From Planctomycetota bacterium (GTDB lineage: Bacteria > Planctomycetota > UBA8108 > SXIK01): a stretch of 64,000 nucleotides of DNA. Each line of letters begins with the position of its first letter. Position 1 is the first letter of the stretch. Positions 1 through 64,000 of this stretch are shown here, one piece after another. The notes under the pieces are model-generated. The model was not told where the DNA came from, did not search any database, and worked only from the letters and a program-made list of their open reading frames with translations. The position numbers were made by a program, and so were the translations under genes. Location of the stretch: positions 5,760,001 through 5,824,000 of the forward strand of contig OZ244999.1 of NCBI GenBank assembly GCA_965223265.1, given 5' to 3'.

Positions 1-1022
1 CCCATGTGGAGAAACTTGGAGAGCGTCGTCGCCAAGTCGAACACCGGACCATGGACGTTATATTGATGGACATCGCTTGAGATCGTCCCCGGTGGGGTGC
101 CATCGCGCAGCGCCTTCTCGGCCACGTCGAACGAAAAACTACCCGCTCCGTGGCCGACGTCGAGGTGCACGCCGCGTTCGACACTCTGTCGCACCTCGCT
201 CAGCACCCGCCCGCGTGCATCAAGAATTCCCCCCTCACGTCCGTGGTAGCAATGCGTGACGATGTCGCCTTTGCGTAGCGGCGCGAGGATCTTTGCGAGC
301 GGAGAGTGGGTGTCGCCGATGTGGACCATGAGCGGCAGCTTCACGGCATCGGCAGCTTCCTTGGCGAGTCTCAGCGCCTCAAGATCGTGATTGGCAGCAA
401 TGTTCTTGGAGAGGCGAACCTTGATGCCGACGATAACGTCTCGATGCGCTTCGATCGTCCGCACTGCCAAACGCGGGTTAGCGAATCCGAGGTGTAGCAG
501 CTCCCCGAATGGGTTGTCACCAGAGAGTGTCGATTGGCCGACGACCGAGATATTGAGCAGTGCACGGACGCGCGTTTGCACGACGTCGATGACGTACTTT
601 CGAAACCCCGGAAACGTGTGAGCTCCAGAGGATCCGGCGTCAATGGCAGTCGTCACTCCTTTGGCGACGCAGTTTGGGTCGGCGGGAATCCCCAGCGGCG
701 CGACGCCGTCGTAGACGTGCGTGTGTGAATCGATCAGCCCGGGCGTCACGATTCTCCCTACCGCGTCGAGAACCCGGCGCGCGTCGGTAAGGGGAATCTC
801 TGCAGCGACGCGGACGATCTTGTGACCCGAGATGGCGATGTCGCGCTTGGCGGAGAGTTTCTGCACTGGATCGACAACATGGCCGCCTTTGACGACGAGG
901 TCATAGGTGGCGTCTGCGCGTCGCGGTGCGCCCAGGAGACTTTGCCATGGAGCCGATAGAGTGCAGGCAAGAGATCCGAGCACAGAGCGTACGACAAACT
1001 CGCGACGTGTAGAGCGGTGCAT
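1..1022 (-). CDS. Amidohydrolase/deacetylase family metallohydrolase (dihydroorotase-like), Tat-exported; C-terminus lies outside the window
   Basis: Not in the ORF track because it runs off the edge. Manual translation from ATG 1022 (RBS GAGGAGG): MHRSTRREFV (Tat), YDLVVKGGHVVDP, PGLIDSHTH (HxH metal motif), GIKVRL, LMVHIG, THCYHG, DVGHGAGSFSF, TISSDVH. Confidence 0.88.
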   Translation of the reverse strand, partial: MHRSTRREFVVRSVLGSLACTLSAPWQSLLGAPRRADATYDLVVKGGHVVDPVQKLSAKRDIAISGHKIVRVAAEIPLTDARRVLDAVGRIVTPGLIDSHTHVYDGVAPLGIPADPNCVAKGVTTAIDAGSSGAHTFPGFRKYVIDVVQTRVRALLNISVVGQSTLSGDNPFGELLHLGFANPRLAVRTIEAHRDVIVGIKVRLSKNIAANHDLEALRLAKEAADAVKLPLMVHIGDTHSPLAKILAPLRKGDIVTHCYHGREGGILDARGRVLSEVRQSVERGVHLDVGHGAGSFSFDVAEKALRDGTPPGTISSDVHQYNVHGPVFDLATTLSKFLHM

Positions 1023-1188
1023 CCATCCTCCTCGACGAGAGCTACTCCCGTCAGTTGTTCTGATTGTCCTGCGCGTGCGTGCAGCGTATCATCGTCGCGC
1101 TGCACGGCTTGCCAGCAGCTGGCACCCAACGCTAACCAATGTCGCGGTACGTTTCCACTGACTCAAACGCGTCACACGACGAGCGTCT

Positions 1189-2610
1189 ATGTCCTGGCCT
1201 GAGTGCGCAATCCCCATCGGTATCTCCTTCGCGCTGTTCTCCTCGCCTGACGTTGCCGCGAGTGACCGCGCTCATACCCGCACGTCAAGCACAACCGCCG
1301 TGGCGCCGGGCAATTGGCCTCAATGGCGCGGCGCCAGCGGCACGGGCGTAGCTGGAGACCACGCCGACCCACCCATCCATTGGAGCGAAGAGAAGAACAT
1401 TCGCTGGCGCGTCGGCCTTCCCGGTAGCGGTCATTCGACGCCGATCGTCTGGGGTGACCGCGTCTTTGTGACGACTGCGATGCCAACGGAGAAGCTCCCT
1501 CGGCCGATTCCGGACACGGCTCCAGGCGGACACGACAACCGCGCGATCACCCACAAGGAACGCTTCTCGGTCCTGGCGCTTGACCGACGCGACGGGACGC
1601 TTTTGTGGCAGAAGGTGGTCCACGAGGAGGTGCCGCACGAAGGTGGACACTACACTGGGACGTTTGCGTCGGCATCTCCGGCAACCGACGGCGAGTTGGT
1701 CTTCGCGTTCTTCGGGTCACGCGGACTCTACGCCGTTGACAAGCGCGGCGAGCTTGAGTGGCAAGTGGACCTCGGCGACATGGTGACGCTCCACGGCCAT
1801 GGCGAAGGTAGTTCCCCCGTGCTGCACGCAGACACTCTCGTCGTCAATTGGGATCACGAAGAGGAGTCGTTCGTGGTCGCCTTCGACAAACGCACGGGGG
1901 AGGAGCGTTGGAAAGTCCAGCGTGACGAAGTCACGTCGTGGGCAAGCCCCATCGTCGTCGAGCACGACGGCAAACCTCAGGTCATCATCAGCGGCACCCA
2001 GCGCGTGCGCGGATACGACCTGGGCAGCGGCGCAATCCTTTGGGAGTGCGGCGGCCTGTCGCACAACGTCGTCGCCTCGCCAGTTGCCGCCGACGGCATG
2101 GTGTTCGTCGGTAGCAGCTACGAAAAGCGCGCGCTCTTCGCCATCCGTCTCGACGGCTCACGAGGAGACATCACCGGAACGGATCGGATCGCCTGGAGTC
2201 GGACGCATCGAACTCCGTATGTTCCGTCTCCTCTCCTCTACCGCGGCTCTCTCTACTTTTTGCGCCACTACCAAGGAATCCTCTCTCGCGTCGAAGCCGC
2301 CACTGGCAAGGAGACCCAAGGCCCGTACCGCCTCTTCGGCATGCGCGACATCTATGCATCGCCCGTTGCCGCGGCGGGCCGCATCTACGTGACAGATCGC
2401 AACGGCACGACGGTTGTCCTGCGCCATGAGGACCCAAGCGAGACGCTGGCGATCAACCGACTCGACGACAGCTTCAGCGCCTCAGCAGCCATCGCCGACC
2501 AAGAGATCTTTCTGCGCGGCGAGAGGAGCCTCTACTGCATCGCACGCGATCGAGATGGCACTGACATCAAGAGCGATGAAACGCGTGTGAAGCCTCCGCA
2601 GAAAAGGTGA
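1189..2610 (+). CDS. PQQ-binding-like (BamB-like) beta-propeller repeat protein, planctomycete type
   Basis: NWPQWRGASGTG, GHSTPIVWGDRVFVT, ASASPATDGELVFAFFGS, SWASPI, YVPSPL, YASPVAA, ASAAI repeated blades. Confidence 0.88.
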   Translation: MSWPECAIPIGISFALFSSPDVAASDRAHTRTSSTTAVAPGNWPQWRGASGTGVAGDHADPPIHWSEEKNIRWRVGLPGSGHSTPIVWGDRVFVTTAMPTEKLPRPIPDTAPGGHDNRAITHKERFSVLALDRRDGTLLWQKVVHEEVPHEGGHYTGTFASASPATDGELVFAFFGSRGLYAVDKRGELEWQVDLGDMVTLHGHGEGSSPVLHADTLVVNWDHEEESFVVAFDKRTGEERWKVQRDEVTSWASPIVVEHDGKPQVIISGTQRVRGYDLGSGAILWECGGLSHNVVASPVAADGMVFVGSSYEKRALFAIRLDGSRGDITGTDRIAWSRTHRTPYVPSPLLYRGSLYFLRHYQGILSRVEAATGKETQGPYRLFGMRDIYASPVAAAGRIYVTDRNGTTVVLRHEDPSETLAINRLDDSFSASAAIADQEIFLRGERSLYCIARDRDGTDIKSDETRVKPPQKR

Positions 2611-2724
2611 ATCAAAAGCCCGCCGCATCCGGACGGCGGTACGTCACCACGAACGCCGACGGACGGTGATCCGTGCCGCAGATTCAGAGGTAGAGGCAGA
2701 GGCGGACACAGAGGCAGAGACAGA

Positions 2725-2930
2725 CCCTACAACTGCATAAATCTCTCTCCGGAAGGGCTCAGAAGCCCTTGTTCTACGGCTCGATCGGCGGCCCTGGGGC
2801 GTCGCGGCAGACTTCACGTTTGGTGAGGTTTCCCGGAGTGCCTGCTCTACCGCGCACCCACACACCCACACTCTCTCACGCCTCCCACTCGCTCACGGTC
2901 TTGAAGTGTTTCTCTTTTGCAACGTTGGGG
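2725..2930. mobile_element. MITE family A, copy 1 (206 bp)
   Basis: Near-identical inverted copy at 19849-20080. Imperfect terminal inverted repeats CCCTACAACTGCATAA / CCCCAACGTTGCAAAA (rc). Direct repeat ACAGA on both sides (2720-2724, 2931-2935). No transposase. Confidence 0.8.
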
Positions 2931-2980
2931 ACAGAGACAGCATCAGAAGCAGATACGGATCCAGAGACCGAGACGAGCCG

Positions 2981-3030
2981 CCCACGCCCACGCACACGCC
3001 CACGCACACGCCCACGCACACCCACGCACG
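2981..3030. repeat. Short CA-rich tandem repeat, unit about CACGCCCACGCA
   Basis: cccacgcccacgcacacgcccacgcacacgcccacgcacacccacgcacg read directly. Confidence 0.75.
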
Positions 3031-3307
3031 AACCCAGACGCCCCCCACCGATTCGAACACTGCAGCCGACACCACCATAGACGCGTCTGGAGATCGTGAG
3101 CCCACCCCGGCCCATTCGTCGCCAGATGTCCGCGCCGGTCAACGCTTGTTTTTGGGAACCGCTCGCCCTCCGGCGACCCGAAAACTTCAGGAGTGAACCG
3201 CCGCGCCCGAAACACCCGGATGTGGTGTTCTAGGATTCGCTTCGTTATCGACGCATTCGTGACCACAGCGTCTGAAGACGAAGCCCCAGGAAAAAACCGA
3301 GCGTACC

Positions 3308-6300
3308 ATGTCCGTCGAGAAGTTGATCCGCGCGATTGAAAGTCGAAACACCGTCTCAGCTCTTGAACTCGTCCGCAGCGGAGTCGATGTCAATACTCGC
3401 TACGGGTTCATGGAGACGCCACCGATCGTGCTCGCTGCGCAGTTTGGCATCGCGCCTCTCGTCGACGCGCTGATTCAAGCTGGGGCCGATCCAAACCTCG
3501 CAGACTGTGGACGCAACACCGCACTGATGGAAGCCGTTCGCAGTGGCAGCGAGAGTATCGTTGACCTCTTGTTGAAGGCCGGCGTCAAGATCGACCGTGC
3601 GGACGACCTACGGATGACGGCGCTCCACTGGGCCGTTCACGGCCGCAGTGACGAGAAGGCAGGCAAAGATGGCGAAGCTGAGGTCGTCGTCGCGGAACGA
3701 CTCCTCTCGGCGGGCGCCAACGCCAACGCGCGAGACAGCGACGGCTACACACCTCTGATGACGGCAGCGCGCTGCGGCGCCGCACGCTTCCTGACGCCTT
3801 TGCTGCGCAACGGCGCGGATCCGAAGATCCGCAACCGAGACGGAGAAGACGCCGAGTCCATCGCAGCGCTGCGCGGCGCTCTTCACATCGTGGAGCGTCT
3901 CGCTGCCGAGTCGAGTGGAGATGACGACGCCCCAGATGCGGCGCTGATCCACGCCCTGAAGTCTGGTGACGAGGAGCGTGCGGCAGAATTGCTCGAGTCC
4001 GGTGTCGATGCCAACTCACGCGATCCGCAGACAGACTGGCCGGCGATCTACTGGGCCGCGCTACTCGGCCGCAGTGAGGTCGCCAAGAAGCTGCTCGCAA
4101 GCGGCGCGAATCCTGACAGCGGCGTGGAATCCGACACGCCGCTGTGCGCAGCTACACGACAAGGGCACGTCGAAACAGCTCGATCACTGATCGACTCCGG
4201 TGCTCGTGTCGAACCAGAGAAAGCAGCCGCGACCAGCGCGCTTTTTCTCGCAGCTTCGCGCGGTGAGACGCGCTTGATCTCGGCGCTGCTCGATGCTGGT
4301 GCAGCCGTCGATCGCGTCGACAAGGACGCTGAGCGAACGCCGCTCCTAGAGGCTGCCGGCGAAGGGCATGAGGAAGCAGTGCGCGTACTGCTAGCGGCCG
4401 GCGCTGATCCGAATGTGCGCCGCGGAGCCGTCGTTGAGCTTGTCGCTGCTGCCAACCACACGGCGCCGATGCGACTCTGTTTGAGTGCTGGCATCGACCT
4501 CGAGCGGGCGTCACGCACGCACGTCAAGGCGGCCGTCTTTCACGCCGCGTATCACGGCAACGGTGAAATCCTTCGCCTCCTGCTGGGCGCCGGCGCTGAT
4601 CCGGACGTGCGCAACGAGTACAAGGAGACGCCGCTGATCGTCGCTGCCGAGAAGGGACACCTGGATGCGGTCTCCGCTTTGATTTCTGGCGAAGCCAACG
4701 TCGAGAGAAAATGTGACGGCTACACGGCGCTCCACTGCGCCGTTCGCGGCGGCCATGTGGACGTTGTCGACGCTCTCCTCAGCGCGTCGGCAACGCTCTC
4801 GACGCGTGACCCCCTCCTGGCCGCGATCGTCTCCCGGGACGAAGACGCTGCCTGCGCCCGCATCGAAGACGGTGCAAAGCTCGACATCGAAGAGAAAGCG
4901 ACCGGGTGGACTCCCCTTCGACTAGCGATCCTTATGGGCCTCGACTCCGTCGTCGAGGCGCTACTCGGCGCGGGCGTCGAAGTGGCGCCGGGTGGCGAAG
5001 TAAAACACTCTCCGCTGGTGGAAGCCGCGCGGCTTGGTAGAGCGAACGCCGTCCAGCGCCTTCTCGACGGCGGCGCGATCACGGCAGGCGACGCGCCTGC
5101 AGCCTCCGATGCCCTCGTCACCGCCGCTAGAGAGGGGCACGCGGACGTCGTGCGCGCCTTACTCGCAACCGGCATCGACGTCGCAGGACGCGACTCAAAC
5201 GACAAGACGGCACTTGTCGCGGCATCGTCTCAAGGTCACCTCGAAGTCGTCAAATGCCTTGTCGACGCCGGCGCGGACATTTTGGAAACCGATCGCTTCG
5301 GCCCAGCAGTGCTCCTCGCCGCCGCACGCCACGACGACGTATCGCAGTACCTCTCGGAGCTCCTACGCGAGCACGACGCTCGTGCCGCCGACGCGGCGAC
5401 GTCGCAGATTCATCTCACCAAGGACACAGACGAGATCAGTACCGCAGGAGACGACGAAGAGGAGGGTGGCGTCGAGTCGTCGGTTCTCTCTGGCCTGGGA
5501 CGAATCGACGAACTCATCGAGGCTATCCTCGACGAAGACAGTGAACGCGTCGCAGCGCTGATCGACGCGGGTGCCGACGTCAACGGTCGCACCGATGAGG
5601 ACCACACACCTCTCCTCGTTGCCACGCTTGCGAATCTCGCGCCGTTCGTCGAACGCCTGCTCGCCGCGGGAGCCGATCCCAATCTCGAGACGCAACATCA
5701 GCCGGTTTTGTACACAGCTGCGTTCGCCGGCCACGAGAACATCGTCAAGCTGCTCATCGAGGCCGGCGCTGACCTCAACGCCGACGGCTACTACGGCACG
5801 GCGATCGCGGCCGCCTGCTACAAACGAGACGTTCCGGTTGCACAGAAACTCATCGACGCCGGCTGCGACGTCAACGTCGCCAATGAGCATCAAATAACGC
5901 CGCTCATGTACGCTGTGCGCGACATTGATCTGACCCAGCGAATGATCGCGGCTGGCGCCGACGTGAACGCGCGCGACGACCGCGGCACCCCCGCCATCGG
6001 CTGGGCGGCGAGTTCGTGCAGCATCGACGCCCAACGTGCCCTCTGGGCAGCCGCGCCTTTAGCGGCTGACGAGCGCTCTCTGGTCGACGCCATCATTGCC
6101 GGCGAAGCGGCGCGCGTCGAAGACTTCCTGCGCGGAGGTGAATCGCCGCGACAGAAGGACCCTCTCCTCGGGTGGCCACTGGTCCTGTGGGCGGCGCTCG
6201 CAGGTCACGGCGAAATGATCGAAGCGTTGGTTGAGGCCGGGGCCAAAGTGGACGCACGCGTGAGCACTGCCAACGCCATGGCTCTCGCCATCGCGGCGGG

Positions 6301-8086
6301 TCGCTTCGATCTCGCAGCGCAGCTCGTACGGCTGGGATTCAAGCCCGACTGCCGCATCCAAGATGTGCCACTGCTGGCACACGCGGCCCGGGCCGGCTCG
6401 GAAGAGCTCGTCGCCGCACTGCTCGAGCGCGGTGCGAAAGTCACCGGCGAAACCGTCATCGCGGCTGTGCGACAGGGCCATCAGAACATCGTCCGCCTTC
6501 TCTCACAACACGGAGCATCGCTCGACCTCAAAGGCGCTCTCGGCGAGGCCCCCCTCGCAGCTGCGATTCTCGCCAACCAAGGAGAGACATTCGACGCTCT
6601 CCTGAAACTCGGTGCCGATCCGAACAAGAAGTGTGACCGCGAAACACCACTCCACGTCAGCGTCAACGCTGGTCGCATCGGTTTCGTTCGCTCGCTCATC
6701 GAAGCGGGAGCGGACGTCTCGGTCAAAAACGGCGACGGTGACACGCCTCTTCATTTGGCGATCCGTGGTGGCGACGCCGCTTTGATCGGCGCTCTCACCG
6801 AGGTCGACTCGAACGTCGCGATCAAGAACTCACGCGGCCAAACGCCGCTTCACGAGGCCGCGCGTAGTGCCGACCGCGAGACGTTCTCGCTCCTGCTGCA
6901 GAGGGGCGCCGATCTTAAGGCCAAGGACAAGGAGAAACTAGGTGCACTGCGACTCGCAGCCGAAGAGCGTGAACCCGAGCTCGTCCGAGTTGCGGGCGAA
7001 TTCATCTGCACGCACGCTGAACGCTCTCCCGCGTGGCTGCGGGCAATCCTGGCCGACGACAAGGAGGCGCTCGCCGCTGAGCTTGAGCGCGGCGAGATCC
7101 GTACCCGACGCGACCCGGGGTCAAGTTGGACGCCGTTCGAGTGGGTAGCCGCCCTGGGCTCAGAGGAGCTCTTGGACCTCCTTCTTAGGCGATCCGCTCC
7201 CACGGCTCTGGCTCAGGCGAAAGCGCTACGGACGAGCTCGAGCAACGCACTCGTTCTCGCAGTCCACGGTGGACACTTGGGCTGCGCGCAGCGCCTTCTC
7301 AGTCTCACTTCGGACAGCGACGACGATGCCCCGTTCGCCGTGGCGCGCGAGGCAGCAGAAACGAACGGCTTCTTAACGCTCCGCCGCCTGATCGACGAAG
7401 CGACCGGCCACACTGCAGCAGAGGAGGGCGGCGCCGAGTCGAGAAAGGAGGAATCCGAAGAAGACGCCATGGTCGAACAGTGGATGCTCGACTTCGGCGC
7501 TTCGATCGATGTCGGCATCCAGATGCGGATCGAGCGCGTCAGACAGCTGCGACGACTCGGCACGCCACGCACACTCGTGCTCGATGGTCGATTCTCCCGC
7601 TTTTGGAAGGTGCCAAGCAAGCACCTCGACACCGACACAAAAAGGGCGCGACACCTTCAACCTTTCTTGTGGCGTCTCGACGTCGTTACGACGGCCCTGA
7701 CCGACCTCGGGTACTCTTCCATCGGCGACATTGTGAGCGAGCGCACGCTCGACGTCGTCACACGACTCTACGCCCACCCCAGCGCCACGGCGTACGCAGC
7801 GTTCAACGTTGGGGCTGTGGGACGCACAGTCGATTTCGTGACGCGATTCGAAGACGGGGCATTCTACACGACGACCTCACTAGACCAGTTCAACGCCGAT
7901 CCAGTGCAGCACCTCTACGGCAAGCCCTACCCTGGCGTTTCGATCGGGACGCTGCATGGCAAGCACGCGGCATGGGTGGGCGCCCGAGTTCGCCAGGGGT
8001 CGACCCCAATCCCAGCTCTCGGGGAGCTCGGCGCCGCCGCTGGCTGGATTGACGAGTTCCTGGCGCGGCAGCACGGAACGTTCTAA
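3308..8086 (+). CDS. Giant ankyrin-repeat protein (1592 aa) with a non-repeat C-terminal domain
   Basis: Dozens of TPL/TAL-xxAAxxG-xxxxVxxLLxxGAD-xN units (GYTPLMTAARCG, GDTPLHLAIRGG, GQTPLHEAARSA); no signal peptide. Confidence 0.95.
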   Translation: MSVEKLIRAIESRNTVSALELVRSGVDVNTRYGFMETPPIVLAAQFGIAPLVDALIQAGADPNLADCGRNTALMEAVRSGSESIVDLLLKAGVKIDRADDLRMTALHWAVHGRSDEKAGKDGEAEVVVAERLLSAGANANARDSDGYTPLMTAARCGAARFLTPLLRNGADPKIRNRDGEDAESIAALRGALHIVERLAAESSGDDDAPDAALIHALKSGDEERAAELLESGVDANSRDPQTDWPAIYWAALLGRSEVAKKLLASGANPDSGVESDTPLCAATRQGHVETARSLIDSGARVEPEKAAATSALFLAASRGETRLISALLDAGAAVDRVDKDAERTPLLEAAGEGHEEAVRVLLAAGADPNVRRGAVVELVAAANHTAPMRLCLSAGIDLERASRTHVKAAVFHAAYHGNGEILRLLLGAGADPDVRNEYKETPLIVAAEKGHLDAVSALISGEANVERKCDGYTALHCAVRGGHVDVVDALLSASATLSTRDPLLAAIVSRDEDAACARIEDGAKLDIEEKATGWTPLRLAILMGLDSVVEALLGAGVEVAPGGEVKHSPLVEAARLGRANAVQRLLDGGAITAGDAPAASDALVTAAREGHADVVRALLATGIDVAGRDSNDKTALVAASSQGHLEVVKCLVDAGADILETDRFGPAVLLAAARHDDVSQYLSELLREHDARAADAATSQIHLTKDTDEISTAGDDEEEGGVESSVLSGLGRIDELIEAILDEDSERVAALIDAGADVNGRTDEDHTPLLVATLANLAPFVERLLAAGADPNLETQHQPVLYTAAFAGHENIVKLLIEAGADLNADGYYGTAIAAACYKRDVPVAQKLIDAGCDVNVANEHQITPLMYAVRDIDLTQRMIAAGADVNARDDRGTPAIGWAASSCSIDAQRALWAAAPLAADERSLVDAIIAGEAARVEDFLRGGESPRQKDPLLGWPLVLWAALAGHGEMIEALVEAGAKVDARVSTANAMALAIAAGRFDLAAQLVRLGFKPDCRIQDVPLLAHAARAGSEELVAALLERGAKVTGETVIAAVRQGHQNIVRLLSQHGASLDLKGALGEAPLAAAILANQGETFDALLKLGADPNKKCDRETPLHVSVNAGRIGFVRSLIEAGADVSVKNGDGDTPLHLAIRGGDAALIGALTEVDSNVAIKNSRGQTPLHEAARSADRETFSLLLQRGADLKAKDKEKLGALRLAAEEREPELVRVAGEFICTHAERSPAWLRAILADDKEALAAELERGEIRTRRDPGSSWTPFEWVAALGSEELLDLLLRRSAPTALAQAKALRTSSSNALVLAVHGGHLGCAQRLLSLTSDSDDDAPFAVAREAAETNGFLTLRRLIDEATGHTAAEEGGAESRKEESEEDAMVEQWMLDFGASIDVGIQMRIERVRQLRRLGTPRTLVLDGRFSRFWKVPSKHLDTDTKRARHLQPFLWRLDVVTTALTDLGYSSIGDIVSERTLDVVTRLYAHPSATAYAAFNVGAVGRTVDFVTRFEDGAFYTTTSLDQFNADPVQHLYGKPYPGVSIGTLHGKHAAWVGARVRQGSTPIPALGELGAAAGWIDEFLARQHGTF

Positions 8087-8284
8087 GGCAGCGTCGGCGC
8101 TTCGAACCACCCTTGAGATCACGCTGGGCCACCCACATCGCCGGGCCCGCTGTGAACGTCTCCGCGGCGAACCAGGTGAGATCGGCAGCCGGGCCATCTC
8201 GGAGTATCCTACAACTCGGCCGACCCGATGTAGCGCAACCGGGGTTGCATCGAGCATACTCGCGTCAGTTCTCAACGTGAGGCC

Positions 8285-9079
8285 ATGAGCGTCGCAACCA
8301 AATCCGAGCCCACCGGCATCGAACCGATCATTCGGACTGTCGATCTCCAGAAAGAGTACTTTCTGGAAGCGGGAGCGGTTCCGGCGCTCCGTGGCCTCGA
8401 TCTAGCCATCGAGGCGGGCGAGTTCGTCGCCATCATGGGCCCTTCGGGCTCCGGCAAGTCCACACTGCTGAATATCTTGGGCTGCCTTGATCGGCCCACC
8501 AGCGGCGCCTACTGGCTCGGCGGTGAGGATGTTTCGCGACTCAGCGACGACGCGCTCTCCGAGATCCGAAGCCGCAGACTCGGCTTCGTGTTTCAATCTT
8601 ACAACCTCATCGCGCAGCTTAATGTCCTCGAAAACATCGAGATACCACTCTTCTATCAGGGCTTCCCAGCGCAAGAGAGTCGTGAGCGTGCCTTGGAACT
8701 AGCGGCGCTGGTCGGCCTTGATGATCGATGTCTGCACCGCCCCAGCCAACTTTCCGGTGGACAGCAGCAGCGTGTTGCGATCGCCCGCTCGCTGGCCAAT
8801 GATCCGTTGGTGATTCTTGCGGATGAACCCACCGGCAACCTCGATTCGGCAACGGAAGAAGAGATCTTGGACATCCTCGTTGACCTCCACCGGCAGAACA
8901 AAACCATCGTGATGGTCACACACGAAGACCGGATCGCGTCCATCACACAGCGCGTGATCCGTTTGCGCGACGGTCGAGTCGTCTCCGACCGATCGGAGCG
9001 CCCGGAAACGCCGCTCGATCGTGCGGGCTTCTCGGCTTCCGACACCTCGGACTCTAACCCGAACGTTCGAAGAGAATGA
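8285..9079 (+). CDS. ABC transporter ATP-binding protein (MacB/LolD type)
   Basis: Walker [19 protein letters not shown], signature [13 protein letters not shown], Walker [17 protein letters not shown]. Confidence 0.96.
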
Positions 9080-9181
9080 CGGCGAAAACTCAACCGACAC
9101 ACTCTGAGCGGTCGTTCTGGAGATTCCGGCAGCACGCGATGACGTCGTTCGAATGATCTACAACTTCTCGACCGGAGGACC

Positions 9182-11875
9182 ATGACCAGAGGCCACTCGC
9201 CACAAGGATCACCGCGCCGCTGCGCTCGAGGCGACGGTTACCGTAGCGTTCAACTCTTCCTCGTTGGGCTTGTGGTACTGTCGTGTAGTCGCTCCGATCA
9301 TCGGCAGGCAGCAGACGATGAAGTGCGCCAGCTCGTAGCGGAGAAGTCAAACGACGCACGCTGGGCTCTAAAGGAGTTCAGCATAGAGATGGATCCGCGC
9401 AGCCGATACTACGACCCCGGCGACCCCGATCATCCGTCAATGCCGCAAGACGACCCGGCGTCTCACGAGTTCATGGTCAGAGTCGATGGAAAGAGAGGCT
9501 ACGCTGGCTGGACCGAACGAGCTGCCACTGAGGAAGATCATCGCACGGGCGGCGCGCACAGACTCGAGAACCCCGACTGGCGACGCCATCTCGGCGAGGA
9601 TCTACCGCAAACTGGCGACGGCAAAGTCAGTCTCAAGCTTGCAGACGCGCTACGGCTGGCGCTGATCCACTCACCCAGCTACCACCAGCAGCTCGAGTCG
9701 ATCTACTTGTCGGCTCTCGACGTCAGTACGGAACGCTTTCGTTTCGATACACAGTTCTTCGGTGGTTTCACTGCGAGCGCCGCGCATCGCGGTAGCGATA
9801 ACCCCGGCGGTGAAAGCACGACGCTGGCGCTCGAACCGAACGCTTCGATCCGCAAGCGCTTCGCAGCCGCCGGCGAACTTCTGGTCAGCTTCGCCAACTC
9901 GATCGGTTGGGAATTCTTCGGACCAAACGACGGCTTCGCCAGCTCACAGCTGGGCTTCAGCCTCGTCCAACCACTCCTGCGCCGCGGAGGGCGCGCCGTC
10001 GCGCTCGAGCAGCTGACGATCGCCGAACGCACGCTGTTGGCGAATCTGCGCGCATTTCAGCTCTATCGACAAGGTTTCTACACGCTGGTGGCTATCGGCG
10101 AGCTCGGCGTGTCGGGTCCGCAGCGGCGTGGTGGCTTCTTCGGCGGTACCGGCTTGACTGGCTTCACCGGTCAGGGGAGCGGCGGCTTCGGTGGCGTCGG
10201 TGACATCACCGGTTTTGGACGTGGAGGCGGCGGGTTCGGAGGCGGCGGCGGTGGTGGTGGCGCTGGTTTTGCGGGTGGCGGTGCCGGCTCGGTCGGTGGC
10301 TTCATCGGCCTACAGCAGCAGGCCCAACAGATTCGTAACACGCGCGACAGCCTCGAAGCACAACTGCGGACGCTGGCGCTCCTGGAGTCCAACCTCGAGG
10401 CAGGGCTGATCGATATCGCTCAGGTCGATCAATTTCGTCAAAACATCGAAACCGAGCGCGCCAATCTGCTCCAGGCTCAGAATGGTCTCCTGTCGTCGCT
10501 CGACTCGTTCAATCTGTCGGTCCTTGGATTGCCGCCGGACCTTCCGATCGAACCAGACGATGCGTTCATTCGACCGTTTCAGTTGATCGCCCCCGCCGTC
10601 ACAGCGGTGCAAAACTCTGTGGCGCAGCTTATCGACGCACTCGGGGAGTTGCCAGAGACTCCCGCGATCGGCGATCTCCGACGCATCATTGGGCGAATCG
10701 AACCGCTGCGCATGGACATCTCGACTCAGATCGACCTGTTGCCTGCCGACTTCGCGCGTTTGCACGCGGCGTCCGACGTGCGAACGCGCGCCATGACTCC
10801 TTCGGAGCGTCGGCTGTTCGACCGCGACGTGGAACAGTTGCACGAGAGTCTTCGAGACCTCCGTCAACGTTTCAGCGCGACAGCGGCGAGGCGCGAACAG
10901 CTTGAAGCCGCACTGACTCCCGAGTCGATCGATGAAACGGCAGACGGCGTGATCGAACTGCTGACGGAGCTGTCGAATGTCGTCGGAGAGCTATCGCTCG
11001 TCCAAGCGCGAGCACGGCTGGAGTCGATCACGCTAGTGCCGATCGAATTCGACGCCGCGGAAGCCCTCGAGATCGCTCGCGACTCTCGACTCGATTGGAT
11101 GAACAACCGGGCGGCACTCGTCGACACGTGGCGACTGATCGAATTCAATGCCAACGCCTTGCAGTCGGATCTCTCCCTACGCTTTAGCGGCGAGGTGCGC
11201 ACAGCTGGCGACGACAACCCAGTCAAGTTCCGCGATGACACCGGCAGTGTACGCGCAGCTCTTGAGTTCGACGGTCCGTTCGCGCGTCTCGTCGAACGAA
11301 ACAACTTCCGCCAGCAGCTCATTCAGTACCAACAAGATCGCCGTCAATTGATCCGTTTCGAGGATTCAGTCCATCAGACACTTCGGCGGCGCCTCCGAGA
11401 TCTCGAAGAACTGCGCCTCAATCTCGAGATCCAGCGGCGCGCCGTAGCTATCGCGATTCGTCGCGTCGACCAGACCCGCGAAGCCCTCTATCGCCCAGTG
11501 CCGCCGTCTGCCCCAGGCGAGGCACCGCAAGCTCTCGGTCCGACCGCAGCCCAGAATCTACTCTTCGCCCTTTCCGATCTGCGCAACACGCAAAACAATC
11601 TGATGAGCGTTTGGCTCAACCATCTTGCGGAACGAATGCGGCTGCATCGCGATATCGGAGTTATGCAGCTCGATGAACGCGGCATATGGATCGACCAACC
11701 GCTGGCAGCGACCGTGGACCAAGTCGTTAGGCGCGAACCCCTACCGCCCGCCATTCCCGACGAGTGGCTGTCGATGAACGAGACGGATAGAGAAGGCTCA
11801 AATTCGAACGTACCATCAACCTGGCCTCATCGGCCCGAAAGGCACCGCGAACATGCAGGCCGAAAACCACAGTGA
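9182..11875 (+). CDS. TolC-family outer membrane efflux lipoprotein, planctomycete type
   Basis: Lipobox VLSC; [38 protein letters not shown]; [14 protein letters not shown]; [13 protein letters not shown]; lies between the ABC ATPase and adaptor genes. Confidence 0.82.
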
Positions 11876-13700
11876 CACACGCAGTCTTCGTCATGCGGCT
11901 CCGCCGCCTCGCCGCAGTTGGTGGAAGATCTCGCTCCTGATACTCGTCCTCTGCAGCCTTGCAGTGGCTGCGACGTTTTATCGCCCGCTGTTGAATCGTC
12001 TGACAGGCGTCGATTCCGAGCGTCACGCATTGACCTACGAAGTCGTACGTACACCTCTGCAGATTACGGTTTCCGCCGAGGGCAATGTCGAGAGCGCGAG
12101 CAACGTCGAAGTGAAATGCCGCGTCGCCGGCGGTAGCACGATCCTATGGATCGTCGAGGACGGCAAGATCGTCGAAGGAGGAGAAGAGATCGTCCGCCTT
12201 GACACCGCACCGATTGACGATCAGCTGAACTCGCAGCGCATCGTCTTCGAGAACGCGCTAGCCGCGAAGATCCAAGCACAAGAGGCCTTCGAGGTCGCAA
12301 AGATCTCGGTACACGAGTATCAGGAAGGTACGTTCGTGCAGGAACTCAACCAGATCGAAGCGGACATACAAATCGCCATGGAGAACCTGCGCAGCGCAGA
12401 AAACCAGCTGACGTTCTCAAAGAGGATGGCGCGCAAGGGGTTCGTTAGTTCCCTTCAGCGAGACGCAGACGAGTTCGCAGTCAAGCGCGCACAGCTCGAC
12501 TTGAAGGCCGCCAATACTCGTAAAAAAGTCTTGGTCGATTTCACGCAGAAAAAGATGCTCACGGATCTCGAAGCGCAGCGTGAGGCTGCAGAGGCGACGC
12601 TGCGCGCGGTGGAAACGAGTTTGAAGCTTGAGAGAGACCGCCTCGAACGCCTTCAGGCTCAACTCAAGAACTGTGTCGTCGACGCGCCCAAGAAAGGCAT
12701 GGTCGTCTACGCCAACAATACGCGTCGGAGCCGGTACCGCAGCTCCGATGGGCCGCAGATCGAAGAAGGAGCAACGGTGCGCGAAGGCCAAGCACTTGTG
12801 CGGCTTCCCGATCTGACGCAGATGCAAACCCGCGTCATGATCCACGAGTCACGGGTCGACCAGGTTCGCGTCGGGATGCCAGCTCGCATCGTCGTCCAAG
12901 ATGAGGAGTATTCCGGCAAGGTGCTTGAGATCGCCAACCAGCCGCAGCCGACGAGCTGGTTCTCAGCGAACGTCAAGGAATACGCGACGATGGTTTCTAT
13001 TGAGGGCGAGAGCAACAACCTGCGGCCGGGAATGACCGCCGAGGTGACGATCTTGATCGACGATGCGGACGATCTCCTGACAATTCCAGTTTCAAGTGTG
13101 GTCGAGCAGCGTGGAGAGTTCTTCTGTTGGACTCAGACTTCAGGCACCCCCGAAAAACGCCCCCTCGTCCTCGGGCGCACGAACGACAAACTCATTGAAG
13201 TCATCGACGGGCTCAAGGCAGGCGATGTCGTCTACCGCAATCCACGCGCCGTGATCGAAGCGGCACGCACGCACATCCCGTTCGAGAGCGAGGCCGAGGA
13301 CGTTGAGTTCGCTAACTCCGAAGTACCGGAAGTGTCCCGTGCCAAGGGAAGAGCTGCCTCACAGCGAGCGAGTGATGCAGACGGCAAGTCGACCGAGCGC
13401 CGTGGGCACCAACCGGAGCCGGGCGCGAAGCGGGACGCACGGCGGGATTCCGGCGACGGCGGTAGCACGCAGGGACGCCGCAGCGGGGGAGGCTTCAATC
13501 TGTCGAGCCTCGATCGAAACGGCGACGGCAAGCTCACCCGCGAGGAGTTCCCGAGCCGTATGCAAACCGCCTTCTCAAGGTTCGACACGAACGGCGACGG
13601 ATTCGTCGATGCCGGCGAATTTGCCGCGATGCTCGAGCAGCGCAGGCAGCGCCGCGGCGTTGAGCGCGGCACAGCGGACGGCCAACGAGGCAGCGACTGA
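11853..13700 (+). CDS. Efflux periplasmic adaptor subunit (HlyD/MacA family) with a C-terminal EF-hand pair
   Basis: N-terminal TM helix; ITVSAEGNVES, long coiled coil, VDAPKKGMVVY, LPDLTQM, LRPGMTAEVTI; DRNGDGKLTREE and DTNGDGFVDAGE. Confidence 0.9.
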   Translation: MQAENHSDTRSLRHAAPPPRRSWWKISLLILVLCSLAVAATFYRPLLNRLTGVDSERHALTYEVVRTPLQITVSAEGNVESASNVEVKCRVAGGSTILWIVEDGKIVEGGEEIVRLDTAPIDDQLNSQRIVFENALAAKIQAQEAFEVAKISVHEYQEGTFVQELNQIEADIQIAMENLRSAENQLTFSKRMARKGFVSSLQRDADEFAVKRAQLDLKAANTRKKVLVDFTQKKMLTDLEAQREAAEATLRAVETSLKLERDRLERLQAQLKNCVVDAPKKGMVVYANNTRRSRYRSSDGPQIEEGATVREGQALVRLPDLTQMQTRVMIHESRVDQVRVGMPARIVVQDEEYSGKVLEIANQPQPTSWFSANVKEYATMVSIEGESNNLRPGMTAEVTILIDDADDLLTIPVSSVVEQRGEFFCWTQTSGTPEKRPLVLGRTNDKLIEVIDGLKAGDVVYRNPRAVIEAARTHIPFESEAEDVEFANSEVPEVSRAKGRAASQRASDADGKSTERRGHQPEPGAKRDARRDSGDGGSTQGRRSGGGFNLSSLDRNGDGKLTREEFPSRMQTAFSRFDTNGDGFVDAGEFAAMLEQRRQRRGVERGTADGQRGSD

Positions 13701-13705
13701 GCCCC

Positions 13706-15049
13706 ATGATCTCGGAGATGCGCCTCACCTTCCGAGTCGGCCTCAAATCGCTGCTACTGCACAAGCTGCGCTCAGGCCTCGCCATGCTCGGCATCCTCAT
13801 CGGTGTCATGGCGGTGATCTGGTTGGTCGCCCTCGGCGAAGGCGTCAGCTACCAAGCGCAGGAGCAGATCAAAGATCTCGGTGCCACTAATATTATCGTT
13901 AAGAGCGTCAAGCCGACGCAGGGCACATCGAGTGGTCGCGGTAGCAGTCGCGTGGTCGAGTACGGCCTGACCGAGCTCGACTATGCGCGCATCATCTCTG
14001 GCGTGCCGACGGTTCGGCGGGCGGTCCGCATGCGCGAAATCCGTAGTGTCGCGCGTGCACGCAGCCGCGAAGCAGAAATCAAACTGCTTGGCTGCTCGCC
14101 GGCATATTTCGACATCAACCATTTGCGCATGGAACGTGGACGTTTTTTGAGTGACCGGGATCTCCTCGAGCGTTCCAACGTTGCAGTGGTTGCAGCGGAA
14201 ACCGCGGCGAGGTTGTTCCCCTACGAAAGCCCGATCGGCCGCTCTATAGAGGTGGTCGCCAACAACAAGCCTGATCTCTACGTCATCGTCGGCCAGACCG
14301 AGAGCCGTACACCTTCTGCAGCCATCGGAGGCAGCCTCGAAGGTCGCGACTACAACCTCGACGTCTACATTCCGATGACGACGCTCCGGTCCCGCATCGG
14401 CGACCAGGTGTACACGTTTAGCACCGGCAGCAGCGAAGGGGAACTCGTTCAGTACAGCCAGTTCACGCTCACCGTCGGTGACATCGACGAAGTCGAAGAA
14501 GCGGCAGACATCGTCGACATCCTCGTCGCAGAAAAACATCCCGCAGCAGACTACTCGATCACCGTACCGAAGGAGCTGCTGCGCCAAGCAGATGTGCTGC
14601 GCATGATGTTCAACGTGCTTCTAGTGCTGATCGCCGGCATCTCACTGGTCGTCGGTGGCATCGGCATCATGAATATCATGCTCGCGACTGTTACCGAGCG
14701 CACTCGTGAGATTGGTGTCCGTCGCGCCCTCGGTGCCAAACGCGGCGACATCATTCGGCAGTTTCTTGCCGAGACCGTCGTACTTTCAGCGGCGGGTGGA
14801 ACGATCGGTGTCGCAGCAGGATTCCTCTGCCACCCAATCACAGACATGATGCTCCTCGCGGTCGAAAGCTGGTTCCCGACCGTCTGGCTGACGATGCCGC
14901 CAACAATTCAAAAGCTACAACCGATCATCGCGCCGTGGTCGATCATCGTCGCTTTCGGGATTTCCGTCGCCGTCGGCGTTCTCTTCGGGCTCTACCCGGC
15001 CCGCCGCGCGGCGCTCATGGATCCGATCGAAGCGCTCCGCCACGAGTGA
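13706..15049 (+). CDS. ABC transporter permease (MacB/FtsX family)
   Basis: HKLRSGLAMLGILIGV, IAGISLVVGGIGIMNIMLATVTERTREIGVRRALGAKR, LFGLYPARRAALMDPIEALRHE. Confidence 0.95.
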   Translation: MISEMRLTFRVGLKSLLLHKLRSGLAMLGILIGVMAVIWLVALGEGVSYQAQEQIKDLGATNIIVKSVKPTQGTSSGRGSSRVVEYGLTELDYARIISGVPTVRRAVRMREIRSVARARSREAEIKLLGCSPAYFDINHLRMERGRFLSDRDLLERSNVAVVAAETAARLFPYESPIGRSIEVVANNKPDLYVIVGQTESRTPSAAIGGSLEGRDYNLDVYIPMTTLRSRIGDQVYTFSTGSSEGELVQYSQFTLTVGDIDEVEEAADIVDILVAEKHPAADYSITVPKELLRQADVLRMMFNVLLVLIAGISLVVGGIGIMNIMLATVTERTREIGVRRALGAKRGDIIRQFLAETVVLSAAGGTIGVAAGFLCHPITDMMLLAVESWFPTVWLTMPPTIQKLQPIIAPWSIIVAFGISVAVGVLFGLYPARRAALMDPIEALRHE

Positions 15050-15093
15050 GCGAATCCGTTCAAGTAAGGACGCGCCGTCAACGGATCTCGAGT

Positions 15094-17439
15094 TCAATCG
15101 CTCGAGCTCAGCGCCGCGCGCAAAAACTCACCGCGGCGGACAACGAAGTCGCGAATACGCGCATACCCGCTCTGAATAACCTGGCGCCGAACTTCTCGTT
15201 CGGTGCCCAAGAACTGCTCCTGCAGGGCCAGATCCTCGAGGAGGAGAGCCTCCAGCGGCTGGATCATACTCTCCATCGCCGCGACGGTGAATCGCCCTGA
15301 CGAACTGACCTCCGAGGCGAGTTGTTGCAGGTAAGCGACGTGAAGATCGTTCTCGCGGTGAAACGGTCGCGAGACCACTCCGGGGTCGCGGCTAAGACCT
15401 CCTGTGATTCCCGTGAGCGGAAAATCAACGGCGAACTGCGAATCACCGAAGAGTTGATCGAGATCCCACGGGATCACGCGCCAGCTGTTAGGCGTCCCCG
15501 GATCGACGATCGGGCGATAGAAGTAGATGTTGTTGTGAAAACCGTCCCAGTTGTCCGTCAGAGCGCCGACAACCGAATAGAGTCCGACATTCTCCAAATC
15601 GAACAGTTCGAGAGCCTGTCTCCTGACGACCGCATCGTCGGAGTTGAGGTTGCGAATCATCTCGCGGTAAAGGTCATTTCCAGTCTCTGGATTCGTCCGC
15701 TTCGCGAAGTTCACTTTATCCACTTTCCAAAGATCCGCCCCGGCATCGAGGCCGTTCATCTCCAGGAAGCGCTCGTTCACCTGCTGGACGACGAGGTTTT
15801 GCGTGTGACGCCCCTCCTCCCGGGCAAGGTCGATGACGCGAAACCAGTCGCTCCGCGGTGCGGTGACACCGAACGCGTTGTAGAGACGAAAACCAAGATC
15901 CTCACCGAACGTCAGGCCGGTGGGAGTCTCCGGGGTGGACTTCTCGGGGAAGACGTTGAGCGTACGGTCGCCACGATACTCCTCACCTTTGATAAACCGG
16001 ACCTTGTGGCCGTTGCTTTCGACGCGAAAACGCGGCTGGACAATCGCAGCATCGAACACCAGAGCCTCGCCAGTCCCGGGCTCGACGATGACGATGCCGG
16101 TGAACGACTTGGCCGCCGCGGTCATCTCGGTCGACGAGCGCGGGAAGCGCCACATAATCGGCAATCGAGCCGGGATCTCGAAGTCGTAGACGAAGTAGCC
16201 GTAGAACGGGCGAGGTTCGCCGGACGGCGGCAATCGTGCCGATCGGCCATCCGTGAGCGCCACGTCGACGACGAAGCGAATCAGCGACTGCGACGCCTGG
16301 GGCGGCAAAGTTGCAACCCAGGTGCTGGCAAATTCAGACGACCGTACGAGTGACATCGCCTGCGCCGTCCTCGCACCAGCGATGTCGGTAAACACCTGCC
16401 ACGAAAAATCGACGCGGTTGATCCGCGTGGGCGGGATGTCGAGCAAGATCTCGACTTCCACCGCATCACTACTGCCCGGCCGAGGAGGGCGCGTCTGGAC
16501 GGCAGTGACGAGCGGGTATGCGGGAACGCCCGCCGTCGTGTTCGCCTCTCCCACAGTGCCCGTCGAGGCGCGAAAGCCCTCGCTCGTAGAACTACGCCAA
16601 CTGTGAGGATCCTCCGCAGGCGCAAGCACGTCGACCCGCTCGAGCGACGGGCCGTAACCGTCAGCCCCAACGGGCCACGGAGCACGGTCGTCGTAGCGCA
16701 CGCTCTCCACCTCACAGTCGCCGTCTTCGAGCGTCAGTCTTTCGCCGCCATCCGCAAGGCGTCCTTCGAACGGCCCGAACAGTGGCACTTCCACGCGAAC
16801 GATGGCCGGCACCAACGCAACGACTACGTAGTCCCGCGGCGCGATCGCGGCATCGAGTGGAAACTGATACGTGATTCCGCGCGTGAACCTGTACGAACTG
16901 AGATCGATCTCGACGTCCGAGCGGTTGAAGAGCTCGACATACTCACGGTTAAAAGGCGTCAGCGGATGGTACTGAATCTCGTTGATGACGACCGCCGGGG
17001 TCCTCACGTCGCTGTCGCCACAGTCCAGTCGATCGCAGGTTGGATCAGGCCCGGGCGTAAGGGCACCCGGTGACGGCAAGTCGGCGTTACCGAAGAGAAC
17101 CGCAAGTGACCGGAGGGCGTCGGTGAGATCGATCTCACCATCGTCGTTTGCATCCGCGGCGTCTTCGCAGGCGAAACCACCGCCGCGGCCAAACAGCGTC
17201 AAGATCTGAGTGACCGCGTCGCTGACGTCGAGCCTTCCATCGCGATTTGTGTCGCCACGGATGAAATCGGCCCAGAGCGCTGACGTCATCAGCGTGAAAA
17301 CCGTCGCGAACGATACGACGCAAGCTGTGTGCCGCTTCACTCGTCCCGCTCCTCGAGATGGGGTATCGCTGCCCGCACCCGGTGCCCAAGATGCTAGTGA
17401 TGTTTCTAAACGATGTTCGATCTCCCCGAAAACTGCCAC
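15094..17439 (-). CDS. Secreted dockerin-like + lamin-tail-domain + CotH kinase protein
   Basis: Signal peptide, then FIRGDTNRDGRLDVSDA...CEDAADANDDGEIDLTDA (dockerin-like); VVINEIQYHP...EYVELFN (LTD); NWDGFHNNIYFY and IPWDLD (CotH). The start may be further downstream. Confidence 0.85.
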   Translation of the reverse strand: MAVFGEIEHRLETSLASWAPGAGSDTPSRGAGRVKRHTACVVSFATVFTLMTSALWADFIRGDTNRDGRLDVSDAVTQILTLFGRGGGFACEDAADANDDGEIDLTDALRSLAVLFGNADLPSPGALTPGPDPTCDRLDCGDSDVRTPAVVINEIQYHPLTPFNREYVELFNRSDVEIDLSSYRFTRGITYQFPLDAAIAPRDYVVVALVPAIVRVEVPLFGPFEGRLADGGERLTLEDGDCEVESVRYDDRAPWPVGADGYGPSLERVDVLAPAEDPHSWRSSTSEGFRASTGTVGEANTTAGVPAYPLVTAVQTRPPRPGSSDAVEVEILLDIPPTRINRVDFSWQVFTDIAGARTAQAMSLVRSSEFASTWVATLPPQASQSLIRFVVDVALTDGRSARLPPSGEPRPFYGYFVYDFEIPARLPIMWRFPRSSTEMTAAAKSFTGIVIVEPGTGEALVFDAAIVQPRFRVESNGHKVRFIKGEEYRGDRTLNVFPEKSTPETPTGLTFGEDLGFRLYNAFGVTAPRSDWFRVIDLAREEGRHTQNLVVQQVNERFLEMNGLDAGADLWKVDKVNFAKRTNPETGNDLYREMIRNLNSDDAVVRRQALELFDLENVGLYSVVGALTDNWDGFHNNIYFYRPIVDPGTPNSWRVIPWDLDQLFGDSQFAVDFPLTGITGGLSRDPGVVSRPFHRENDLHVAYLQQLASEVSSSGRFTVAAMESMIQPLEALLLEDLALQEQFLGTEREVRRQVIQSGYARIRDFVVRRGEFLRAALSSSD

Positions 17440-17767
17440 CAGATCGTCGAGACCTGGCAGATTCGAACTGCGATTCTACCCTCTCCTCTCTCACCCGCTA
17501 GCAAATCAAGTCGCATTTTAGGGTCACGTTAGCAAGTGGTTTCCTAACGGCTGCTGACTCTGCGAGTTGACGGCGCAAGGAACAGCCCACTAAAATGAGG
17601 CCGCCATAGGGTTGAATCCGCAGGGATCGGCAAAAAACCCGTTCACGGAATCGTTTGGGTAAGGTTCAGCGTGTTCTTGCAGCCAGCTCGGTTGCACATG
17701 CTGACCGCTCGAGGAGCAGTGAATCGACGGACACTGCTCAAGGTCTTTTCGCCGGAAGGGGACGAGC

Positions 17768-19672
17768 ATGGTAAAGGCTGCGCGAGTTCTTTGGGCGTTC
17801 GTTTTGTGCTTTGCGATGAGTGGATTTGTGTGGGGGCAAGGCTCCGTTCCAGATGCCGTCGTGCCGGGCGATGCCGGCGTGACCGCCCTGACCGGGGACA
17901 TCAAGATCATCGGCGCCGGAGACGAGGAGAACAAAGACGGCCCTGCGCATCGCTTCGCCGCTGCGTTCCCTTGCGCGACGAGCGATGATCGCGTCGTGGT
18001 CTGCTATCCCAACCCCGACCTGGTCGATCCAGGTACAACAGTTCCTTTCGTCGACATCTACGCCGCCGATGGCACTCGCCTTCTGGCGCATCAGGCTGGC
18101 TACTTGGATGACGACGGTCAGGGGATCGCTGTACAGTCGGAGCTCGCTTCCGGCAGCGTGACCGGCCCGGCGATCGAGTGCTCCAGAGACGGCAACGATT
18201 ATTTCTGCGTCTGGTCGCGCGTCTCACCGTGGAAATACCTCGGCGGCAACCTCGCAGCGTGGGGCAGCGGGACATTGGATTTTGGCGATTCGGAAAGCGG
18301 TGTCGGCGTCGGCCAGGTGTTCGACAAAGATGGAGCTGCCATCAGTGGCGTGCTCAATCTCTGGACGGACGACATCACGACTGATAACGACCTGATCGCA
18401 GACGGCGGCGAGATTCGTTCGCGTGCGGTCTCGCCACTGTCGAACGGTGACTGGTGCGCAACGTTTTGGGATCGGAAAACTCCAGCGCTGGGATCGACGG
18501 GTGATCGCTGGGCAACTGATTTTCCGGCGTACGCGGGCTCGGGGCAGATCGTCGGACTCTTGATCTTCAAAAACGATGGCACCGTCGTGGCAAGGAAACC
18601 CATCAGCACGCCCGGAGAAGGGAGCGCCGACTCCATGCGCGGCAGCGCTGCAGGAGACGGCTGGTGCGCTGTGCGTTACGAGGACTCGGTGCAGGCTGGT
18701 GGGGACAACAGCGGCGGTTCACGCACGGTCTACCACATCTTTGACAACACCGGCGCTGAGCTCGCCAAAATCAACGTTGCCGAAGCGTTGTTCGATAGCG
18801 GCCTGATTGCAGGGCTCGACGCAGCGGGAGCCGCCGGGCTCGCTGGCGGCCGCGGTGACGGCGAACAGATCTCTGGCCGCGGCGCTTATCTCTACGCTTC
18901 GCATTGGAACGCGACTGAGATGTACGTCTCCAAGTGGGACGCAGTCAACGGCGAGCTCGACGATGTCGTCCTCGCCTATGACAGCGCTCATGTGCGCGGT
19001 CAAGCGCGCCCTGTCACAGACTCCGCAGGCAACATCGCCATGACGTTCGCCGACGACAGTCTGGCCACCGCCGGCAGCTTCGACGAGACGCCGACGGAAG
19101 CCGTGACGATCTTCCTGTGGAACGATCTGTCGCCGGCAACGCCTCCGGTCGTCCCGTTTGAGAACTCCAACACCGCAACGGGTCGCTTCGGCGATGACGG
19201 CGGCGAGCCGCCGAACGAAAACGCCGGCCGCAAGTGGAAAGACAACAACACGGCGTTGAACGACCGTATTGTCGCAGTCACTTCCCACACCACTGGGCTG
19301 CCGGGCTACGACTTCACCGATCTCGATCGCGAGATGGAGCACGCCCTGCGCATCTTCGAGAGCCCCTTCTACACGCCGGTCAAGCCCGGCGACATGAACC
19401 TCGACGGCAGCGTCGACATCGCCGATCCCGTCGCAGACCTCAACTTTCAGTTCGCCGGAATCTCTCTCGACGAGTGCCTGCTCGAAGGCATCTCGTTGAA
19501 CGCCTCCGGCCTGCTCATTGCCGACTTTAACGGCGACGGCAGCCACGACATCTCCGACCCGGTCGGATCACTCAACTGGCAATTCGTCGGTGGCGGCAAT
19601 CCTCCGCATGTCCTCGGGACTGATTGCATCCCGCTCAACGGCAGTGGCTGTGACGGCCTCTGCACCGAGTAA
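17768..19672 (+). CDS. Secreted hypothetical protein with a C-terminal dockerin-like domain
   Basis: RBS GAAGGGGA, Sec signal (..SGFVWG-Q), acidic Gly/Asp-rich body, PGDMNLDGSVDIADPV...ADFNGDGSHDISDPV. Confidence 0.85.
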   Translation: MVKAARVLWAFVLCFAMSGFVWGQGSVPDAVVPGDAGVTALTGDIKIIGAGDEENKDGPAHRFAAAFPCATSDDRVVVCYPNPDLVDPGTTVPFVDIYAADGTRLLAHQAGYLDDDGQGIAVQSELASGSVTGPAIECSRDGNDYFCVWSRVSPWKYLGGNLAAWGSGTLDFGDSESGVGVGQVFDKDGAAISGVLNLWTDDITTDNDLIADGGEIRSRAVSPLSNGDWCATFWDRKTPALGSTGDRWATDFPAYAGSGQIVGLLIFKNDGTVVARKPISTPGEGSADSMRGSAAGDGWCAVRYEDSVQAGGDNSGGSRTVYHIFDNTGAELAKINVAEALFDSGLIAGLDAAGAAGLAGGRGDGEQISGRGAYLYASHWNATEMYVSKWDAVNGELDDVVLAYDSAHVRGQARPVTDSAGNIAMTFADDSLATAGSFDETPTEAVTIFLWNDLSPATPPVVPFENSNTATGRFGDDGGEPPNENAGRKWKDNNTALNDRIVAVTSHTTGLPGYDFTDLDREMEHALRIFESPFYTPVKPGDMNLDGSVDIADPVADLNFQFAGISLDECLLEGISLNASGLLIADFNGDGSHDISDPVGSLNWQFVGGGNPPHVLGTDCIPLNGSGCDGLCTE

Positions 19673-19848
19673 GGCAATTCCCCTGAGGCGCGGCGCTTGC
19701 GGCCGCGTCCCTCTCGAACTCCGACGCCCGGACACGCCCTCCGCAGGGTGGTGTTCGGGCGTTCTTCTTTGCCTCAACGAAACGCCTGAACGCTCGCCAG
19801 TGTCGGCGTTGCGGTCTGAGGTATCACGGAGCCAGATCCAGAGACAGA

Positions 19849-20080
19849 CCCCAATGTTGCAAAAGAGAAACACTTCAAGACCGTGAGCGAGTGGGAGGGC
19901 GAGTGCGTGGGCGTGAGAGAGTGCGGGTGTGAGGGTGTGTGGGTGCGCGTTGGCGGTAGAGCAGGCACTCCGGGAAACCTCACCAAACGTGAAGTCTGCC
20001 GCGACGTCCCACAACCGCGGATCGAGCCGTAGAACAAAAGCTTCCGAGATCTTCCGGCGAGAAATTATGCAACTGTAGGG
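19849..20080. mobile_element. MITE family A, copy 2 (232 bp, inverted relative to copy 1)
   Basis: Reverse complement matches 2725-2930. Ends CCCCAATGTTGCAAAA ... TTATGCAACTGTAGGG. Flanked by ACAGA at 19844-19848 and 20081-20085. Confidence 0.8.
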
Positions 20081-20191
20081 ACAGAGTCCGCCCACACCCA
20101 CGCAGAGACGCAACCGGACGCAGATCTTTTTGTGTCTCTGTATCTAGCGCTGTATCTGCCTCCGGCATCTGTCGTCCGTCTCCGTCACTGG

Positions 20192-20466
20192 CTCCGCCTC
20201 TGTCTCCGTCTCTGCCTCCGCCTCTGTCTCCGCCTCTGTCTCCGCCTCTGTCTCCGCCTCTGTCTCCGTCTCTGCCTCCGCCTCTGTCTCCGTCTCTGTC
20301 TCCGCCTCTGTCTCCGTCTCTGCCTCCGCCTCTGTCTCCGTCTCTGTCTCCGTCTCTGTCTCCGCCTCTGTCTCCGTCTCTGCCTCCGCCTCTGTCTCCG
20401 TCTCTGCCTCCGCCTCTGTCTCCGTCTCTGCCTCCGCCTCTGTCTCCGTCTCTGCCTCCGCCTCCG
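20192..20466. repeat. Tandem hexamer array (CTCYGY)n, about 275 bp
   Basis: Continuous mix of CTCCGC, CTCTGT, CTCCGT and CTCTGC units; no A on the + strand. Confidence 0.95.
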
Positions 20467-20637
20467 ACCCGGCGCTCCAACCCCGCTGCGGCGCCCCACC
20501 CATGCGCAGTATAGCCTTTGTTTTTGCGTGAAGGTCCGGGAAGATGGACGACTTGAGGCGCGCGACGAGCTGTCTGCGCCGCGCGCCTCGGTTCGCCTCG
20601 ATGGTTTCCGCTCTCATCGATTCTCTGCGTCGCCACC

Positions 20638-21810
20638 ATGTCGATGTTCTGCCGCAATTCACGTTCGCTTCACGGCCCGCTCGGATTGACGTTCTTTCTC
20701 CTGCTAGTCAGCTGTGGAGAGCGTACGGAATCTCATCAGCCGCGGCCGGAGCCCACACCAACGCCCGAAGCAGTCGAGCCCTCTCCGCCAGCGCCGGAGA
20801 CGTCCACTCGACACAACGAAACGCACTCGTCACCTGGATCACCGGCGGCAGAGGGCGCCTCGGCGCGTCCGGCACAATCGCTTGTCGCGCAGCCACCGCC
20901 AGCACCACCGGGATTCACGTCGGTGGCAGCTCTCAAAGCCGCTGAACGCGACAACCCGAACCTGCTCGAAATGATCGACGTGCGCTCGTTCGTTCCAGAC
21001 TACATCAAACTCGAACGCGACGTCACATTCGCTCGCTACGAAGAACGTGAACTCAAGCTCGACCTTTACAGTCACCGAGACCAAACGCGGGCTGCACCCG
21101 GAATCATCTTCGTCCACGGAGGTGGCTGGCGCGCGGGTCGCAAAGAAGCCTACCGATTCTATTCGCTTGTCTTTGCCGCTGAAGGGTACGTCTGCGCATC
21201 CATTTCCATGCGACTCAGCGATGAGGCGACATTTCCCGCCGCGGTGCAGGATGTCAGCGCCGCCGTCCGTTGGTTGCGCAAAAACGCGGCCCAGTACAAG
21301 GTCGACCCGAACCGCATCGCGCTTGTTGGCAACTCTTCGGGAGCTCACGTTTCACTCTTGGCAGCCTATGCGTCCAGCGACCCGGAGTTCGCAAGTGGAG
21401 ACAACACCCCTGGCACTAGCGGCGCTGTGCAGGCGGTTGTCAGCTTCTATGGTCACACCGACTTGACGGCAGAGTTTGCGATGACGAACGACAACGTCGC
21501 CGCGTTTCTCGGCAAGCGTGCCGACGAAGCTCCTGAGCTCTACCGACGAGCTTCGCCGATTGTCTACGCAACGAGCAAGGCGCCGCCGACACTGCTTTTT
21601 CATGGCACCATCGACGACGACGTCCCGGTCTCCCAGTCCGATCTCTTGCGTGAACGTCTTCGAGAGCTCGGTGTCCCGTGTGTCTACGATCGCATCGAGG
21701 GCTGGCCGCATGGCCTGGACCTGATCACGCCAATCAACCGCCGGTGCCAGTGGTTCATGCGACGCTTCTTTCTCGATCACCTCGGTCCGGGGAAGTTAGG
21801 TAATGAGTGA
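20638..21810 (+). CDS. Alpha/beta hydrolase (esterase/lipase, BD-FAE-like) lipoprotein
   Basis: Lipobox LVSC, Pro-rich linker, LKLDLY, FVHGGGW, GNSSGAH nucleophile elbow, HGTIDDDV, GWPHG. Confidence 0.92.
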   Translation: MSMFCRNSRSLHGPLGLTFFLLLVSCGERTESHQPRPEPTPTPEAVEPSPPAPETSTRHNETHSSPGSPAAEGASARPAQSLVAQPPPAPPGFTSVAALKAAERDNPNLLEMIDVRSFVPDYIKLERDVTFARYEERELKLDLYSHRDQTRAAPGIIFVHGGGWRAGRKEAYRFYSLVFAAEGYVCASISMRLSDEATFPAAVQDVSAAVRWLRKNAAQYKVDPNRIALVGNSSGAHVSLLAAYASSDPEFASGDNTPGTSGAVQAVVSFYGHTDLTAEFAMTNDNVAAFLGKRADEAPELYRRASPIVYATSKAPPTLLFHGTIDDDVPVSQSDLLRERLRELGVPCVYDRIEGWPHGLDLITPINRRCQWFMRRFFLDHLGPGKLGNE

Positions 21811-21881
21811 AGTCGCCATGCACGCAAGGGTGTGAGCGTCATCCTTTGCCTCGCATCCGCAAGGAGCAACCCCACGTTCGA

Positions 21882-24800
21882 CTACCGACATGCGCTCACC
21901 GCGCATCGCTGCAGCGCGTCATCGCTGCTATCGACGCCGCACGTTGGGTGGGGTGGAGATGGCATGCGGCCGCGGCGAAATAGGTAGTTGAGTGTCAAAA
22001 GCGCGTCGCTGACATCTAGTGTCCCATCGTCATCGGCGTCCGCTGCGTCGGCGCACACAGCGCCTCGCTTGTCCCTGGCAAATAGCTCGAGTAACACACG
22101 TACTGCGTCGGTGACGTTCACCAAACCATCGCCGTTCGCGTCACCACGCAAAAAACGGTCATCTCCGATCGCTCCAGCTGCGCGCGGCGAGTGCACTCCG
22201 CCCTTGTACGCCACAAAGTCCACCTGCAGCGCCCCGGCTGCCAGCTTGTTGCTCAAGCCCAGCTCCAAGTAGGTCACATCCGTTACACGCTCGAGCCCGA
22301 GACTCTCGATGCCGGATCGGGGCAGACGAAGAATCTCCGTCAGCGAGGGATCTTCCGAGCCGTCGAGGTAGACGTTCAATTCATGTTCCCCTGACTCGCG
22401 GGTTGCACTGACCGTCACCCACACCGACTGAAATTCCGTCTCGGAGACCTCTGCCACGACGCGGTTCGCCACCCGCAGCTCGCCATCGGATAGCGCGCAC
22501 GTCAATTGCCGGCGTCGACCCACCTCCGGGCTGTAGACCGTCACACCGACTTGCCCTTTTCCGCGCGACGGTGACTGGCTCAGAGGGCCATCGACATCTC
22601 GAGGACTCGGATGCACCCGGAAGCGCGTGAGAAATGTTACGCCGTCCCCGTCGACAAATTCGTTTCGCAGCGTCACCTCACGCAAGAAGAACAGCGTCGA
22701 GTTCGTGTTCGACACGAACGTGGCTCCTGTTGGATCGCCGGGGTCCTCCAGCGACAAAACGCTCGCCTCGCCACCGCCTTCGCTGCCACCGTCCACAGTT
22801 TCAATCTGCACTCCACCAGGGAGTCCACCTTCCTCTCCTGGACGACTGCCGTCCCAAAAATCGGTCAAAAGCGACCGACGCCATGTGCCATCGAGCGCTC
22901 CACGGTAGAGCTTGCGCTCGCTATACTGCGATTCCCCCGGCTCGGCGTCGTAGACGTAGTCGAAACCGCCGACGGGCGGCGCCCAACCGCCAAAGCTCGA
23001 CGGCTCCACTTGCGCGACCACGGAATTCGACGGCGGTGACTCCAGACCCGCGGTGTTTACAGCGATCACTTGATACTCATGCCTAATTCCCGGCGTCGTG
23101 CGATCAACGTAGCGCAATCGTTGGGCGCTCGTCTGCGCGACCTCGGCGCCATCGCGCAGCACGCGGTAGTGCAAGATCTCGCCCTCCAGGTCTATCGACG
23201 GCTCCCATACTAGGTGTACGCCGCGCGACGTCGAAGCGGACAGACGAAGAGGGCCAGGAGTCAGGGGCGCAGTGGTATCACGCTCGCCGACACTGAACTG
23301 CGTGGGTTCAGAGAAAAAACCCCAGCGCCCCGTCGCATCGCGATAGCGAACGCGGTACGCGTAGCTTCTGCCGACTGCGAGCAGCGGCGTGAAGTCACCG
23401 GAAGGGGTCTCATCTTCCGATGCCTCACGTCGCACCGGCGCCGATTCCAAAAACTCGCTCGTGCGCAGCTCCCAGCGCGGCGACGACCACTCACCGTTCG
23501 ACTCGATCAAGAGCCAGTGCGACTCTGCATGTGCGTCGCCGTCGGCGTCGAAATACGCGTTCGCGTTCAGCTCCACGTCCTCTTCGCTTCCAACGACCTC
23601 ACCCTCTAGCGGAGAGACATTCTGCGGCGCTCGCGGGATACTGGGATCCAGTACATCGGCCAGTAAGTCGACCCGCCGCCGAGCGATCCAGTCCTTCAGT
23701 TCCTCGACGTTGCTCGAGATTGGAGTGTAACGGCCGCACTGCGGCGCGACAAAACCAGGCAGCGACGACACACAATCCGGACCGTGGTTCCAGCGATCGC
23801 GCTCCGCAGTCGCAAGATCGCCAACCAGCTCGGCCCAGCCGTCGATCGTGCGCTCCAAGACCTCGGCGCGATACACCGTCTGCAACAGAAACCGCTTCGT
23901 GGCCTCGAACTCCAACGGATACTGAGGCGTCACACGTGGCCGTAGCGGTTCCGTTCCCTGACCACCTCGATTGCCAAAAGTGTTGTCCAGGTCCCACGGC
24001 AGAACCTCCCACAGCCCCGTTCCTGCGTTGTGGTAGTAATAGAAGTTGTGAAAACTCAAATCGCTGTGCTCAGTGAGATCAACGCAAGCGACGAAGCGTA
24101 GGTACCTATCGACATCGAGGTTCTCTTCGAACCACTCGCGCGTGCTAATGTTCTCAACGCCGTCGATAAAGGCGTTGACGTCTTCAAGCGAGTCTGTGCA
24201 ATCGGGGTGCTTCTTCTCGGGCGGGCCGTCGATGTTGTAGATAGCTGTCGATTCGTCGTCGATGACATGTCCGATGCGATCGAAGAAGCTGACGTCAAGT
24301 CGCTCGACATTGAGATAGACACCGAAGAAGTCTCCATCGAACTGAGAGGCTTCGTTCGCCGACCGGATCACACGCATCTGCGTGAACACCGGAATGCCCG
24401 CGGAGACTCCGGCGTCACGGAACACCTTCCACGCCAGAGCTTCGTAGATGCCACCGTCTCCGCGTGAAGACTCCGTTTGTACCCCGTTGAGCATCAAGTG
24501 ACGACGCGCCCCGGGAAACAGAGAGCCGTCATTGAATCGTCGCCGGACAGGGTTGCCCTTGTTGAAGCGGAGCTTCCAGCTCCGCTTCGGCCAGCGGTAG
24601 CGGTTGACGCCGCCACGCGCGCGCGCGTCGACATGGTCGTAGAAGTCGCTCTCGACGTGACCGTCCACAGGGTCGACCCAGTAGTACACCACCGTCACCT
24701 TCCATGGATAGGTGCTACCACCATGAAGCGCATACTGCAGAGCCTCGATGTCCTCCGCACTGCCAATCACCTGCAATGTCGGCAGGCCCTCAACTCCCGG

Positions 24801-26492
24801 ATGCATAAAACCTGGAGAGCCGAACTCACTCTGTTCACTCGCGACGTAGGGCGGAATTCCGTCATACACTAGATAGCCGACATTCGGCTCGGGATCTTCG
24901 CGTCGCGGATAAGCACGCACCATCGCTGACGCCCCCGCCTCCTGCGCGCGCAGCCGATACCGCACGACCGTGCGATGATCAGCAGACGGCAGCACCGCCT
25001 CCCACCTCCCGCGCTGCAGCGAAAAGCCCATTTCCAGGGCCGTCCATTCGGTCTCATACGCCGGATCGCTCAATCGTATGTAGCTCCCAGGCAAGAGCAC
25101 TTGGTATTCGACGATCACACGCTCGATTGCCGCGCCGTCAGCATCCCACACGCGAGCGTGCACCAGCACTTCGTCCCCCGACGCCACGTTTGTACGCGAC
25201 GGTGCTCCTGGAGCCAAAACAGGAACGTGACCTACGTCGTCGAAGAGCGGCGCCAAACTCTCACCGTTCGCCCGCCAGTCGCGCGTCGCGCTGTTCTCTC
25301 CGCCCGGCGTGCCACGAAAGTCCTCGCTTTCCTGCCAGCTCCAGCCCGAATCGTTGTCCACCGTCGATGCCACGAGCTCGAGGGAGCCGCGAATTCCATC
25401 GGGGTTGATCGGCCAGGGCAGACGATCGTCGTATTCCACGAAGTCGACGATTTCACCGACGGCGTCTACGAGCATGAGCTCTTCTCCGCCGTCGTCCAGC
25501 CGGCGAGTGTACGGGCCGTGCACCACGGCCGGATCAACTTCTGGAAAACGCGCAGCAAACTCTCCCACGTCCTTCGCCAGCACCACGTAACCACCGGCGG
25601 CAATCTCACTACCCGCATCAAAGACAAACTCGAAACCACGCGTGAAAGACCAGCCGCTGAGATCCACCGCCGTCGAGCCGCGGTTGTGGATCTCCACGAA
25701 CTCCTGGCTTTCACAGTGCCGCAGCGGATCCACCTCCGCCTCACGTACGGGGTTGTACGCGATCTCATTGATCACAACCACATGGCGCGGCGCGATCGTT
25801 CCTGCGCTGCTGTTCGCACGGCCTGGAGTACCGGGTCGCGCGCTCTGCGAACTCGCCGCGAAGTTTGTGAAGTCGTCGACCGCTATCGCGCTGCTGTCGA
25901 TACGCTCGAGCGTCGCCCCTTCGCCATCCGCCGACTCAGGCCATGGAGAGTTGTCGTTGTATGCCACGCGGTCGATCAGTTGCCCCGAGGCGCTGAACAC
26001 TCGCACCTCGTCGCCGGAATTCGAAAGACCAAAACCTACGTCACCGACGATCGCAAAACCATCGCCGTAGACGCGGCGCAATGCGGAGGAGTTTCGAGCC
26101 AACACCAAGTAGTCGCCGGCTGCGATCTCTGTTCCCGCAGGAATCACGAACGCATTTCCGTCCTGCTCGTCCTTCACCACCCAGCCGCCAACCGACACCG
26201 TAAAATCTCCGACGTTCGCAAACTCCAGGAACTCCAGTTCTGCGTCACGGCCCAAAACAGCTGGAGGGTTGTACGAGATCTCGTTCAGCACGATCGACTC
26301 GGCGCTCTGCGCTGCCAGCGGCATCGAGGGCAAGCCAAGACAAACGAGAAGGCAAACGTCCGCGCGCAGTTTCCACGGACGTCGAGAAGATGATGGGCGC
26401 ATCGGTGAGGCCAAGCTCCTAGACCAAGCTCTGCGCAGTCTCTGACCCGAATCGCTAAGATCGATTGTTGATCTGCTGAGGGATCCGGTCAA
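21882..26492 (-). CDS. Secreted multidomain protein: two lamin-tail domains, CotH kinase, FN3 and a C-terminal dockerin-like domain
   Basis: IVLNEISYNP and VVINEIAYNP (LTD); KRSWKLRFNKG, FFGVYLNVE, HNFYYYH, LPWDLDNTFG (CotH); YEYQVIAVNTAGLES-like FN3; FLRGDANGDGLVNVTDA. Likely start is ATG 26402. Confidence 0.88.
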   Translation of the reverse strand: MTGSLSRSTIDLSDSGQRLRRAWSRSLASPMRPSSSRRPWKLRADVCLLVCLGLPSMPLAAQSAESIVLNEISYNPPAVLGRDAELEFLEFANVGDFTVSVGGWVVKDEQDGNAFVIPAGTEIAAGDYLVLARNSSALRRVYGDGFAIVGDVGFGLSNSGDEVRVFSASGQLIDRVAYNDNSPWPESADGEGATLERIDSSAIAVDDFTNFAASSQSARPGTPGRANSSAGTIAPRHVVVINEIAYNPVREAEVDPLRHCESQEFVEIHNRGSTAVDLSGWSFTRGFEFVFDAGSEIAAGGYVVLAKDVGEFAARFPEVDPAVVHGPYTRRLDDGGEELMLVDAVGEIVDFVEYDDRLPWPINPDGIRGSLELVASTVDNDSGWSWQESEDFRGTPGGENSATRDWRANGESLAPLFDDVGHVPVLAPGAPSRTNVASGDEVLVHARVWDADGAAIERVIVEYQVLLPGSYIRLSDPAYETEWTALEMGFSLQRGRWEAVLPSADHRTVVRYRLRAQEAGASAMVRAYPRREDPEPNVGYLVYDGIPPYVASEQSEFGSPGFMHPGVEGLPTLQVIGSAEDIEALQYALHGGSTYPWKVTVVYYWVDPVDGHVESDFYDHVDARARGGVNRYRWPKRSWKLRFNKGNPVRRRFNDGSLFPGARRHLMLNGVQTESSRGDGGIYEALAWKVFRDAGVSAGIPVFTQMRVIRSANEASQFDGDFFGVYLNVERLDVSFFDRIGHVIDDESTAIYNIDGPPEKKHPDCTDSLEDVNAFIDGVENISTREWFEENLDVDRYLRFVACVDLTEHSDLSFHNFYYYHNAGTGLWEVLPWDLDNTFGNRGGQGTEPLRPRVTPQYPLEFEATKRFLLQTVYRAEVLERTIDGWAELVGDLATAERDRWNHGPDCVSSLPGFVAPQCGRYTPISSNVEELKDWIARRRVDLLADVLDPSIPRAPQNVSPLEGEVVGSEEDVELNANAYFDADGDAHAESHWLLIESNGEWSSPRWELRTSEFLESAPVRREASEDETPSGDFTPLLAVGRSYAYRVRYRDATGRWGFFSEPTQFSVGERDTTAPLTPGPLRLSASTSRGVHLVWEPSIDLEGEILHYRVLRDGAEVAQTSAQRLRYVDRTTPGIRHEYQVIAVNTAGLESPPSNSVVAQVEPSSFGGWAPPVGGFDYVYDAEPGESQYSERKLYRGALDGTWRRSLLTDFWDGSRPGEEGGLPGGVQIETVDGGSEGGGEASVLSLEDPGDPTGATFVSNTNSTLFFLREVTLRNEFVDGDGVTFLTRFRVHPSPRDVDGPLSQSPSRGKGQVGVTVYSPEVGRRRQLTCALSDGELRVANRVVAEVSETEFQSVWVTVSATRESGEHELNVYLDGSEDPSLTEILRLPRSGIESLGLERVTDVTYLELGLSNKLAAGALQVDFVAYKGGVHSPRAAGAIGDDRFLRGDANGDGLVNVTDAVRVLLELFARDKRGAVCADAADADDDGTLDVSDALLTLNYLFRRGRMPSPPHPTCGVDSSDDALQRCAVSACR

Positions 26493-26600
26493 GCGGAATG
26501 GCCAATGTGGCGCCTTGACGATCTCCGCGGTGCTGCCGTAGGCTTGCTACAAGTCCGCGAACTCGCGCGAGGAAAAATCGCGCCGCGAGAGAGGATAACG

Positions 26601-27989
26601 ATGATCACAATCCTGGGACCCGAAGCGCGGAAGTTTTGCGATGGCCTGACGCGACGCAGCTTCATTCGCATTGGGGCTCTCGGTCTCGGCGGCGCGTCGC
26701 TTCCGCAGCTGCTGGAGGCTGCAGCGGGGCCGGGTAAGAGCGGCGGAAAGTCGGTGATCATGATCTATTTGCCGGGTGGGCCGCCGCACCAGGATACCTT
26801 CGACCTCAAACCCGAAGCACCTGCGGAGATTCGTGGTTCGTTCCAGCCGATCGAAACGAATGTACCTGGAGTGCGCATCTGCGAGCTGCTCCCCCAACTC
26901 GCACGCATCACCGATAAGCTCGCAATCATTCGTTCGTTGGTGGGTGCCAAGGATCGTCACGAGTCATTTCAGTGTTACACTGGGCGATTGGCAGGACGGC
27001 CAGGGGACATCGAACCCGCCGGAGGCTGGCCGACTCTCGGATCGGTGGTCTCCGCGACGCTCGGCGGTCGGCGTGGTATGCCATCGTACGTCGACGCCGC
27101 ACCGCGTATGGGATACGGCCCATACAACAACACTGGGCTCCACGATGCGAGTGCGGTGAGCTCGTGGCCAGGATTCCTTGGCGCAGCTCACACACCGTTT
27201 CGCCTCGAAGGTGACGGCCGCGAGGATCTGGTGCTCAACGGAATCTCTAACGATCGCCTCACAAAGCGCCGCACTCTCCTCGCTCACTTCGATCGCTTCC
27301 GCCGCGCGGTCGACGAGGATGCGAGCCGGGATGGATTCGATGCGTTTCGCGAACAAGCTTTCGGCATCTTAACGTCGAGTCGACTAGCGGAGGCCCTCGA
27401 CCTCGAAAGAGAGCCCGCGAACGTTCGCGAACGCTACGGCGTCGGTGGTCCGACGACGGCCAGCTTCGGCGGCGCACCGAAGAGCCCTCAGCATCTGCTG
27501 CTGGCTCGACGACTCGTAGAGGCGGGGGTCCGCTGCGTTACCGTAGCGTTCGGCGCTTGGGATTGGCACGCGAACCGAGGTGGCCCACTCGTTCAGCTCG
27601 CCAAAGAAGATCTGCCAATGTTCGACCACGCCATCGCGACGCTCATCGACGACCTCGACCAGCGTGGTCTGCTCGACGACGTGAGCGTGGTTGTGTGGGG
27701 CGAGTTCGGACGCACACCGCGGATCAACGCCAAAGGAGGTCGCGATCACTGGCCGCGCGTTGCCACTGCGCTGCTCGCCGGCGGCGGAATGAGGTGCGGA
27801 CAAGTCATCGGCGCGACGGATGCACACGCCGGCGAAGCGACCAAAAGGCCTGTCCACTTCCAAGAAGTCTTTGCGACGCTGTACCACAACTTGGGTATCG
27901 ATGTGCGCACGACAACGGTGCGCGATCTCAACGGCAGACCCCACTATTTGGTCGATGCGGGGCGGCGCCCGATCGAGGAGTTGCTGTAG
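26601..27989 (+). CDS. DUF1501 domain protein (Tat signal)
   Basis: MITILG..FCDGLTRRSF, SVIMIYLPGGPPHQDTFDLKP, LLARRLVEAGVRCVT, WDWH, WGEFGRTP, GRDHWP; start refined using RBS GAGGA. Confidence 0.95.
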   Translation: MITILGPEARKFCDGLTRRSFIRIGALGLGGASLPQLLEAAAGPGKSGGKSVIMIYLPGGPPHQDTFDLKPEAPAEIRGSFQPIETNVPGVRICELLPQLARITDKLAIIRSLVGAKDRHESFQCYTGRLAGRPGDIEPAGGWPTLGSVVSATLGGRRGMPSYVDAAPRMGYGPYNNTGLHDASAVSSWPGFLGAAHTPFRLEGDGREDLVLNGISNDRLTKRRTLLAHFDRFRRAVDEDASRDGFDAFREQAFGILTSSRLAEALDLEREPANVRERYGVGGPTTASFGGAPKSPQHLLLARRLVEAGVRCVTVAFGAWDWHANRGGPLVQLAKEDLPMFDHAIATLIDDLDQRGLLDDVSVVVWGEFGRTPRINAKGGRDHWPRVATALLAGGGMRCGQVIGATDAHAGEATKRPVHFQEVFATLYHNLGIDVRTTTVRDLNGRPHYLVDAGRRPIEELL

Positions 27990-28044
27990 CTACCCTTGGA
28001 AGGGCAACGCACTCGCCGAGAGAGTGGCACGCGAGTCGCCCAAG

Positions 28045-28545
28045 CTAGTGTTTCAGGAGCGCCTTGCCCTCGATCGGGGTGCTCGACGGCCCGGCGAGGC
28101 CGGTGCGACTTTCGCGAATGACCCCCGATGCGTCAACGTAAAAGTAGCGATCTCCGGTCACACCGAACTCATTCGGCACAGCGAAAACTCGCCACGGAAT
28201 ACCCGAGATAGAACTGATCAAGAACGAATACCCCGCTTTACCGCCGACGTTGGGTGCCCCTTCGTACGGCGGGTACACCTCACCCAAGTATCCATCCAGG
28301 CTGCCGCTCGACCGCAGTGACTTCCACGCCATCGGATAGGTGCCGAATCTGGACCGATACAGGCTCATGACCGACGCGATCGTCTTCAAGTTGGCGATCG
28401 CAGCCCCTTCGTTCGCGGACTTACGCGCTTGCTGAAGACTTGGAACTGCGAGTGATGCAACGATGGCTATGACCGAAGTCGTGATCGCCATCTCGATCAG
28501 AGTAAAACCGCGAGCCGAAGATTGACCACGTCGCTGCTTGTTCAA
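28045..28545 (-). CDS. Type IV pilin / pseudopilin-like protein
   Basis: Prepilin peptidase site RG-FTLIEM, hydrophobic helix, ARKSANEGAAIANLKTI, GVTGDRYFYVDASGVIR; strong RBS AAGGAGGAGG. Confidence 0.9.
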   Translation of the reverse strand: MNKQRRGQSSARGFTLIEMAITTSVIAIVASLAVPSLQQARKSANEGAAIANLKTIASVMSLYRSRFGTYPMAWKSLRSSGSLDGYLGEVYPPYEGAPNVGGKAGYSFLISSISGIPWRVFAVPNEFGVTGDRYFYVDASGVIRESRTGLAGPSSTPIEGKALLKH

Positions 28546-28574
28546 GTCCTCCTCCTTTCACACACGAGACTCGG

Positions 28575-28590
28575 TGCAATTTCAATGCCA
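28575..28590 (-). promoter_or_regulatory. Sigma-54 (-24/-12) promoter upstream of the pilin gene
   Basis: Minus strand TGGCATTGAAATTGCA matches TGGCAC-N5-TTGCW with one mismatch and correct GG-N10-GC spacing, 30 bp upstream of the start. Confidence 0.75.
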
Positions 28591-28836
28591 AATGACACCG
28601 TACAGTCAAGAACCGTTACGTAACCGCGAGTTAGCGCACGCCAAGCTTTTGACCTCGACGCGAAGGATCGAACAGAACTTGGACACGTCGCCCCTGGCGC
28701 GTCCGGGTGACGGCAACGGGCTGAGAGCGTGACCGATTTGGCTGGCCGAGTGCGTTCCCAACTCTTACTCTGGACGGCTTGCCTCGCGGCCCTTGTATGC
28801 CCAGTTCAACATATACTCTCAAGCGATTCTGACTTC

Positions 28837-31800
28837 ATGAACTCACGACAACTGCTATCGCAACGTAGCGATTTCCGCCCACTGTTGATTGTTCTTTGCA
28901 TCGCGTTTCTTCCTGCGACCAAGGCGGCTCGCGCCGCCGATCTCCTAAACCTTCAAAAAGGCGACAGCATTTGCTACCTCGGCAACACACTCGCCGAACG
29001 CATGCAGCACGACGGCTGGCTCGAGACGCTGATCCAGAGTCGCTTTCCGCGCAAGGAACTGTCCTTCCGCAACTTGGGTTTCTCGGGCGACGAGTTCGCC
29101 CTCAGGCAGCGATCGGCCGGATTCGGATCGCCCCACGATCACCTGGAGCACAACCGCGCTGACGTCGTGTTTGCCTTCTTCGGCTACAACGAATCTTTCG
29201 CCGGCAAAAAAGGGATCAAGAAGTTCAAAGCTGACGTGGGCGAGTTCATTCAAAGAACTCTCGAACAGAAATACAACGGCGAAACCCCGCCGCGGTTGGT
29301 GATCTTTTCGCCCATCGCTCATGAGGATCTCCGCGATCCGAATCTGCCGTACGGACGCGACAACAACGCCCGTCTAAGGCTGTACTCGGAGGCAGCGGCA
29401 CAAGTGTGCGAAGCGCACGATGTAATCTTCGTAGACCTCTTCATGCCGACGCGAAAACTGTACGCCGAGACGGCGACAGCTCACACGATCAACGGGGTTC
29501 ACCTCAACGACTATGGAAATCGAAAGGTTGCGGAAATCATCGACACCGCCCTCTTCGGTCCTCGACCGCCTCACGATCAAGCGAAACTCACCCAGATTCG
29601 CGATGCGGTCCTCGACAAAAACTTTTACTGGTTCCAGCGCTACCGTGTCGTGGATGGCTACAACGTCTACGGTGGACGCTCACACCTCGAGTACAATGGG
29701 CAAACGAACCGTGTCGTCATGCAGCGCGAGATGGAGATCCTCGATGTCATGACAGCCAATCGCGATCGCCGCATCTGGGCAGTGGCGAACGGAATGGACT
29801 TCGAGGTCGACGACAGCAGCACACCCGAGTTTCTGCCCACGGAGACGAACAAGCCCGGTGACGGCCCTCGGGGGTCTCACGTCTACGTCGGCGGCGAAGA
29901 GGCGATCGCACTGATGACGCCAGCTGCGGGAATGAAAGTCAACTTTGTCGCGTCCGAGGCCGAGTTTCCCGATCTCGCCAATCCAGTCAATATGGCGTTT
30001 GACCCGAAGGGACGTCTCTTCGTCGCCTGCATGCCCTCCTACCCGCACTGGAAGCCAAAGGATCCTTTCAACGACAAGATCGTGATCCTCGAAGATCTCG
30101 ATGGCGATGGTCGCGCCGACCGCCTGAAGGTTTTCGCCGACAAGCTCCATGTTCCGACAGGCCTGGAGTTCTGGGGAGGCGGACTCTTCGTGGGCCAGCA
30201 ACCAGACTTGATGTTCTTGAAAGATACCGACGGGGATGACGTCGCTGACATCCGCCAGCGCGTGCTTCATGGGATCGACTCAGCCGACACCCACCACGCT
30301 CTCAACAGCTTCGTCCTTGACCCGGGCGGAGCCCTCTACTTCCAGGAGGGGATCTTTCACCACACCCAGGTCGAAACCGCTTGGAAGGCTCCCGCACGTT
30401 GCGTTAACGCTGGCGTCTTTCGCTACGAGCCCCGGACACAGAAGTTCGATGTCTTCGTCTCGTACGGCTTCGCGAATCCGCACGGTCACGCCATCGATCG
30501 CTGGGGCCAAAGCTTTGTGACAGACGGCACGAGTGCTAACACTTATTTCGCGGCGGCGTTTTCAGGGCACGTAGACTTTCCGCGCAAACATCCTCGCATG
30601 CGAACGGTGTACGATCGGCGTACCAGACCCTGCCCTGCCACAGAAATTCTCTCTAGCCGCCACTTTCCCGCGGCGAACCAAGGCAACTTTCTTGTCGCTA
30701 ATGTGATCGGCTTTCTCGGCATTCTGCAGTATGAGTTTGAGGACGCCGGCTCTGGCTTTGGCGCCAAAGAGGTCGACCCGATCGTCTTCTCGAGTGACCC
30801 TAGTTTCCGTCCAGCAGACCTGGAGATCGGTCCCGACGGGGCGATATGGTTCATCGACTGGCACAACGCGATCATCGGACACATGCAGCACCACCTCCGC
30901 GATCCGAGCCGCGACCACAAGCACGGTCGCGTCTACCGGGTGACCTACGAGGGAGGCGATTCGCTCAAACCGGTCGAGATCGACGCTGCACCAGTCCCCC
31001 ACCTGCTCGACATCCTCAAACAGCACGAGGATCGAGTGCGTCTACGCGCACGCATCGAGCTAAGCGACCGAAAGACGACGGAAGTCGTCGCGGCGTTGAC
31101 GAAGTGGATCGCCGCCCTCGACCAGAGCAACCCCGACTACGAACACCACCTGCTTGAAGCGCTTTGGCTTCACCAGAGCCACAACGTCGTTACGGTCGAG
31201 CTCCTCGAGCGACTCTTGAGCGCTAAGGACGCCCGCGCTCGAGCGGCTGCAACGCGCGTCCTATGCTACTGGCGAGACCGTGTCCCGGCCGTCCTCGACT
31301 ACCTGCGCCGGCTCGCGGTGGACCCACACCCCCGCGTGCGACTCGAGGCCGTGCGCGCTGCGAGCTTCTTTCGCGACGTCAGCGCGATCGAAGTGGCACT
31401 GACCTCACTGACGCTTCCGATGGACTACTATCTCGACTACACACTCGAAGAGACGCTGCGTACGCTCGATCCCTACTGGAAACACATGCTCGCCGAAGGC
31501 AAGCTGCCCGGAGGCACAGCCCTCGCCACACGTCATCTCATCTCACGGCTGAGCGTCGAAGAACTCATGGCTCTGAGGACGATGAGACCTCGCGACGTCT
31601 ACCTCGAGCTATTGACTCGGCCACAACTCCCGGCTGAACTACGCCTCGAAGGTAGCCGTGGCCTCGCCGCTCTGGACGAGACCTCCGAGACGAGTGCAAT
31701 CGTGCGCACGCTTCGGCAGCTCGAGTCTACCGATGCGGAGAGTAGCGCGCTGTACGATTTAGCGCACCTACTGACACAACGAGGCTCGACCGAACTCGCC

Positions 31801-33387
31801 GCGATCCGCCCGGAGTTGGTGTCACTAGCGACGGCGGCAACGCAACCGATTCTCCGCCAGATCGGCTTCGTGACACTTATGATAGCTGATGGCTCGGCAG
31901 ATCCTGCTTACGGAATCGCCGCTGCCAACGTGGAGCGCCTTGAGGACTTCGTCCGAGCTGTGCCACTCCTACCCGATGTCGACCTGCGCGCGACTCTCTA
32001 CAACAGACTGCAGCCACTGCTCCATGGCACTCCAGGCAACAAGGAACGCTCAGCTGAATCGATCGCGCAGCTACGTCGCGCCGCCATCACAGCAATCACC
32101 CACGTTCGCGGGAAGGAGACTGAGACGTTTAAAACCCTCGCGAGCTTCGTGCGCGAAGGGATTTCGCGCGCCGAGTCGATTCGTGCTGTCCGCCGCATCC
32201 CCAAGGCGTATTGGCCAGCCGAAGAGATTTCGCCTCTCGTCGAGAGCGTGATCGCATACACCGAACGGATTCCAGCTTCAGAGCGTACGACACCAAGCGC
32301 TATAGAAGCGCTGCAACTCGGCGAGGAGCTAGTCGCGCTTCTTCCACCCACCGACCGCGATCAGGTCAGAGCTCGCCTCGGCGATCTCAGCGTACGCGTG
32401 ATTCGTCTCGGAACACTGCCTCATCAGATGCTCTACGACCAAGAGACGCTCGTCGTCGAAGTAGGAGAGCAAGTCGAAATCGTGTTCGAAAACAGTGACA
32501 TCATGCCGCATAACCTCGTGCTCTCCGCGCCCGGATCGCTCGTCGAAATCGGCGAGGCCTCGGAGAAACTCGCAACTCGCCCCGATGCCCTCTCGCGCCA
32601 CTACGTCCCAAGGTCAAGGAAGATCATCGTCTCGAGCCGTCTACTCCAACCCGGCATGTCGCAAAAGCTCAGCTTCACGGCCCCGACCGACGTCGGCGTT
32701 TATCCGTATGTTTGCACGTTCCCGGGTCACTGGCGCCGCATGTTCGGCGCCCTTTTCGTCGTCGACGACATCGACAGCTATCTGGCGGATCCAGAGGAGT
32801 ATCTGATCGCGTCCGAGATCAAAGCGGTCGACCCTGCGCTCGAGTCGCGTCGGCCTCGCACCGAGTGGATCTTAGACGACTTCTCCGCGTCGCTCTCAGA
32901 ACTAGGACACGGTCGCAACTTCACGAACGGCAAGAAGATGTTCGAGGTGGCTGCGTGTGTCGGCTGCCATCGATTGAACGATGTCGGTGCCGAATTTGGA
33001 CCCGATCTCGCAAAACTCGACCCCATGCTGAAGCCACTCGACGTCCTACACGACATGATAGAACCGTCGCGAAAGATCCACGAGAAGTTCATCTCGCACA
33101 CGGTGGTCACCAGCGATGGTCAGGTGGTGACCGGCCTCGTAGTTGATGAATCACCCGCGGGTCTCAAAATCGTTGAAAATCCACTCGTCACAAATGCCGC
33201 GCGCGAAATCAATGTCGCAGACATCGCGGTGCGCGAACCGTCAACGATCTCGATAATGCCCAAGGGTCTTCTCAATAAGCTCACGCGCGAGGAAGTCCTG
33301 GACCTTTGGGCGTACGTGCTCGCAGGTGGCGATCAGAACCACAGCGCATTTCAGGGGCCGTGCGGCGTCAAGCCAAGTGAGCAGTGA
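28837..33387 (+). CDS. PVC-type heme-binding CxxCH protein (SGNH domain, beta-propeller, HEAT repeats, cupredoxin, cytochrome c)
   Basis: LGNTLAERMQ/FRNLGFSGD/GYNES/NGVHLN (SGNH); LANPVNMAFDPKGRL, FRPADLEIGPDGAIWFIDWHN; HPRVRLEAVRA (HEAT); MPHN..YVCTFPGHWRRM (type-1 Cu); ACVGCH, GPDL, SIMPKGL. The ORF can extend upstream to 28729. Confidence 0.92.
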   Translation: MNSRQLLSQRSDFRPLLIVLCIAFLPATKAARAADLLNLQKGDSICYLGNTLAERMQHDGWLETLIQSRFPRKELSFRNLGFSGDEFALRQRSAGFGSPHDHLEHNRADVVFAFFGYNESFAGKKGIKKFKADVGEFIQRTLEQKYNGETPPRLVIFSPIAHEDLRDPNLPYGRDNNARLRLYSEAAAQVCEAHDVIFVDLFMPTRKLYAETATAHTINGVHLNDYGNRKVAEIIDTALFGPRPPHDQAKLTQIRDAVLDKNFYWFQRYRVVDGYNVYGGRSHLEYNGQTNRVVMQREMEILDVMTANRDRRIWAVANGMDFEVDDSSTPEFLPTETNKPGDGPRGSHVYVGGEEAIALMTPAAGMKVNFVASEAEFPDLANPVNMAFDPKGRLFVACMPSYPHWKPKDPFNDKIVILEDLDGDGRADRLKVFADKLHVPTGLEFWGGGLFVGQQPDLMFLKDTDGDDVADIRQRVLHGIDSADTHHALNSFVLDPGGALYFQEGIFHHTQVETAWKAPARCVNAGVFRYEPRTQKFDVFVSYGFANPHGHAIDRWGQSFVTDGTSANTYFAAAFSGHVDFPRKHPRMRTVYDRRTRPCPATEILSSRHFPAANQGNFLVANVIGFLGILQYEFEDAGSGFGAKEVDPIVFSSDPSFRPADLEIGPDGAIWFIDWHNAIIGHMQHHLRDPSRDHKHGRVYRVTYEGGDSLKPVEIDAAPVPHLLDILKQHEDRVRLRARIELSDRKTTEVVAALTKWIAALDQSNPDYEHHLLEALWLHQSHNVVTVELLERLLSAKDARARAAATRVLCYWRDRVPAVLDYLRRLAVDPHPRVRLEAVRAASFFRDVSAIEVALTSLTLPMDYYLDYTLEETLRTLDPYWKHMLAEGKLPGGTALATRHLISRLSVEELMALRTMRPRDVYLELLTRPQLPAELRLEGSRGLAALDETSETSAIVRTLRQLESTDAESSALYDLAHLLTQRGSTELAAIRPELVSLATAATQPILRQIGFVTLMIADGSADPAYGIAAANVERLEDFVRAVPLLPDVDLRATLYNRLQPLLHGTPGNKERSAESIAQLRRAAITAITHVRGKETETFKTLASFVREGISRAESIRAVRRIPKAYWPAEEISPLVESVIAYTERIPASERTTPSAIEALQLGEELVALLPPTDRDQVRARLGDLSVRVIRLGTLPHQMLYDQETLVVEVGEQVEIVFENSDIMPHNLVLSAPGSLVEIGEASEKLATRPDALSRHYVPRSRKIIVSSRLLQPGMSQKLSFTAPTDVGVYPYVCTFPGHWRRMFGALFVVDDIDSYLADPEEYLIASEIKAVDPALESRRPRTEWILDDFSASLSELGHGRNFTNGKKMFEVAACVGCHRLNDVGAEFGPDLAKLDPMLKPLDVLHDMIEPSRKIHEKFISHTVVTSDGQVVTGLVVDESPAGLKIVENPLVTNAAREINVADIAVREPSTISIMPKGLLNKLTREEVLDLWAYVLAGGDQNHSAFQGPCGVKPSEQ

Positions 33388-33565
33388 TTCCCGCCAAGGC
33401 CGTAAAACTCGGCGGAACAGCCTCATCGAGCGAAAAGGTCATCGCTGAATTTCGTGCCCCTCACGATCAGACCGTTTTGCTTCCGGTAAAGCGGGCGCCA
33501 AGCCAGCCGAGACCCCGCATGCAATAATTGAGAGAGGTGAGAAGTCATCCGGAGGCGGGGTCTAA

Positions 33566-35545
33566 ATGTTTTACTTGACGATCTACCACGCTGGCGAAGT
33601 CGTCCATCGACGCATTCCTGTCGAAGGAATCGTCACGGTCGGTCGTGACCCCTCGAATGTTGTCGTACTTTCAGACGCCGGAATCTCGCGGCGTCACGCC
33701 GCGTTCGAAGCGTGCGCCGACGGCAACACCCTACTCGTCCGCGATCTCGGTAGCCGCAACGGCACATTCGTCGATGGGCGCCGAATCCAACGGCAAGAGG
33801 TTCGAGTAGGAGGGGAGATCGTTTTTGGCTCCTGGTTGGTCCGCGTCTGTCATGCCGAAAAGGAACCAACCCTCCCAGTTCGCGAGGACGACGATCACAC
33901 CGTCGTCTTCAGCGGCAACCCCTTTGCCGCCGAGGACTCCTCCACAAAACGAATGAAGCTTCTCTACGACCTGGCTCTCAACCTTGCCGACCTTGAAATC
34001 CCAGAAGTCCTAGAAACCTCGGCCGCGCTGATCCGTGAGTCTCTGGAGTTTGACACCCTTTGCATCTTCCTCGAGGGAAAGCGTCAACTTCTTCTGAGCA
34101 CCGCTTGGAACAAGGACGGCCCGTGCGGCACCAACGAGGTGCTGCTCAGTCGCTCCGTGTTGAACCACTGCCTCAAGACGAAAGAACCAGTGATCTCGGA
34201 GAAGCTAGCCGAAGACAGGAGATTCCGTGATGCACCGAGCGTCACGGTTCAAGGAGTCCAGTCGGCTGTCTGCGTGCCGATCCTCAGCGGCAGTCAAACT
34301 CTCGGCGCACTCTACTGCTGCACTTGCGACCCGATTCACGCCTACAGCGCAGAAGACCTTCAATTCCTCATGCTGATCGGGAGCCACGTTGGGTTCACCA
34401 TCAGCCAAAAGCGAATGATGGCAAACGTCGCATGGGAACACAAGAAACTGGACAAGGTGCTGCAGAACCTTCGTGACGGCATGCTTGTCTGCGACTCGTC
34501 GTTCCGTGTTCTCCTCGCGAACCGCGCGGCCGGCGCGATTCTTCTGACAGAAGAAGTCGTGGGGAAGGATCTGGCGGAGCTGCTTGCTCCTTTTGACCAC
34601 ACATTCGATTCGCGCCTCACCTGCGCTTCTGGATCGTTTTCTTTCGAGCGCCATACTCAGGACAGGGAAGCGACCCGAGAACTCAAGGCTTACCAAGCAT
34701 CGCTGAGCGCTATGCCGCGCCTGCAGTCGGAAGATAGCGCCTACAGCATTTGCATCCGAGACGTCTCTGAGACACGCCGAAACGAACAGCTCAAATCTCT
34801 TTTCGTGAGTCAGTTGACCCACAAGCTCGCCAGTCCACTGAACGCCATCAACGGCGCCTCTTCGTTGATCCGAAAGCGCCTCGGGCAAGCTGGTCTCGAC
34901 AAGAAATCAAGTGAGCTTCTCGACATGTGCCAAGAAGGCTGTCAGGACATGAAACGCATTGTCCATCGTTTCTCGGAACTCGCCGCGTTGAGCATCACGG
35001 GGAAACAGCGCCCGATCAGCGACAAAGGACTCCCACTGCTCGCGGCGGTCGAAGAGTCTCTGGCGCAAACCCGAGCGCAGGTTCTACAGTCGGGCCTGAC
35101 AGTCGAAGTCGACGACTCTCTGCGAAATCTTGCACTACGAGTCCATCGAGATTTGCTCACTGCCAGCTTTAGTCAGCTGATCCAGAACGCAGCGAAATTC
35201 GCCGGTCAGGACGCGACACTCAGCATCGGGGCGATTCTCGACGACAACGCTGTGAGCATTGCGTTCACAGACAACGGCCCTGGCGTTCCGGACGACAAAA
35301 TTGAGTCCGTGTTCGGTATCTTTCAGCAAATCGACAACGACGAAACTGGTCAGATTCCCGGCATAGGCCTGGGCCTTTGGTGGTCGCGTCATATGATTCG
35401 TAGTTACGGTGGTGAAGTCTCGATCGAATCGCCTCCAGAATCACACCCGTCCGGCACGAAGGTGCTCGTCATCCTACCTCGCCACCTGGCGACGGTGGCC
35501 CCAGCGGAGGTCTCCCTCGATACCGTTCAGCTCGAGTTTCCGTGA
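33566..35545 (+). CDS. FHA-GAF-PAS sensor histidine kinase
   Basis: FHA VGRD..ISRRHA..DLGSRNGTFVDG; GAF SAVCVPI..LGALY; PAS LRDGMLVCD..ANRAA; H-box THKLASPL; QLIQNAAKF, DNGPGV, FQQ, GIGLGL. Confidence 0.92.
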   Translation: MFYLTIYHAGEVVHRRIPVEGIVTVGRDPSNVVVLSDAGISRRHAAFEACADGNTLLVRDLGSRNGTFVDGRRIQRQEVRVGGEIVFGSWLVRVCHAEKEPTLPVREDDDHTVVFSGNPFAAEDSSTKRMKLLYDLALNLADLEIPEVLETSAALIRESLEFDTLCIFLEGKRQLLLSTAWNKDGPCGTNEVLLSRSVLNHCLKTKEPVISEKLAEDRRFRDAPSVTVQGVQSAVCVPILSGSQTLGALYCCTCDPIHAYSAEDLQFLMLIGSHVGFTISQKRMMANVAWEHKKLDKVLQNLRDGMLVCDSSFRVLLANRAAGAILLTEEVVGKDLAELLAPFDHTFDSRLTCASGSFSFERHTQDREATRELKAYQASLSAMPRLQSEDSAYSICIRDVSETRRNEQLKSLFVSQLTHKLASPLNAINGASSLIRKRLGQAGLDKKSSELLDMCQEGCQDMKRIVHRFSELAALSITGKQRPISDKGLPLLAAVEESLAQTRAQVLQSGLTVEVDDSLRNLALRVHRDLLTASFSQLIQNAAKFAGQDATLSIGAILDDNAVSIAFTDNGPGVPDDKIESVFGIFQQIDNDETGQIPGIGLGLWWSRHMIRSYGGEVSIESPPESHPSGTKVLVILPRHLATVAPAEVSLDTVQLEFP

Positions 35546-35817
35546 ACGGTGAGATCGCAGCTATTCTTCCCGTCAACGACGAACAAGACGGCACACGCAC
35601 ACGCCGACGTCGCATAGACTCCGATGAAGTCGTGATTGCTGGCGCGCACTCATCAGCGATGCTTCGTCTCGCCCCGCTCTTTTTCTTGACCGCCGTGAGT
35701 CTCCGCGATTCAGATGGTGTAGTCGTTCGCCGTTCCGTTCACTCGCGATTCGAAATCTGCGGCCGCTGAATTCGACGCAGACTCGAACGTCGCCCTCATT
35801 CAGAAAGGCGGTTGGCC

Positions 35818-36879
35818 ATGGGATCGATTCGACTCACCTGGTGGAATCTGCAGAATTTCTTCGACACCGACGATGACCCGATCTCCAAAGACTTCGAATA
35901 CACGGCAGCCAAAGGCTGGACTCAGGAGGTCTTCGAGGCCAAGAAGGCCAACCTCGCTGCGGCGCTGAGCGCCACTCATGGTGAAGCCGGCCCCGAGATA
36001 CTGGCCGTCGCGGAGATCGAAAAGGACGCCCTACTCGGCGAACTCATCGATGAGATGGGCAACCCCAACCTTAAGGTCGTTGAAGATGCTGCTGGTACGT
36101 CTGATCTCCGCGGCATCGACGTCGCCATGGCGATCGACACCCAGAAACTCCGGCTACTCTCCGTCGATTCCCATCTGGTACACCTGCGCTACCGGACGCG
36201 CGACATCTTGGAGGTAAAACTTGAAGTGAAAGAGACGGGCGAGCAGCTGGTCGTCATAGCGAGTCACTGGCCATCGCGTTCGCGCGGTCGGTACCGCAGC
36301 GAGCCCCTGCGCATTGCTGTCGCGGAGCACATCGCCTACCTCGTCGAAGCGCACGTTAAAGTCGAGCCGGAGGAGTACGAGAACCTACGTGACGGCGACG
36401 ATCTCGCAGCGGTCAGAGACGCGTGGGAGTCTAAAGTCATAGTCGTCGGCGATTTCAACGACGAGCCGGATGACCGCAGCGTCGTCGATCACCTGAAAGC
36501 GTCGAACGATCTCGATCGCGTCGTAGGAGCCACCAACGACATCGACGGCTTTGAGACCGAGACGGCAAGCTACCGCGCTCAAGACGTTTTTCTCTTCAAT
36601 GCGTCGTGGAAGTTTCTGCCAGTGCAGCAAGCTGGGACGTACTTCCTTGACTCTTTACGCAGCGGTGAGAGATTGACCAATCGCTACCAAATGCTCGACC
36701 AGCTGGTCGCCAGCCGGGGCTTGGTCAGTGGCAACGGCTTGACACTCGACATCGAGAGCGTCGAGATCTTTGACGACAAAATCGTGGCGACGCAGTCGAA
36801 GCGCCCGCGGGCGTTCAAAAAGAGCACCAAGAAAGGCACGAGTGATCACCTGCCTCTGAACGCGACGCTGAGCTTCTAA
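35818..36879 (+). CDS. Endonuclease/exonuclease/phosphatase family protein
   Basis: WWNLQNFFD, AVAEIE, RGIDVA, TRDIL, HWPSR, GDFNDEP, LDQLVAS, SDHLP. Confidence 0.92.
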   Translation: MGSIRLTWWNLQNFFDTDDDPISKDFEYTAAKGWTQEVFEAKKANLAAALSATHGEAGPEILAVAEIEKDALLGELIDEMGNPNLKVVEDAAGTSDLRGIDVAMAIDTQKLRLLSVDSHLVHLRYRTRDILEVKLEVKETGEQLVVIASHWPSRSRGRYRSEPLRIAVAEHIAYLVEAHVKVEPEEYENLRDGDDLAAVRDAWESKVIVVGDFNDEPDDRSVVDHLKASNDLDRVVGATNDIDGFETETASYRAQDVFLFNASWKFLPVQQAGTYFLDSLRSGERLTNRYQMLDQLVASRGLVSGNGLTLDIESVEIFDDKIVATQSKRPRAFKKSTKKGTSDHLPLNATLSF

Positions 36880-36934
36880 CGATCGGTCAGATCGCGATCT
36901 CGCGCGCAGCGGCTTGCTTCCCGCTGTCTCGTAC

Positions 36935-37735
36935 CTACATCACCGGCGGGTGTGCGTCGTCTTGAACGGCGCTGATCTCGTCGGTCGAAATCTTGTGGAC
37001 GCTCTTGGGGTTAAACGTCTGCTTCGTTCCAACGCGCAGAGCAACCTCGATGCGGCCGCCCGTGAGCACGAAGAACTGGATGAGAAAACCGCCGCCCTGC
37101 ATCGCTTCAAACTGAAACTCACCCGCAGCCATGTCAGCTACCCAACCGGCGGCGACGCGATCGAAATCCGCATTTGCACGAACCTCAGGTGGCAAAGCGG
37201 CGATGAGCGTCCCCGGATCCTCGCCGATCGCTGCAGCCATCTTGCGTCTTGTCTCGGCCATGAACGAGACGAGTCGTCCGGCGTACGTGAAATCGTCGTC
37301 AGCACCGCGCGGTGGCGGCACGATGCCCCAGGTCAAATGATGAATGAAAGGGTTACCGTACCCTTGACCGAGCATGTGATCGCGTGCCGGTTCATCGACT
37401 GGATGAACGATGGCGGCGTAATCGAACCAGCCATTCGCTCGCGCGGTGCTCTCTGACGGCAAGCGAGCCGAGACATTGATGTAATCGTGCCCGTCGACCG
37501 GCGATGGATAGCAGCGTGTGTCCCAACCGGTGAGGTAGCCACGACGCTTAAGCGGTCCCGCGACGAGATGCGGCGGATCGGTGAAGATGGCAGCGTGATC
37601 GAGGTTCGGCATGAGCGGAATGCCAGCCGCGACTGAGCGCTCAGCGACACGCCGCGCTTCCTCAAAACGCTGCGGTGCATTATCGATTTGAAGAAACTCG
37701 TCGAAGTCCGCCGGTAGGGAGACGTTCATCTGCAC
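36935..37735 (-). CDS. Hypothetical protein, probably a VOC/HPPD-like metalloenzyme
   Basis: Protein-like composition; LDHAAI, IHHLTW and FLIQFF..RIEVALR..F resemble the His/His/Glu motifs of VOC-fold enzymes. Confidence 0.7.
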   Translation of the reverse strand: MQMNVSLPADFDEFLQIDNAPQRFEEARRVAERSVAAGIPLMPNLDHAAIFTDPPHLVAGPLKRRGYLTGWDTRCYPSPVDGHDYINVSARLPSESTARANGWFDYAAIVHPVDEPARDHMLGQGYGNPFIHHLTWGIVPPPRGADDDFTYAGRLVSFMAETRRKMAAAIGEDPGTLIAALPPEVRANADFDRVAAGWVADMAAGEFQFEAMQGGGFLIQFFVLTGGRIEVALRVGTKQTFNPKSVHKISTDEISAVQDDAHPPVM

Positions 37736-38178
37736 GTGACTCGCTGAAGGATGGATCTACGCAGTCTGGGACGTTGACGGCAGAATAGCCGACAATGGAC
37801 GGCCTGACAACGCGAGAGCGACGAAGAGGCGAGGGCGGCGAAGCGGCGACCGCGCACTCCACCTCCGCCTCTGTCCCCGTTGCTGCAAAGAGAAACGCTT
37901 CTAGGGCATGAGAGACTGCGTGAGCTTGGGCGTAGCGTAGCAGGCACGCTCACCCCGTTGTCGACCCGAACGACAGCACTCGTGGCTAATGCCTTGCACG
38001 CATGCCCTCACGCTCACAAGACCGGACGGCACACGGCGTGTGCCTGCTACTTTGGACGGCCGCCCTTCGTTGACTTGGCTTCCTTTTGTTCAACTCTTCT
38101 TCTGATCTCTTGAAGTAGAGTCCCCCGGCCGATTCTGCTATCTTGTCCAAACGCCAAGACTCAAAAAGGGAGGGTCCG

Positions 38179-39879
38179 ATGCAGCGCCGAGAATTCCTAC
38201 AACAAGTGGGTGTGGCAGCGCTCGCCGCAGCGCCGCAGGGAGCTGGGCATGGCGCCAACGCGGCAGCGGCTCTGCACGAACGAGAGCGTGCGCCGAAGGT
38301 GTTCGTCTACGACGATGGACGCCACGGAGCACCGCTCTATCAATACGCGCCGCCCCTCTCACCCGAAGACTTCGTCTTCTCGATCGACCAACTGGTCGAC
38401 GCTGGCGCCGATGCGATCGTCTACATGGTCGGCCTTGAAGGCGGCGTTGCGCTCTACGACAGCCGTGTGGCGCAGAAGTGGGGTGACAACACGAAGAAGT
38501 GGAACCATCCCGTCTTTTACCGAGCCGCGCGTCACCTGCGAGCTCTCATCGAGTCGGGACACGACCCACTCGATCTGCTGTGCGAGCGCGCGCACGCCAA
38601 GGGTCTCCACTTCATAGCAGCGAACTGGGTAGCGCTCGAAGGCGGCGACACACCGCAAGTGCGTGGACACGGGCGCAAGTCGGACTTCGTGTACGACCAC
38701 CCACAGTATCAAGTCGGCAGCGACAGCCATCGCCTCGCCGAGCATGTTCATCCGCACCGCCTTAGCTTCCTGCATGAAGCGGTTCGCGAGGAACGCTTCC
38801 GTGTCTATGAAGAACTGCTCGCGCGCTATGCCACCGACGGAGTCGAGCTCAACCTCCTCGACCTCGCTCCATTCTGCAGATTCGGCGAAGTCGAACGACT
38901 CGCGCCACTCCTGACCGCTTGGCTGCGTCGGTTGAAGAGCAGCGCGGCGAGCGCGGCTGCCGCTCAGGGACGCGCAAAGCGCATCTACGCGCGGATTCCG
39001 GCGCTCGAGTCAGCTTGGCGCCTGTTCGGTTACGACGTCGCGACGTGGGTGCGTGACGGCCTGGTCGACGGGCTGGTCTGTTGTCCGGGGCTCATGGAAG
39101 CGCCGCTCGAGCACAACTTCGATCTCTCCCACCTCGTTGCGTTGGCGCGAGGCACGTCCTGCCAAATCGTTCATGGCTTCAGTGACCTCTTGGGTCGCCA
39201 ACTGAGGCGCGCTGCGACGCAGCCGATGGTGTGGGCCGCCGCGGCAAACGCATACGCCCAGGGCGCCGATGGCTTCGCGATTGTCGAGTACCACTGGACG
39301 CCGAACGGCTGGCCGCTGACCGAAAAGGACCACGGCACGCTGCGCCTACTCAGCCACCGAGACCTACTCGCGACAGCCGACAAGCTCTATCGAGTCCGTT
39401 CTCTCATGCGAGGTCGTACAGAAGGCGAGTGGCTGCCGGGAGCGAGCTCTCCTTTGCCGCAACCGCTCCAGACGGGGACAGCGGTGAACGTGGAGATGCG
39501 GATCTCCGATGATCTACAGCGTTGGCATAGCGAAGGGCGACTCGAAGAAGTGAAGCTGAGGGTCCGCATCACGAGTATTGAGCCATCTCTCAACGACGTT
39601 CGTGTTGAGCTCAATGGCGAGGCGTTCTCGAGCGAACACCTAGAGCTGAGCGATCTGACGTATCGCCAGTACGAGCTTGGAGCGCTGAATCCGTACAGCT
39701 TCATCTACGAGTATGCGTTACCTCCAGAATTGTTCCCGCGCGTCGGCGTCAACCAAATTGCGGTGACGCTGCTGAAGCGCGACCCGAACATCGACGTGGA
39801 GTTCAGCGTCTACGACGTCGACTGCAAAATCAGATATCGGCGCCATCGTCACTTTCGCAGCGAGCCGCTCGACTACTGA
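38179..39879 (+). CDS. Tat-exported glycoside-hydrolase-like TIM-barrel protein (GHL10/DUF187-like) with a C-terminal beta domain
   Basis: MQRREFL Tat motif; GHDPLDLLCERAHAKGL, LSFLHEAVRE, YATDGVELN, DVATWVRDGLVD, AYAQGADG. Confidence 0.7.
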   Translation: MQRREFLQQVGVAALAAAPQGAGHGANAAAALHERERAPKVFVYDDGRHGAPLYQYAPPLSPEDFVFSIDQLVDAGADAIVYMVGLEGGVALYDSRVAQKWGDNTKKWNHPVFYRAARHLRALIESGHDPLDLLCERAHAKGLHFIAANWVALEGGDTPQVRGHGRKSDFVYDHPQYQVGSDSHRLAEHVHPHRLSFLHEAVREERFRVYEELLARYATDGVELNLLDLAPFCRFGEVERLAPLLTAWLRRLKSSAASAAAAQGRAKRIYARIPALESAWRLFGYDVATWVRDGLVDGLVCCPGLMEAPLEHNFDLSHLVALARGTSCQIVHGFSDLLGRQLRRAATQPMVWAAAANAYAQGADGFAIVEYHWTPNGWPLTEKDHGTLRLLSHRDLLATADKLYRVRSLMRGRTEGEWLPGASSPLPQPLQTGTAVNVEMRISDDLQRWHSEGRLEEVKLRVRITSIEPSLNDVRVELNGEAFSSEHLELSDLTYRQYELGALNPYSFIYEYALPPELFPRVGVNQIAVTLLKRDPNIDVEFSVYDVDCKIRYRRHRHFRSEPLDY

Positions 39880-39888
39880 GGCGAGACC

Positions 39889-40914
39889 GTGGAAAAGACA
39901 ACGAGGCGACAATGGTTGGTCGCAGCAGGTGCCACAGGCATCAGCGCTCTCGGCTCGACACTTGCATGCTCCCAGCGCGAACCTCGGCAAGCGAGCGCGT
40001 CAGCACCGCAAAACACGCCACGAATTCCAGGCGTCGCAGAATCGAAATCCCCGGCGGTCTTCGATGCGCACGTCCACGTGTGGACTGCCGACACAACGCG
40101 GTACCCTCCTGCGCCTGGATTCGACCGATCCGATTTCTGGTTTCCGAGCTTTAGCGTCGAAGAACTGCTTGCCGCCGCGCGGCCATACGGCGTCACGCAC
40201 ATCAACTTTGTGCAAATGACCTGGTACGGCCTCGACCACACTTACATCGTCGATGCCATCGCAAAGGATCCGAAGCATCTCGTCGGCACGGGTGTCGTCC
40301 CGGCCGTCACGGACGTCGGTGGGCCTAGCCCGGACCGCACGATGCTCGACCTCGCCAAACGTGGTGTCGTCGCTTTCCGCATCCGCGGTAAGAGCACACG
40401 ACCACCCCTCGGGGATGGGCCACGCTGGTTAGACCATCCCGGCTACGAAAAAATGTTTCGCACAGCGGCAGAGCACAACTTGGCGCTGAGCTTCCTCATG
40501 GGACCATCAGATATCCCTGAGCTTGATCGTATGTGCGGAAGACATCCCGACGCTCCGGTCATTATCGATCACTTTTGCCTCGTCGGTCGCCAGGGAAATT
40601 TCGACGAGTCGGAGACGAAAGCGCTCGTCGCGATGGCCAAACACCGGCGAGTGTTGCTCAAGATCGGTGCTTTCTACGCGCTAGGAGCGAAGAAGGCCCC
40701 ATATCTCGACATGCTGCCGCTGATGCGCCGCGTTATAGAAGCATTCGGACCGGAGCGATGCATGTGGGAGAGTGACGCCCCGGTGCATCGATCGGCGCCA
40801 CACACTTACGGCGATTCGGTCGCGATCTTGCGTGACCACGCAGATTTTCTTTCGACTGCGGACAAGGAACAAATACTCTTCAAGACGGCACACCGGGCGT
40901 TCTTCGAGCGTTGA
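39889..40914 (+). CDS. Amidohydrolase_2 family protein (sugar lactonase-like), Tat signal
   Basis: TTRRQWL; FDAHVHVW, FVQMTWYGLDH, VIIDHF, FGPERCMWESDAP. Confidence 0.88.
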   Translation: MEKTTRRQWLVAAGATGISALGSTLACSQREPRQASASAPQNTPRIPGVAESKSPAVFDAHVHVWTADTTRYPPAPGFDRSDFWFPSFSVEELLAAARPYGVTHINFVQMTWYGLDHTYIVDAIAKDPKHLVGTGVVPAVTDVGGPSPDRTMLDLAKRGVVAFRIRGKSTRPPLGDGPRWLDHPGYEKMFRTAAEHNLALSFLMGPSDIPELDRMCGRHPDAPVIIDHFCLVGRQGNFDESETKALVAMAKHRRVLLKIGAFYALGAKKAPYLDMLPLMRRVIEAFGPERCMWESDAPVHRSAPHTYGDSVAILRDHADFLSTADKEQILFKTAHRAFFER

Positions 40915-41034
40915 AGAGGATTCGGACTGTGGGCGCGCACCCTCGAAGCGCATCCGCGCGCCAGATTGCGACGCGATTGCAGAGCCTGCGATCGCGTGAC
41001 CACGCAAAAACGATAGACCCTTTGGAGAGATGCA

Positions 41035-42033
41035 ATGAGTGGTTCGATCAGCCGGCGCGGGTTTTTCGGTTCATTGAAGGCGTTCGCCGCCGGAGCCATC
41101 GGCGCCAACCTCGTCAACCCCAGCGCCAACCTCAGCGCTCAACCCCCACGTGGGGATCTACCGATCAGCACAACACCACTGGCAGGAGGCACGCGCCCGT
41201 TCGTTAACCCACAGAAAGTTCTGCTGTGGGAAAGAACGCGCCGCGAAGTCCGTCAATGGCTCGAAAGTGGACAGCTGAAAGCCGCGATCCTACCGACTGG
41301 ATCAGTCGAACAGCACAACGAACACATGGCGATGGTCGCGGACGTCGCGATCGCTACGCTCTTCTCACAGCAGGTGGCGCTCGAGCTCTACCCCCACGTC
41401 ATCGTTGCACCACCGAGCCCCTGCGGGTTCGCGCCCTACCACATGGCACGCAAGGGCAGCGTCACGCTTCGCAAATCGACCTTTCAAGCCTACGTTTTCG
41501 ATGTCCTTGAGAGCTTGAAGGCTCATGGAATCAAAACAATTCTTGTTCTCAATGGTCACGGCGGCAACCACGCCCCACTGGTCGAAGCGGTAGGCGAGTG
41601 GAGACAGAAACTCGGAATCACACTCGAGGTCGATTCGTACTTCACCGCGCACAGCGGCTACGCCCAGACGATCACGGACTCTCCGCAGCTGACAGCGCAC
41701 GCAGGTGAGGTCGAGACTTCGATGTACATGGCAGCGTTTCCGGGTCGTCTTCGTCGCGTCACCATGAAGGAGTACGACGATGCCAAACTCAACTACGAGT
41801 CCGGCTTTTCGCCAGAGGTGTTGCCGTTTCTCGAACGCGATGGACGCACGACTGCAGAGCGACTCAAGGGAGAGAACAATCGCGACCGTCGCCGTCAGGA
41901 GGAGTCCCAGCTGGCGACAGCCGAAAAGGGTGAGAAGTTAATTCGACGCGGGACGGAGTTCTTCGCTAAGCGACTTCGCGAGATGATCGCCGCAACCGAA
42001 GCTGGAAAGCCGTGGCCCCTCAGTAATGGTTGA
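41035..42033 (+). CDS. Creatininase family protein, Tat signal
   Basis: ISRRGFF; LPTGSVEQHNEH, LNGHGGN, HAGEVETS, ATAEKG. Confidence 0.92.
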   Translation: MSGSISRRGFFGSLKAFAAGAIGANLVNPSANLSAQPPRGDLPISTTPLAGGTRPFVNPQKVLLWERTRREVRQWLESGQLKAAILPTGSVEQHNEHMAMVADVAIATLFSQQVALELYPHVIVAPPSPCGFAPYHMARKGSVTLRKSTFQAYVFDVLESLKAHGIKTILVLNGHGGNHAPLVEAVGEWRQKLGITLEVDSYFTAHSGYAQTITDSPQLTAHAGEVETSMYMAAFPGRLRRVTMKEYDDAKLNYESGFSPEVLPFLERDGRTTAERLKGENNRDRRRQEESQLATAEKGEKLIRRGTEFFAKRLREMIAATEAGKPWPLSNG

Positions 42034-42181
42034 GCCGACTTGCTATCACAGTCTCAACTCCGGGGGCGGTAGGAACTCGAGCGGCTTTTTGCTAAGGTAG
42101 GCAAGTTGCGGGTTGAAGGCTTCGACGTCGACAGCCCGATGAGTCATCGAACACAGTGGCAATCGACGGAAGGCATTCTCC

Positions 42182-42481
42182 ATGCTCAGGGTAGCTCTCG
42201 CGGTGCTTTGGCTCACCGGCTGCGCTTCCCAGACGTGCCACGACACCCATTCAGGATCCAGCCCTGTCGAGATGAACGAGGCGGAGTCGTACCGTCAGTT
42301 GCGCCATGAGCCGTGCGACTTTCGCTGCATAAGGGACACGAGCCGCGGCGTCAAACGAGACGCGTACTGGCAACGTCAAGAACCCCACTCAGACGATTGT
42401 GCCTGTTCGCGAGACTGCCCGTGTTGGAGCGACAGCGCCCTGTTCGAGGAGTCCGAACGGCGCTGGGGCATTTGGTGGTGA
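42182..42481 (+). CDS. Small Cys-rich putative lipoprotein
   Basis: Lipobox LWLTGC; 8 Cys including CACSRDCPC; co-directional with neighbours, ending 38 bp before the next gene. Confidence 0.5.
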   Translation: MLRVALAVLWLTGCASQTCHDTHSGSSPVEMNEAESYRQLRHEPCDFRCIRDTSRGVKRDAYWQRQEPHSDDCACSRDCPCWSDSALFEESERRWGIWW

Positions 42482-42519
42482 CGTAGCGGTGCTGAATAGC
42501 CCCCTCTGGAGGATAGCTG

Positions 42520-43761
42520 ATGACTTCTGCTAATACGACACGGTTGCTCGCCTTCGCTTTGTTGACTCTCATTCCGAGGATCCATGCCGCCGAGGCGCAG
42601 TATGAAAGTCGTTTCATCTTCGACCCCGAGGTCACCAACCGAGGCCACGTCCACGCTTCAGCACTCGTCGAGTGTCCGAACGGCGACCTCCGTGCCGTCT
42701 GGTACGAAAACGGCTCTAAGCTACCGACCCCGCCCTACTACAACGAGCGCCAAGACAAAAGCTCTGACGTCCGCATCGCCGGCAGTAGACGTGGCGCCGG
42801 AGCGAAGGATTGGGACACGCCGTTTGTCACCAGCGACACGTTCGGGGTTTCCGACAACAATCCCACAATGGCGGTCGATCGACAGGGAAGGCTGTGGCTG
42901 TTTCACTCCACGATGCTTGGCACGCCTGAGTGGACGTGGGGAAGTTCGATTCTGCAGTATCGCATATCGTCCGACTTCGACCGCGCGGGGGCTCCAGTGT
43001 GGAACGACGGTGGCCTTTTGCTTCCCCACCCGCAGGGAATCGAGGCGGTGGTCGACCGTATGGCCGAACGACTCGACACGCCCGAGCAAAAGAAACAGAA
43101 GGGCTTCTCAACCGAAAGAGCAAAGGCGTTCGTCGCCCAGCTGAAGCGATGGTCGAAAGATCCGATGCATCGCCGTCTCGGTTGGATGCCGCGCGCCCAT
43201 CCACTCGTACGCGCCGACGGCACACTGGTTGTGCCCTTGTCGAACGAGAATTTCAACATTCCAATGATGGCGATGACCAGCGACGGCGGCGCCACCTGGA
43301 CCTACTCGAATCCAGTTCCGGCCGCAGGACTGACACAGCCGACGCTCGTCGAGTTCGCAGATGGCGAAATCGTCGCGTTTTTCCGCAACAGTGATCCGCG
43401 CCGTAGAGTCCAGCGCGCGAGTTCAGTCGACGGCGGCGTGACTTGGTCCGTCCCAAAGCTGACGGATCGACTCCATCCAGGCGGTGGAATTGACGCGATC
43501 ATTCTAAAGAGCGGACATCTGGCGCTCGTCTACAACAACAAGGAGACAAAACCGCGCGACAAGCTCGCGATTTCGCTTTCTACGGATCGAGGGCGCACGT
43601 GGAGTTGGACGCGCCAGCTCGAGGACACGGCAGGTGGCCGATTCGACTATCCATCGGTCATACAGACGCGCGATGGCAAGATCCACGTGACATACTCCTA
43701 CCATCTGCGAACGATCAAGCATGTTGAATTCAGCGAGGCGTGGATCCGCGAGGCTGATTGA
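42520..43761 (+). CDS. BNR/Asp-box sialidase-like protein (secreted)
   Basis: Signal peptide; HASALVECPNGDL; Asp boxes TSDGGATW, SVDGGVTWS, STDRGRTW; FDYPSVIQTRDGKIHVTYS; RBS GGAGGA. Confidence 0.9.
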   Translation: MTSANTTRLLAFALLTLIPRIHAAEAQYESRFIFDPEVTNRGHVHASALVECPNGDLRAVWYENGSKLPTPPYYNERQDKSSDVRIAGSRRGAGAKDWDTPFVTSDTFGVSDNNPTMAVDRQGRLWLFHSTMLGTPEWTWGSSILQYRISSDFDRAGAPVWNDGGLLLPHPQGIEAVVDRMAERLDTPEQKKQKGFSTERAKAFVAQLKRWSKDPMHRRLGWMPRAHPLVRADGTLVVPLSNENFNIPMMAMTSDGGATWTYSNPVPAAGLTQPTLVEFADGEIVAFFRNSDPRRRVQRASSVDGGVTWSVPKLTDRLHPGGGIDAIILKSGHLALVYNNKETKPRDKLAISLSTDRGRTWSWTRQLEDTAGGRFDYPSVIQTRDGKIHVTYSYHLRTIKHVEFSEAWIREAD

Positions 43762-43826
43762 TCGCATGCCGACTGCCACGCGCAGATCCACGCGGCGAAG
43801 GACGCGAATCCACTTCGAGGGACAGC

Positions 43827-45230
43827 ATGACCAAGAGAAAGTATTCCAAGTGTATAGTTCTCGTTCTGGCAACTGGACTCTTTCACGCAGCCGCAGATGC
43901 TCAAGGAACAAAGGGAACGACGACCTTCAAGCGTATGAAGGAGTACCTCGACTCCGTTCCTGCCATCGACACGCACGAACACCTCATGCCTTTTCAGAAC
44001 TTCCAGACGAAGCCAGGCTCTCGGCGCGGCGCGAACCTTCACACGCTCTGGAAGTCGAGCTACTACACTTGGTACAACCCGTTGACGCCATGGACGGAGT
44101 CGATGCCGTTCGAGGCTTGGTGGCAAAAGGCACGCGAGGATTTCAAAAACGCGCGCGCCACGAGTTTCTACCGCTACCAGCTACCAATTTATGACGACCT
44201 CTATGGCGTCGAGTTCGAGGCGCTGACCGACGAGCAGGCACGCCAGCTCAACGACCGCATCGTCGAGAACTACCGCGACCAAAAGTGGACCTACGAAGTC
44301 ATCACGCAGCGCGCCAACATCGAATTGATCGTCAATGACCCGTTCTGGAATCGCCTCGGCATGGAGACGATTTGGGGTTTCGAGGCACCGGTACTCAACG
44401 TCACCTCGCTGACGCGGGGATACCATCCGTCCTCGTACGTCCGCGCGCCGAATGAAGACCCCTACCTGTATGCCGAAAAGAACAACCTGCCGATCACGAC
44501 GCTCGACGAGTACGTCGCAGTGATTGACACGATTTTCGCGGAAGCCAAGAGACGTGATGTCGTCTGCCTGAAGACGACCCTTGCTTACGAGAGGACGCTT
44601 CGTTTCGAGAACGTACCGAAGGAACGTGCAGCGCCCCACTTCGGCAAGAAGAAGGCGGACCTCTCCGCTGCCGAGATCAAAGAGTTCGAAGACTACATCA
44701 TGTGGCGCCTCGTCGAGCTCAGCGCTAGGCACGACCTACCGTTTCAGATCCACACGGGACAGGCGCGCATCCAGAGTTCCAATCCCCTGCAACTCGTCGA
44801 CATGATCGCGGCCAACCGTGACACCAAGTTCATTCTCTTTCACGGCGGCTACCCATGGGTCGACGACGCTGGGGTCATCGTGCAGCGCCATTCGTCGCAC
44901 GTTTGGATCGACTCGTGCTGGTTGCCGACACTGAGCTACAACATGGCGAAACGCGCCTACCACGAATGGCTCGACGGCATGCCGTCGAACCGCATCCTCT
45001 GGGGCGGCGACTGCCTTCACGCCGATGGTATCTACGGCGCCACCGAATTCACCCGCCGCTGCCTGGCGGAGGTCCTCGCCGAGCGGGTCGATCGTGGCGA
45101 CCTTAAAGAAGAGTACGCGCGCCGCATCGGACGCCAAATTTTGCGCGAGAACGCCCTCGAGCTTTTCCCACCGCTAAAAAAGAAGCTGTGGAAGCATAAG
45201 CAGAAGAGACTCGACGTACCGGCAGAGTAA
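43827..45230 (+). CDS. Amidohydrolase family protein (uronate isomerase-like), secreted
   Basis: Signal peptide; IDTHEHL, LKTTLAYERTL, FQIHTG, LFHGGYPW, WIDSCWLP, WGGD. Confidence 0.85.
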   Translation: MTKRKYSKCIVLVLATGLFHAAADAQGTKGTTTFKRMKEYLDSVPAIDTHEHLMPFQNFQTKPGSRRGANLHTLWKSSYYTWYNPLTPWTESMPFEAWWQKAREDFKNARATSFYRYQLPIYDDLYGVEFEALTDEQARQLNDRIVENYRDQKWTYEVITQRANIELIVNDPFWNRLGMETIWGFEAPVLNVTSLTRGYHPSSYVRAPNEDPYLYAEKNNLPITTLDEYVAVIDTIFAEAKRRDVVCLKTTLAYERTLRFENVPKERAAPHFGKKKADLSAAEIKEFEDYIMWRLVELSARHDLPFQIHTGQARIQSSNPLQLVDMIAANRDTKFILFHGGYPWVDDAGVIVQRHSSHVWIDSCWLPTLSYNMAKRAYHEWLDGMPSNRILWGGDCLHADGIYGATEFTRRCLAEVLAERVDRGDLKEEYARRIGRQILRENALELFPPLKKKLWKHKQKRLDVPAE

Positions 45231-45232
45231 AG

Positions 45233-46684
45233 CTATCGCGCGCCACCTCGCTCGATCACAGCTTTCTCGCGCTCGAGTCGTTCGAACATCGCCTTGAACG
45301 CCGCCGAACCGTCATCATCCCAGTAGTCGGTCGTGACGGGCGCATCGAAGCTCACTGGAAAGAGACGCCGACGATCAGGACGTACCATGAAGAGAGAGTC
45401 GTCCGGATCGTGGAGGTTGTACATCATCGTGCCGTTCGCATAGCGTGTCCTCACGATCCACCTGGGTGCGGGCGGCGGCGGCAGGTTCTTCAGACGATTC
45501 AGTTCGTCTCGATCGAGTGTGACGCCCAAACCAGGCTTCTCGGACACCCGTACCAGTCCGTTGACCGGATCGAGCTTTTCGTTGGTGACGTCCGACTTAA
45601 AGATCTCGCCAGCACTGATGAAGTGAAAGCTGGCAGTTTTGAATGCCGCCTGCATGTGAGTCGTCATCGAGCGAGTGATCGCACCCCCGACGTTTTGTAG
45701 CATGAAGGGGATCTGCGCCGCTGCGAAAAGCCCAGCGCGGCGTCTTGCCACACCTATGTTGGCATGTCCCAACATGTACGCGTCCGCGGCGCGGCGAAGA
45801 ATCTCGTGCGTTGCTCCCATGGGGCTATGGTGAAGCACGACCGGCAGGCGCGTTCGCGCGCGCAAGTCCACGTAGCCCTCGAGATCGCGCGGCTCAAGCG
45901 GATCCTCGAAGCAACCGGAGATCGGGTAGTTCGACATCTTCTCAAGCACTTCGAACATGTGATCGACGGTGCCGCACATCGTGAAATCGAAGTGAAGCCT
46001 GAAGCCCTTCGGAGCCACCGCCTGCATCGCTTCCAGTTGATCGAAGATGTTCTCGAAGGGAGACAGGTGAAACTTGAGCCAGGTGAAGCCGCGAGCGCTG
46101 TGACGCTGGACGGCCTCTGCCATTCTCTTGGGCTGCGTCGAGACGGTCCAGGCCGACACCGGCACCCACTTTCGATAGGCCTGCCCAAAGAGCTTATAGG
46201 CCGGCACCTGCGCCGCCTTGCCCATGAGGTCATACATCGCGGTGCCGAGGCCGAGCGACGTCTCATCACCGACCCAGTCCCACGGGCTTGTACCGATGTA
46301 TTTTTGGATGATGTCATCGGACGCCCGTGAGCCACTCTCGCCAAGCCCTGTAAGACCAGCGTTCGTGTGCACGATATATATGGTCCGCTTCCACGGACCG
46401 TAGTAGTGCATGAGCTGGTACGCGTTCCAGTCATCGAACTCCAGTGTGATGTCGTGAGCCTCGATGTCGGTGATGGTCAGTCGACCATGCGCCGAATCGG
46501 AGCGTTTCTTTGCAGCTAGGGCTGGCGCGGGGCTCGCGAGCTGCCACGCTGCGGCCGCGCCCGTGGCGCCGGCAACCAGCGCCAAACTGCGCGCGAGAAA
46601 ATCGCGGCGCTCAACACACGCACGACTCGACGTGTCATCGACATCAGTTCTTGGGTTCGGCATCGGCCCTAAATCTCGCTGCAT
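45233..46684 (-). CDS. Mandelate racemase/muconate lactonizing (enolase superfamily) enzyme, Tat signal
   Basis: ERRDFL; ITDIEAH, TNAGLTGLGE, AMYDLMGKAAQVPAYKLFG, LKFH, FEDP, PGLGVTLD. Confidence 0.9.
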   Translation of the reverse strand: MQRDLGPMPNPRTDVDDTSSRACVERRDFLARSLALVAGATGAAAAWQLASPAPALAAKKRSDSAHGRLTITDIEAHDITLEFDDWNAYQLMHYYGPWKRTIYIVHTNAGLTGLGESGSRASDDIIQKYIGTSPWDWVGDETSLGLGTAMYDLMGKAAQVPAYKLFGQAYRKWVPVSAWTVSTQPKRMAEAVQRHSARGFTWLKFHLSPFENIFDQLEAMQAVAPKGFRLHFDFTMCGTVDHMFEVLEKMSNYPISGCFEDPLEPRDLEGYVDLRARTRLPVVLHHSPMGATHEILRRAADAYMLGHANIGVARRRAGLFAAAQIPFMLQNVGGAITRSMTTHMQAAFKTASFHFISAGEIFKSDVTNEKLDPVNGLVRVSEKPGLGVTLDRDELNRLKNLPPPPAPRWIVRTRYANGTMMYNLHDPDDSLFMVRPDRRRLFPVSFDAPVTTDYWDDDGSAAFKAMFERLEREKAVIERGGAR

Positions 46685-46773
46685 AGCTGAAGCTCCTGCA
46701 CGGTGTTACAATTCCCTCGAGAGCGCTGGTTGACAGGAAGTGACGACAAACCCAGAAGAAGGAGACCGACGCC

Positions 46774-47094
46774 ATGCTTACCTCGACGACTCCCTCGATC
46801 GAAGGTCACGCCATTGTTACGTACCACGGCGTGGTCACCGGAGAGGCGATCCTTGGCGCCAATATATTCAAAGACTTCTTTGCCGGCATCCGCGATGTCG
46901 TCGGCGGGCGTGCGGCTGCTTACGAAAAGGAGCTCGGCAAGGCACGTCGGATCGCGTTTTCGGAGCTGGAGGCAAAAGCCGCCGAAATCGGCGCCAACGC
47001 AGTTGTCGGCATCGACCTCGACTACGAAACAGTCGGCGCGCAGGGTGGCATGCTCATGGTCAGCGTCAGCGGCACGGCGGTCACTTTGGAGTGA
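46774..47094 (+). CDS. ybjQ: YbjQ/UPF0145 putative heavy-metal-binding protein
   Basis: [64 protein letters not shown]; RBS AGGAG. Confidence 0.93.
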
Positions 47095-47109
47095 AAACAC
47101 GGGTCAATA

Positions 47110-48225
47110 CTACCGACTCTTCGCGCACATCACCCAGAGTGGCGTCCCACCGGTCTCATACGTTGTGAGCGATTCGAGCGCGCCCGTCTTCGGGTCAATC
47201 CGGTAGGAAGCCAGCTTCGCATCACCCTGACCAGCCGAGTAAACGTAGCTCCCCGTGACATCGATACAAAACGCGCGCGGGAAACGCGGCGTCGGGTAAT
47301 ACCCGACGATCTTCATGGCACCGCTCTTTGGGTCCAGAGCCACGCCGCACAGCGTGTCGCGGTGCGCTCCTTCCTTGCGCTCCGTTGAATCACGGTTGGA
47401 GACGTAGGCGAATCGACCATCCGGGGTGATCCAGATGTCGGCTCCAGCACTCGTGCCTTCATAGTTCGGCGGCAACGTCGAGAGCGTCTGCGTCAGCTCA
47501 AGCGTGCCGCGATCCGGATCAAACTTCCAGGCGCTGATGCCACCGCCGCGTTCGTTCGAAGTGTACGCCATGTGGAGTTTCGGATGGTGGGCGTAGTGAC
47601 GCGGCTGATGGTAGTAGTGATCTTCGTCTGGTCCGGTGACAAACGCCGGCGTGCTCGGAGTCAGCTGACCGGTGGCAGAGTCGAGCCGAAATTGATAGAC
47701 CTTGTTCGGAGCTGTGTGCGGAACGAAGACGTAACGGCCGGACGGGTCGACCTCAATACAGTGCGCGGTCTTATCCGTTTTTTCTTGGTCGAGGAGCTCG
47801 CTGGTCGCAATGCCATCCGTTATCCGGTAGACGGTGACATCGCCGGCGCCATAGTGAGCCGCCAACAAGTACTTTCCCGCCGCGTCCGTGCAGAGGTACG
47901 GCGCACGGGTGGTCAACGTTGACGTCGCCACAACCCCAAGGGTGTCGTCGGCATTCCGTCGCAAGGTCGTCACGCCGAACTTCCCGTCCGCGAGCGCGCC
48001 GACGACAGCGTAGACAAACGACTGGTCGGGAGAAAATGTCATCGCGCCCGGGCTTACATCGAGATGCGTCGTGTAGCGTTTGGTCAGACCACCAGTGTCT
48101 TGGTCGATTTCGTAGCAAGTGATCGTCTTCTCTTGGTTGGAGGAAAGATAGAGAACCTGGCCGGCAAACGTCGTTGAGGCGAGCAAAGAAGGTAGCACTA
48201 AGGCGAAAAGGACGAATCGAAACAT
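47110..48225 (-). CDS. Lactonase family 7-bladed beta-propeller (6-phosphogluconolactonase-like), secreted
   Basis: Signal peptide; LLAAHYGAG, AHCIEVDPSGRY, QPRHYAHHP, QTLSTLP, ADIWITPDGRFAYVSNR, PRAFCID. Confidence 0.92.
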   Translation of the reverse strand: MFRFVLFALVLPSLLASTTFAGQVLYLSSNQEKTITCYEIDQDTGGLTKRYTTHLDVSPGAMTFSPDQSFVYAVVGALADGKFGVTTLRRNADDTLGVVATSTLTTRAPYLCTDAAGKYLLAAHYGAGDVTVYRITDGIATSELLDQEKTDKTAHCIEVDPSGRYVFVPHTAPNKVYQFRLDSATGQLTPSTPAFVTGPDEDHYYHQPRHYAHHPKLHMAYTSNERGGGISAWKFDPDRGTLELTQTLSTLPPNYEGTSAGADIWITPDGRFAYVSNRDSTERKEGAHRDTLCGVALDPKSGAMKIVGYYPTPRFPRAFCIDVTGSYVYSAGQGDAKLASYRIDPKTGALESLTTYETGGTPLWVMCAKSR

Positions 48226-48543
48226 GCGGTCATTCTCCAATCGTTGAAGTGGAGGTTCTGGAAAGCACCCGCTTCTCGCTACACCGCCGGTCGACGGGAT
48301 TGGCGCAGGGAGGACCCCAGACGAAGTGCTGAAGAGGCGTTGATTCTCGCGTCCAGCGCCCGCGCGTGCAAGATGGCATGGCGACAGTTGCCACGGAGAT
48401 GGGTAGTCCGAGGCTGTCGCGGCTGGCGAGAAACCTGGATTTCAATGGTCTTCTCGGTGCCTCGAAACTAAGCTGATCGTATGCGATGGGAGCTGCCCCT
48501 GGAAGCGGCTCAATGAATCGAATTGTACGATCGAGGAGGTCGC

Positions 48544-49908
48544 ATGCTTCGCATCGAGACATCGGGCGAGTCCGGTCGTTACTGCGACGGCGTCAGTCGA
48601 CGCAGCTTCGTACAGCTGGGAGTCGCCGGCATGGCCAGCCTTGGACTCGGCGACGTCCTGCGCGCACGGGCGCTATCGCACCCTGCAATCCGCGCCGAGA
48701 AAGACACTTCCGTACTCCTCATCTGGCTCGACGGTGGCCCGAGTCACATGGATCTTTGGGATATGAAGCCGGATGCGCCGAGCGTCTACCGTGGTATCTG
48801 GCGCCCGATCCACACCAACGTGCCCGGCATCGACATCACAGAGATGTTTCCGCGCCAGGCGAAGGTTGCCGACAAATTCTCGATCGTTCGCTCCTTCCAC
48901 CACGACCAAGGCGACCATTTCACCGGGGCGCACCACATGCTCACCGGCCGCGGCGGCGCCAGCGGTAGCGACACGAAGGGTAAGTTTCCCTCGATCGGTT
49001 CGATTGCGACGATGGTGACGGGAGCACGCCGCCGTGGCATGCCTGCATACGTCGGTATCCCGATTTGCGCCAGCGTCGGCCTCAACCCCGGGTACTTCGC
49101 TGCCCACTTTCTTGGTGGTCATCGTGACCCGTTCCAGACTGGCGGCGACCCGAACCGCGACGACTTCAAGGTCAACAACCTCAACTTGCCGAGCGGGCTT
49201 TCGATCGACAGACTGGAGGACCGCCGTGCTCTGAAGGGACGCCTCGACCAGCTGGCGCGTCAAGTCGAACGCACGGCGAGCTTCGAGACGCTTGACGAGT
49301 TCGACCTGGCCGCGTATGAGTTCGTTTGCGGCGATGCTGCGCGCAAGGCGTTCGACCTCAGCTCGGAGGATCCCCGCATCCGTGATCTTTACGGCCGGCA
49401 CGGTTGGGGCCAGAGCACACTCCTGGCGCGGCGACTCGTCGAAGCCGGTTCGACGTTCGTCACGGTGCACTTCGGCGGCTGGGATCATCACTGGAATCTT
49501 GAAGCTGGTATGAATAGCTACTTGCCGCGCGTCGATTCAGCGCTGTCGGCTCTCTTCGGTGATCTCGACCAACGCGGCCTGCTCGAAAAAACCCTCGTGG
49601 TTGTCTGCGGCGAATTCAGTCGCACGCCGCGTATGAACGACGGCAGCGGCAACGGCACGCCAGGGCGCGATCATTGGGGCCGTTCGATGGCAGTGGTGAT
49701 GGGCGGCGGCGGCGTTCAGGGTGGTCGCATCGTCGGTTCAACGGACAGTCGCGGGGAACGCCCCAAAGACCACCCGCTGACCATGGGCGATTTCCACTCG
49801 ACGATTTACCACGTCCTCGGCATCGACCCGCGTCTCAGCATTCTCGATCACAGCGGACGACCGATCCATCCGGTGGAGAAGGGCGACGTGATTCACGAGC
49901 TGTTTTGA
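48544..49908 (+). CDS. DUF1501 domain protein (Tat signal)
   Basis: RBS GAGGAGGT; YCDGVSRRSF, IWLDGGPSHMDLWDMKP, LLARRLVEAG, WDHH, GEFSRTP, GRDHW. Confidence 0.95.
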   Translation: MLRIETSGESGRYCDGVSRRSFVQLGVAGMASLGLGDVLRARALSHPAIRAEKDTSVLLIWLDGGPSHMDLWDMKPDAPSVYRGIWRPIHTNVPGIDITEMFPRQAKVADKFSIVRSFHHDQGDHFTGAHHMLTGRGGASGSDTKGKFPSIGSIATMVTGARRRGMPAYVGIPICASVGLNPGYFAAHFLGGHRDPFQTGGDPNRDDFKVNNLNLPSGLSIDRLEDRRALKGRLDQLARQVERTASFETLDEFDLAAYEFVCGDAARKAFDLSSEDPRIRDLYGRHGWGQSTLLARRLVEAGSTFVTVHFGGWDHHWNLEAGMNSYLPRVDSALSALFGDLDQRGLLEKTLVVVCGEFSRTPRMNDGSGNGTPGRDHWGRSMAVVMGGGGVQGGRIVGSTDSRGERPKDHPLTMGDFHSTIYHVLGIDPRLSILDHSGRPIHPVEKGDVIHELF

Positions 49909-50006
49909 GCGTGATGCTCGATTCGGATGGGCGGAGACAAGCGCAAGAATGCGCACTCTCCTCCAGCCGCCTTCGCGTCATGGTTGTCTATTTGACTCCA
50001 CGGCGC

Positions 50007-51305
50007 TCAAACGCTCGCCAGCTCGTAACCGGAGCGATACTCGCGGTCGAGGTAACGGTTAGCGTCGGGATCGTCAGGAAACGTCTCGGTCTTGGGATCG
50101 AACCGTAGGCGCCGTCCGGTGCGGTAGGAGATGTTTCCAAGATGGCAAAGAAGCGACGAGAGATGGCCTTCTTCGATATCGGCGATGAGCTCAGTGGTCT
50201 TACGATTCCTGACGCAATTGATGAAGTTCTCGTAGTGTCGCGTGGTGTCTCTCCACACCTTGCCACCTGAACGCACCAGCTCATTGCCGCGGAAGACGCG
50301 GTAGCCGTCCCGATCAACCATCAAGTAACCTTCGTCGCCGTAGATGATGTTGTCGTTGTCGAGTCGATGCCCCTGCATGCGGTAGGGAGTGAAATCACGC
50401 TGCTCGAAAACATAGAGGAGTTCGTCGTACTCCCACGTCACCACCATGGTGTCCGGTGTCTCCTGAGCATCGCCACGCGATCCCAGTTTCGCACCGCTGC
50501 ACGAGACGGCTTTGGGTGCGCCAAGGCCAAGAGCCCAGCGCCCTAAGTCGACCTGGTGCACGCCGTCATTACCGAGGTCGCCCGTGCCATAGTCCCACAG
50601 CCAGTGCCAGCCACGATGAAAACGATTGCGATTGAACGGACGTTTCGGCGCGGGGCCGATCCAGAGATCGTAATGAACCCCTGCCGGGACAGGCTCGTCC
50701 GCGGCGTGCGGCATGCGTCGACGCCTCTGATTGTTGATCGCCTTCACCATGAGCACTTTCCCGATGATGCCATCGCGGAGCAGCTGCCACGCCTCCTCGT
50801 AGTGTGGTACCGCACGCAGCTGCGTGCCATGCTGAACAACACGTTGATACTTTTGTGCCGCTTTCACTGCCAGCCGCCCCTCGCGGATGTTATGAGATGC
50901 AGGCTTTTCGACGTAGACGTCCTTACCAGCGACACACGCCGCGATCGTCGCTGGTGCGTGCCAGTGGTCAGGCGTGGCGACGATCAGCGCGTCGATGTCG
51001 TGACGTTCAAGTGCGCGACGAAAATCAGCTATCTGCTCCGGTCGCTTGCCTGTCTCTTTCTCGAGTCGATCGCATAGCTTCGCGGCGCGGGCGTCATCGA
51101 CATCGCAAACGATCGCGATTTCGCTCTGGGGCACGCGCGCAAACCATCCCGCCACACCTGCACCTCGACCGCATCCCATCACTGCGGTGCGGACCGTTTC
51201 GTGCGCAGCGTAGCTGGAACGCAGACTGCCAAGCTGTGACGCCAGGAGCGCACCACCCATACCTACAGACGCCCTGCCAAGAAAAGTGCGTCGAGTGAGA
51301 CCCAT
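50007..51305 (-). CDS. Gfo/Idh/MocA family NAD(P)-dependent oxidoreductase, Tat signal
   Basis: LTRRTFL; GCGRG, VCDVD, ATPDHWHA, GKDVYVEKP, YDLWIGPAP, GDLGNDGVHQVD, CHLGNISYRTG. Confidence 0.95.
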   Translation of the reverse strand: MGLTRRTFLGRASVGMGGALLASQLGSLRSSYAAHETVRTAVMGCGRGAGVAGWFARVPQSEIAIVCDVDDARAAKLCDRLEKETGKRPEQIADFRRALERHDIDALIVATPDHWHAPATIAACVAGKDVYVEKPASHNIREGRLAVKAAQKYQRVVQHGTQLRAVPHYEEAWQLLRDGIIGKVLMVKAINNQRRRRMPHAADEPVPAGVHYDLWIGPAPKRPFNRNRFHRGWHWLWDYGTGDLGNDGVHQVDLGRWALGLGAPKAVSCSGAKLGSRGDAQETPDTMVVTWEYDELLYVFEQRDFTPYRMQGHRLDNDNIIYGDEGYLMVDRDGYRVFRGNELVRSGGKVWRDTTRHYENFINCVRNRKTTELIADIEEGHLSSLLCHLGNISYRTGRRLRFDPKTETFPDDPDANRYLDREYRSGYELASV

Positions 51306-51451
51306 CGTTCCCTCCGCATGAGAATCGACCAAACTTCGGCGCGGATACGCGGCGCAAGCGCGAGAACACAGGTCCCTATGCTAACCAGCAGCGATCGACT
51401 CGACAACCGTCCCAAGCTTCACCCGACGCGGTAGAGGTTTCAGAAGGTTAA

Positions 51452-51516
51452 CAGCCCGCCTGAAGAAGTCATTCGGCCGAGAAACTGGTCTCTTCACGCC
51501 CAACTCAGCCGCGGCG
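51452..51516. mobile_element. MITE family B, truncated copy (one arm only)
   Basis: TTAA|CAGCCCGCCTGAAGAAGTCATTCGGCCGAGAAACTGGTCTCTTCACGCCCA matches the left arm of the 54816 element. Confidence 0.75.
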
Positions 51517-51587
51517 CGAGATCGTCCGGTGCGAGGTAGTGTTGACTGGTGCTGACACAAGCGCGAGGAAATTCGGGCTTGTCTGTG

Positions 51588-52619
51588 CTATCGCGACAGC
51601 ACCCCCTTCTTCTCAAGGAAAGCCTTCAGCTCTCCCAGCTCATCGAGTCGATTGCCGCGCCGCGGTGGCCGCATGAGTGTCGTCTTGTAGAGTCCCATCA
51701 GATGGAGCACAGACTTGTAGTTGTGCGGATAGCCAAGTTTGCCGGTAATCTCGAGGAGCGGCTCTTCGAAGTCATAGACGATGTCGCGGGCTCGCTCGTA
51801 TTTCCCCTCCGTAAGTGCACGATAGAACTTAAGGGTGATTTCCGGGGCGAACGGGGCTGCCGGACACAGGTACGCGGCAGAACCGGCGAAGTAGCCGAAG
51901 AGAAAATGCTTCATCTGGCCGGCGCTCAAAACTGCAAAGTTATACTCTTTCGTCGCTCTGCAAAACGCGTAGTAGTTGTAGAGTTCCTCGTGGCACTTGT
52001 CGCCGATCACCTTCGGCAGCTGTGCCAGACGCTTCATCAAATCGAGCGAGTACTTTCGATCGACCGTCAGGAGCGGCACCTCCGTGCGGGCGTCGATGGT
52101 GCGAAACGCGTCGTAAACCTCGTCCTCACCGCGAGCCAGGTCGCCTATGTGGACATTGATGGCATCGACTCCCGAGTCGGCAACGCGATTGATGAACTCG
52201 ATCGTACGACCGGTCCACCAGGCTCCGGTGCCGCCAATGACAAGAGTGCGGCCACGTGCCTGATCGGTCACGGTCCGGGTGACCTTTTCAATCTCCTCCT
52301 CCGTCAGAAAGCCAAGCTCGCTGTCGCCGTACGTGAGAAAGAGAATCGGCTGTTTCTTTTCGCACATAAACTCGACCCACGAACGGAGGCTGCCGTAGTC
52401 GATCGAGAAGTCCGTGTTGTACGGAATCGTGATGGAAGCCATGGGCCCCTTGAGGCGATCCAGGACCCCTTGGCAGCGCTGGTTGCGCTGCAGTCGGGCT
52501 ACGCCTCCGTGGACGCGTGTGCCGAACGCGGGCGTGAACGCCACCGCCGCGACGCTACCCAACGCGCTCGACAGAAACCGGCGACGGCTCAAGGGTACGA
52601 AAGCTCTGGATGCGTCCAT
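51588..52619 (-). CDS. Dihydrodipicolinate synthase/N-acetylneuraminate lyase family protein (class I aldolase-like), Tat signal
   Basis: LSRRRFL; LKGPMASITIPYNTDFSIDY, LTEEE, VIGGTG, SGVDAI, VIGDK (Schiff-base Lys position), YKSVLHLMG..MRPP. Confidence 0.85.
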   Translation of the reverse strand: MDASRAFVPLSRRRFLSSALGSVAAVAFTPAFGTRVHGGVARLQRNQRCQGVLDRLKGPMASITIPYNTDFSIDYGSLRSWVEFMCEKKQPILFLTYGDSELGFLTEEEIEKVTRTVTDQARGRTLVIGGTGAWWTGRTIEFINRVADSGVDAINVHIGDLARGEDEVYDAFRTIDARTEVPLLTVDRKYSLDLMKRLAQLPKVIGDKCHEELYNYYAFCRATKEYNFAVLSAGQMKHFLFGYFAGSAAYLCPAAPFAPEITLKFYRALTEGKYERARDIVYDFEEPLLEITGKLGYPHNYKSVLHLMGLYKTTLMRPPRRGNRLDELGELKAFLEKKGVLSR

Positions 52620-52911
52620 GTGGATCCTCTCTCTTTGATCAAGGTATGGCGACTGCTCGTTCACAATAAGGAACACGACGCGAACTGTCCATTGCTCACG
52701 GCTCTGCGGATAGAGGTTTAAGAATTCGCACAGGTACGTCGGATGCGAGTGCACTGTACAAATTTCTCTGGTCTTGCTCTCGAGCCCGGCCGCAATCTAT
52801 AGATCGACGGACCACCGTTTCGAACAGCTTTTGATTGCCGCTCCGAGGTTCTTGCGGCACGATGACATACTGTGTTCTCATCGAGCTCTCGACGGAAGAA
52901 AGGCGAACATC

Positions 52912-54513
52912 ATGCGACCGCAACTCTCGACGCTCCTTCTTAGCGTAGCCTTGACGATCGTTGGCACGAGCAGCGACGCCCAGGTTCCCCTGACGACGAT
53001 CCGAGTCGCGTCAGGACTCGAAAAGCCGGTTCAGGCCACAGCGCCGGCAGGCGATTGCGAGCGCATCTTCATCGTCGATCAGTCGGGTCAAATCCTCGTC
53101 CTGAGCCAGGAACAGTTCGGTGCTACGCCAACGCAGATGTTTCTCGATATCTCATCGAAGGTCGCCCCGCCGGACCGCATTTGGCACGACCGCAGCGAGC
53201 AGGGACTTCTCAGCATGGCGTTCCACCCGAGCTATGACGAGAACGGCTATTTCTACGTCCACTATATCGAGACCGGTCCTGACCTCGATCCCGAGGCGAT
53301 CATCATCGGGGACTCGGTCATCGCTCGCTATTCCGTCTCCGGCGACCCGAACGTCGCTCTCGCCGAGAGCGAGGAACGCGTCCTCGTCGTCGACAACAAC
53401 ACTGAAAACCACAACGGCGGCATGATCGCCTTTTCACCGAACGACGGCTTTCTCTATATATCACTGGGAATCATGAGCGGCTCAGGGCCGGAAGGCCTCG
53501 ACCTATCGCTCCTGCAGGGAAAGCTCCTGCGCCTCGATGTGAACAGCGACGACTTTCCTGATGAAGAGGATCGCAACTACGCCATACCCACAACCAATCC
53601 ATTCGTCGGTGTCGAGGGAGCCCGCGGCGAGATCTGGTCACAAGGGCTGCGCAATCCCTGGCGCTTTTCGTTCGACAGGGACACGGGCGATCTCTATCTC
53701 GGCGATGTCGGCGGTGGGACGCGCGAAGAGCTCAACTTTCAACTTGGAACCAGCGTCGGCGGTGAGAACTACGGCTTCAACACCTACGAAGGCACGGTGT
53801 GTCGCAGCGGCGACGGCTGCGACCCAGATGGCGTGACGTTCCCTGTTCTTGAGCGCGAGCATACCTCGAACGTCAAGGAGTCGATTATCGGCGGATATGT
53901 CTACCGTGGTGACCGCATTCCCGACCTTGTGGGCACGTACATCTACGGTGACTGGTGGGTCGAAGGTTCAACGTCGGAGCCAGTGCCCGACGGCATGTCG
54001 AAGTTTTGGTCGCTGCGCATGGTCAACGGCGAAGTGACAGAGCACCAAGAGCGTACGGACGAGTTTGACCCCGGCGACGGACTGACGATCAGCAACCTGA
54101 CTTCGTTCGGCGAAGACGGCACCGGTGAGATCTATATCTGCGCACGCGCCGACGTCGACACACTCGGCCAGGGGACAGGAGAGGTCTACAAGATCGTCGC
54201 CGCCGACGACACTGAACCGATGACGATCTGCCCGACGGTTGACGATGAATTCACCCGCGGTGACTGCAACAACGACGGCGAGCTGGACATCTCCGACGGC
54301 GTCTTCAACCTGATCGTGCTCTTCTTCTCCGATCGCCCACCGGAGTGCGCCGAGGCCTGCAACGCCAACAACGACGCACAGAACGACGTCTCAGACGCCC
54401 TCTTTGTGTTCAACTATCTGTTTGTCGGTGGCGCCGAACTCGAGGCACCGTTCCCAACCTGCGGCAGCGATGCCGGCGACAGCCTCGGATGCGTGCAGGG
54501 CGCCTGCGACTGA
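52912..54513 (+). CDS. PQQ-dependent sugar dehydrogenase (GSDH family) with a C-terminal dockerin-like domain
   Basis: Signal peptide; EQGLLSMAFHPSY, NHNGGMIAFSP, GKLLRLDV, YAIPTTNPF, GLRNPWRFSFD, GGYVYRG, SFGED; FTRGDCNNDGELDISD. Confidence 0.93.
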   Translation: MRPQLSTLLLSVALTIVGTSSDAQVPLTTIRVASGLEKPVQATAPAGDCERIFIVDQSGQILVLSQEQFGATPTQMFLDISSKVAPPDRIWHDRSEQGLLSMAFHPSYDENGYFYVHYIETGPDLDPEAIIIGDSVIARYSVSGDPNVALAESEERVLVVDNNTENHNGGMIAFSPNDGFLYISLGIMSGSGPEGLDLSLLQGKLLRLDVNSDDFPDEEDRNYAIPTTNPFVGVEGARGEIWSQGLRNPWRFSFDRDTGDLYLGDVGGGTREELNFQLGTSVGGENYGFNTYEGTVCRSGDGCDPDGVTFPVLEREHTSNVKESIIGGYVYRGDRIPDLVGTYIYGDWWVEGSTSEPVPDGMSKFWSLRMVNGEVTEHQERTDEFDPGDGLTISNLTSFGEDGTGEIYICARADVDTLGQGTGEVYKIVAADDTEPMTICPTVDDEFTRGDCNNDGELDISDGVFNLIVLFFSDRPPECAEACNANNDAQNDVSDALFVFNYLFVGGAELEAPFPTCGSDAGDSLGCVQGACD

Positions 54514-54706
54514 GAGTTCGAGCTTGGCGTAGACATCGTAACTTCGGCGCGAGGCGAACCCGTTCAAGATCCGGACGCGATCACTGAATGGTCGCGGCAC
54601 GAAATGCGAGACCGAGCTTGAGGTAGCATCCAATGAAGCGGCACGTTCTTTGCGCTCTCGGATGCAGCATTGTCCTGATACCGTGCCCGACCGCAGCGGA
54701 TAGTCC

Positions 54707-55404
54707 ATGCTCCCCGAGCTAAGCCGCGTCGTGGTCATCGGAACCAGCGGCGCAGGAAAAACGACCTTAGCCCGTCGCCTTGCCGCCGCCCTCGGTTCAC
54801 CGCACATCGAGCTGGCAGCCCGTTGAAAAGTCATTCGGCCGAGAAACTGGCCTCTTCACGCCCAGATCGACCGCGGCGAGCCTCGAAAATCTCGGAGATT
54901 ACCTACGTTCGCCGCGGCCGATCTGGACGCGAAGCGACCAGTTTTCGACTCGAAGCACTTTTCAACAGGCTGCTAGATCAACTGTACTGGAACCCTGGCT
55001 GGGAGCCTACGCCAGCCGACGAGTTCTCAGAACTTCTGGCGACCAAGCTCGCCAGTCCCAACTGGGTCGTCGATGGAAACTACTGCGACTATCGTGCTCA
55101 GATCTGGGACATAGCGACAGCCGTTGTCTGGCTCAACTATCCGTTTCGTCGAACCTTCAGCAGACTTCTACTCCGAACGCTCAAGAGGTCGCTATGCCGC
55201 GAAGAGATCTGCGGCGGCAATCGAGAGGCGCTCTTTACCAAGGAATCCATCCTCTGGTGGGCGATCACGTCCGACCCGAAGAATCGGCGGGCTTACCGTC
55301 GTGCATTCGATGTGGAGTACCGTCACTTGGCGCGGTTCGAGTTTCGTCGTCCGGTGGAGACTGACGCTTTCGCCGGCAACCTCAGCAGCGAGTACCATAG
55401 ATGA
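54707..55404 (+). pseudogene. Adenylate-kinase-like / topology modulation (FlaR-like) P-loop gene disrupted by a MITE
   Basis: ATG 54707 gives MLPELSRVVVIGTSGAGKTTLARRLA..HIEL, then an insertion with an in-frame TGA. The gene resumes in another frame as LDQLYWNPGW..WVVDGNY..VVWLNYP. Removing the insertion restores HIELDQLYW. Confidence 0.88.
54816..54972. mobile_element. MITE family B, full copy (157 bp foldback element)
   Basis: Terminal inverted repeats CAGCCCGTTGAAAA / TTTTCAACAGGCTG; flanks CTGG / CTAG; imperfect inverted arms of about 70 bp; inserted within a CDS. Confidence 0.88.
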
Positions 55405-55507
55405 GGCTCGACCGCACGCTGACGATGCTGGCGCAGCGATCAGGTCGCTCGGGCTCCACGGATCACCTTCGTTTCACACACGCTTCCACACGGTGAACAG
55501 AAGCTCA

Positions 55508-55801
55508 ATGCTTCCCCGAATTCTCATCGCATTAGTGATCGTTGCCGCGATCGTCTACGTGTTCCGACCGAAGCCGCGATTCATCGTTCGCATCCGAGAC
55601 GGCCGGCCGATCGCGACGCGCGGGAAAGTACCCGCCGCTTTCCTCGCCGATTGTCAACGTGCACTGGATGAGTTGAACATTCACGGAGGCACGATCAAAG
55701 GTTACGGCCCACCGCATCGCACGACGCTAAAATTCTCTCGGCAGATTCCGGTGGCAGACCACCAAAGCCTCCGAAACGTGTGGCATCTTTACTCGCGATA
55801 G
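55508..55801 (+). CDS. DUF3634-like small membrane-anchored protein
   Basis: MLPRILIALVIVAAIVYVFRPKPRFIVRIRDG...GKVPAAFLADC...GTIKG...LKFSRQIP...QSLRNVW. Confidence 0.75.
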   Translation: MLPRILIALVIVAAIVYVFRPKPRFIVRIRDGRPIATRGKVPAAFLADCQRALDELNIHGGTIKGYGPPHRTTLKFSRQIPVADHQSLRNVWHLYSR

Positions 55802-56085
55802 TCGCCGACAGAGCCGCAGAGGACGCTCGGTTCGTCCCTGTGGCGTTTCCACGGGAGACCGACCGAGAGAGCTCATTGACCCGCACGGGCGTCCAGGCTC
55901 GAGCGCTCGATGCGGCACACAAACGGCGCTTCAAGGCACTCTTCTGGAGAGGTGGGAACGCAATGGCCGTGGAAAAAATATCACCTCGGAGTTCGCAGCG
56001 CCTGTAAATCGCAGTTTACCTGCCCTTCTTTTCGTACATCTCGTAACCATAAATCATCCAGCCACTTACGCCCCCAACTGAGACG

Positions 56086-56101
56086 TGGCACTCGGATTGC
56101 T
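56086..56101 (+). promoter_or_regulatory. Sigma-54 (-24/-12) promoter
   Basis: TGGCACTCGGATTGCT is an exact TGGCAC-N5-TTGCW match, about 95 bp upstream of ATG 56195 (RBS AAGGAGGT). Confidence 0.8.
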
Positions 56102-56194
56102 CTTTCCGCGCTCCATGACGTCACAGGCGGTCCGTTCCGCGTCGGCGGACGGACAGCGACCTGAGCCGTCGAACTCTTTCCAAGGAGGTCGAAG

Positions 56195-58156
56195 ATGCAG
56201 CGATGGAGCTTACGGACTCTGACATGCGTGGGGGCGCTGTGGATCTCGGGAGGATTCATCGTCTACGGCGACGATGATGACGGCCGCAAGAGCCAACTCT
56301 CCCCGCCCGATGGTAGCGGGCTACCAGACGCTGTGGGAGTCGTCGAGCTCGATCAGAGCGAGCTCGAAATCAAGGTCAAGAATCTCGCACCGGCGGCGGC
56401 CTACGGTGTATTTCTGGACGATGGCACCGGCGCGCTGGTCGAGGTCGGCGTCGTCACGACCAACGAGAGCGGCGAAGGAGAAATCGAGTTCGAAGGCGGC
56501 GGCGTGGGCGGAACCGGCGGCTCCACCGGCGAGGATGGAAGCGACGGTAGCGAAGATGACGACGATGGTGATGATGACGGTGACGACGAAGCTCCTCTAC
56601 CTTTCGGTGTTACATCGGGCGATCAGCTAGCGGGCCGCGCTATCGAAGTCCGCGACGCCGACGGCGCCGTGGTCCTCGCCGGGTTGACCCCCGACCTCAG
56701 GTTCAACAACGACGACCAAGAAGGAAAGATCTTGCTGTCACCTCCTGAGCCCACCGGGGACAACGATCCCAGCGGCGAGATGGAGCTTCGCCAACAGAAC
56801 GGCCGGATTCGCATCAAGGTGGAAATCGAGCGTCTCGACGCCGTGATCGCGTACGAAGTCATTCTCACGAATCCAGCGACCGGTGAGTCAGTGTCGCTTG
56901 GTGTGATCACGACCGACGAGAACGGTGAAGGTCAGATGCGAGTCGATACCGCTCAAGGCGATCCCGTCCCGTTCGGTGTCGGAAGCGTGAGCGAGCTGCT
57001 GAACTTCGAAATTGCCGTGAACGATCCAGACGGCAATTCCGTGCTTGTGGGCACCGTCGACAGCGTCGAAGAGAAGCCCGAGGAAAAGGAGGAGGGCGAG
57101 AAAGAAGGCGAAAGTTGCTTAGCCTCCGACGATCCCGAATCTTCGGCACATGGTGAAGTCGAGATCGAAGTACACGCCGACGGAGAAGAAAAGTTCGAAG
57201 TTGAGGTCGAACGCGTTGATGCGTCAAGCGTGTTCGACGTGATCCTCACGGACGACACCGGTACCTCCGCCTCTGCGGGTCAACTGACGACGAACGCCGA
57301 AGGACGCGGCGAGCTGCAGCTGAAATCAGGGGACTCGCTTCCGTTCGGAGCTGCAAGTGTCACGGAGCTGAGCGGACTGGCTGTGGCGGTCGTCGATGCC
57401 GCCGGCAGCACCGTTCTCAGCGGCACCGTGGCCGACCTCGGAACCGACGCCGATTGTGACGGAGACGATGATGATGGGGACGATGGAGACAACAACGCGC
57501 CGCGTCTCGACGTCGAGCCTCAAATCGACGCTGAGGGCGAGGAGCTCGAGATCGAACTGGAGCACGTCGCAGCCGACACTCTCTTCACCATTCAGATCAC
57601 CGCTGCTGACGGTAGCGTGCAGGACATCGGCGCCATCGCCACCGACGTCGAGGGAAGGGGCGAGCTGAAGTTCGATACGGAGGATGGGGATGCTCTGCCT
57701 CTGGGCGCCGCGAGCGTCTCGGAGCTCGAAGGCCTCGAGGTGTCTGCCGTGAGTCCTGAGGGCGAAGTCGTCGCGAGCGCCGTAGTGCCAGCGCCGATCG
57801 TTGACGTCTCAGGCGACGGCATGGTGGTCGCGGCGCTGGAAATTGACCCGTTCGCCGTGATCGGCCCCTTCGACGCTGCATTTCTGCGCGGCGACTCAAA
57901 CTCCGACCTTGCCGTCGACATCAGCGACCCCATTTTCACGCTGATCTATCTGTTCGCCGGCGGCACGGTAAGGCCACTCTGCCTTGACGCGGCCGACAGT
58001 AACGATGACGGCGGCCTCGACATCGCCGACCCCGTCGCCAGCTTGAATCTGCTCTTCTCGGAAGGCGCTTCAGCCGTGCCGGAGCCAGGTATGTTCATCC
58101 CAGGATTCGATCCGACCCCGGATCTGCTTCACTGCGAAGAATCTCCGACGCTCTGA
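56195..58156 (+). CDS. Secreted acidic protein with four tandem ~110-aa repeats and a C-terminal dockerin-like domain
   Basis: Signal peptide; recurring GxxTTxxxGxGE...LPFGxxSxxELxG...DxxGxxVLxG; FLRGDSNSDLAVDISDP..CLDAADSNDDGGLDIADP. Confidence 0.88.
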   Translation: MQRWSLRTLTCVGALWISGGFIVYGDDDDGRKSQLSPPDGSGLPDAVGVVELDQSELEIKVKNLAPAAAYGVFLDDGTGALVEVGVVTTNESGEGEIEFEGGGVGGTGGSTGEDGSDGSEDDDDGDDDGDDEAPLPFGVTSGDQLAGRAIEVRDADGAVVLAGLTPDLRFNNDDQEGKILLSPPEPTGDNDPSGEMELRQQNGRIRIKVEIERLDAVIAYEVILTNPATGESVSLGVITTDENGEGQMRVDTAQGDPVPFGVGSVSELLNFEIAVNDPDGNSVLVGTVDSVEEKPEEKEEGEKEGESCLASDDPESSAHGEVEIEVHADGEEKFEVEVERVDASSVFDVILTDDTGTSASAGQLTTNAEGRGELQLKSGDSLPFGAASVTELSGLAVAVVDAAGSTVLSGTVADLGTDADCDGDDDDGDDGDNNAPRLDVEPQIDAEGEELEIELEHVAADTLFTIQITAADGSVQDIGAIATDVEGRGELKFDTEDGDALPLGAASVSELEGLEVSAVSPEGEVVASAVVPAPIVDVSGDGMVVAALEIDPFAVIGPFDAAFLRGDSNSDLAVDISDPIFTLIYLFAGGTVRPLCLDAADSNDDGGLDIADPVASLNLLFSEGASAVPEPGMFIPGFDPTPDLLHCEESPTL

Positions 58157-58194
58157 TCGATTGCGAAAAATCTCCCTCGTAGAAGCGCACCATG

Positions 58195-58248
58195 GGCGCG
58201 CAGGCAGATGGCCGAAGTGTCTTCGCCTGCGCGCCTGATTGTGTTTTT
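58195..58248 (+). terminator. Putative intrinsic terminator or RNA hairpin between the two dockerin-protein genes
   Basis: 11-bp stem GGCGCGCAGGC...GCCTGCGCGCC followed by TGATTGTGTTTTT; the 19-nt loop is long for a terminator. Confidence 0.45.
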
Positions 58249-58373
58249 CATTCGGAGGAGTTTCGCGCCGTGTTAGCTCGCGAACAAGCCAACGGGCTCT
58301 TTGCTTTCTCTCGAGGTCTTCGTCAACTTACTGTAGAATCGTTCCTCGCCGGGCCATTACGAAGGAGTGCTTG

Positions 58374-59759
58374 ATGAGCAATTCACGACTTTGTCGAACT
58401 GCTCGCTTGACTGGATACATTCTCTTCTGCTCTGCATTCCAGCTGATCCAGCCGACGACACCACTCAGAGCCGACGAGGGGCCGTCTGACGACCAGGAGT
58501 CCGGACCAGCCGTAGAGTTCTTTTTGCCTCTGGTGAGCGCTGCCCCTGGAGAACTCCTTGAGGTTCCTTTCCAGGTGAAGAGTAACGTACCGCTCTCCAT
58601 GATTGCGTGGAGCCTCGAGTACGATGCGAACGTCTTAGAATTCCTTGAACCGTCACTAACTCCGGCAACCAAAGCCCTCATGGACTCGCATGCCACTGTA
58701 GAGTCGTCTTTCGAGTGGTTTGAGGAAGCTGAGGAAGAGGAAGAAGAAGAGGAAAGTGATGAGTTCGACGCCGCTGCAGGGCTCTCAGGCGCGCAATTGG
58801 TCCCTCCGATCGAAACCACTGCGAGTGGCGAGGTCCGAATCGAATTGGAGGATGGCAAGTTCTCGGTCGATCTCAAGGTGGCGAACATCGCCAACGTCAC
58901 CCGCGCCGAGATCTGCCTTGGAGAGTCCGGAGAGAACGGACCAACCGTGGCCGTCGTGGAAGTATTTGACGGTGACGGAATCACAGTGGCCGGCGAGGAG
59001 AAGATCGCCGAAGTTGATCTCGAAGAGTCCGACCTGCTGCCGATTCCAGAATTTGGTTTCGACGGCACGATCGAAGCGCTGATCGAGCGGATGAACTCTG
59101 AGACCGCCTACGTCGTCGTGCGGACCCTCAGCAACCCGGACGGCGAGCTGCGCGGCCAGCTCGCTCCAAAGGAAGAAGAAGCTGAGCGTTGGCTTCAGGT
59201 CTCAGTCGTGACGGATCTTTTGGGTCGCGAGGAGTTTTCGATTCCCGCGGACGAGCTCTTCGACGTCGCGATTCTAAGGTTTCGCGTTGCAGAGGATGCC
59301 CAGGAGGGGAGTTACGATCTGGAGTTCAGCGCCCCTGAAAGCGCAACGTTTGACGGCAACTTCCACGATGGAACAGACATCGTTTTCAATGTCGTGCAAC
59401 CAGAAGGCCAGGCGATCGATGCGTCCAATGTCGTCCTGGGTTCGAGTCCGGCGAACGTCAACAATGGCACGGTGCTTCTCTCGATTATCGGCGACATCCA
59501 AATTCTCCGCGGCGGGGACTCCAATGGAGACGGGGAGATCGACATCTCAGACGCGATCAACATCTTACAGTTTCTTTTTAGCCCAGGCGGCCTGATCTCG
59601 TGCATGGCAGCCGCCGACGCCAACCGCGACGGACTGGTTGACATCAGCGACGCGATCCAAGTGCTGAACTATCTCTTCTCGCCAGAGTCTGCCTGGTCTC
59701 CTGCAGAATTGACGCCATCCGGCCCTTTCCCCACAGGACCCGAGTGTTACTCTCTCTGA
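58374..59759 (+). CDS. Secreted cohesin-like protein with an inserted CHRD domain and a C-terminal dockerin-like domain
   Basis: RBS GAAGGAG; VSAAPGELLEVPFQV..WSLEYDANVLEF and DVAILRFRVAEDAQEGSYDLEF (cohesin-like halves); LSGAQLVPPIETTASG..GENGP..PDGELRGQL (CHRD); GDSNGDGEIDISDAI..ADANRDGLVDISDAI. Confidence 0.82.
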   Translation: MSNSRLCRTARLTGYILFCSAFQLIQPTTPLRADEGPSDDQESGPAVEFFLPLVSAAPGELLEVPFQVKSNVPLSMIAWSLEYDANVLEFLEPSLTPATKALMDSHATVESSFEWFEEAEEEEEEEESDEFDAAAGLSGAQLVPPIETTASGEVRIELEDGKFSVDLKVANIANVTRAEICLGESGENGPTVAVVEVFDGDGITVAGEEKIAEVDLEESDLLPIPEFGFDGTIEALIERMNSETAYVVVRTLSNPDGELRGQLAPKEEEAERWLQVSVVTDLLGREEFSIPADELFDVAILRFRVAEDAQEGSYDLEFSAPESATFDGNFHDGTDIVFNVVQPEGQAIDASNVVLGSSPANVNNGTVLLSIIGDIQILRGGDSNGDGEIDISDAINILQFLFSPGGLISCMAAADANRDGLVDISDAIQVLNYLFSPESAWSPAELTPSGPFPTGPECYSL

Positions 59760-59804
59760 CGCCGAACGCGACGAACAACAGCCGGAGTACCGACGCTAAC
59801 CTAA

Positions 59805-59984
59805 CAGCCTGCCTGAAAAAGTGCTTCGAGCCGAAGACTGGTCTCTTCGCGTCCAGATCGGCCGCGGCAAACGCAGGCAATCTTCGGGCCCTCTTCTTTC
59901 GATTCTGATGGCGAGTATTGACGCGGCCCGTCTGGGCGTGAAGAGGCCAGTTTCCTCGGCCGAATGACTTTTTCAGGCGGGCTG
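59805..59984. mobile_element. MITE family B, full copy (180 bp, opposite orientation)
   Basis: CTAA|CAGCCTGCCTGAAAAA ... TTTTTCAGGCGGGCTG|CTGCTAA; arms match the 54816 copy while the central spacer differs. Confidence 0.82.
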
Positions 59985-60074
59985 CTGCTAAGCCACCGCG
60001 TCGTCGTCTATAGCCAGACGAGTGTGGTGCCAAGGCCTGGCCGGGCACTTCGCGAATCTCAACTCCGGTCTCTC

Positions 60075-63000
60075 ATGCGCAAACGAGCGAGGATCCTCAC
60101 CCCCAACCACCCGCGTTACGAAGTCGTCCGACGACTCGGTGCAGGCGGAAGCGGTGCGGTGTTTCTCGCGCGCGATCGGCTGGATGACGACAACGAGGTG
60201 GCGCTCAAAGTTTCGCATGGCGAAGTTGCGCCTGACCAACTGCTCCGCGAGTTCCGCTTGCTGCGTCGTCTGCGGCACTCCGGGATCGCGCGAGCGTTTG
60301 ACTTTGGCCGCCTACGAGACACGAGCCAAGCTTACTTTACACTCGAGTACGTGGCTGGTCCTGATCTCGAGAAGGAGAGCCTGACACTACGGCGGCGGCT
60401 GGCCGAAGGTCACCTCGACGCGGTCATCGACGTCTTCTTACAAGTGGTGAGCGGCCTGAAGTACCTCCACGAGCATGGCCTACTCCACCTCGACGTCAAA
60501 CCCTCCAACGTCGTGTTCGCTGCTGGACAAGCTAAGCTGATTGACTTTGGCCTGTTTCAAAACGCCCGCACACCGGGCTCACTCCCGGGGCGCGGCACCG
60601 TGCACTACACGTCGCCCGAAGTGCTCGATGGCAGGGCTGTCGATCCGCGCGCTGATCTCTACTCGCTGGGGGTTCTTTTCTACCGCACCCTCTCGGGTCG
60701 CTACCCCATCAGCGGTAAGACCATCGGTGAGATCGCAGAGGCCCATCGGCTTCGGACGCCTCCACCACTGCCGAGAATCCCGGAAGGCTTGTCGCGCATC
60801 GTGATGAAGCTCCTTGCCAAGTCACCGCGGCACCGCTTTCAAGATGCCGCAGCCGTCGAGAAGGCGCTCCAAGAATTCCATCCTCTGAAGAGGAAGAGCT
60901 CATCCTCGACTCCCGTAGAAGTGCCGGACTTCGTCGGGCGGAGAAAGGAACTTCGGACGTTCTTCTCCTGGCTCGATTCCCGACTTCAAGGCTCGAATCC
61001 ACGCTTGCTCGTCGTCGAAGGCGAACCTGGTATGGGGAAGACGCGTTTTGTCGACGCTTGCCTCACAGAACTATTGGGGCTGGAGGTCGACGTATTCTCC
61101 CTCTCCGGCCATCAGGTAGAGCAAGGGAATGGACTGGGCTCTCTACTCCAAAAGATGGCGACGGTCTACGGTCTCTCCCGCAAGCAACGCTCACAAAGTC
61201 GGCTCCTACTCACCAGTGTCGGGCTCTCGACCAATAAGAAGAGCCAATGGGAAATTCTCGAGATGGACCTCGAGCAGATCCGGGCCCGCACCTTCCAAGA
61301 AGCGATCCAGTTGTTCGCCGAATGGAGGGATCGTCCAATCGTGCTGATAGTCGACGACTTTCATAAGGCGGATCCTCAGTTGGTTGACTTCATCCGCCGC
61401 CTCGCTAGTGACGACTCCGGTTCTGATGTCACGTCGGGTATCAGCGTTGTGCTGACGCAGCCTGCCGGTTTCTCACATGTAGCTGATTCGGGCGATTCGA
61501 TAGCGAAAAAGATTCGACTGCGGGGGCTGAAGCGAGACGAGATCACTCGCTCACTCGTCCGTCTAGCGGGAACGCTCGGCGAACGCAAGTTGGAACAGGC
61601 CGCGAGATCGAGTCGTGGCAACTTGGAAGTTTTCGTGCACTTGATTCAACAGATCCGATCCGGGCGAAGGGTACCGTCCGCGGGGGCGTTCGACGTTGAA
61701 CGAGTCAGACGGACCCGATTGCTGGCGCTCTCCGATGACGAGCTGAGATTGGTTGTGCTGCTCAGACTGCTCAATCGCCCCACAAGCGGCGCAATGCTTC
61801 GCAAGCTCACGGAATTCAGCAAACCTCGATTCGAGACCGCACGGCGGAGTCTCACGGCCAATGCACTGGTAAGGGCGAGCAACCAGGGCCTCTTTCTTGC
61901 GCCGGATGTGGACGACGAGACCTTGTTCGCACGTCTCGGCGACGAAGAGCTGCGACGCGTCCGAGAAAGGATCGGCAGAGCTCTCAAGGCATCCAAGCAG
62001 AGACTTCACGAAGCTGCGCTCCACTTGATGCTAGGGGGACAAGTGGCAGAAGGCCTCGATTCTGCAAGAGAGGCTGGTAAACGCCTGCATGAATTGGGAA
62101 GAGTCGAGGATGCCTTGCAGCTCTATTCAGTCGCGCTCGATCACGTCGAGACCACAGCTGACAAGTCGTACTTTCTAGAGGCCAAGGGAGATCTACTCAA
62201 CAAGAGCGGTCAGTTCGACGAAGCAGAGCGTGCTTTCGAGGCTCTGGCTGGCCAGAGTGGACTCGCAGCGAACGATGCGCTTCGTGTCAAACGCAAGCTC
62301 GGAGGAGTACACCAGCGGTCGGGCGACAACGACGCAGCGCGCCGTGTGTTCGAAGACGCCATGCACTTGGTAGACACAGTCGATGACATCGACGAGCATC
62401 TCCACCTGCTCAACGAACTAGCGGCTTTGCATCTCTTTCGAGGCGATTTCTCGCAATCGACGACGTTCGCGAACCGCGGTCTGGAACTGCTTGGTAGCGC
62501 CATGGCGAAGCGACTCGAGCCGAGAGTGCACGCCATGCATGACCTGAACTTACGTTCGATCGCGGGCCATATTCTCCTGCGACAATTCGAACACGGCCCA
62601 GCGGCGGAAGAGTTTCTCCATAGCCTCAAAGTTTCTGAACGCATCGGCACGCTGTCCAACACCGCGCTCATACTCAACAACCTGGGCGTAGCGTACTTTC
62701 TCGGGAACCGTCTGCGCGAAGCTCTGCGGGTCTACAATCGCGCTGCCACCTTGGCGCGAAAAATGGGCGACGATACCGCACTCTTCAGTATCTCGTGCAA
62801 CGTGGCGGGAATCCGTGCGCGGTTGGGTGAGATACAAGCCGCGAGAGAGCTCCTCGCGACGATCGAAGAAATGCCTCACCCCCGCCGCTCGAAACGCGCA
62901 CGCCTCTTCTTCCTGCATACGCAGGGGCTGGTTTCCCGTGTGACGCTCCAGGATTCGAAGGCTCTGTGGGACCAAAGCATTCAGCTCGCGGACGAGATCC

Positions 63001-64000
63001 CTGACCCAGTACTCGCGAGCTACGGGCGTGTCTATGCAGCCGAGAACGAGATTCATCAAGGCCGATGGGAAGCCGCGCGGCGAATTCTCGATGAGCTCGA
63101 CAAAGCTGGCGGGCAAGACGCACGTCTTCGGAGGGCCATCGACAGTCGACGGGCCTACCTCGATTGTGTCTGCGACAACCGCGCCGCGGTTCCTCCGCTG
63201 GCGACTCAAGTCTATGTGTTCGATCGCACCTCGAAAAGCGAGGAGACGAGCCCCGACTACGGCACTCTTTGGGACTGGATCTTCGGCGCGCGTGCCTTGA
63301 TGGAACTCGGCAAGGATGCGGACGCGGATTTCTGGTTGGACCGAGCGCGATCCGTCTTTGCTCGCTTCGGACAGGCACCCGGCGTGCTCGAGTGCAGTTT
63401 GCAGTTGGCGGAGAACGCCCTCCGACAGCGCGATGCCAAACGTGCTGCACGGTGGCTCGCCGCTGCTCGTAGAGCGCTTGCACTCCACGACACGAGCGGC
63501 GGTTCGGTCGCGGCGTCAGTCCGTCTCCCGTACTTGGAGGCACGGCTCGGAATTCTCGAATCGAGAAGCGATCGCACCTATGTCTCAGATCGGATCGTCG
63601 ACGCCCGCGGGAACCTGCCTTTCGGAGTCGATTGGGAAATCGGTTGGCTCCTGAATCTGGTCGCGGAAGATTACGGAGAGCCGGGGGCAGCCCGAAAGGT
63701 CCGCGCCACCCGCGAACGCTTCCTGAACGGTCTTCAGCCCACCGATCGACGCAGTTACGAGGAGCGAGACCATCGCCAGAGACTTGGTCTAGCGCCGTCC
63801 GAGAACGAGCGGCAACCGGAGAGCGAAGCCTCGGCGGCCGCCGACAGACGTTTGAGCACCCTCTCTGCACTACGAGAGGCGCGAGACGTCAAAAAAGCGC
63901 TCGATTTGGTCATCGAGTCCTGCGGCTCCCGATCCGGTGCAGTCTTCCTCAACCCAGGAAGCGGCATAGCCGACGCGCGCGCGGTCGAGGGAACAGGTAG
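60075..64000 (+). CDS. Ser/Thr protein kinase - STAND/AAA ATPase - TPR fusion (continues past the window end)
   Basis: Not in the ORF track; manual translation is open from ATG 60075 to the end. LGAGGSGAVF, VALK, HLDVKPSNV, IDFG, GTVHYTSPE, DLYSLG; FVGRRKE, GEPGMGKT (Walker A), LIVDDFH (Walker B); TPR ILNNLGVAY; GAF-like start at the edge. Confidence 0.92.
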   Translation, partial: MRKRARILTPNHPRYEVVRRLGAGGSGAVFLARDRLDDDNEVALKVSHGEVAPDQLLREFRLLRRLRHSGIARAFDFGRLRDTSQAYFTLEYVAGPDLEKESLTLRRRLAEGHLDAVIDVFLQVVSGLKYLHEHGLLHLDVKPSNVVFAAGQAKLIDFGLFQNARTPGSLPGRGTVHYTSPEVLDGRAVDPRADLYSLGVLFYRTLSGRYPISGKTIGEIAEAHRLRTPPPLPRIPEGLSRIVMKLLAKSPRHRFQDAAAVEKALQEFHPLKRKSSSSTPVEVPDFVGRRKELRTFFSWLDSRLQGSNPRLLVVEGEPGMGKTRFVDACLTELLGLEVDVFSLSGHQVEQGNGLGSLLQKMATVYGLSRKQRSQSRLLLTSVGLSTNKKSQWEILEMDLEQIRARTFQEAIQLFAEWRDRPIVLIVDDFHKADPQLVDFIRRLASDDSGSDVTSGISVVLTQPAGFSHVADSGDSIAKKIRLRGLKRDEITRSLVRLAGTLGERKLEQAARSSRGNLEVFVHLIQQIRSGRRVPSAGAFDVERVRRTRLLALSDDELRLVVLLRLLNRPTSGAMLRKLTEFSKPRFETARRSLTANALVRASNQGLFLAPDVDDETLFARLGDEELRRVRERIGRALKASKQRLHEAALHLMLGGQVAEGLDSAREAGKRLHELGRVEDALQLYSVALDHVETTADKSYFLEAKGDLLNKSGQFDEAERAFEALAGQSGLAANDALRVKRKLGGVHQRSGDNDAARRVFEDAMHLVDTVDDIDEHLHLLNELAALHLFRGDFSQSTTFANRGLELLGSAMAKRLEPRVHAMHDLNLRSIAGHILLRQFEHGPAAEEFLHSLKVSERIGTLSNTALILNNLGVAYFLGNRLREALRVYNRAATLARKMGDDTALFSISCNVAGIRARLGEIQAARELLATIEEMPHPRRSKRARLFFLHTQGLVSRVTLQDSKALWDQSIQLADEIPDPVLASYGRVYAAENEIHQGRWEAARRILDELDKAGGQDARLRRAIDSRRAYLDCVCDNRAAVPPLATQVYVFDRTSKSEETSPDYGTLWDWIFGARALMELGKDADADFWLDRARSVFARFGQAPGVLECSLQLAENALRQRDAKRAARWLAAARRALALHDTSGGSVAASVRLPYLEARLGILESRSDRTYVSDRIVDARGNLPFGVDWEIGWLLNLVAEDYGEPGAARKVRATRERFLNGLQPTDRRSYEERDHRQRLGLAPSENERQPESEASAAADRRLSTLSALREARDVKKALDLVIESCGSRSGAVFLNPGSGIADARAVEGTG

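Follow-up and report, generated by a model that had tools for sequence, protein, structure and literature searches.

A mosaic of exported enzyme genes in a planctomycete genome and a candidate acid-sugar module within it

Introduction

Between positions 38179 and 54513 of the DNA analysed here (the window, 64,000 nucleotides of a planctomycete genome) eleven enzyme genes follow one another, each with an N-terminal leader, seven of the twin-arginine (Tat) type and four Sec-like, and the question this raises is whether they make up one pathway operating outside the cytoplasm, contain some smaller functional unit, or form no unit at all. The initial annotation had proposed the first of these. The reading favoured here, to which as a whole we give a probability of about one half, is that the genes belong to at least five transcription units, a mosaic whose products all cross the cytoplasmic membrane, and that this mosaic holds a genuine conserved module, comprising a same-strand array of GH156-like, Amidohydro_2 and creatininase genes together with a functionally linked, Tat-tagged enzyme of the DHDPS family encoded 10 kb away.

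Gene content and export signals

That the stretch consists of enzyme genes with export leaders is confirmed: all eleven family calls of the initial annotation were reproduced by Pfam, and the leader types given there agree with direct reading of the translations, in all eleven of which a leader is seen. One correction to the gene list is needed, as there is a twelfth gene at 46774-47094 (+ strand) for a small YbjQ_1 protein (Pfam 1.2e-37), which has no leader by a home-made heuristic and so stands inside the stretch and outside the exported set. The statement that sugar kinases and transporters are missing also stands, in that Pfam found no kinase or transporter domain within 38-54.5 kb. Both strands are used, and the genes fall into five transcription units or more.

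The seven RR motifs read QRREFL, TRRQWL, SRRGFF, ERRDFL, SRRSFV, TRRTFL and SRRRFL, and the remaining four genes have Sec-type h-regions. Genome-wide leader calls come from the same heuristic (not SignalP or TatP), which, out of 5448 called ORFs, gives 539 a Tat-like leader and 1775 a Sec-like one; in a control made of internal sequences it flags 72 of 3204 as Tat-like. The stretch is the most Tat-dense run of eleven genes in the genome (7 of 11; six is reached in only one other region), and since runs with seven or more arose in 7% of 2000 label shuffles (P ~0.07), Tat density taken alone is weak evidence, only suggestive in itself. Export of the individual enzymes is well supported by their sequences. 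In orthologues of the enolase-superfamily protein the RR motif is present upstream in 28 of 31 cases and is conserved while the leader around it is not (R26-R27 are nearly invariant in 29 sequences), which supports start codons lying 5′ of the RR motifs, and tatC is present in the genome. Barrel and Rossmann enzymes, which depend on metals or cofactors, would pass through Tat, presumably already folded and loaded, while the β-propellers and the uronate-isomerase-like protein would use Sec. Once exported, an NAD(P) enzyme like an oxidoreductase of the GFO type or an aldo-keto reductase (AKR) requires cofactor recycling, and this has been counted against the favoured reading.

It could be that there is no functional unit here, and that unrelated exported enzymes have come to lie side by side by chance, some 10% of the genes in this genome being Tat-like and about a third Sec-like. 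The shuffle result is consistent with this, as is the presence elsewhere in the genome of a longer exported run, of 14 genes. Leaders are moreover frequent within several of the families concerned: genome-wide, 11 of 28 MR_MLE and 9 of 21 Amidohydro_2 paralogues are leader-tagged, while DUF1501 (118 paralogues, 101 of them Tat-like) and the GFO family (28, 24 of them Tat-like) are filler families spread throughout the genome. The variable neighbours of the enolase gene and the absence of the cluster from close relatives point the same way. We nevertheless regard a chance run as rather unlikely, because of what is found for four of the genes in other genomes.

A recurring core

The GH156-like gene (38179..39879, + strand; Tat leader MQRREFLQ...), the Amidohydro_2 metal hydrolase gene (39889..40914, +; Pfam 6.9e-30; Tat leader TRRQWL, then a possible lipobox LAC) and the creatininase-family hydrolase gene (41035..42033, +; Pfam 3e-45; Tat leader SRRGFF) are separated by only 9 and 120 nt; the DHDPS-family gene lies at 51588..52619 on the - strand (Pfam 4.2e-19; Tat leader SRRRFL). 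As judged from sequence comparison, these four form a core that recurs in other Planctomycetota and in Terriglobia, amid further Tat-tagged enzymes (AKR, RraA-like, RidA and a second DHDPS). In a marine metagenome contig (L062) one strand carries AKR (Tat), the DHDPS orthologue (58% identity, Tat), RidA (Tat), an RraA-like gene, a second DHDPS (Tat), and the GH156-like (48%, Tat), Amidohydro_2 (57%, Tat) and creatininase (64%, Tat) genes. A genome of the same family (G002) has a Tat-tagged GH156-like gene, a triple RidA, creatininase (69%), Amidohydro_2 (57%), RraA (68%) and AKR (55%), the module being present there without a DHDPS orthologue. Conversely, in two Terriglobia genomes (G417 and G418) the module has no adjacent GH156-like gene, and a distance of about 8 kb separates a DHDPS orthologue (46-48%) from Amidohydro_2, creatininase (55-57%) and an orthologue (52%) of the second DHDPS. 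In G000 the RraA, AKR and RidA homologues are elsewhere in the genome.

Taking the families one by one, in both L062 and G002 the GH156-like orthologues (47-48% identity) have the corresponding partner genes beside them, creatininase orthologues (55-69%) occur in L062, G002, G417 and G418, and the Amidohydro_2 orthologues adjoin them at about 50-57% (in G418 the figure is 58% over a partial match at the edge of the locus), with an N-terminal RR motif read in L062, G002 and G417. In L062 and G417/G418 the DHDPS orthologues have Amidohydro_2 and creatininase genes nearby. This protein is the sole Tat-tagged member among 12 DHDPS paralogues in its genome and belongs to a rare family of 43 clusters, 38 of which have an RR motif, the other five being N-terminally truncated. 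Of 401 genomes sampled from the phylum only 2 have a close creatininase homologue (E ≤ 1e-60), so that the module is rare and patchy; five close relatives lack the DHDPS orthologue (at E ≤ 1e-20), and the best match to the enolase protein among them has just 39% identity. For a chance run, then, it is awkward that so closely spaced a trio should recur as 47-69% orthologues in G002 and L062, that the DHDPS orthologue should recur beside the Amidohydro_2/creatininase pair both in L062 and in another phylum, and that the families involved should be this rare.

The same comparison bears on whether the eleven genes together encode a single, linear non-phosphorylative pathway for aldoses that is exported as a whole, from dehydrogenase through lactonase and enolase-type dehydratase to DHDPS-type aldolase. 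All four step-families are indeed present with leaders, and a periplasmic route must be free of kinases, as this stretch is. However, not one of 30 relatives examined holds the whole cluster, and close relatives lack it or have it scattered, most of the eleven genes being dispersed in relatives. None of the other ten genes is syntenic with the enolase gene at orthologue level in 31 loci, the lactonase, GFO and dehydrogenase (GSDH) genes among them, and in 18 DHDPS loci neither these three nor the enolase gene ever accompanies the DHDPS orthologue. The partners that are conserved (creatininase, Amidohydro_2, RidA, RraA-like, AKR) are not steps of such a pathway, and the mixed strands and at least five units also speak against it. 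A linear aldose-to-pyruvate route is therefore not supported, and we consider it quite unlikely.

The core proteins

None of the proteins of the stretch reaches an NCBIfam equivalog cut-off, so that every reaction named here is one that we infer. The first core protein, previously described only as "GH-like", has in Pfam just a sub-threshold GHL10 match (19.1 bits against a cut-off of 27.9). A profile built from 64 of its homologues matches the exosialidase structure 6rzd with E 6.9e-19, and Foldseek with the AF2 model (pLDDT 91.2) returns 6s00_A at E 3.5e-32 (TM 0.72/0.82), with Cwp19 next at 2.7e-13; on this modelling the protein's fold is that of the GH156 inverting exosialidases, which is new here. 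The reference enzyme is EnvSia156 (PDB 6rzd/6s00; PMC6811678 and PMC6254351). The likeness extends over the whole length, (β/α)8 barrel and C-terminal β domain alike; R246 of EnvSia156 corresponds to a conserved R268, strand 1 has at its end an invariant DDGRH motif, in the place expected for the catalytic base Asp14 (an equivalence judged from position), and signal peptides are common in both families. In contrast, sequence identity is 21%, and the sialic-acid-binding and acid-catalyst residues R129, H134, R202 and N346 fall in variable columns of the family alignment, so that the clade is probably a sister family of GH156 with other substrates. It has 6 paralogues at E ≤ 1e-15 (8 at E ≤ 1e-10) in G000 and 17-18 in two Terriglobia genomes, and RR is found in 78 of 120 members; the family also includes proteins of about 538 aa that clearly have no leader. 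One Terriglobia cluster (L089) interleaves five GH156-like genes with two of the enolase subfamily (39-43% to the enolase gene of the stretch, one of them split over two frames), one GFO and two epimerase-family genes; here the heuristic assigns a Tat-like leader to every one of these genes except one of the epimerase pair.

The best PDB match of the Amidohydro_2 protein is a putative 2-pyrone-4,6-dicarboxylate hydrolase (4.5e-8), its NCBIfam matches falling far under the cut-offs, as do those of the creatininase-family protein to MftE, creatininase and IolN. The divergent DHDPS/N-acetylneuraminate-lyase-family protein has the Schiff-base Lys (GDKCHEEL), while its Y-N-x-P motif has another residue in place of the Tyr.

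These features invite a more specific proposal, namely a periplasmic pathway for Neu5Ac in which GH156 and GH33-like BNR sialidases, a NanA-like lyase and amidases deacetylating the product would act together. Besides the full-length GH156 match, N-acetylneuraminate lyases are among the PDB matches of the DHDPS-family protein (8u8w, 1.8e-9), and the BNR_2 protein (42520..43761, +; Pfam 5.6e-43; a six-bladed propeller with Sec leader) matches sialidases; in a preprint, moreover, no phylum contributes more of 556 putative GH156 sequences than Planctomycetes. Yet the Neu5Ac-binding residues and the acid just listed are not conserved in the alignment, the DHDPS-family protein, lacking the catalytic Tyr, resembles DapA or KdgD at least as well as NanA, and the BNR_2 matches are partial and remote (best 9.3e-7), which makes specificity for Neu5Ac very improbable.

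The remaining exported enzymes

The second Amidohydro_2 protein (43827..45230, +; Sec leader; start set at M24 of a long ORF) has a Pfam match of 2.7e-18 to that family and a sub-threshold one to UxaC. Its AF2 model (pLDDT 89.6) is closest in Foldseek to 4i6v, an uncharacterised amidohydrolase of P. limnophilus (1.2e-15), and then to the uronate isomerases 1j5s (7.6e-14, TM 0.72/0.75), 2pnk, 2q01 and 3iac; a uronate-isomerase-like fold, also new here, is thus indicated by the model. The fold match to these UxaC structures is full-length (TM ~0.64-0.72), and the invariant D-T-H-D-H motif after strand 1 counts as a further likeness; the differences are an identity of only 13-15%, a nearest structure that is not UxaC, and a Sec leader, UxaC being cytoplasmic. 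Homologues form at least 1449 clusters, 107 of the 120 listed having a leader. In G003 the orthologue has no BNR_2 gene beside it; eight of the nine BNR_2 paralogues in the genome have Sec-like leaders.

The enolase-superfamily enzyme (45233..46684, -; Pfam MR_MLE_C 2.7e-23; Tat leader ERRDFL) is divergent, with only 97 representatives at E ≤ 1e-30 among 1.84 billion. K204-x-H206, D233, E260, H285, G306-H307 and H343 are invariant in 29 relatives, while the canonical KxK, the third acidic metal ligand and the strand-6 Lys are absent. The wider clade retains KxK along with the invariant His343, which is compatible with dehydratase chemistry and to that extent with a linear aldose pathway, against which the missing catalytic set must be placed. 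With this protein so altered, and the DHDPS-family protein without its Tyr, the "dehydratase" and "aldolase" of the initial annotation are not secure.

The 7-bladed propeller lactonase-family protein (47110..48225, -; Pfam 1.2e-58; Sec leader) reaches 183 bits for 6-phosphogluconolactonase in NCBIfam, where the cut-off is 370, and all four paralogues have Sec-like leaders. The DUF1501 (sulfatase-like) gene (48544..49908, +; Pfam 6.4e-97; Tat leader) is probably unrelated to the module. The Gfo/Idh/MocA oxidoreductase (50007..51305, -; Pfam GFO_IDH_MocA; Tat leader) has its best NCBIfam match in the BT_2158 glycoside 3-dehydrogenase family (1.7e-40, 139 bits against a cut-off of 750), which in Bacteroides has a periplasmic role; the alignment is limited to the N-terminal 272 residues, and Pfam finds no xylose-isomerase-like partner in the stretch. 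Finally, the PQQ-type glucose/sorbosone dehydrogenase (52912..54513, +; Pfam GSDH 2.3e-25; Sec leader) had been credited with a dockerin: Pfam calls none, although the last 80 residues are 44% identical (E 1e-14) to the Pfam Dockerin_1 module of a CHRD protein at 58239-59759 in the window, so that a C-terminal dockerin-like module can be retained.

A possible route and its relation to known systems

In the module favoured here, the GH156-like enzyme would free an acidic sugar, of ulosonic or uronic type, from imported glycan in the periplasm, the two metal hydrolases would open or deacylate it, and the Lys-containing DHDPS-family enzyme would carry out a Schiff-base lyase or dehydratase step. 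Such a route needs no ATP and would be kinase-free by necessity. The uronate-isomerase-like, enolase-superfamily, propeller lactonase, GFO, GSDH and BNR_2 proteins would be independently exported members of large paralogue families, plausibly active in that compartment towards acidic or oxidised sugars of a related kind, and not fixed partners of the module. What survives of the initial interpretation is thus export, a subset of genes that recurs together, and an acid-sugar flavour, now strengthened by the GH156 and uronate-isomerase folds, which make such a theme plausible; the single pathway does not survive. Normally cytoplasmic sugar-acid families with genuine export signals, and a recurrent module, suggest that part of the breakdown of acidic sugars takes place outside the cytoplasm.

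The non-phosphorylative Entner-Doudoroff and Weimberg/Dahms routes, in which dehydrogenase, lactonase, dehydratase and KDG-type aldolase are cytoplasmic, draw on the same enzyme superfamilies and likewise use no kinase; the stretch differs in the export leader on every enzyme, in a gene set that is not a conserved operon, and in the altered catalytic signatures of its enolase- and DHDPS-family members. Periplasmic sugar oxidation is familiar from the PQQ glucose dehydrogenase of pseudomonads and acetic acid bacteria, and from the Tat-exported glucose-fructose oxidoreductase of Zymomonas with its periplasmic gluconolactonase. As judged from the leaders, the stretch would share with these the placing of dehydrogenase and lactonase steps outside the cytoplasm, and with Zymomonas the export by Tat of a Gfo/Idh/MocA enzyme with its cofactor bound. 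To our knowledge, however, such systems end at the aldonate or ketoaldonate, whereas here isomerase-, enolase- and lyase-type enzymes appear to be exported too.

Gene content and layout

Between window positions 38143 and 54513 lie 11 enzyme-sized ORFs and one small one, and Pfam searches reproduced every family named in the initial annotation, which had read 38179-54513 as housing an apparently exported non-phosphorylative sugar-acid pathway. In gene order the matches are to GHL10 (sub-threshold; the protein is called GH156-like here), Amidohydro_2 (Amidohydro_2 A), Creatininase, BNR_2, a second Amidohydro_2 accompanied by a weak UxaC match (the uronate-isomerase-like protein), MR_MLE_C (the enolase-family protein), a 7-bladed lactonase, DUF1501, Gfo/Idh/MocA (GFO), DHDPS and GSDH; neither a kinase nor a transporter domain was found by Pfam in the stretch, as had been claimed. 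The dockerin proposed for the GSDH protein fared less simply: Pfam makes no call, but support comes from the C-terminus, which is 44% identical to a module elsewhere in the window that Pfam does call as a dockerin.

The genes lie on both strands in at least five transcription units, and scans of 37500-55000 for promoter and terminator consensus sequences gave no excess over shuffles (2 versus 3.8, and 16 versus 15.9). The first three genes, GH156-like (38179-39879), Amidohydro_2 A (39889-40914) and creatininase (41035-42033), all on the + strand, are tightly spaced, with gaps of 9 and 120 nt, while the DHDPS-family gene lies at 51588-52619 on the - strand.

Several other features of the window may be recorded here. 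The small ORF, YbjQ_1 ("putative heavy-metal-binding"; 46774-47094, + strand), is leaderless and has the Tat-tagged enolase-family gene on one side and the lactonase gene, with its Sec leader, on the other. A repeat of about 70 bp occurs at 51445-51516, between the GFO and DHDPS-family genes, and again at 54816-54878, directly after the GSDH gene; further copies with 82-93% identity are found in the genome carrying the window (G000) at 2024359, 3211048, 3211168 (- strand), 4744470 and 5428342, and this may be a small dispersed intergenic element. Directly upstream of the GH156-like gene, at 36935-37735 (- strand), is a 266-aa protein without a Pfam family, which has a 65% homolog in an Acidobacteriota locus (L007), 9 kb from an enolase ortholog. 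Elsewhere in the window (3308-8086, 15094-17439, 21882-26492 and 56195-59759) are a 1592-aa ankyrin-repeat protein, two proteins with CotH and lamin-tail domains, and two more dockerin-like C-termini, belonging to a 653-aa protein and a CHRD protein; the C-terminal module of the 653-aa protein is also present in 25 G000 genes.

Conservation of the gene cluster

The initial annotation treated the 11 genes as a single sugar-acid pathway, but comparison with other genomes shows that only a core of them is co-conserved. A DNA search of 30 relatives found the cluster in no genome, and 2.9 Mb separate the homologs of DUF1501 and GFO in the relative with the best assembly. A DHDPS ortholog at E ≤ 1e-20 is missing from five close relatives, whose best enolase match is 39% identical. 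At 31 loci carrying an enolase ortholog none of the other ten genes was found at ortholog level, the immediate neighbours (58 proteins) being diverse. The pairing of the BNR_2 and uronate-isomerase-like genes is not kept in G003, the sole relative with the ortholog. A sample of 401 genomes of the phylum yielded a close creatininase homolog in just 2.

As judged from gene order in other genomes, the DHDPS-family gene and the three genes that open the stretch are a rare, patchily distributed module. The survey of DHDPS orthologs yielded 18 metagenome loci, many of them on short contigs; synteny is known from a few long contigs. One of these, a marine metagenome contig (L062), carries on one strand an AKR gene, a DHDPS ortholog (58% identity), RidA, an RraA-like gene, a second DHDPS, and GH156-like (48%), Amidohydro_2 (57%) and creatininase (64%) genes; all have RR leaders except the RraA-like gene, whose leader is lipobox-like. 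In a genome of the same family (G002) the corresponding set is GH156-like, a triple RidA, creatininase (69%), Amidohydro_2 (57%), RraA-like (68%) and AKR (55%), spanning two contig ends that have a split creatininase gene in common. In two Terriglobia genomes (G417 and G418) about 8 kb separate a Tat DHDPS ortholog (46-48%) from an array that comprises DHDPS-2 (52%), Amidohydro_2 and creatininase (55-57%, Tat); a GH42-like gene with a Tat leader and the gene for an SSF symporter are close by. Because these two genomes are kin they count as one, and the module is thus seen in at least three lineages from two phyla, two of the three being Planctomycetota. The closest RraA, AKR and RidA homologs of G000 itself lie elsewhere in its genome. 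The remaining genes of the stretch fit with a shared compartment and a shared broad substrate class but are not fixed partners of the module.

Related gene families are combined differently at other loci. In a Terriglobia cluster (L089), GFO and two epimerase-family genes are interspersed among five GH156-like genes and two of the enolase subfamily (39-43% identical to the window's gene); by our heuristic all of them have Tat-like leaders except for one of the epimerase genes. Two G417 genes, Amidohydro_2 (L095:4913-5888) and enolase-family (L089:11434-12814), are split over two frames, whether by genuine frameshifts or through errors in the assembly. In G000 itself, paralogs of the DHDPS, MR_MLE (Tat), Amidohydro_2 and GH156-like families come together in about 17 kb at a second locus (5151000-5190999; L090, L091); its leaders are mixed and it was not counted as support.

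Export leaders

Leaders were called using a home-made heuristic together with reading of the translations, rather than SignalP or TatP. On this basis seven proteins of the stretch begin with a Tat motif of the (S/T)-R-R-x-F-L type followed by an uncharged h-region, and four have Sec-type leaders visible in their translations, which bears out the leaders first reported. The initial annotation recognised that the true starts might lie downstream of the RR motifs; this is not borne out, since the RR motif is conserved across the ortholog sets, and conservation of a leader in orthologs places the start codon upstream of it. Enolase-family orthologs with 57-70% identity were found at 31 loci in Planctomycetota and Acidobacteriota, 28 of which have an RR motif upstream, and when 29 relatives are aligned both leader arginines are nearly invariant while other leader positions are not. 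The DHDPS-family protein has just 43 related clusters (E ≤ 1e-20) among 5.8 billion proteins; 38 have the RR motif, and the other five begin inside the mature domain and are truncated. The uronate-isomerase-like family is far larger (at least 1449 clusters), with a leader in 107 of the 120 listed, while RR was seen in 78 of 120 members of the GH156-like family, which also includes a clearly leaderless group of about 538 aa. RR could be read at the N-terminus of the Amidohydro_2 A orthologs in L062, G002 and G417 and of the creatininase orthologs in L062 and G417; in G002 the creatininase N-terminus falls off the contig.

As far as sequence can tell, then, the leaders are real, and there is good support for the predicted export of the 11 enzymes. 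The Tat pathway exports proteins after folding and cofactor loading, and the use of Tat for the barrel and Rossmann enzymes and of Sec for the propellers fits this. The genome encodes TatC (PF00902, E 2.9e-54; G000 5358433-5359686). Its Pfam model is matched as two pieces about 600 nt apart in one 458-aa frame, pointing to a long insertion that follows the first of its transmembrane segments.

A high density of leaders might in itself be taken to mark out a functional unit, and the stretch is indeed the most Tat-dense 11-gene window (7/11) of the 9.18 Mb genome. Applying the leader heuristic to ORFs called by codon-usage score gave 539 Tat-like ORFs out of 5448 (about 10%), as against 72 of 3204 in an internal-sequence control, and 1775 of 5448 Sec-like ORFs, a class that takes in membrane anchors. 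When labels were shuffled, a window with at least seven Tat genes arose in 7% of 2000 trials; the run of 11 leader-bearing genes is exceeded by one of 14 elsewhere in the genome; and two of the Tat genes come from very large families, DUF1501 having 118 paralogs (101 Tat-like) and GFO 28 (24 Tat-like), counted by tblastn and classified by the heuristic. Density alone therefore proves no unit.

Residue-level comparison with known enzymes

No protein of the stretch scored above any curated or equivalog NCBIfam cut-off. PDB sequence searches with both Amidohydro_2 proteins, creatininase and BNR_2 gave matches too remote to assign a reaction, and the matches of the enolase-family and DHDPS-family proteins are remote too, so that terms such as "dehydratase", "aldolase" and "lactonase" are family-level guesses.

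The enolase-family protein has a clear MR_MLE C-terminal barrel domain (PF13378, 83.3 bits against a cut-off of 29.4), and its clade comprises 97 representatives (E ≤ 1e-30) among 1.84 billion proteins. Its invariant residues are K204-x-H206, D233, E260, His285, G306-H307 and H343. Where three acidic metal ligands would be looked for on strands 3, 4 and 5, D233 and E260 are invariant and the third position is the invariant His285, a residue shared by 35 of 38 full-length relatives at greater distance. The KxK of strand 2 and the Lys of strand 6 that mark the MLE subgroup are replaced by K204-x-H206 and G306-H307; the wider enolase clade, mostly leaderless, keeps both KxK and His285. Taking the MR signature as KxK plus a strand-7 His paired with a strand-6 Asp, H343 could be the strand-7 His of that subgroup, which includes the acid-sugar dehydratases. 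The label "MLE-subgroup-like", suggested by the top PDB matches, was dropped after this residue analysis. Full-text literature searches found no paper on Tat-exported enzymes of the enolase superfamily or DHDPS family, a statement as good as those searches.

In the DHDPS-family protein (PF00701, 68.8 bits against a cut-off of 22.1) the Schiff-base Lys is kept, the Lys of G-D-K-C-H aligning with the G-x-K of its paralogs. The Tyr of the Y-N/H-x-P motif has a role in proton relay; at this position the window protein has T-V-D, and some orthologs have Y-E-S. For the uronate-isomerase-like protein UxaC scores 20.2 bits, below the cut-off of 25, although the uronate isomerase fold is present: its model (pLDDT 89.6) matches first an uncharacterised planctomycete amidohydrolase and then several uronate isomerases, with TM of about 0.64-0.72.

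The GH156-like protein has the fold of its namesake. A profile built from 64 relatives matches the GH156 exosialidase 6rzd (E 6.9e-19), and with an AF2 model (pLDDT 91.2) Foldseek aligns 6s00_A over the whole length (541 columns, E 3.5e-32, TM 0.72/0.82), Cwp19 being far behind; the model has the GH156 architecture of a (beta/alpha)8 barrel plus a C-terminal beta domain. In GH156 as described in PMC6811678 the acid is His134 and the carboxylate is bound by Arg129, Arg202 and Asn346. In the HMM alignment the position of His134 is a variable column (D/R/E), and the Arg129/Arg202/Asn346 columns are all variable, although here the alignment crosses loops and is uncertain; only R268, the counterpart of R246, and an N-terminal DDGRH motif are conserved. 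The region of Asp14, the GH156 base, falls outside the alignment; strand 1 ends with an invariant D45-D46. We read the protein as belonging to a sister family of GH156 with another substrate, probably an acidic one. Paralogs number 17-18 per genome in G417 and G418 (loci L068-L089), often in tandem.

Proposed chemistry and implications

A plausible scheme would have the GH156-like enzyme release an acidic sugar, the two metal hydrolases open its ring or deacylate it, and a Schiff-base lyase or dehydratase step follow; where they are present, RidA would deal with an imine, the RraA-type aldolase with a 4-hydroxy-2-oxo-acid, and AKR with aldehyde products. Concrete targets for further study are the GH156-like family, of which a single genome may have up to 18 paralogs; the small enolase-superfamily clade, with its histidine-rich predicted active site; and the rare DHDPS clade, where RR is present in each of the 38 relatives whose N-terminus is intact.

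If these enzymes do act outside the cytoplasm, then central-type reactions (isomerisation, dehydration or epimerisation at a carboxylate, and Schiff-base lyase chemistry) would take place in the periplasm of abundant ocean and soil glycan degraders. Models of carbon uptake, transporter needs and cross-feeding in these bacteria would then have to change, and there would be a functional explanation of why the Tat exportome is so very large (by the heuristic, about 10% of ORFs). A still wider reading, which taken jointly we regard as tentative (a probability of roughly 0.3), is that in Planctomycetota and some Acidobacteriota whole kinase-free routes for acidic sugars have become periplasmic, with small end products such as pyruvate alone crossing the inner membrane. 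The exported enolase clade (K-x-H / D / E / His / G-His) would then be a new subgroup, loaded with a transition metal in the cytoplasm before Tat export, and the routes as a whole would be built from Tat-exported versions of families that in textbooks are cytoplasmic: the enolase superfamily, DHDPS-type lyases, RraA-type aldolases, RidA, aldo-keto reductases, creatininase-type and Amidohydro_2 hydrolases, and uronate isomerase.
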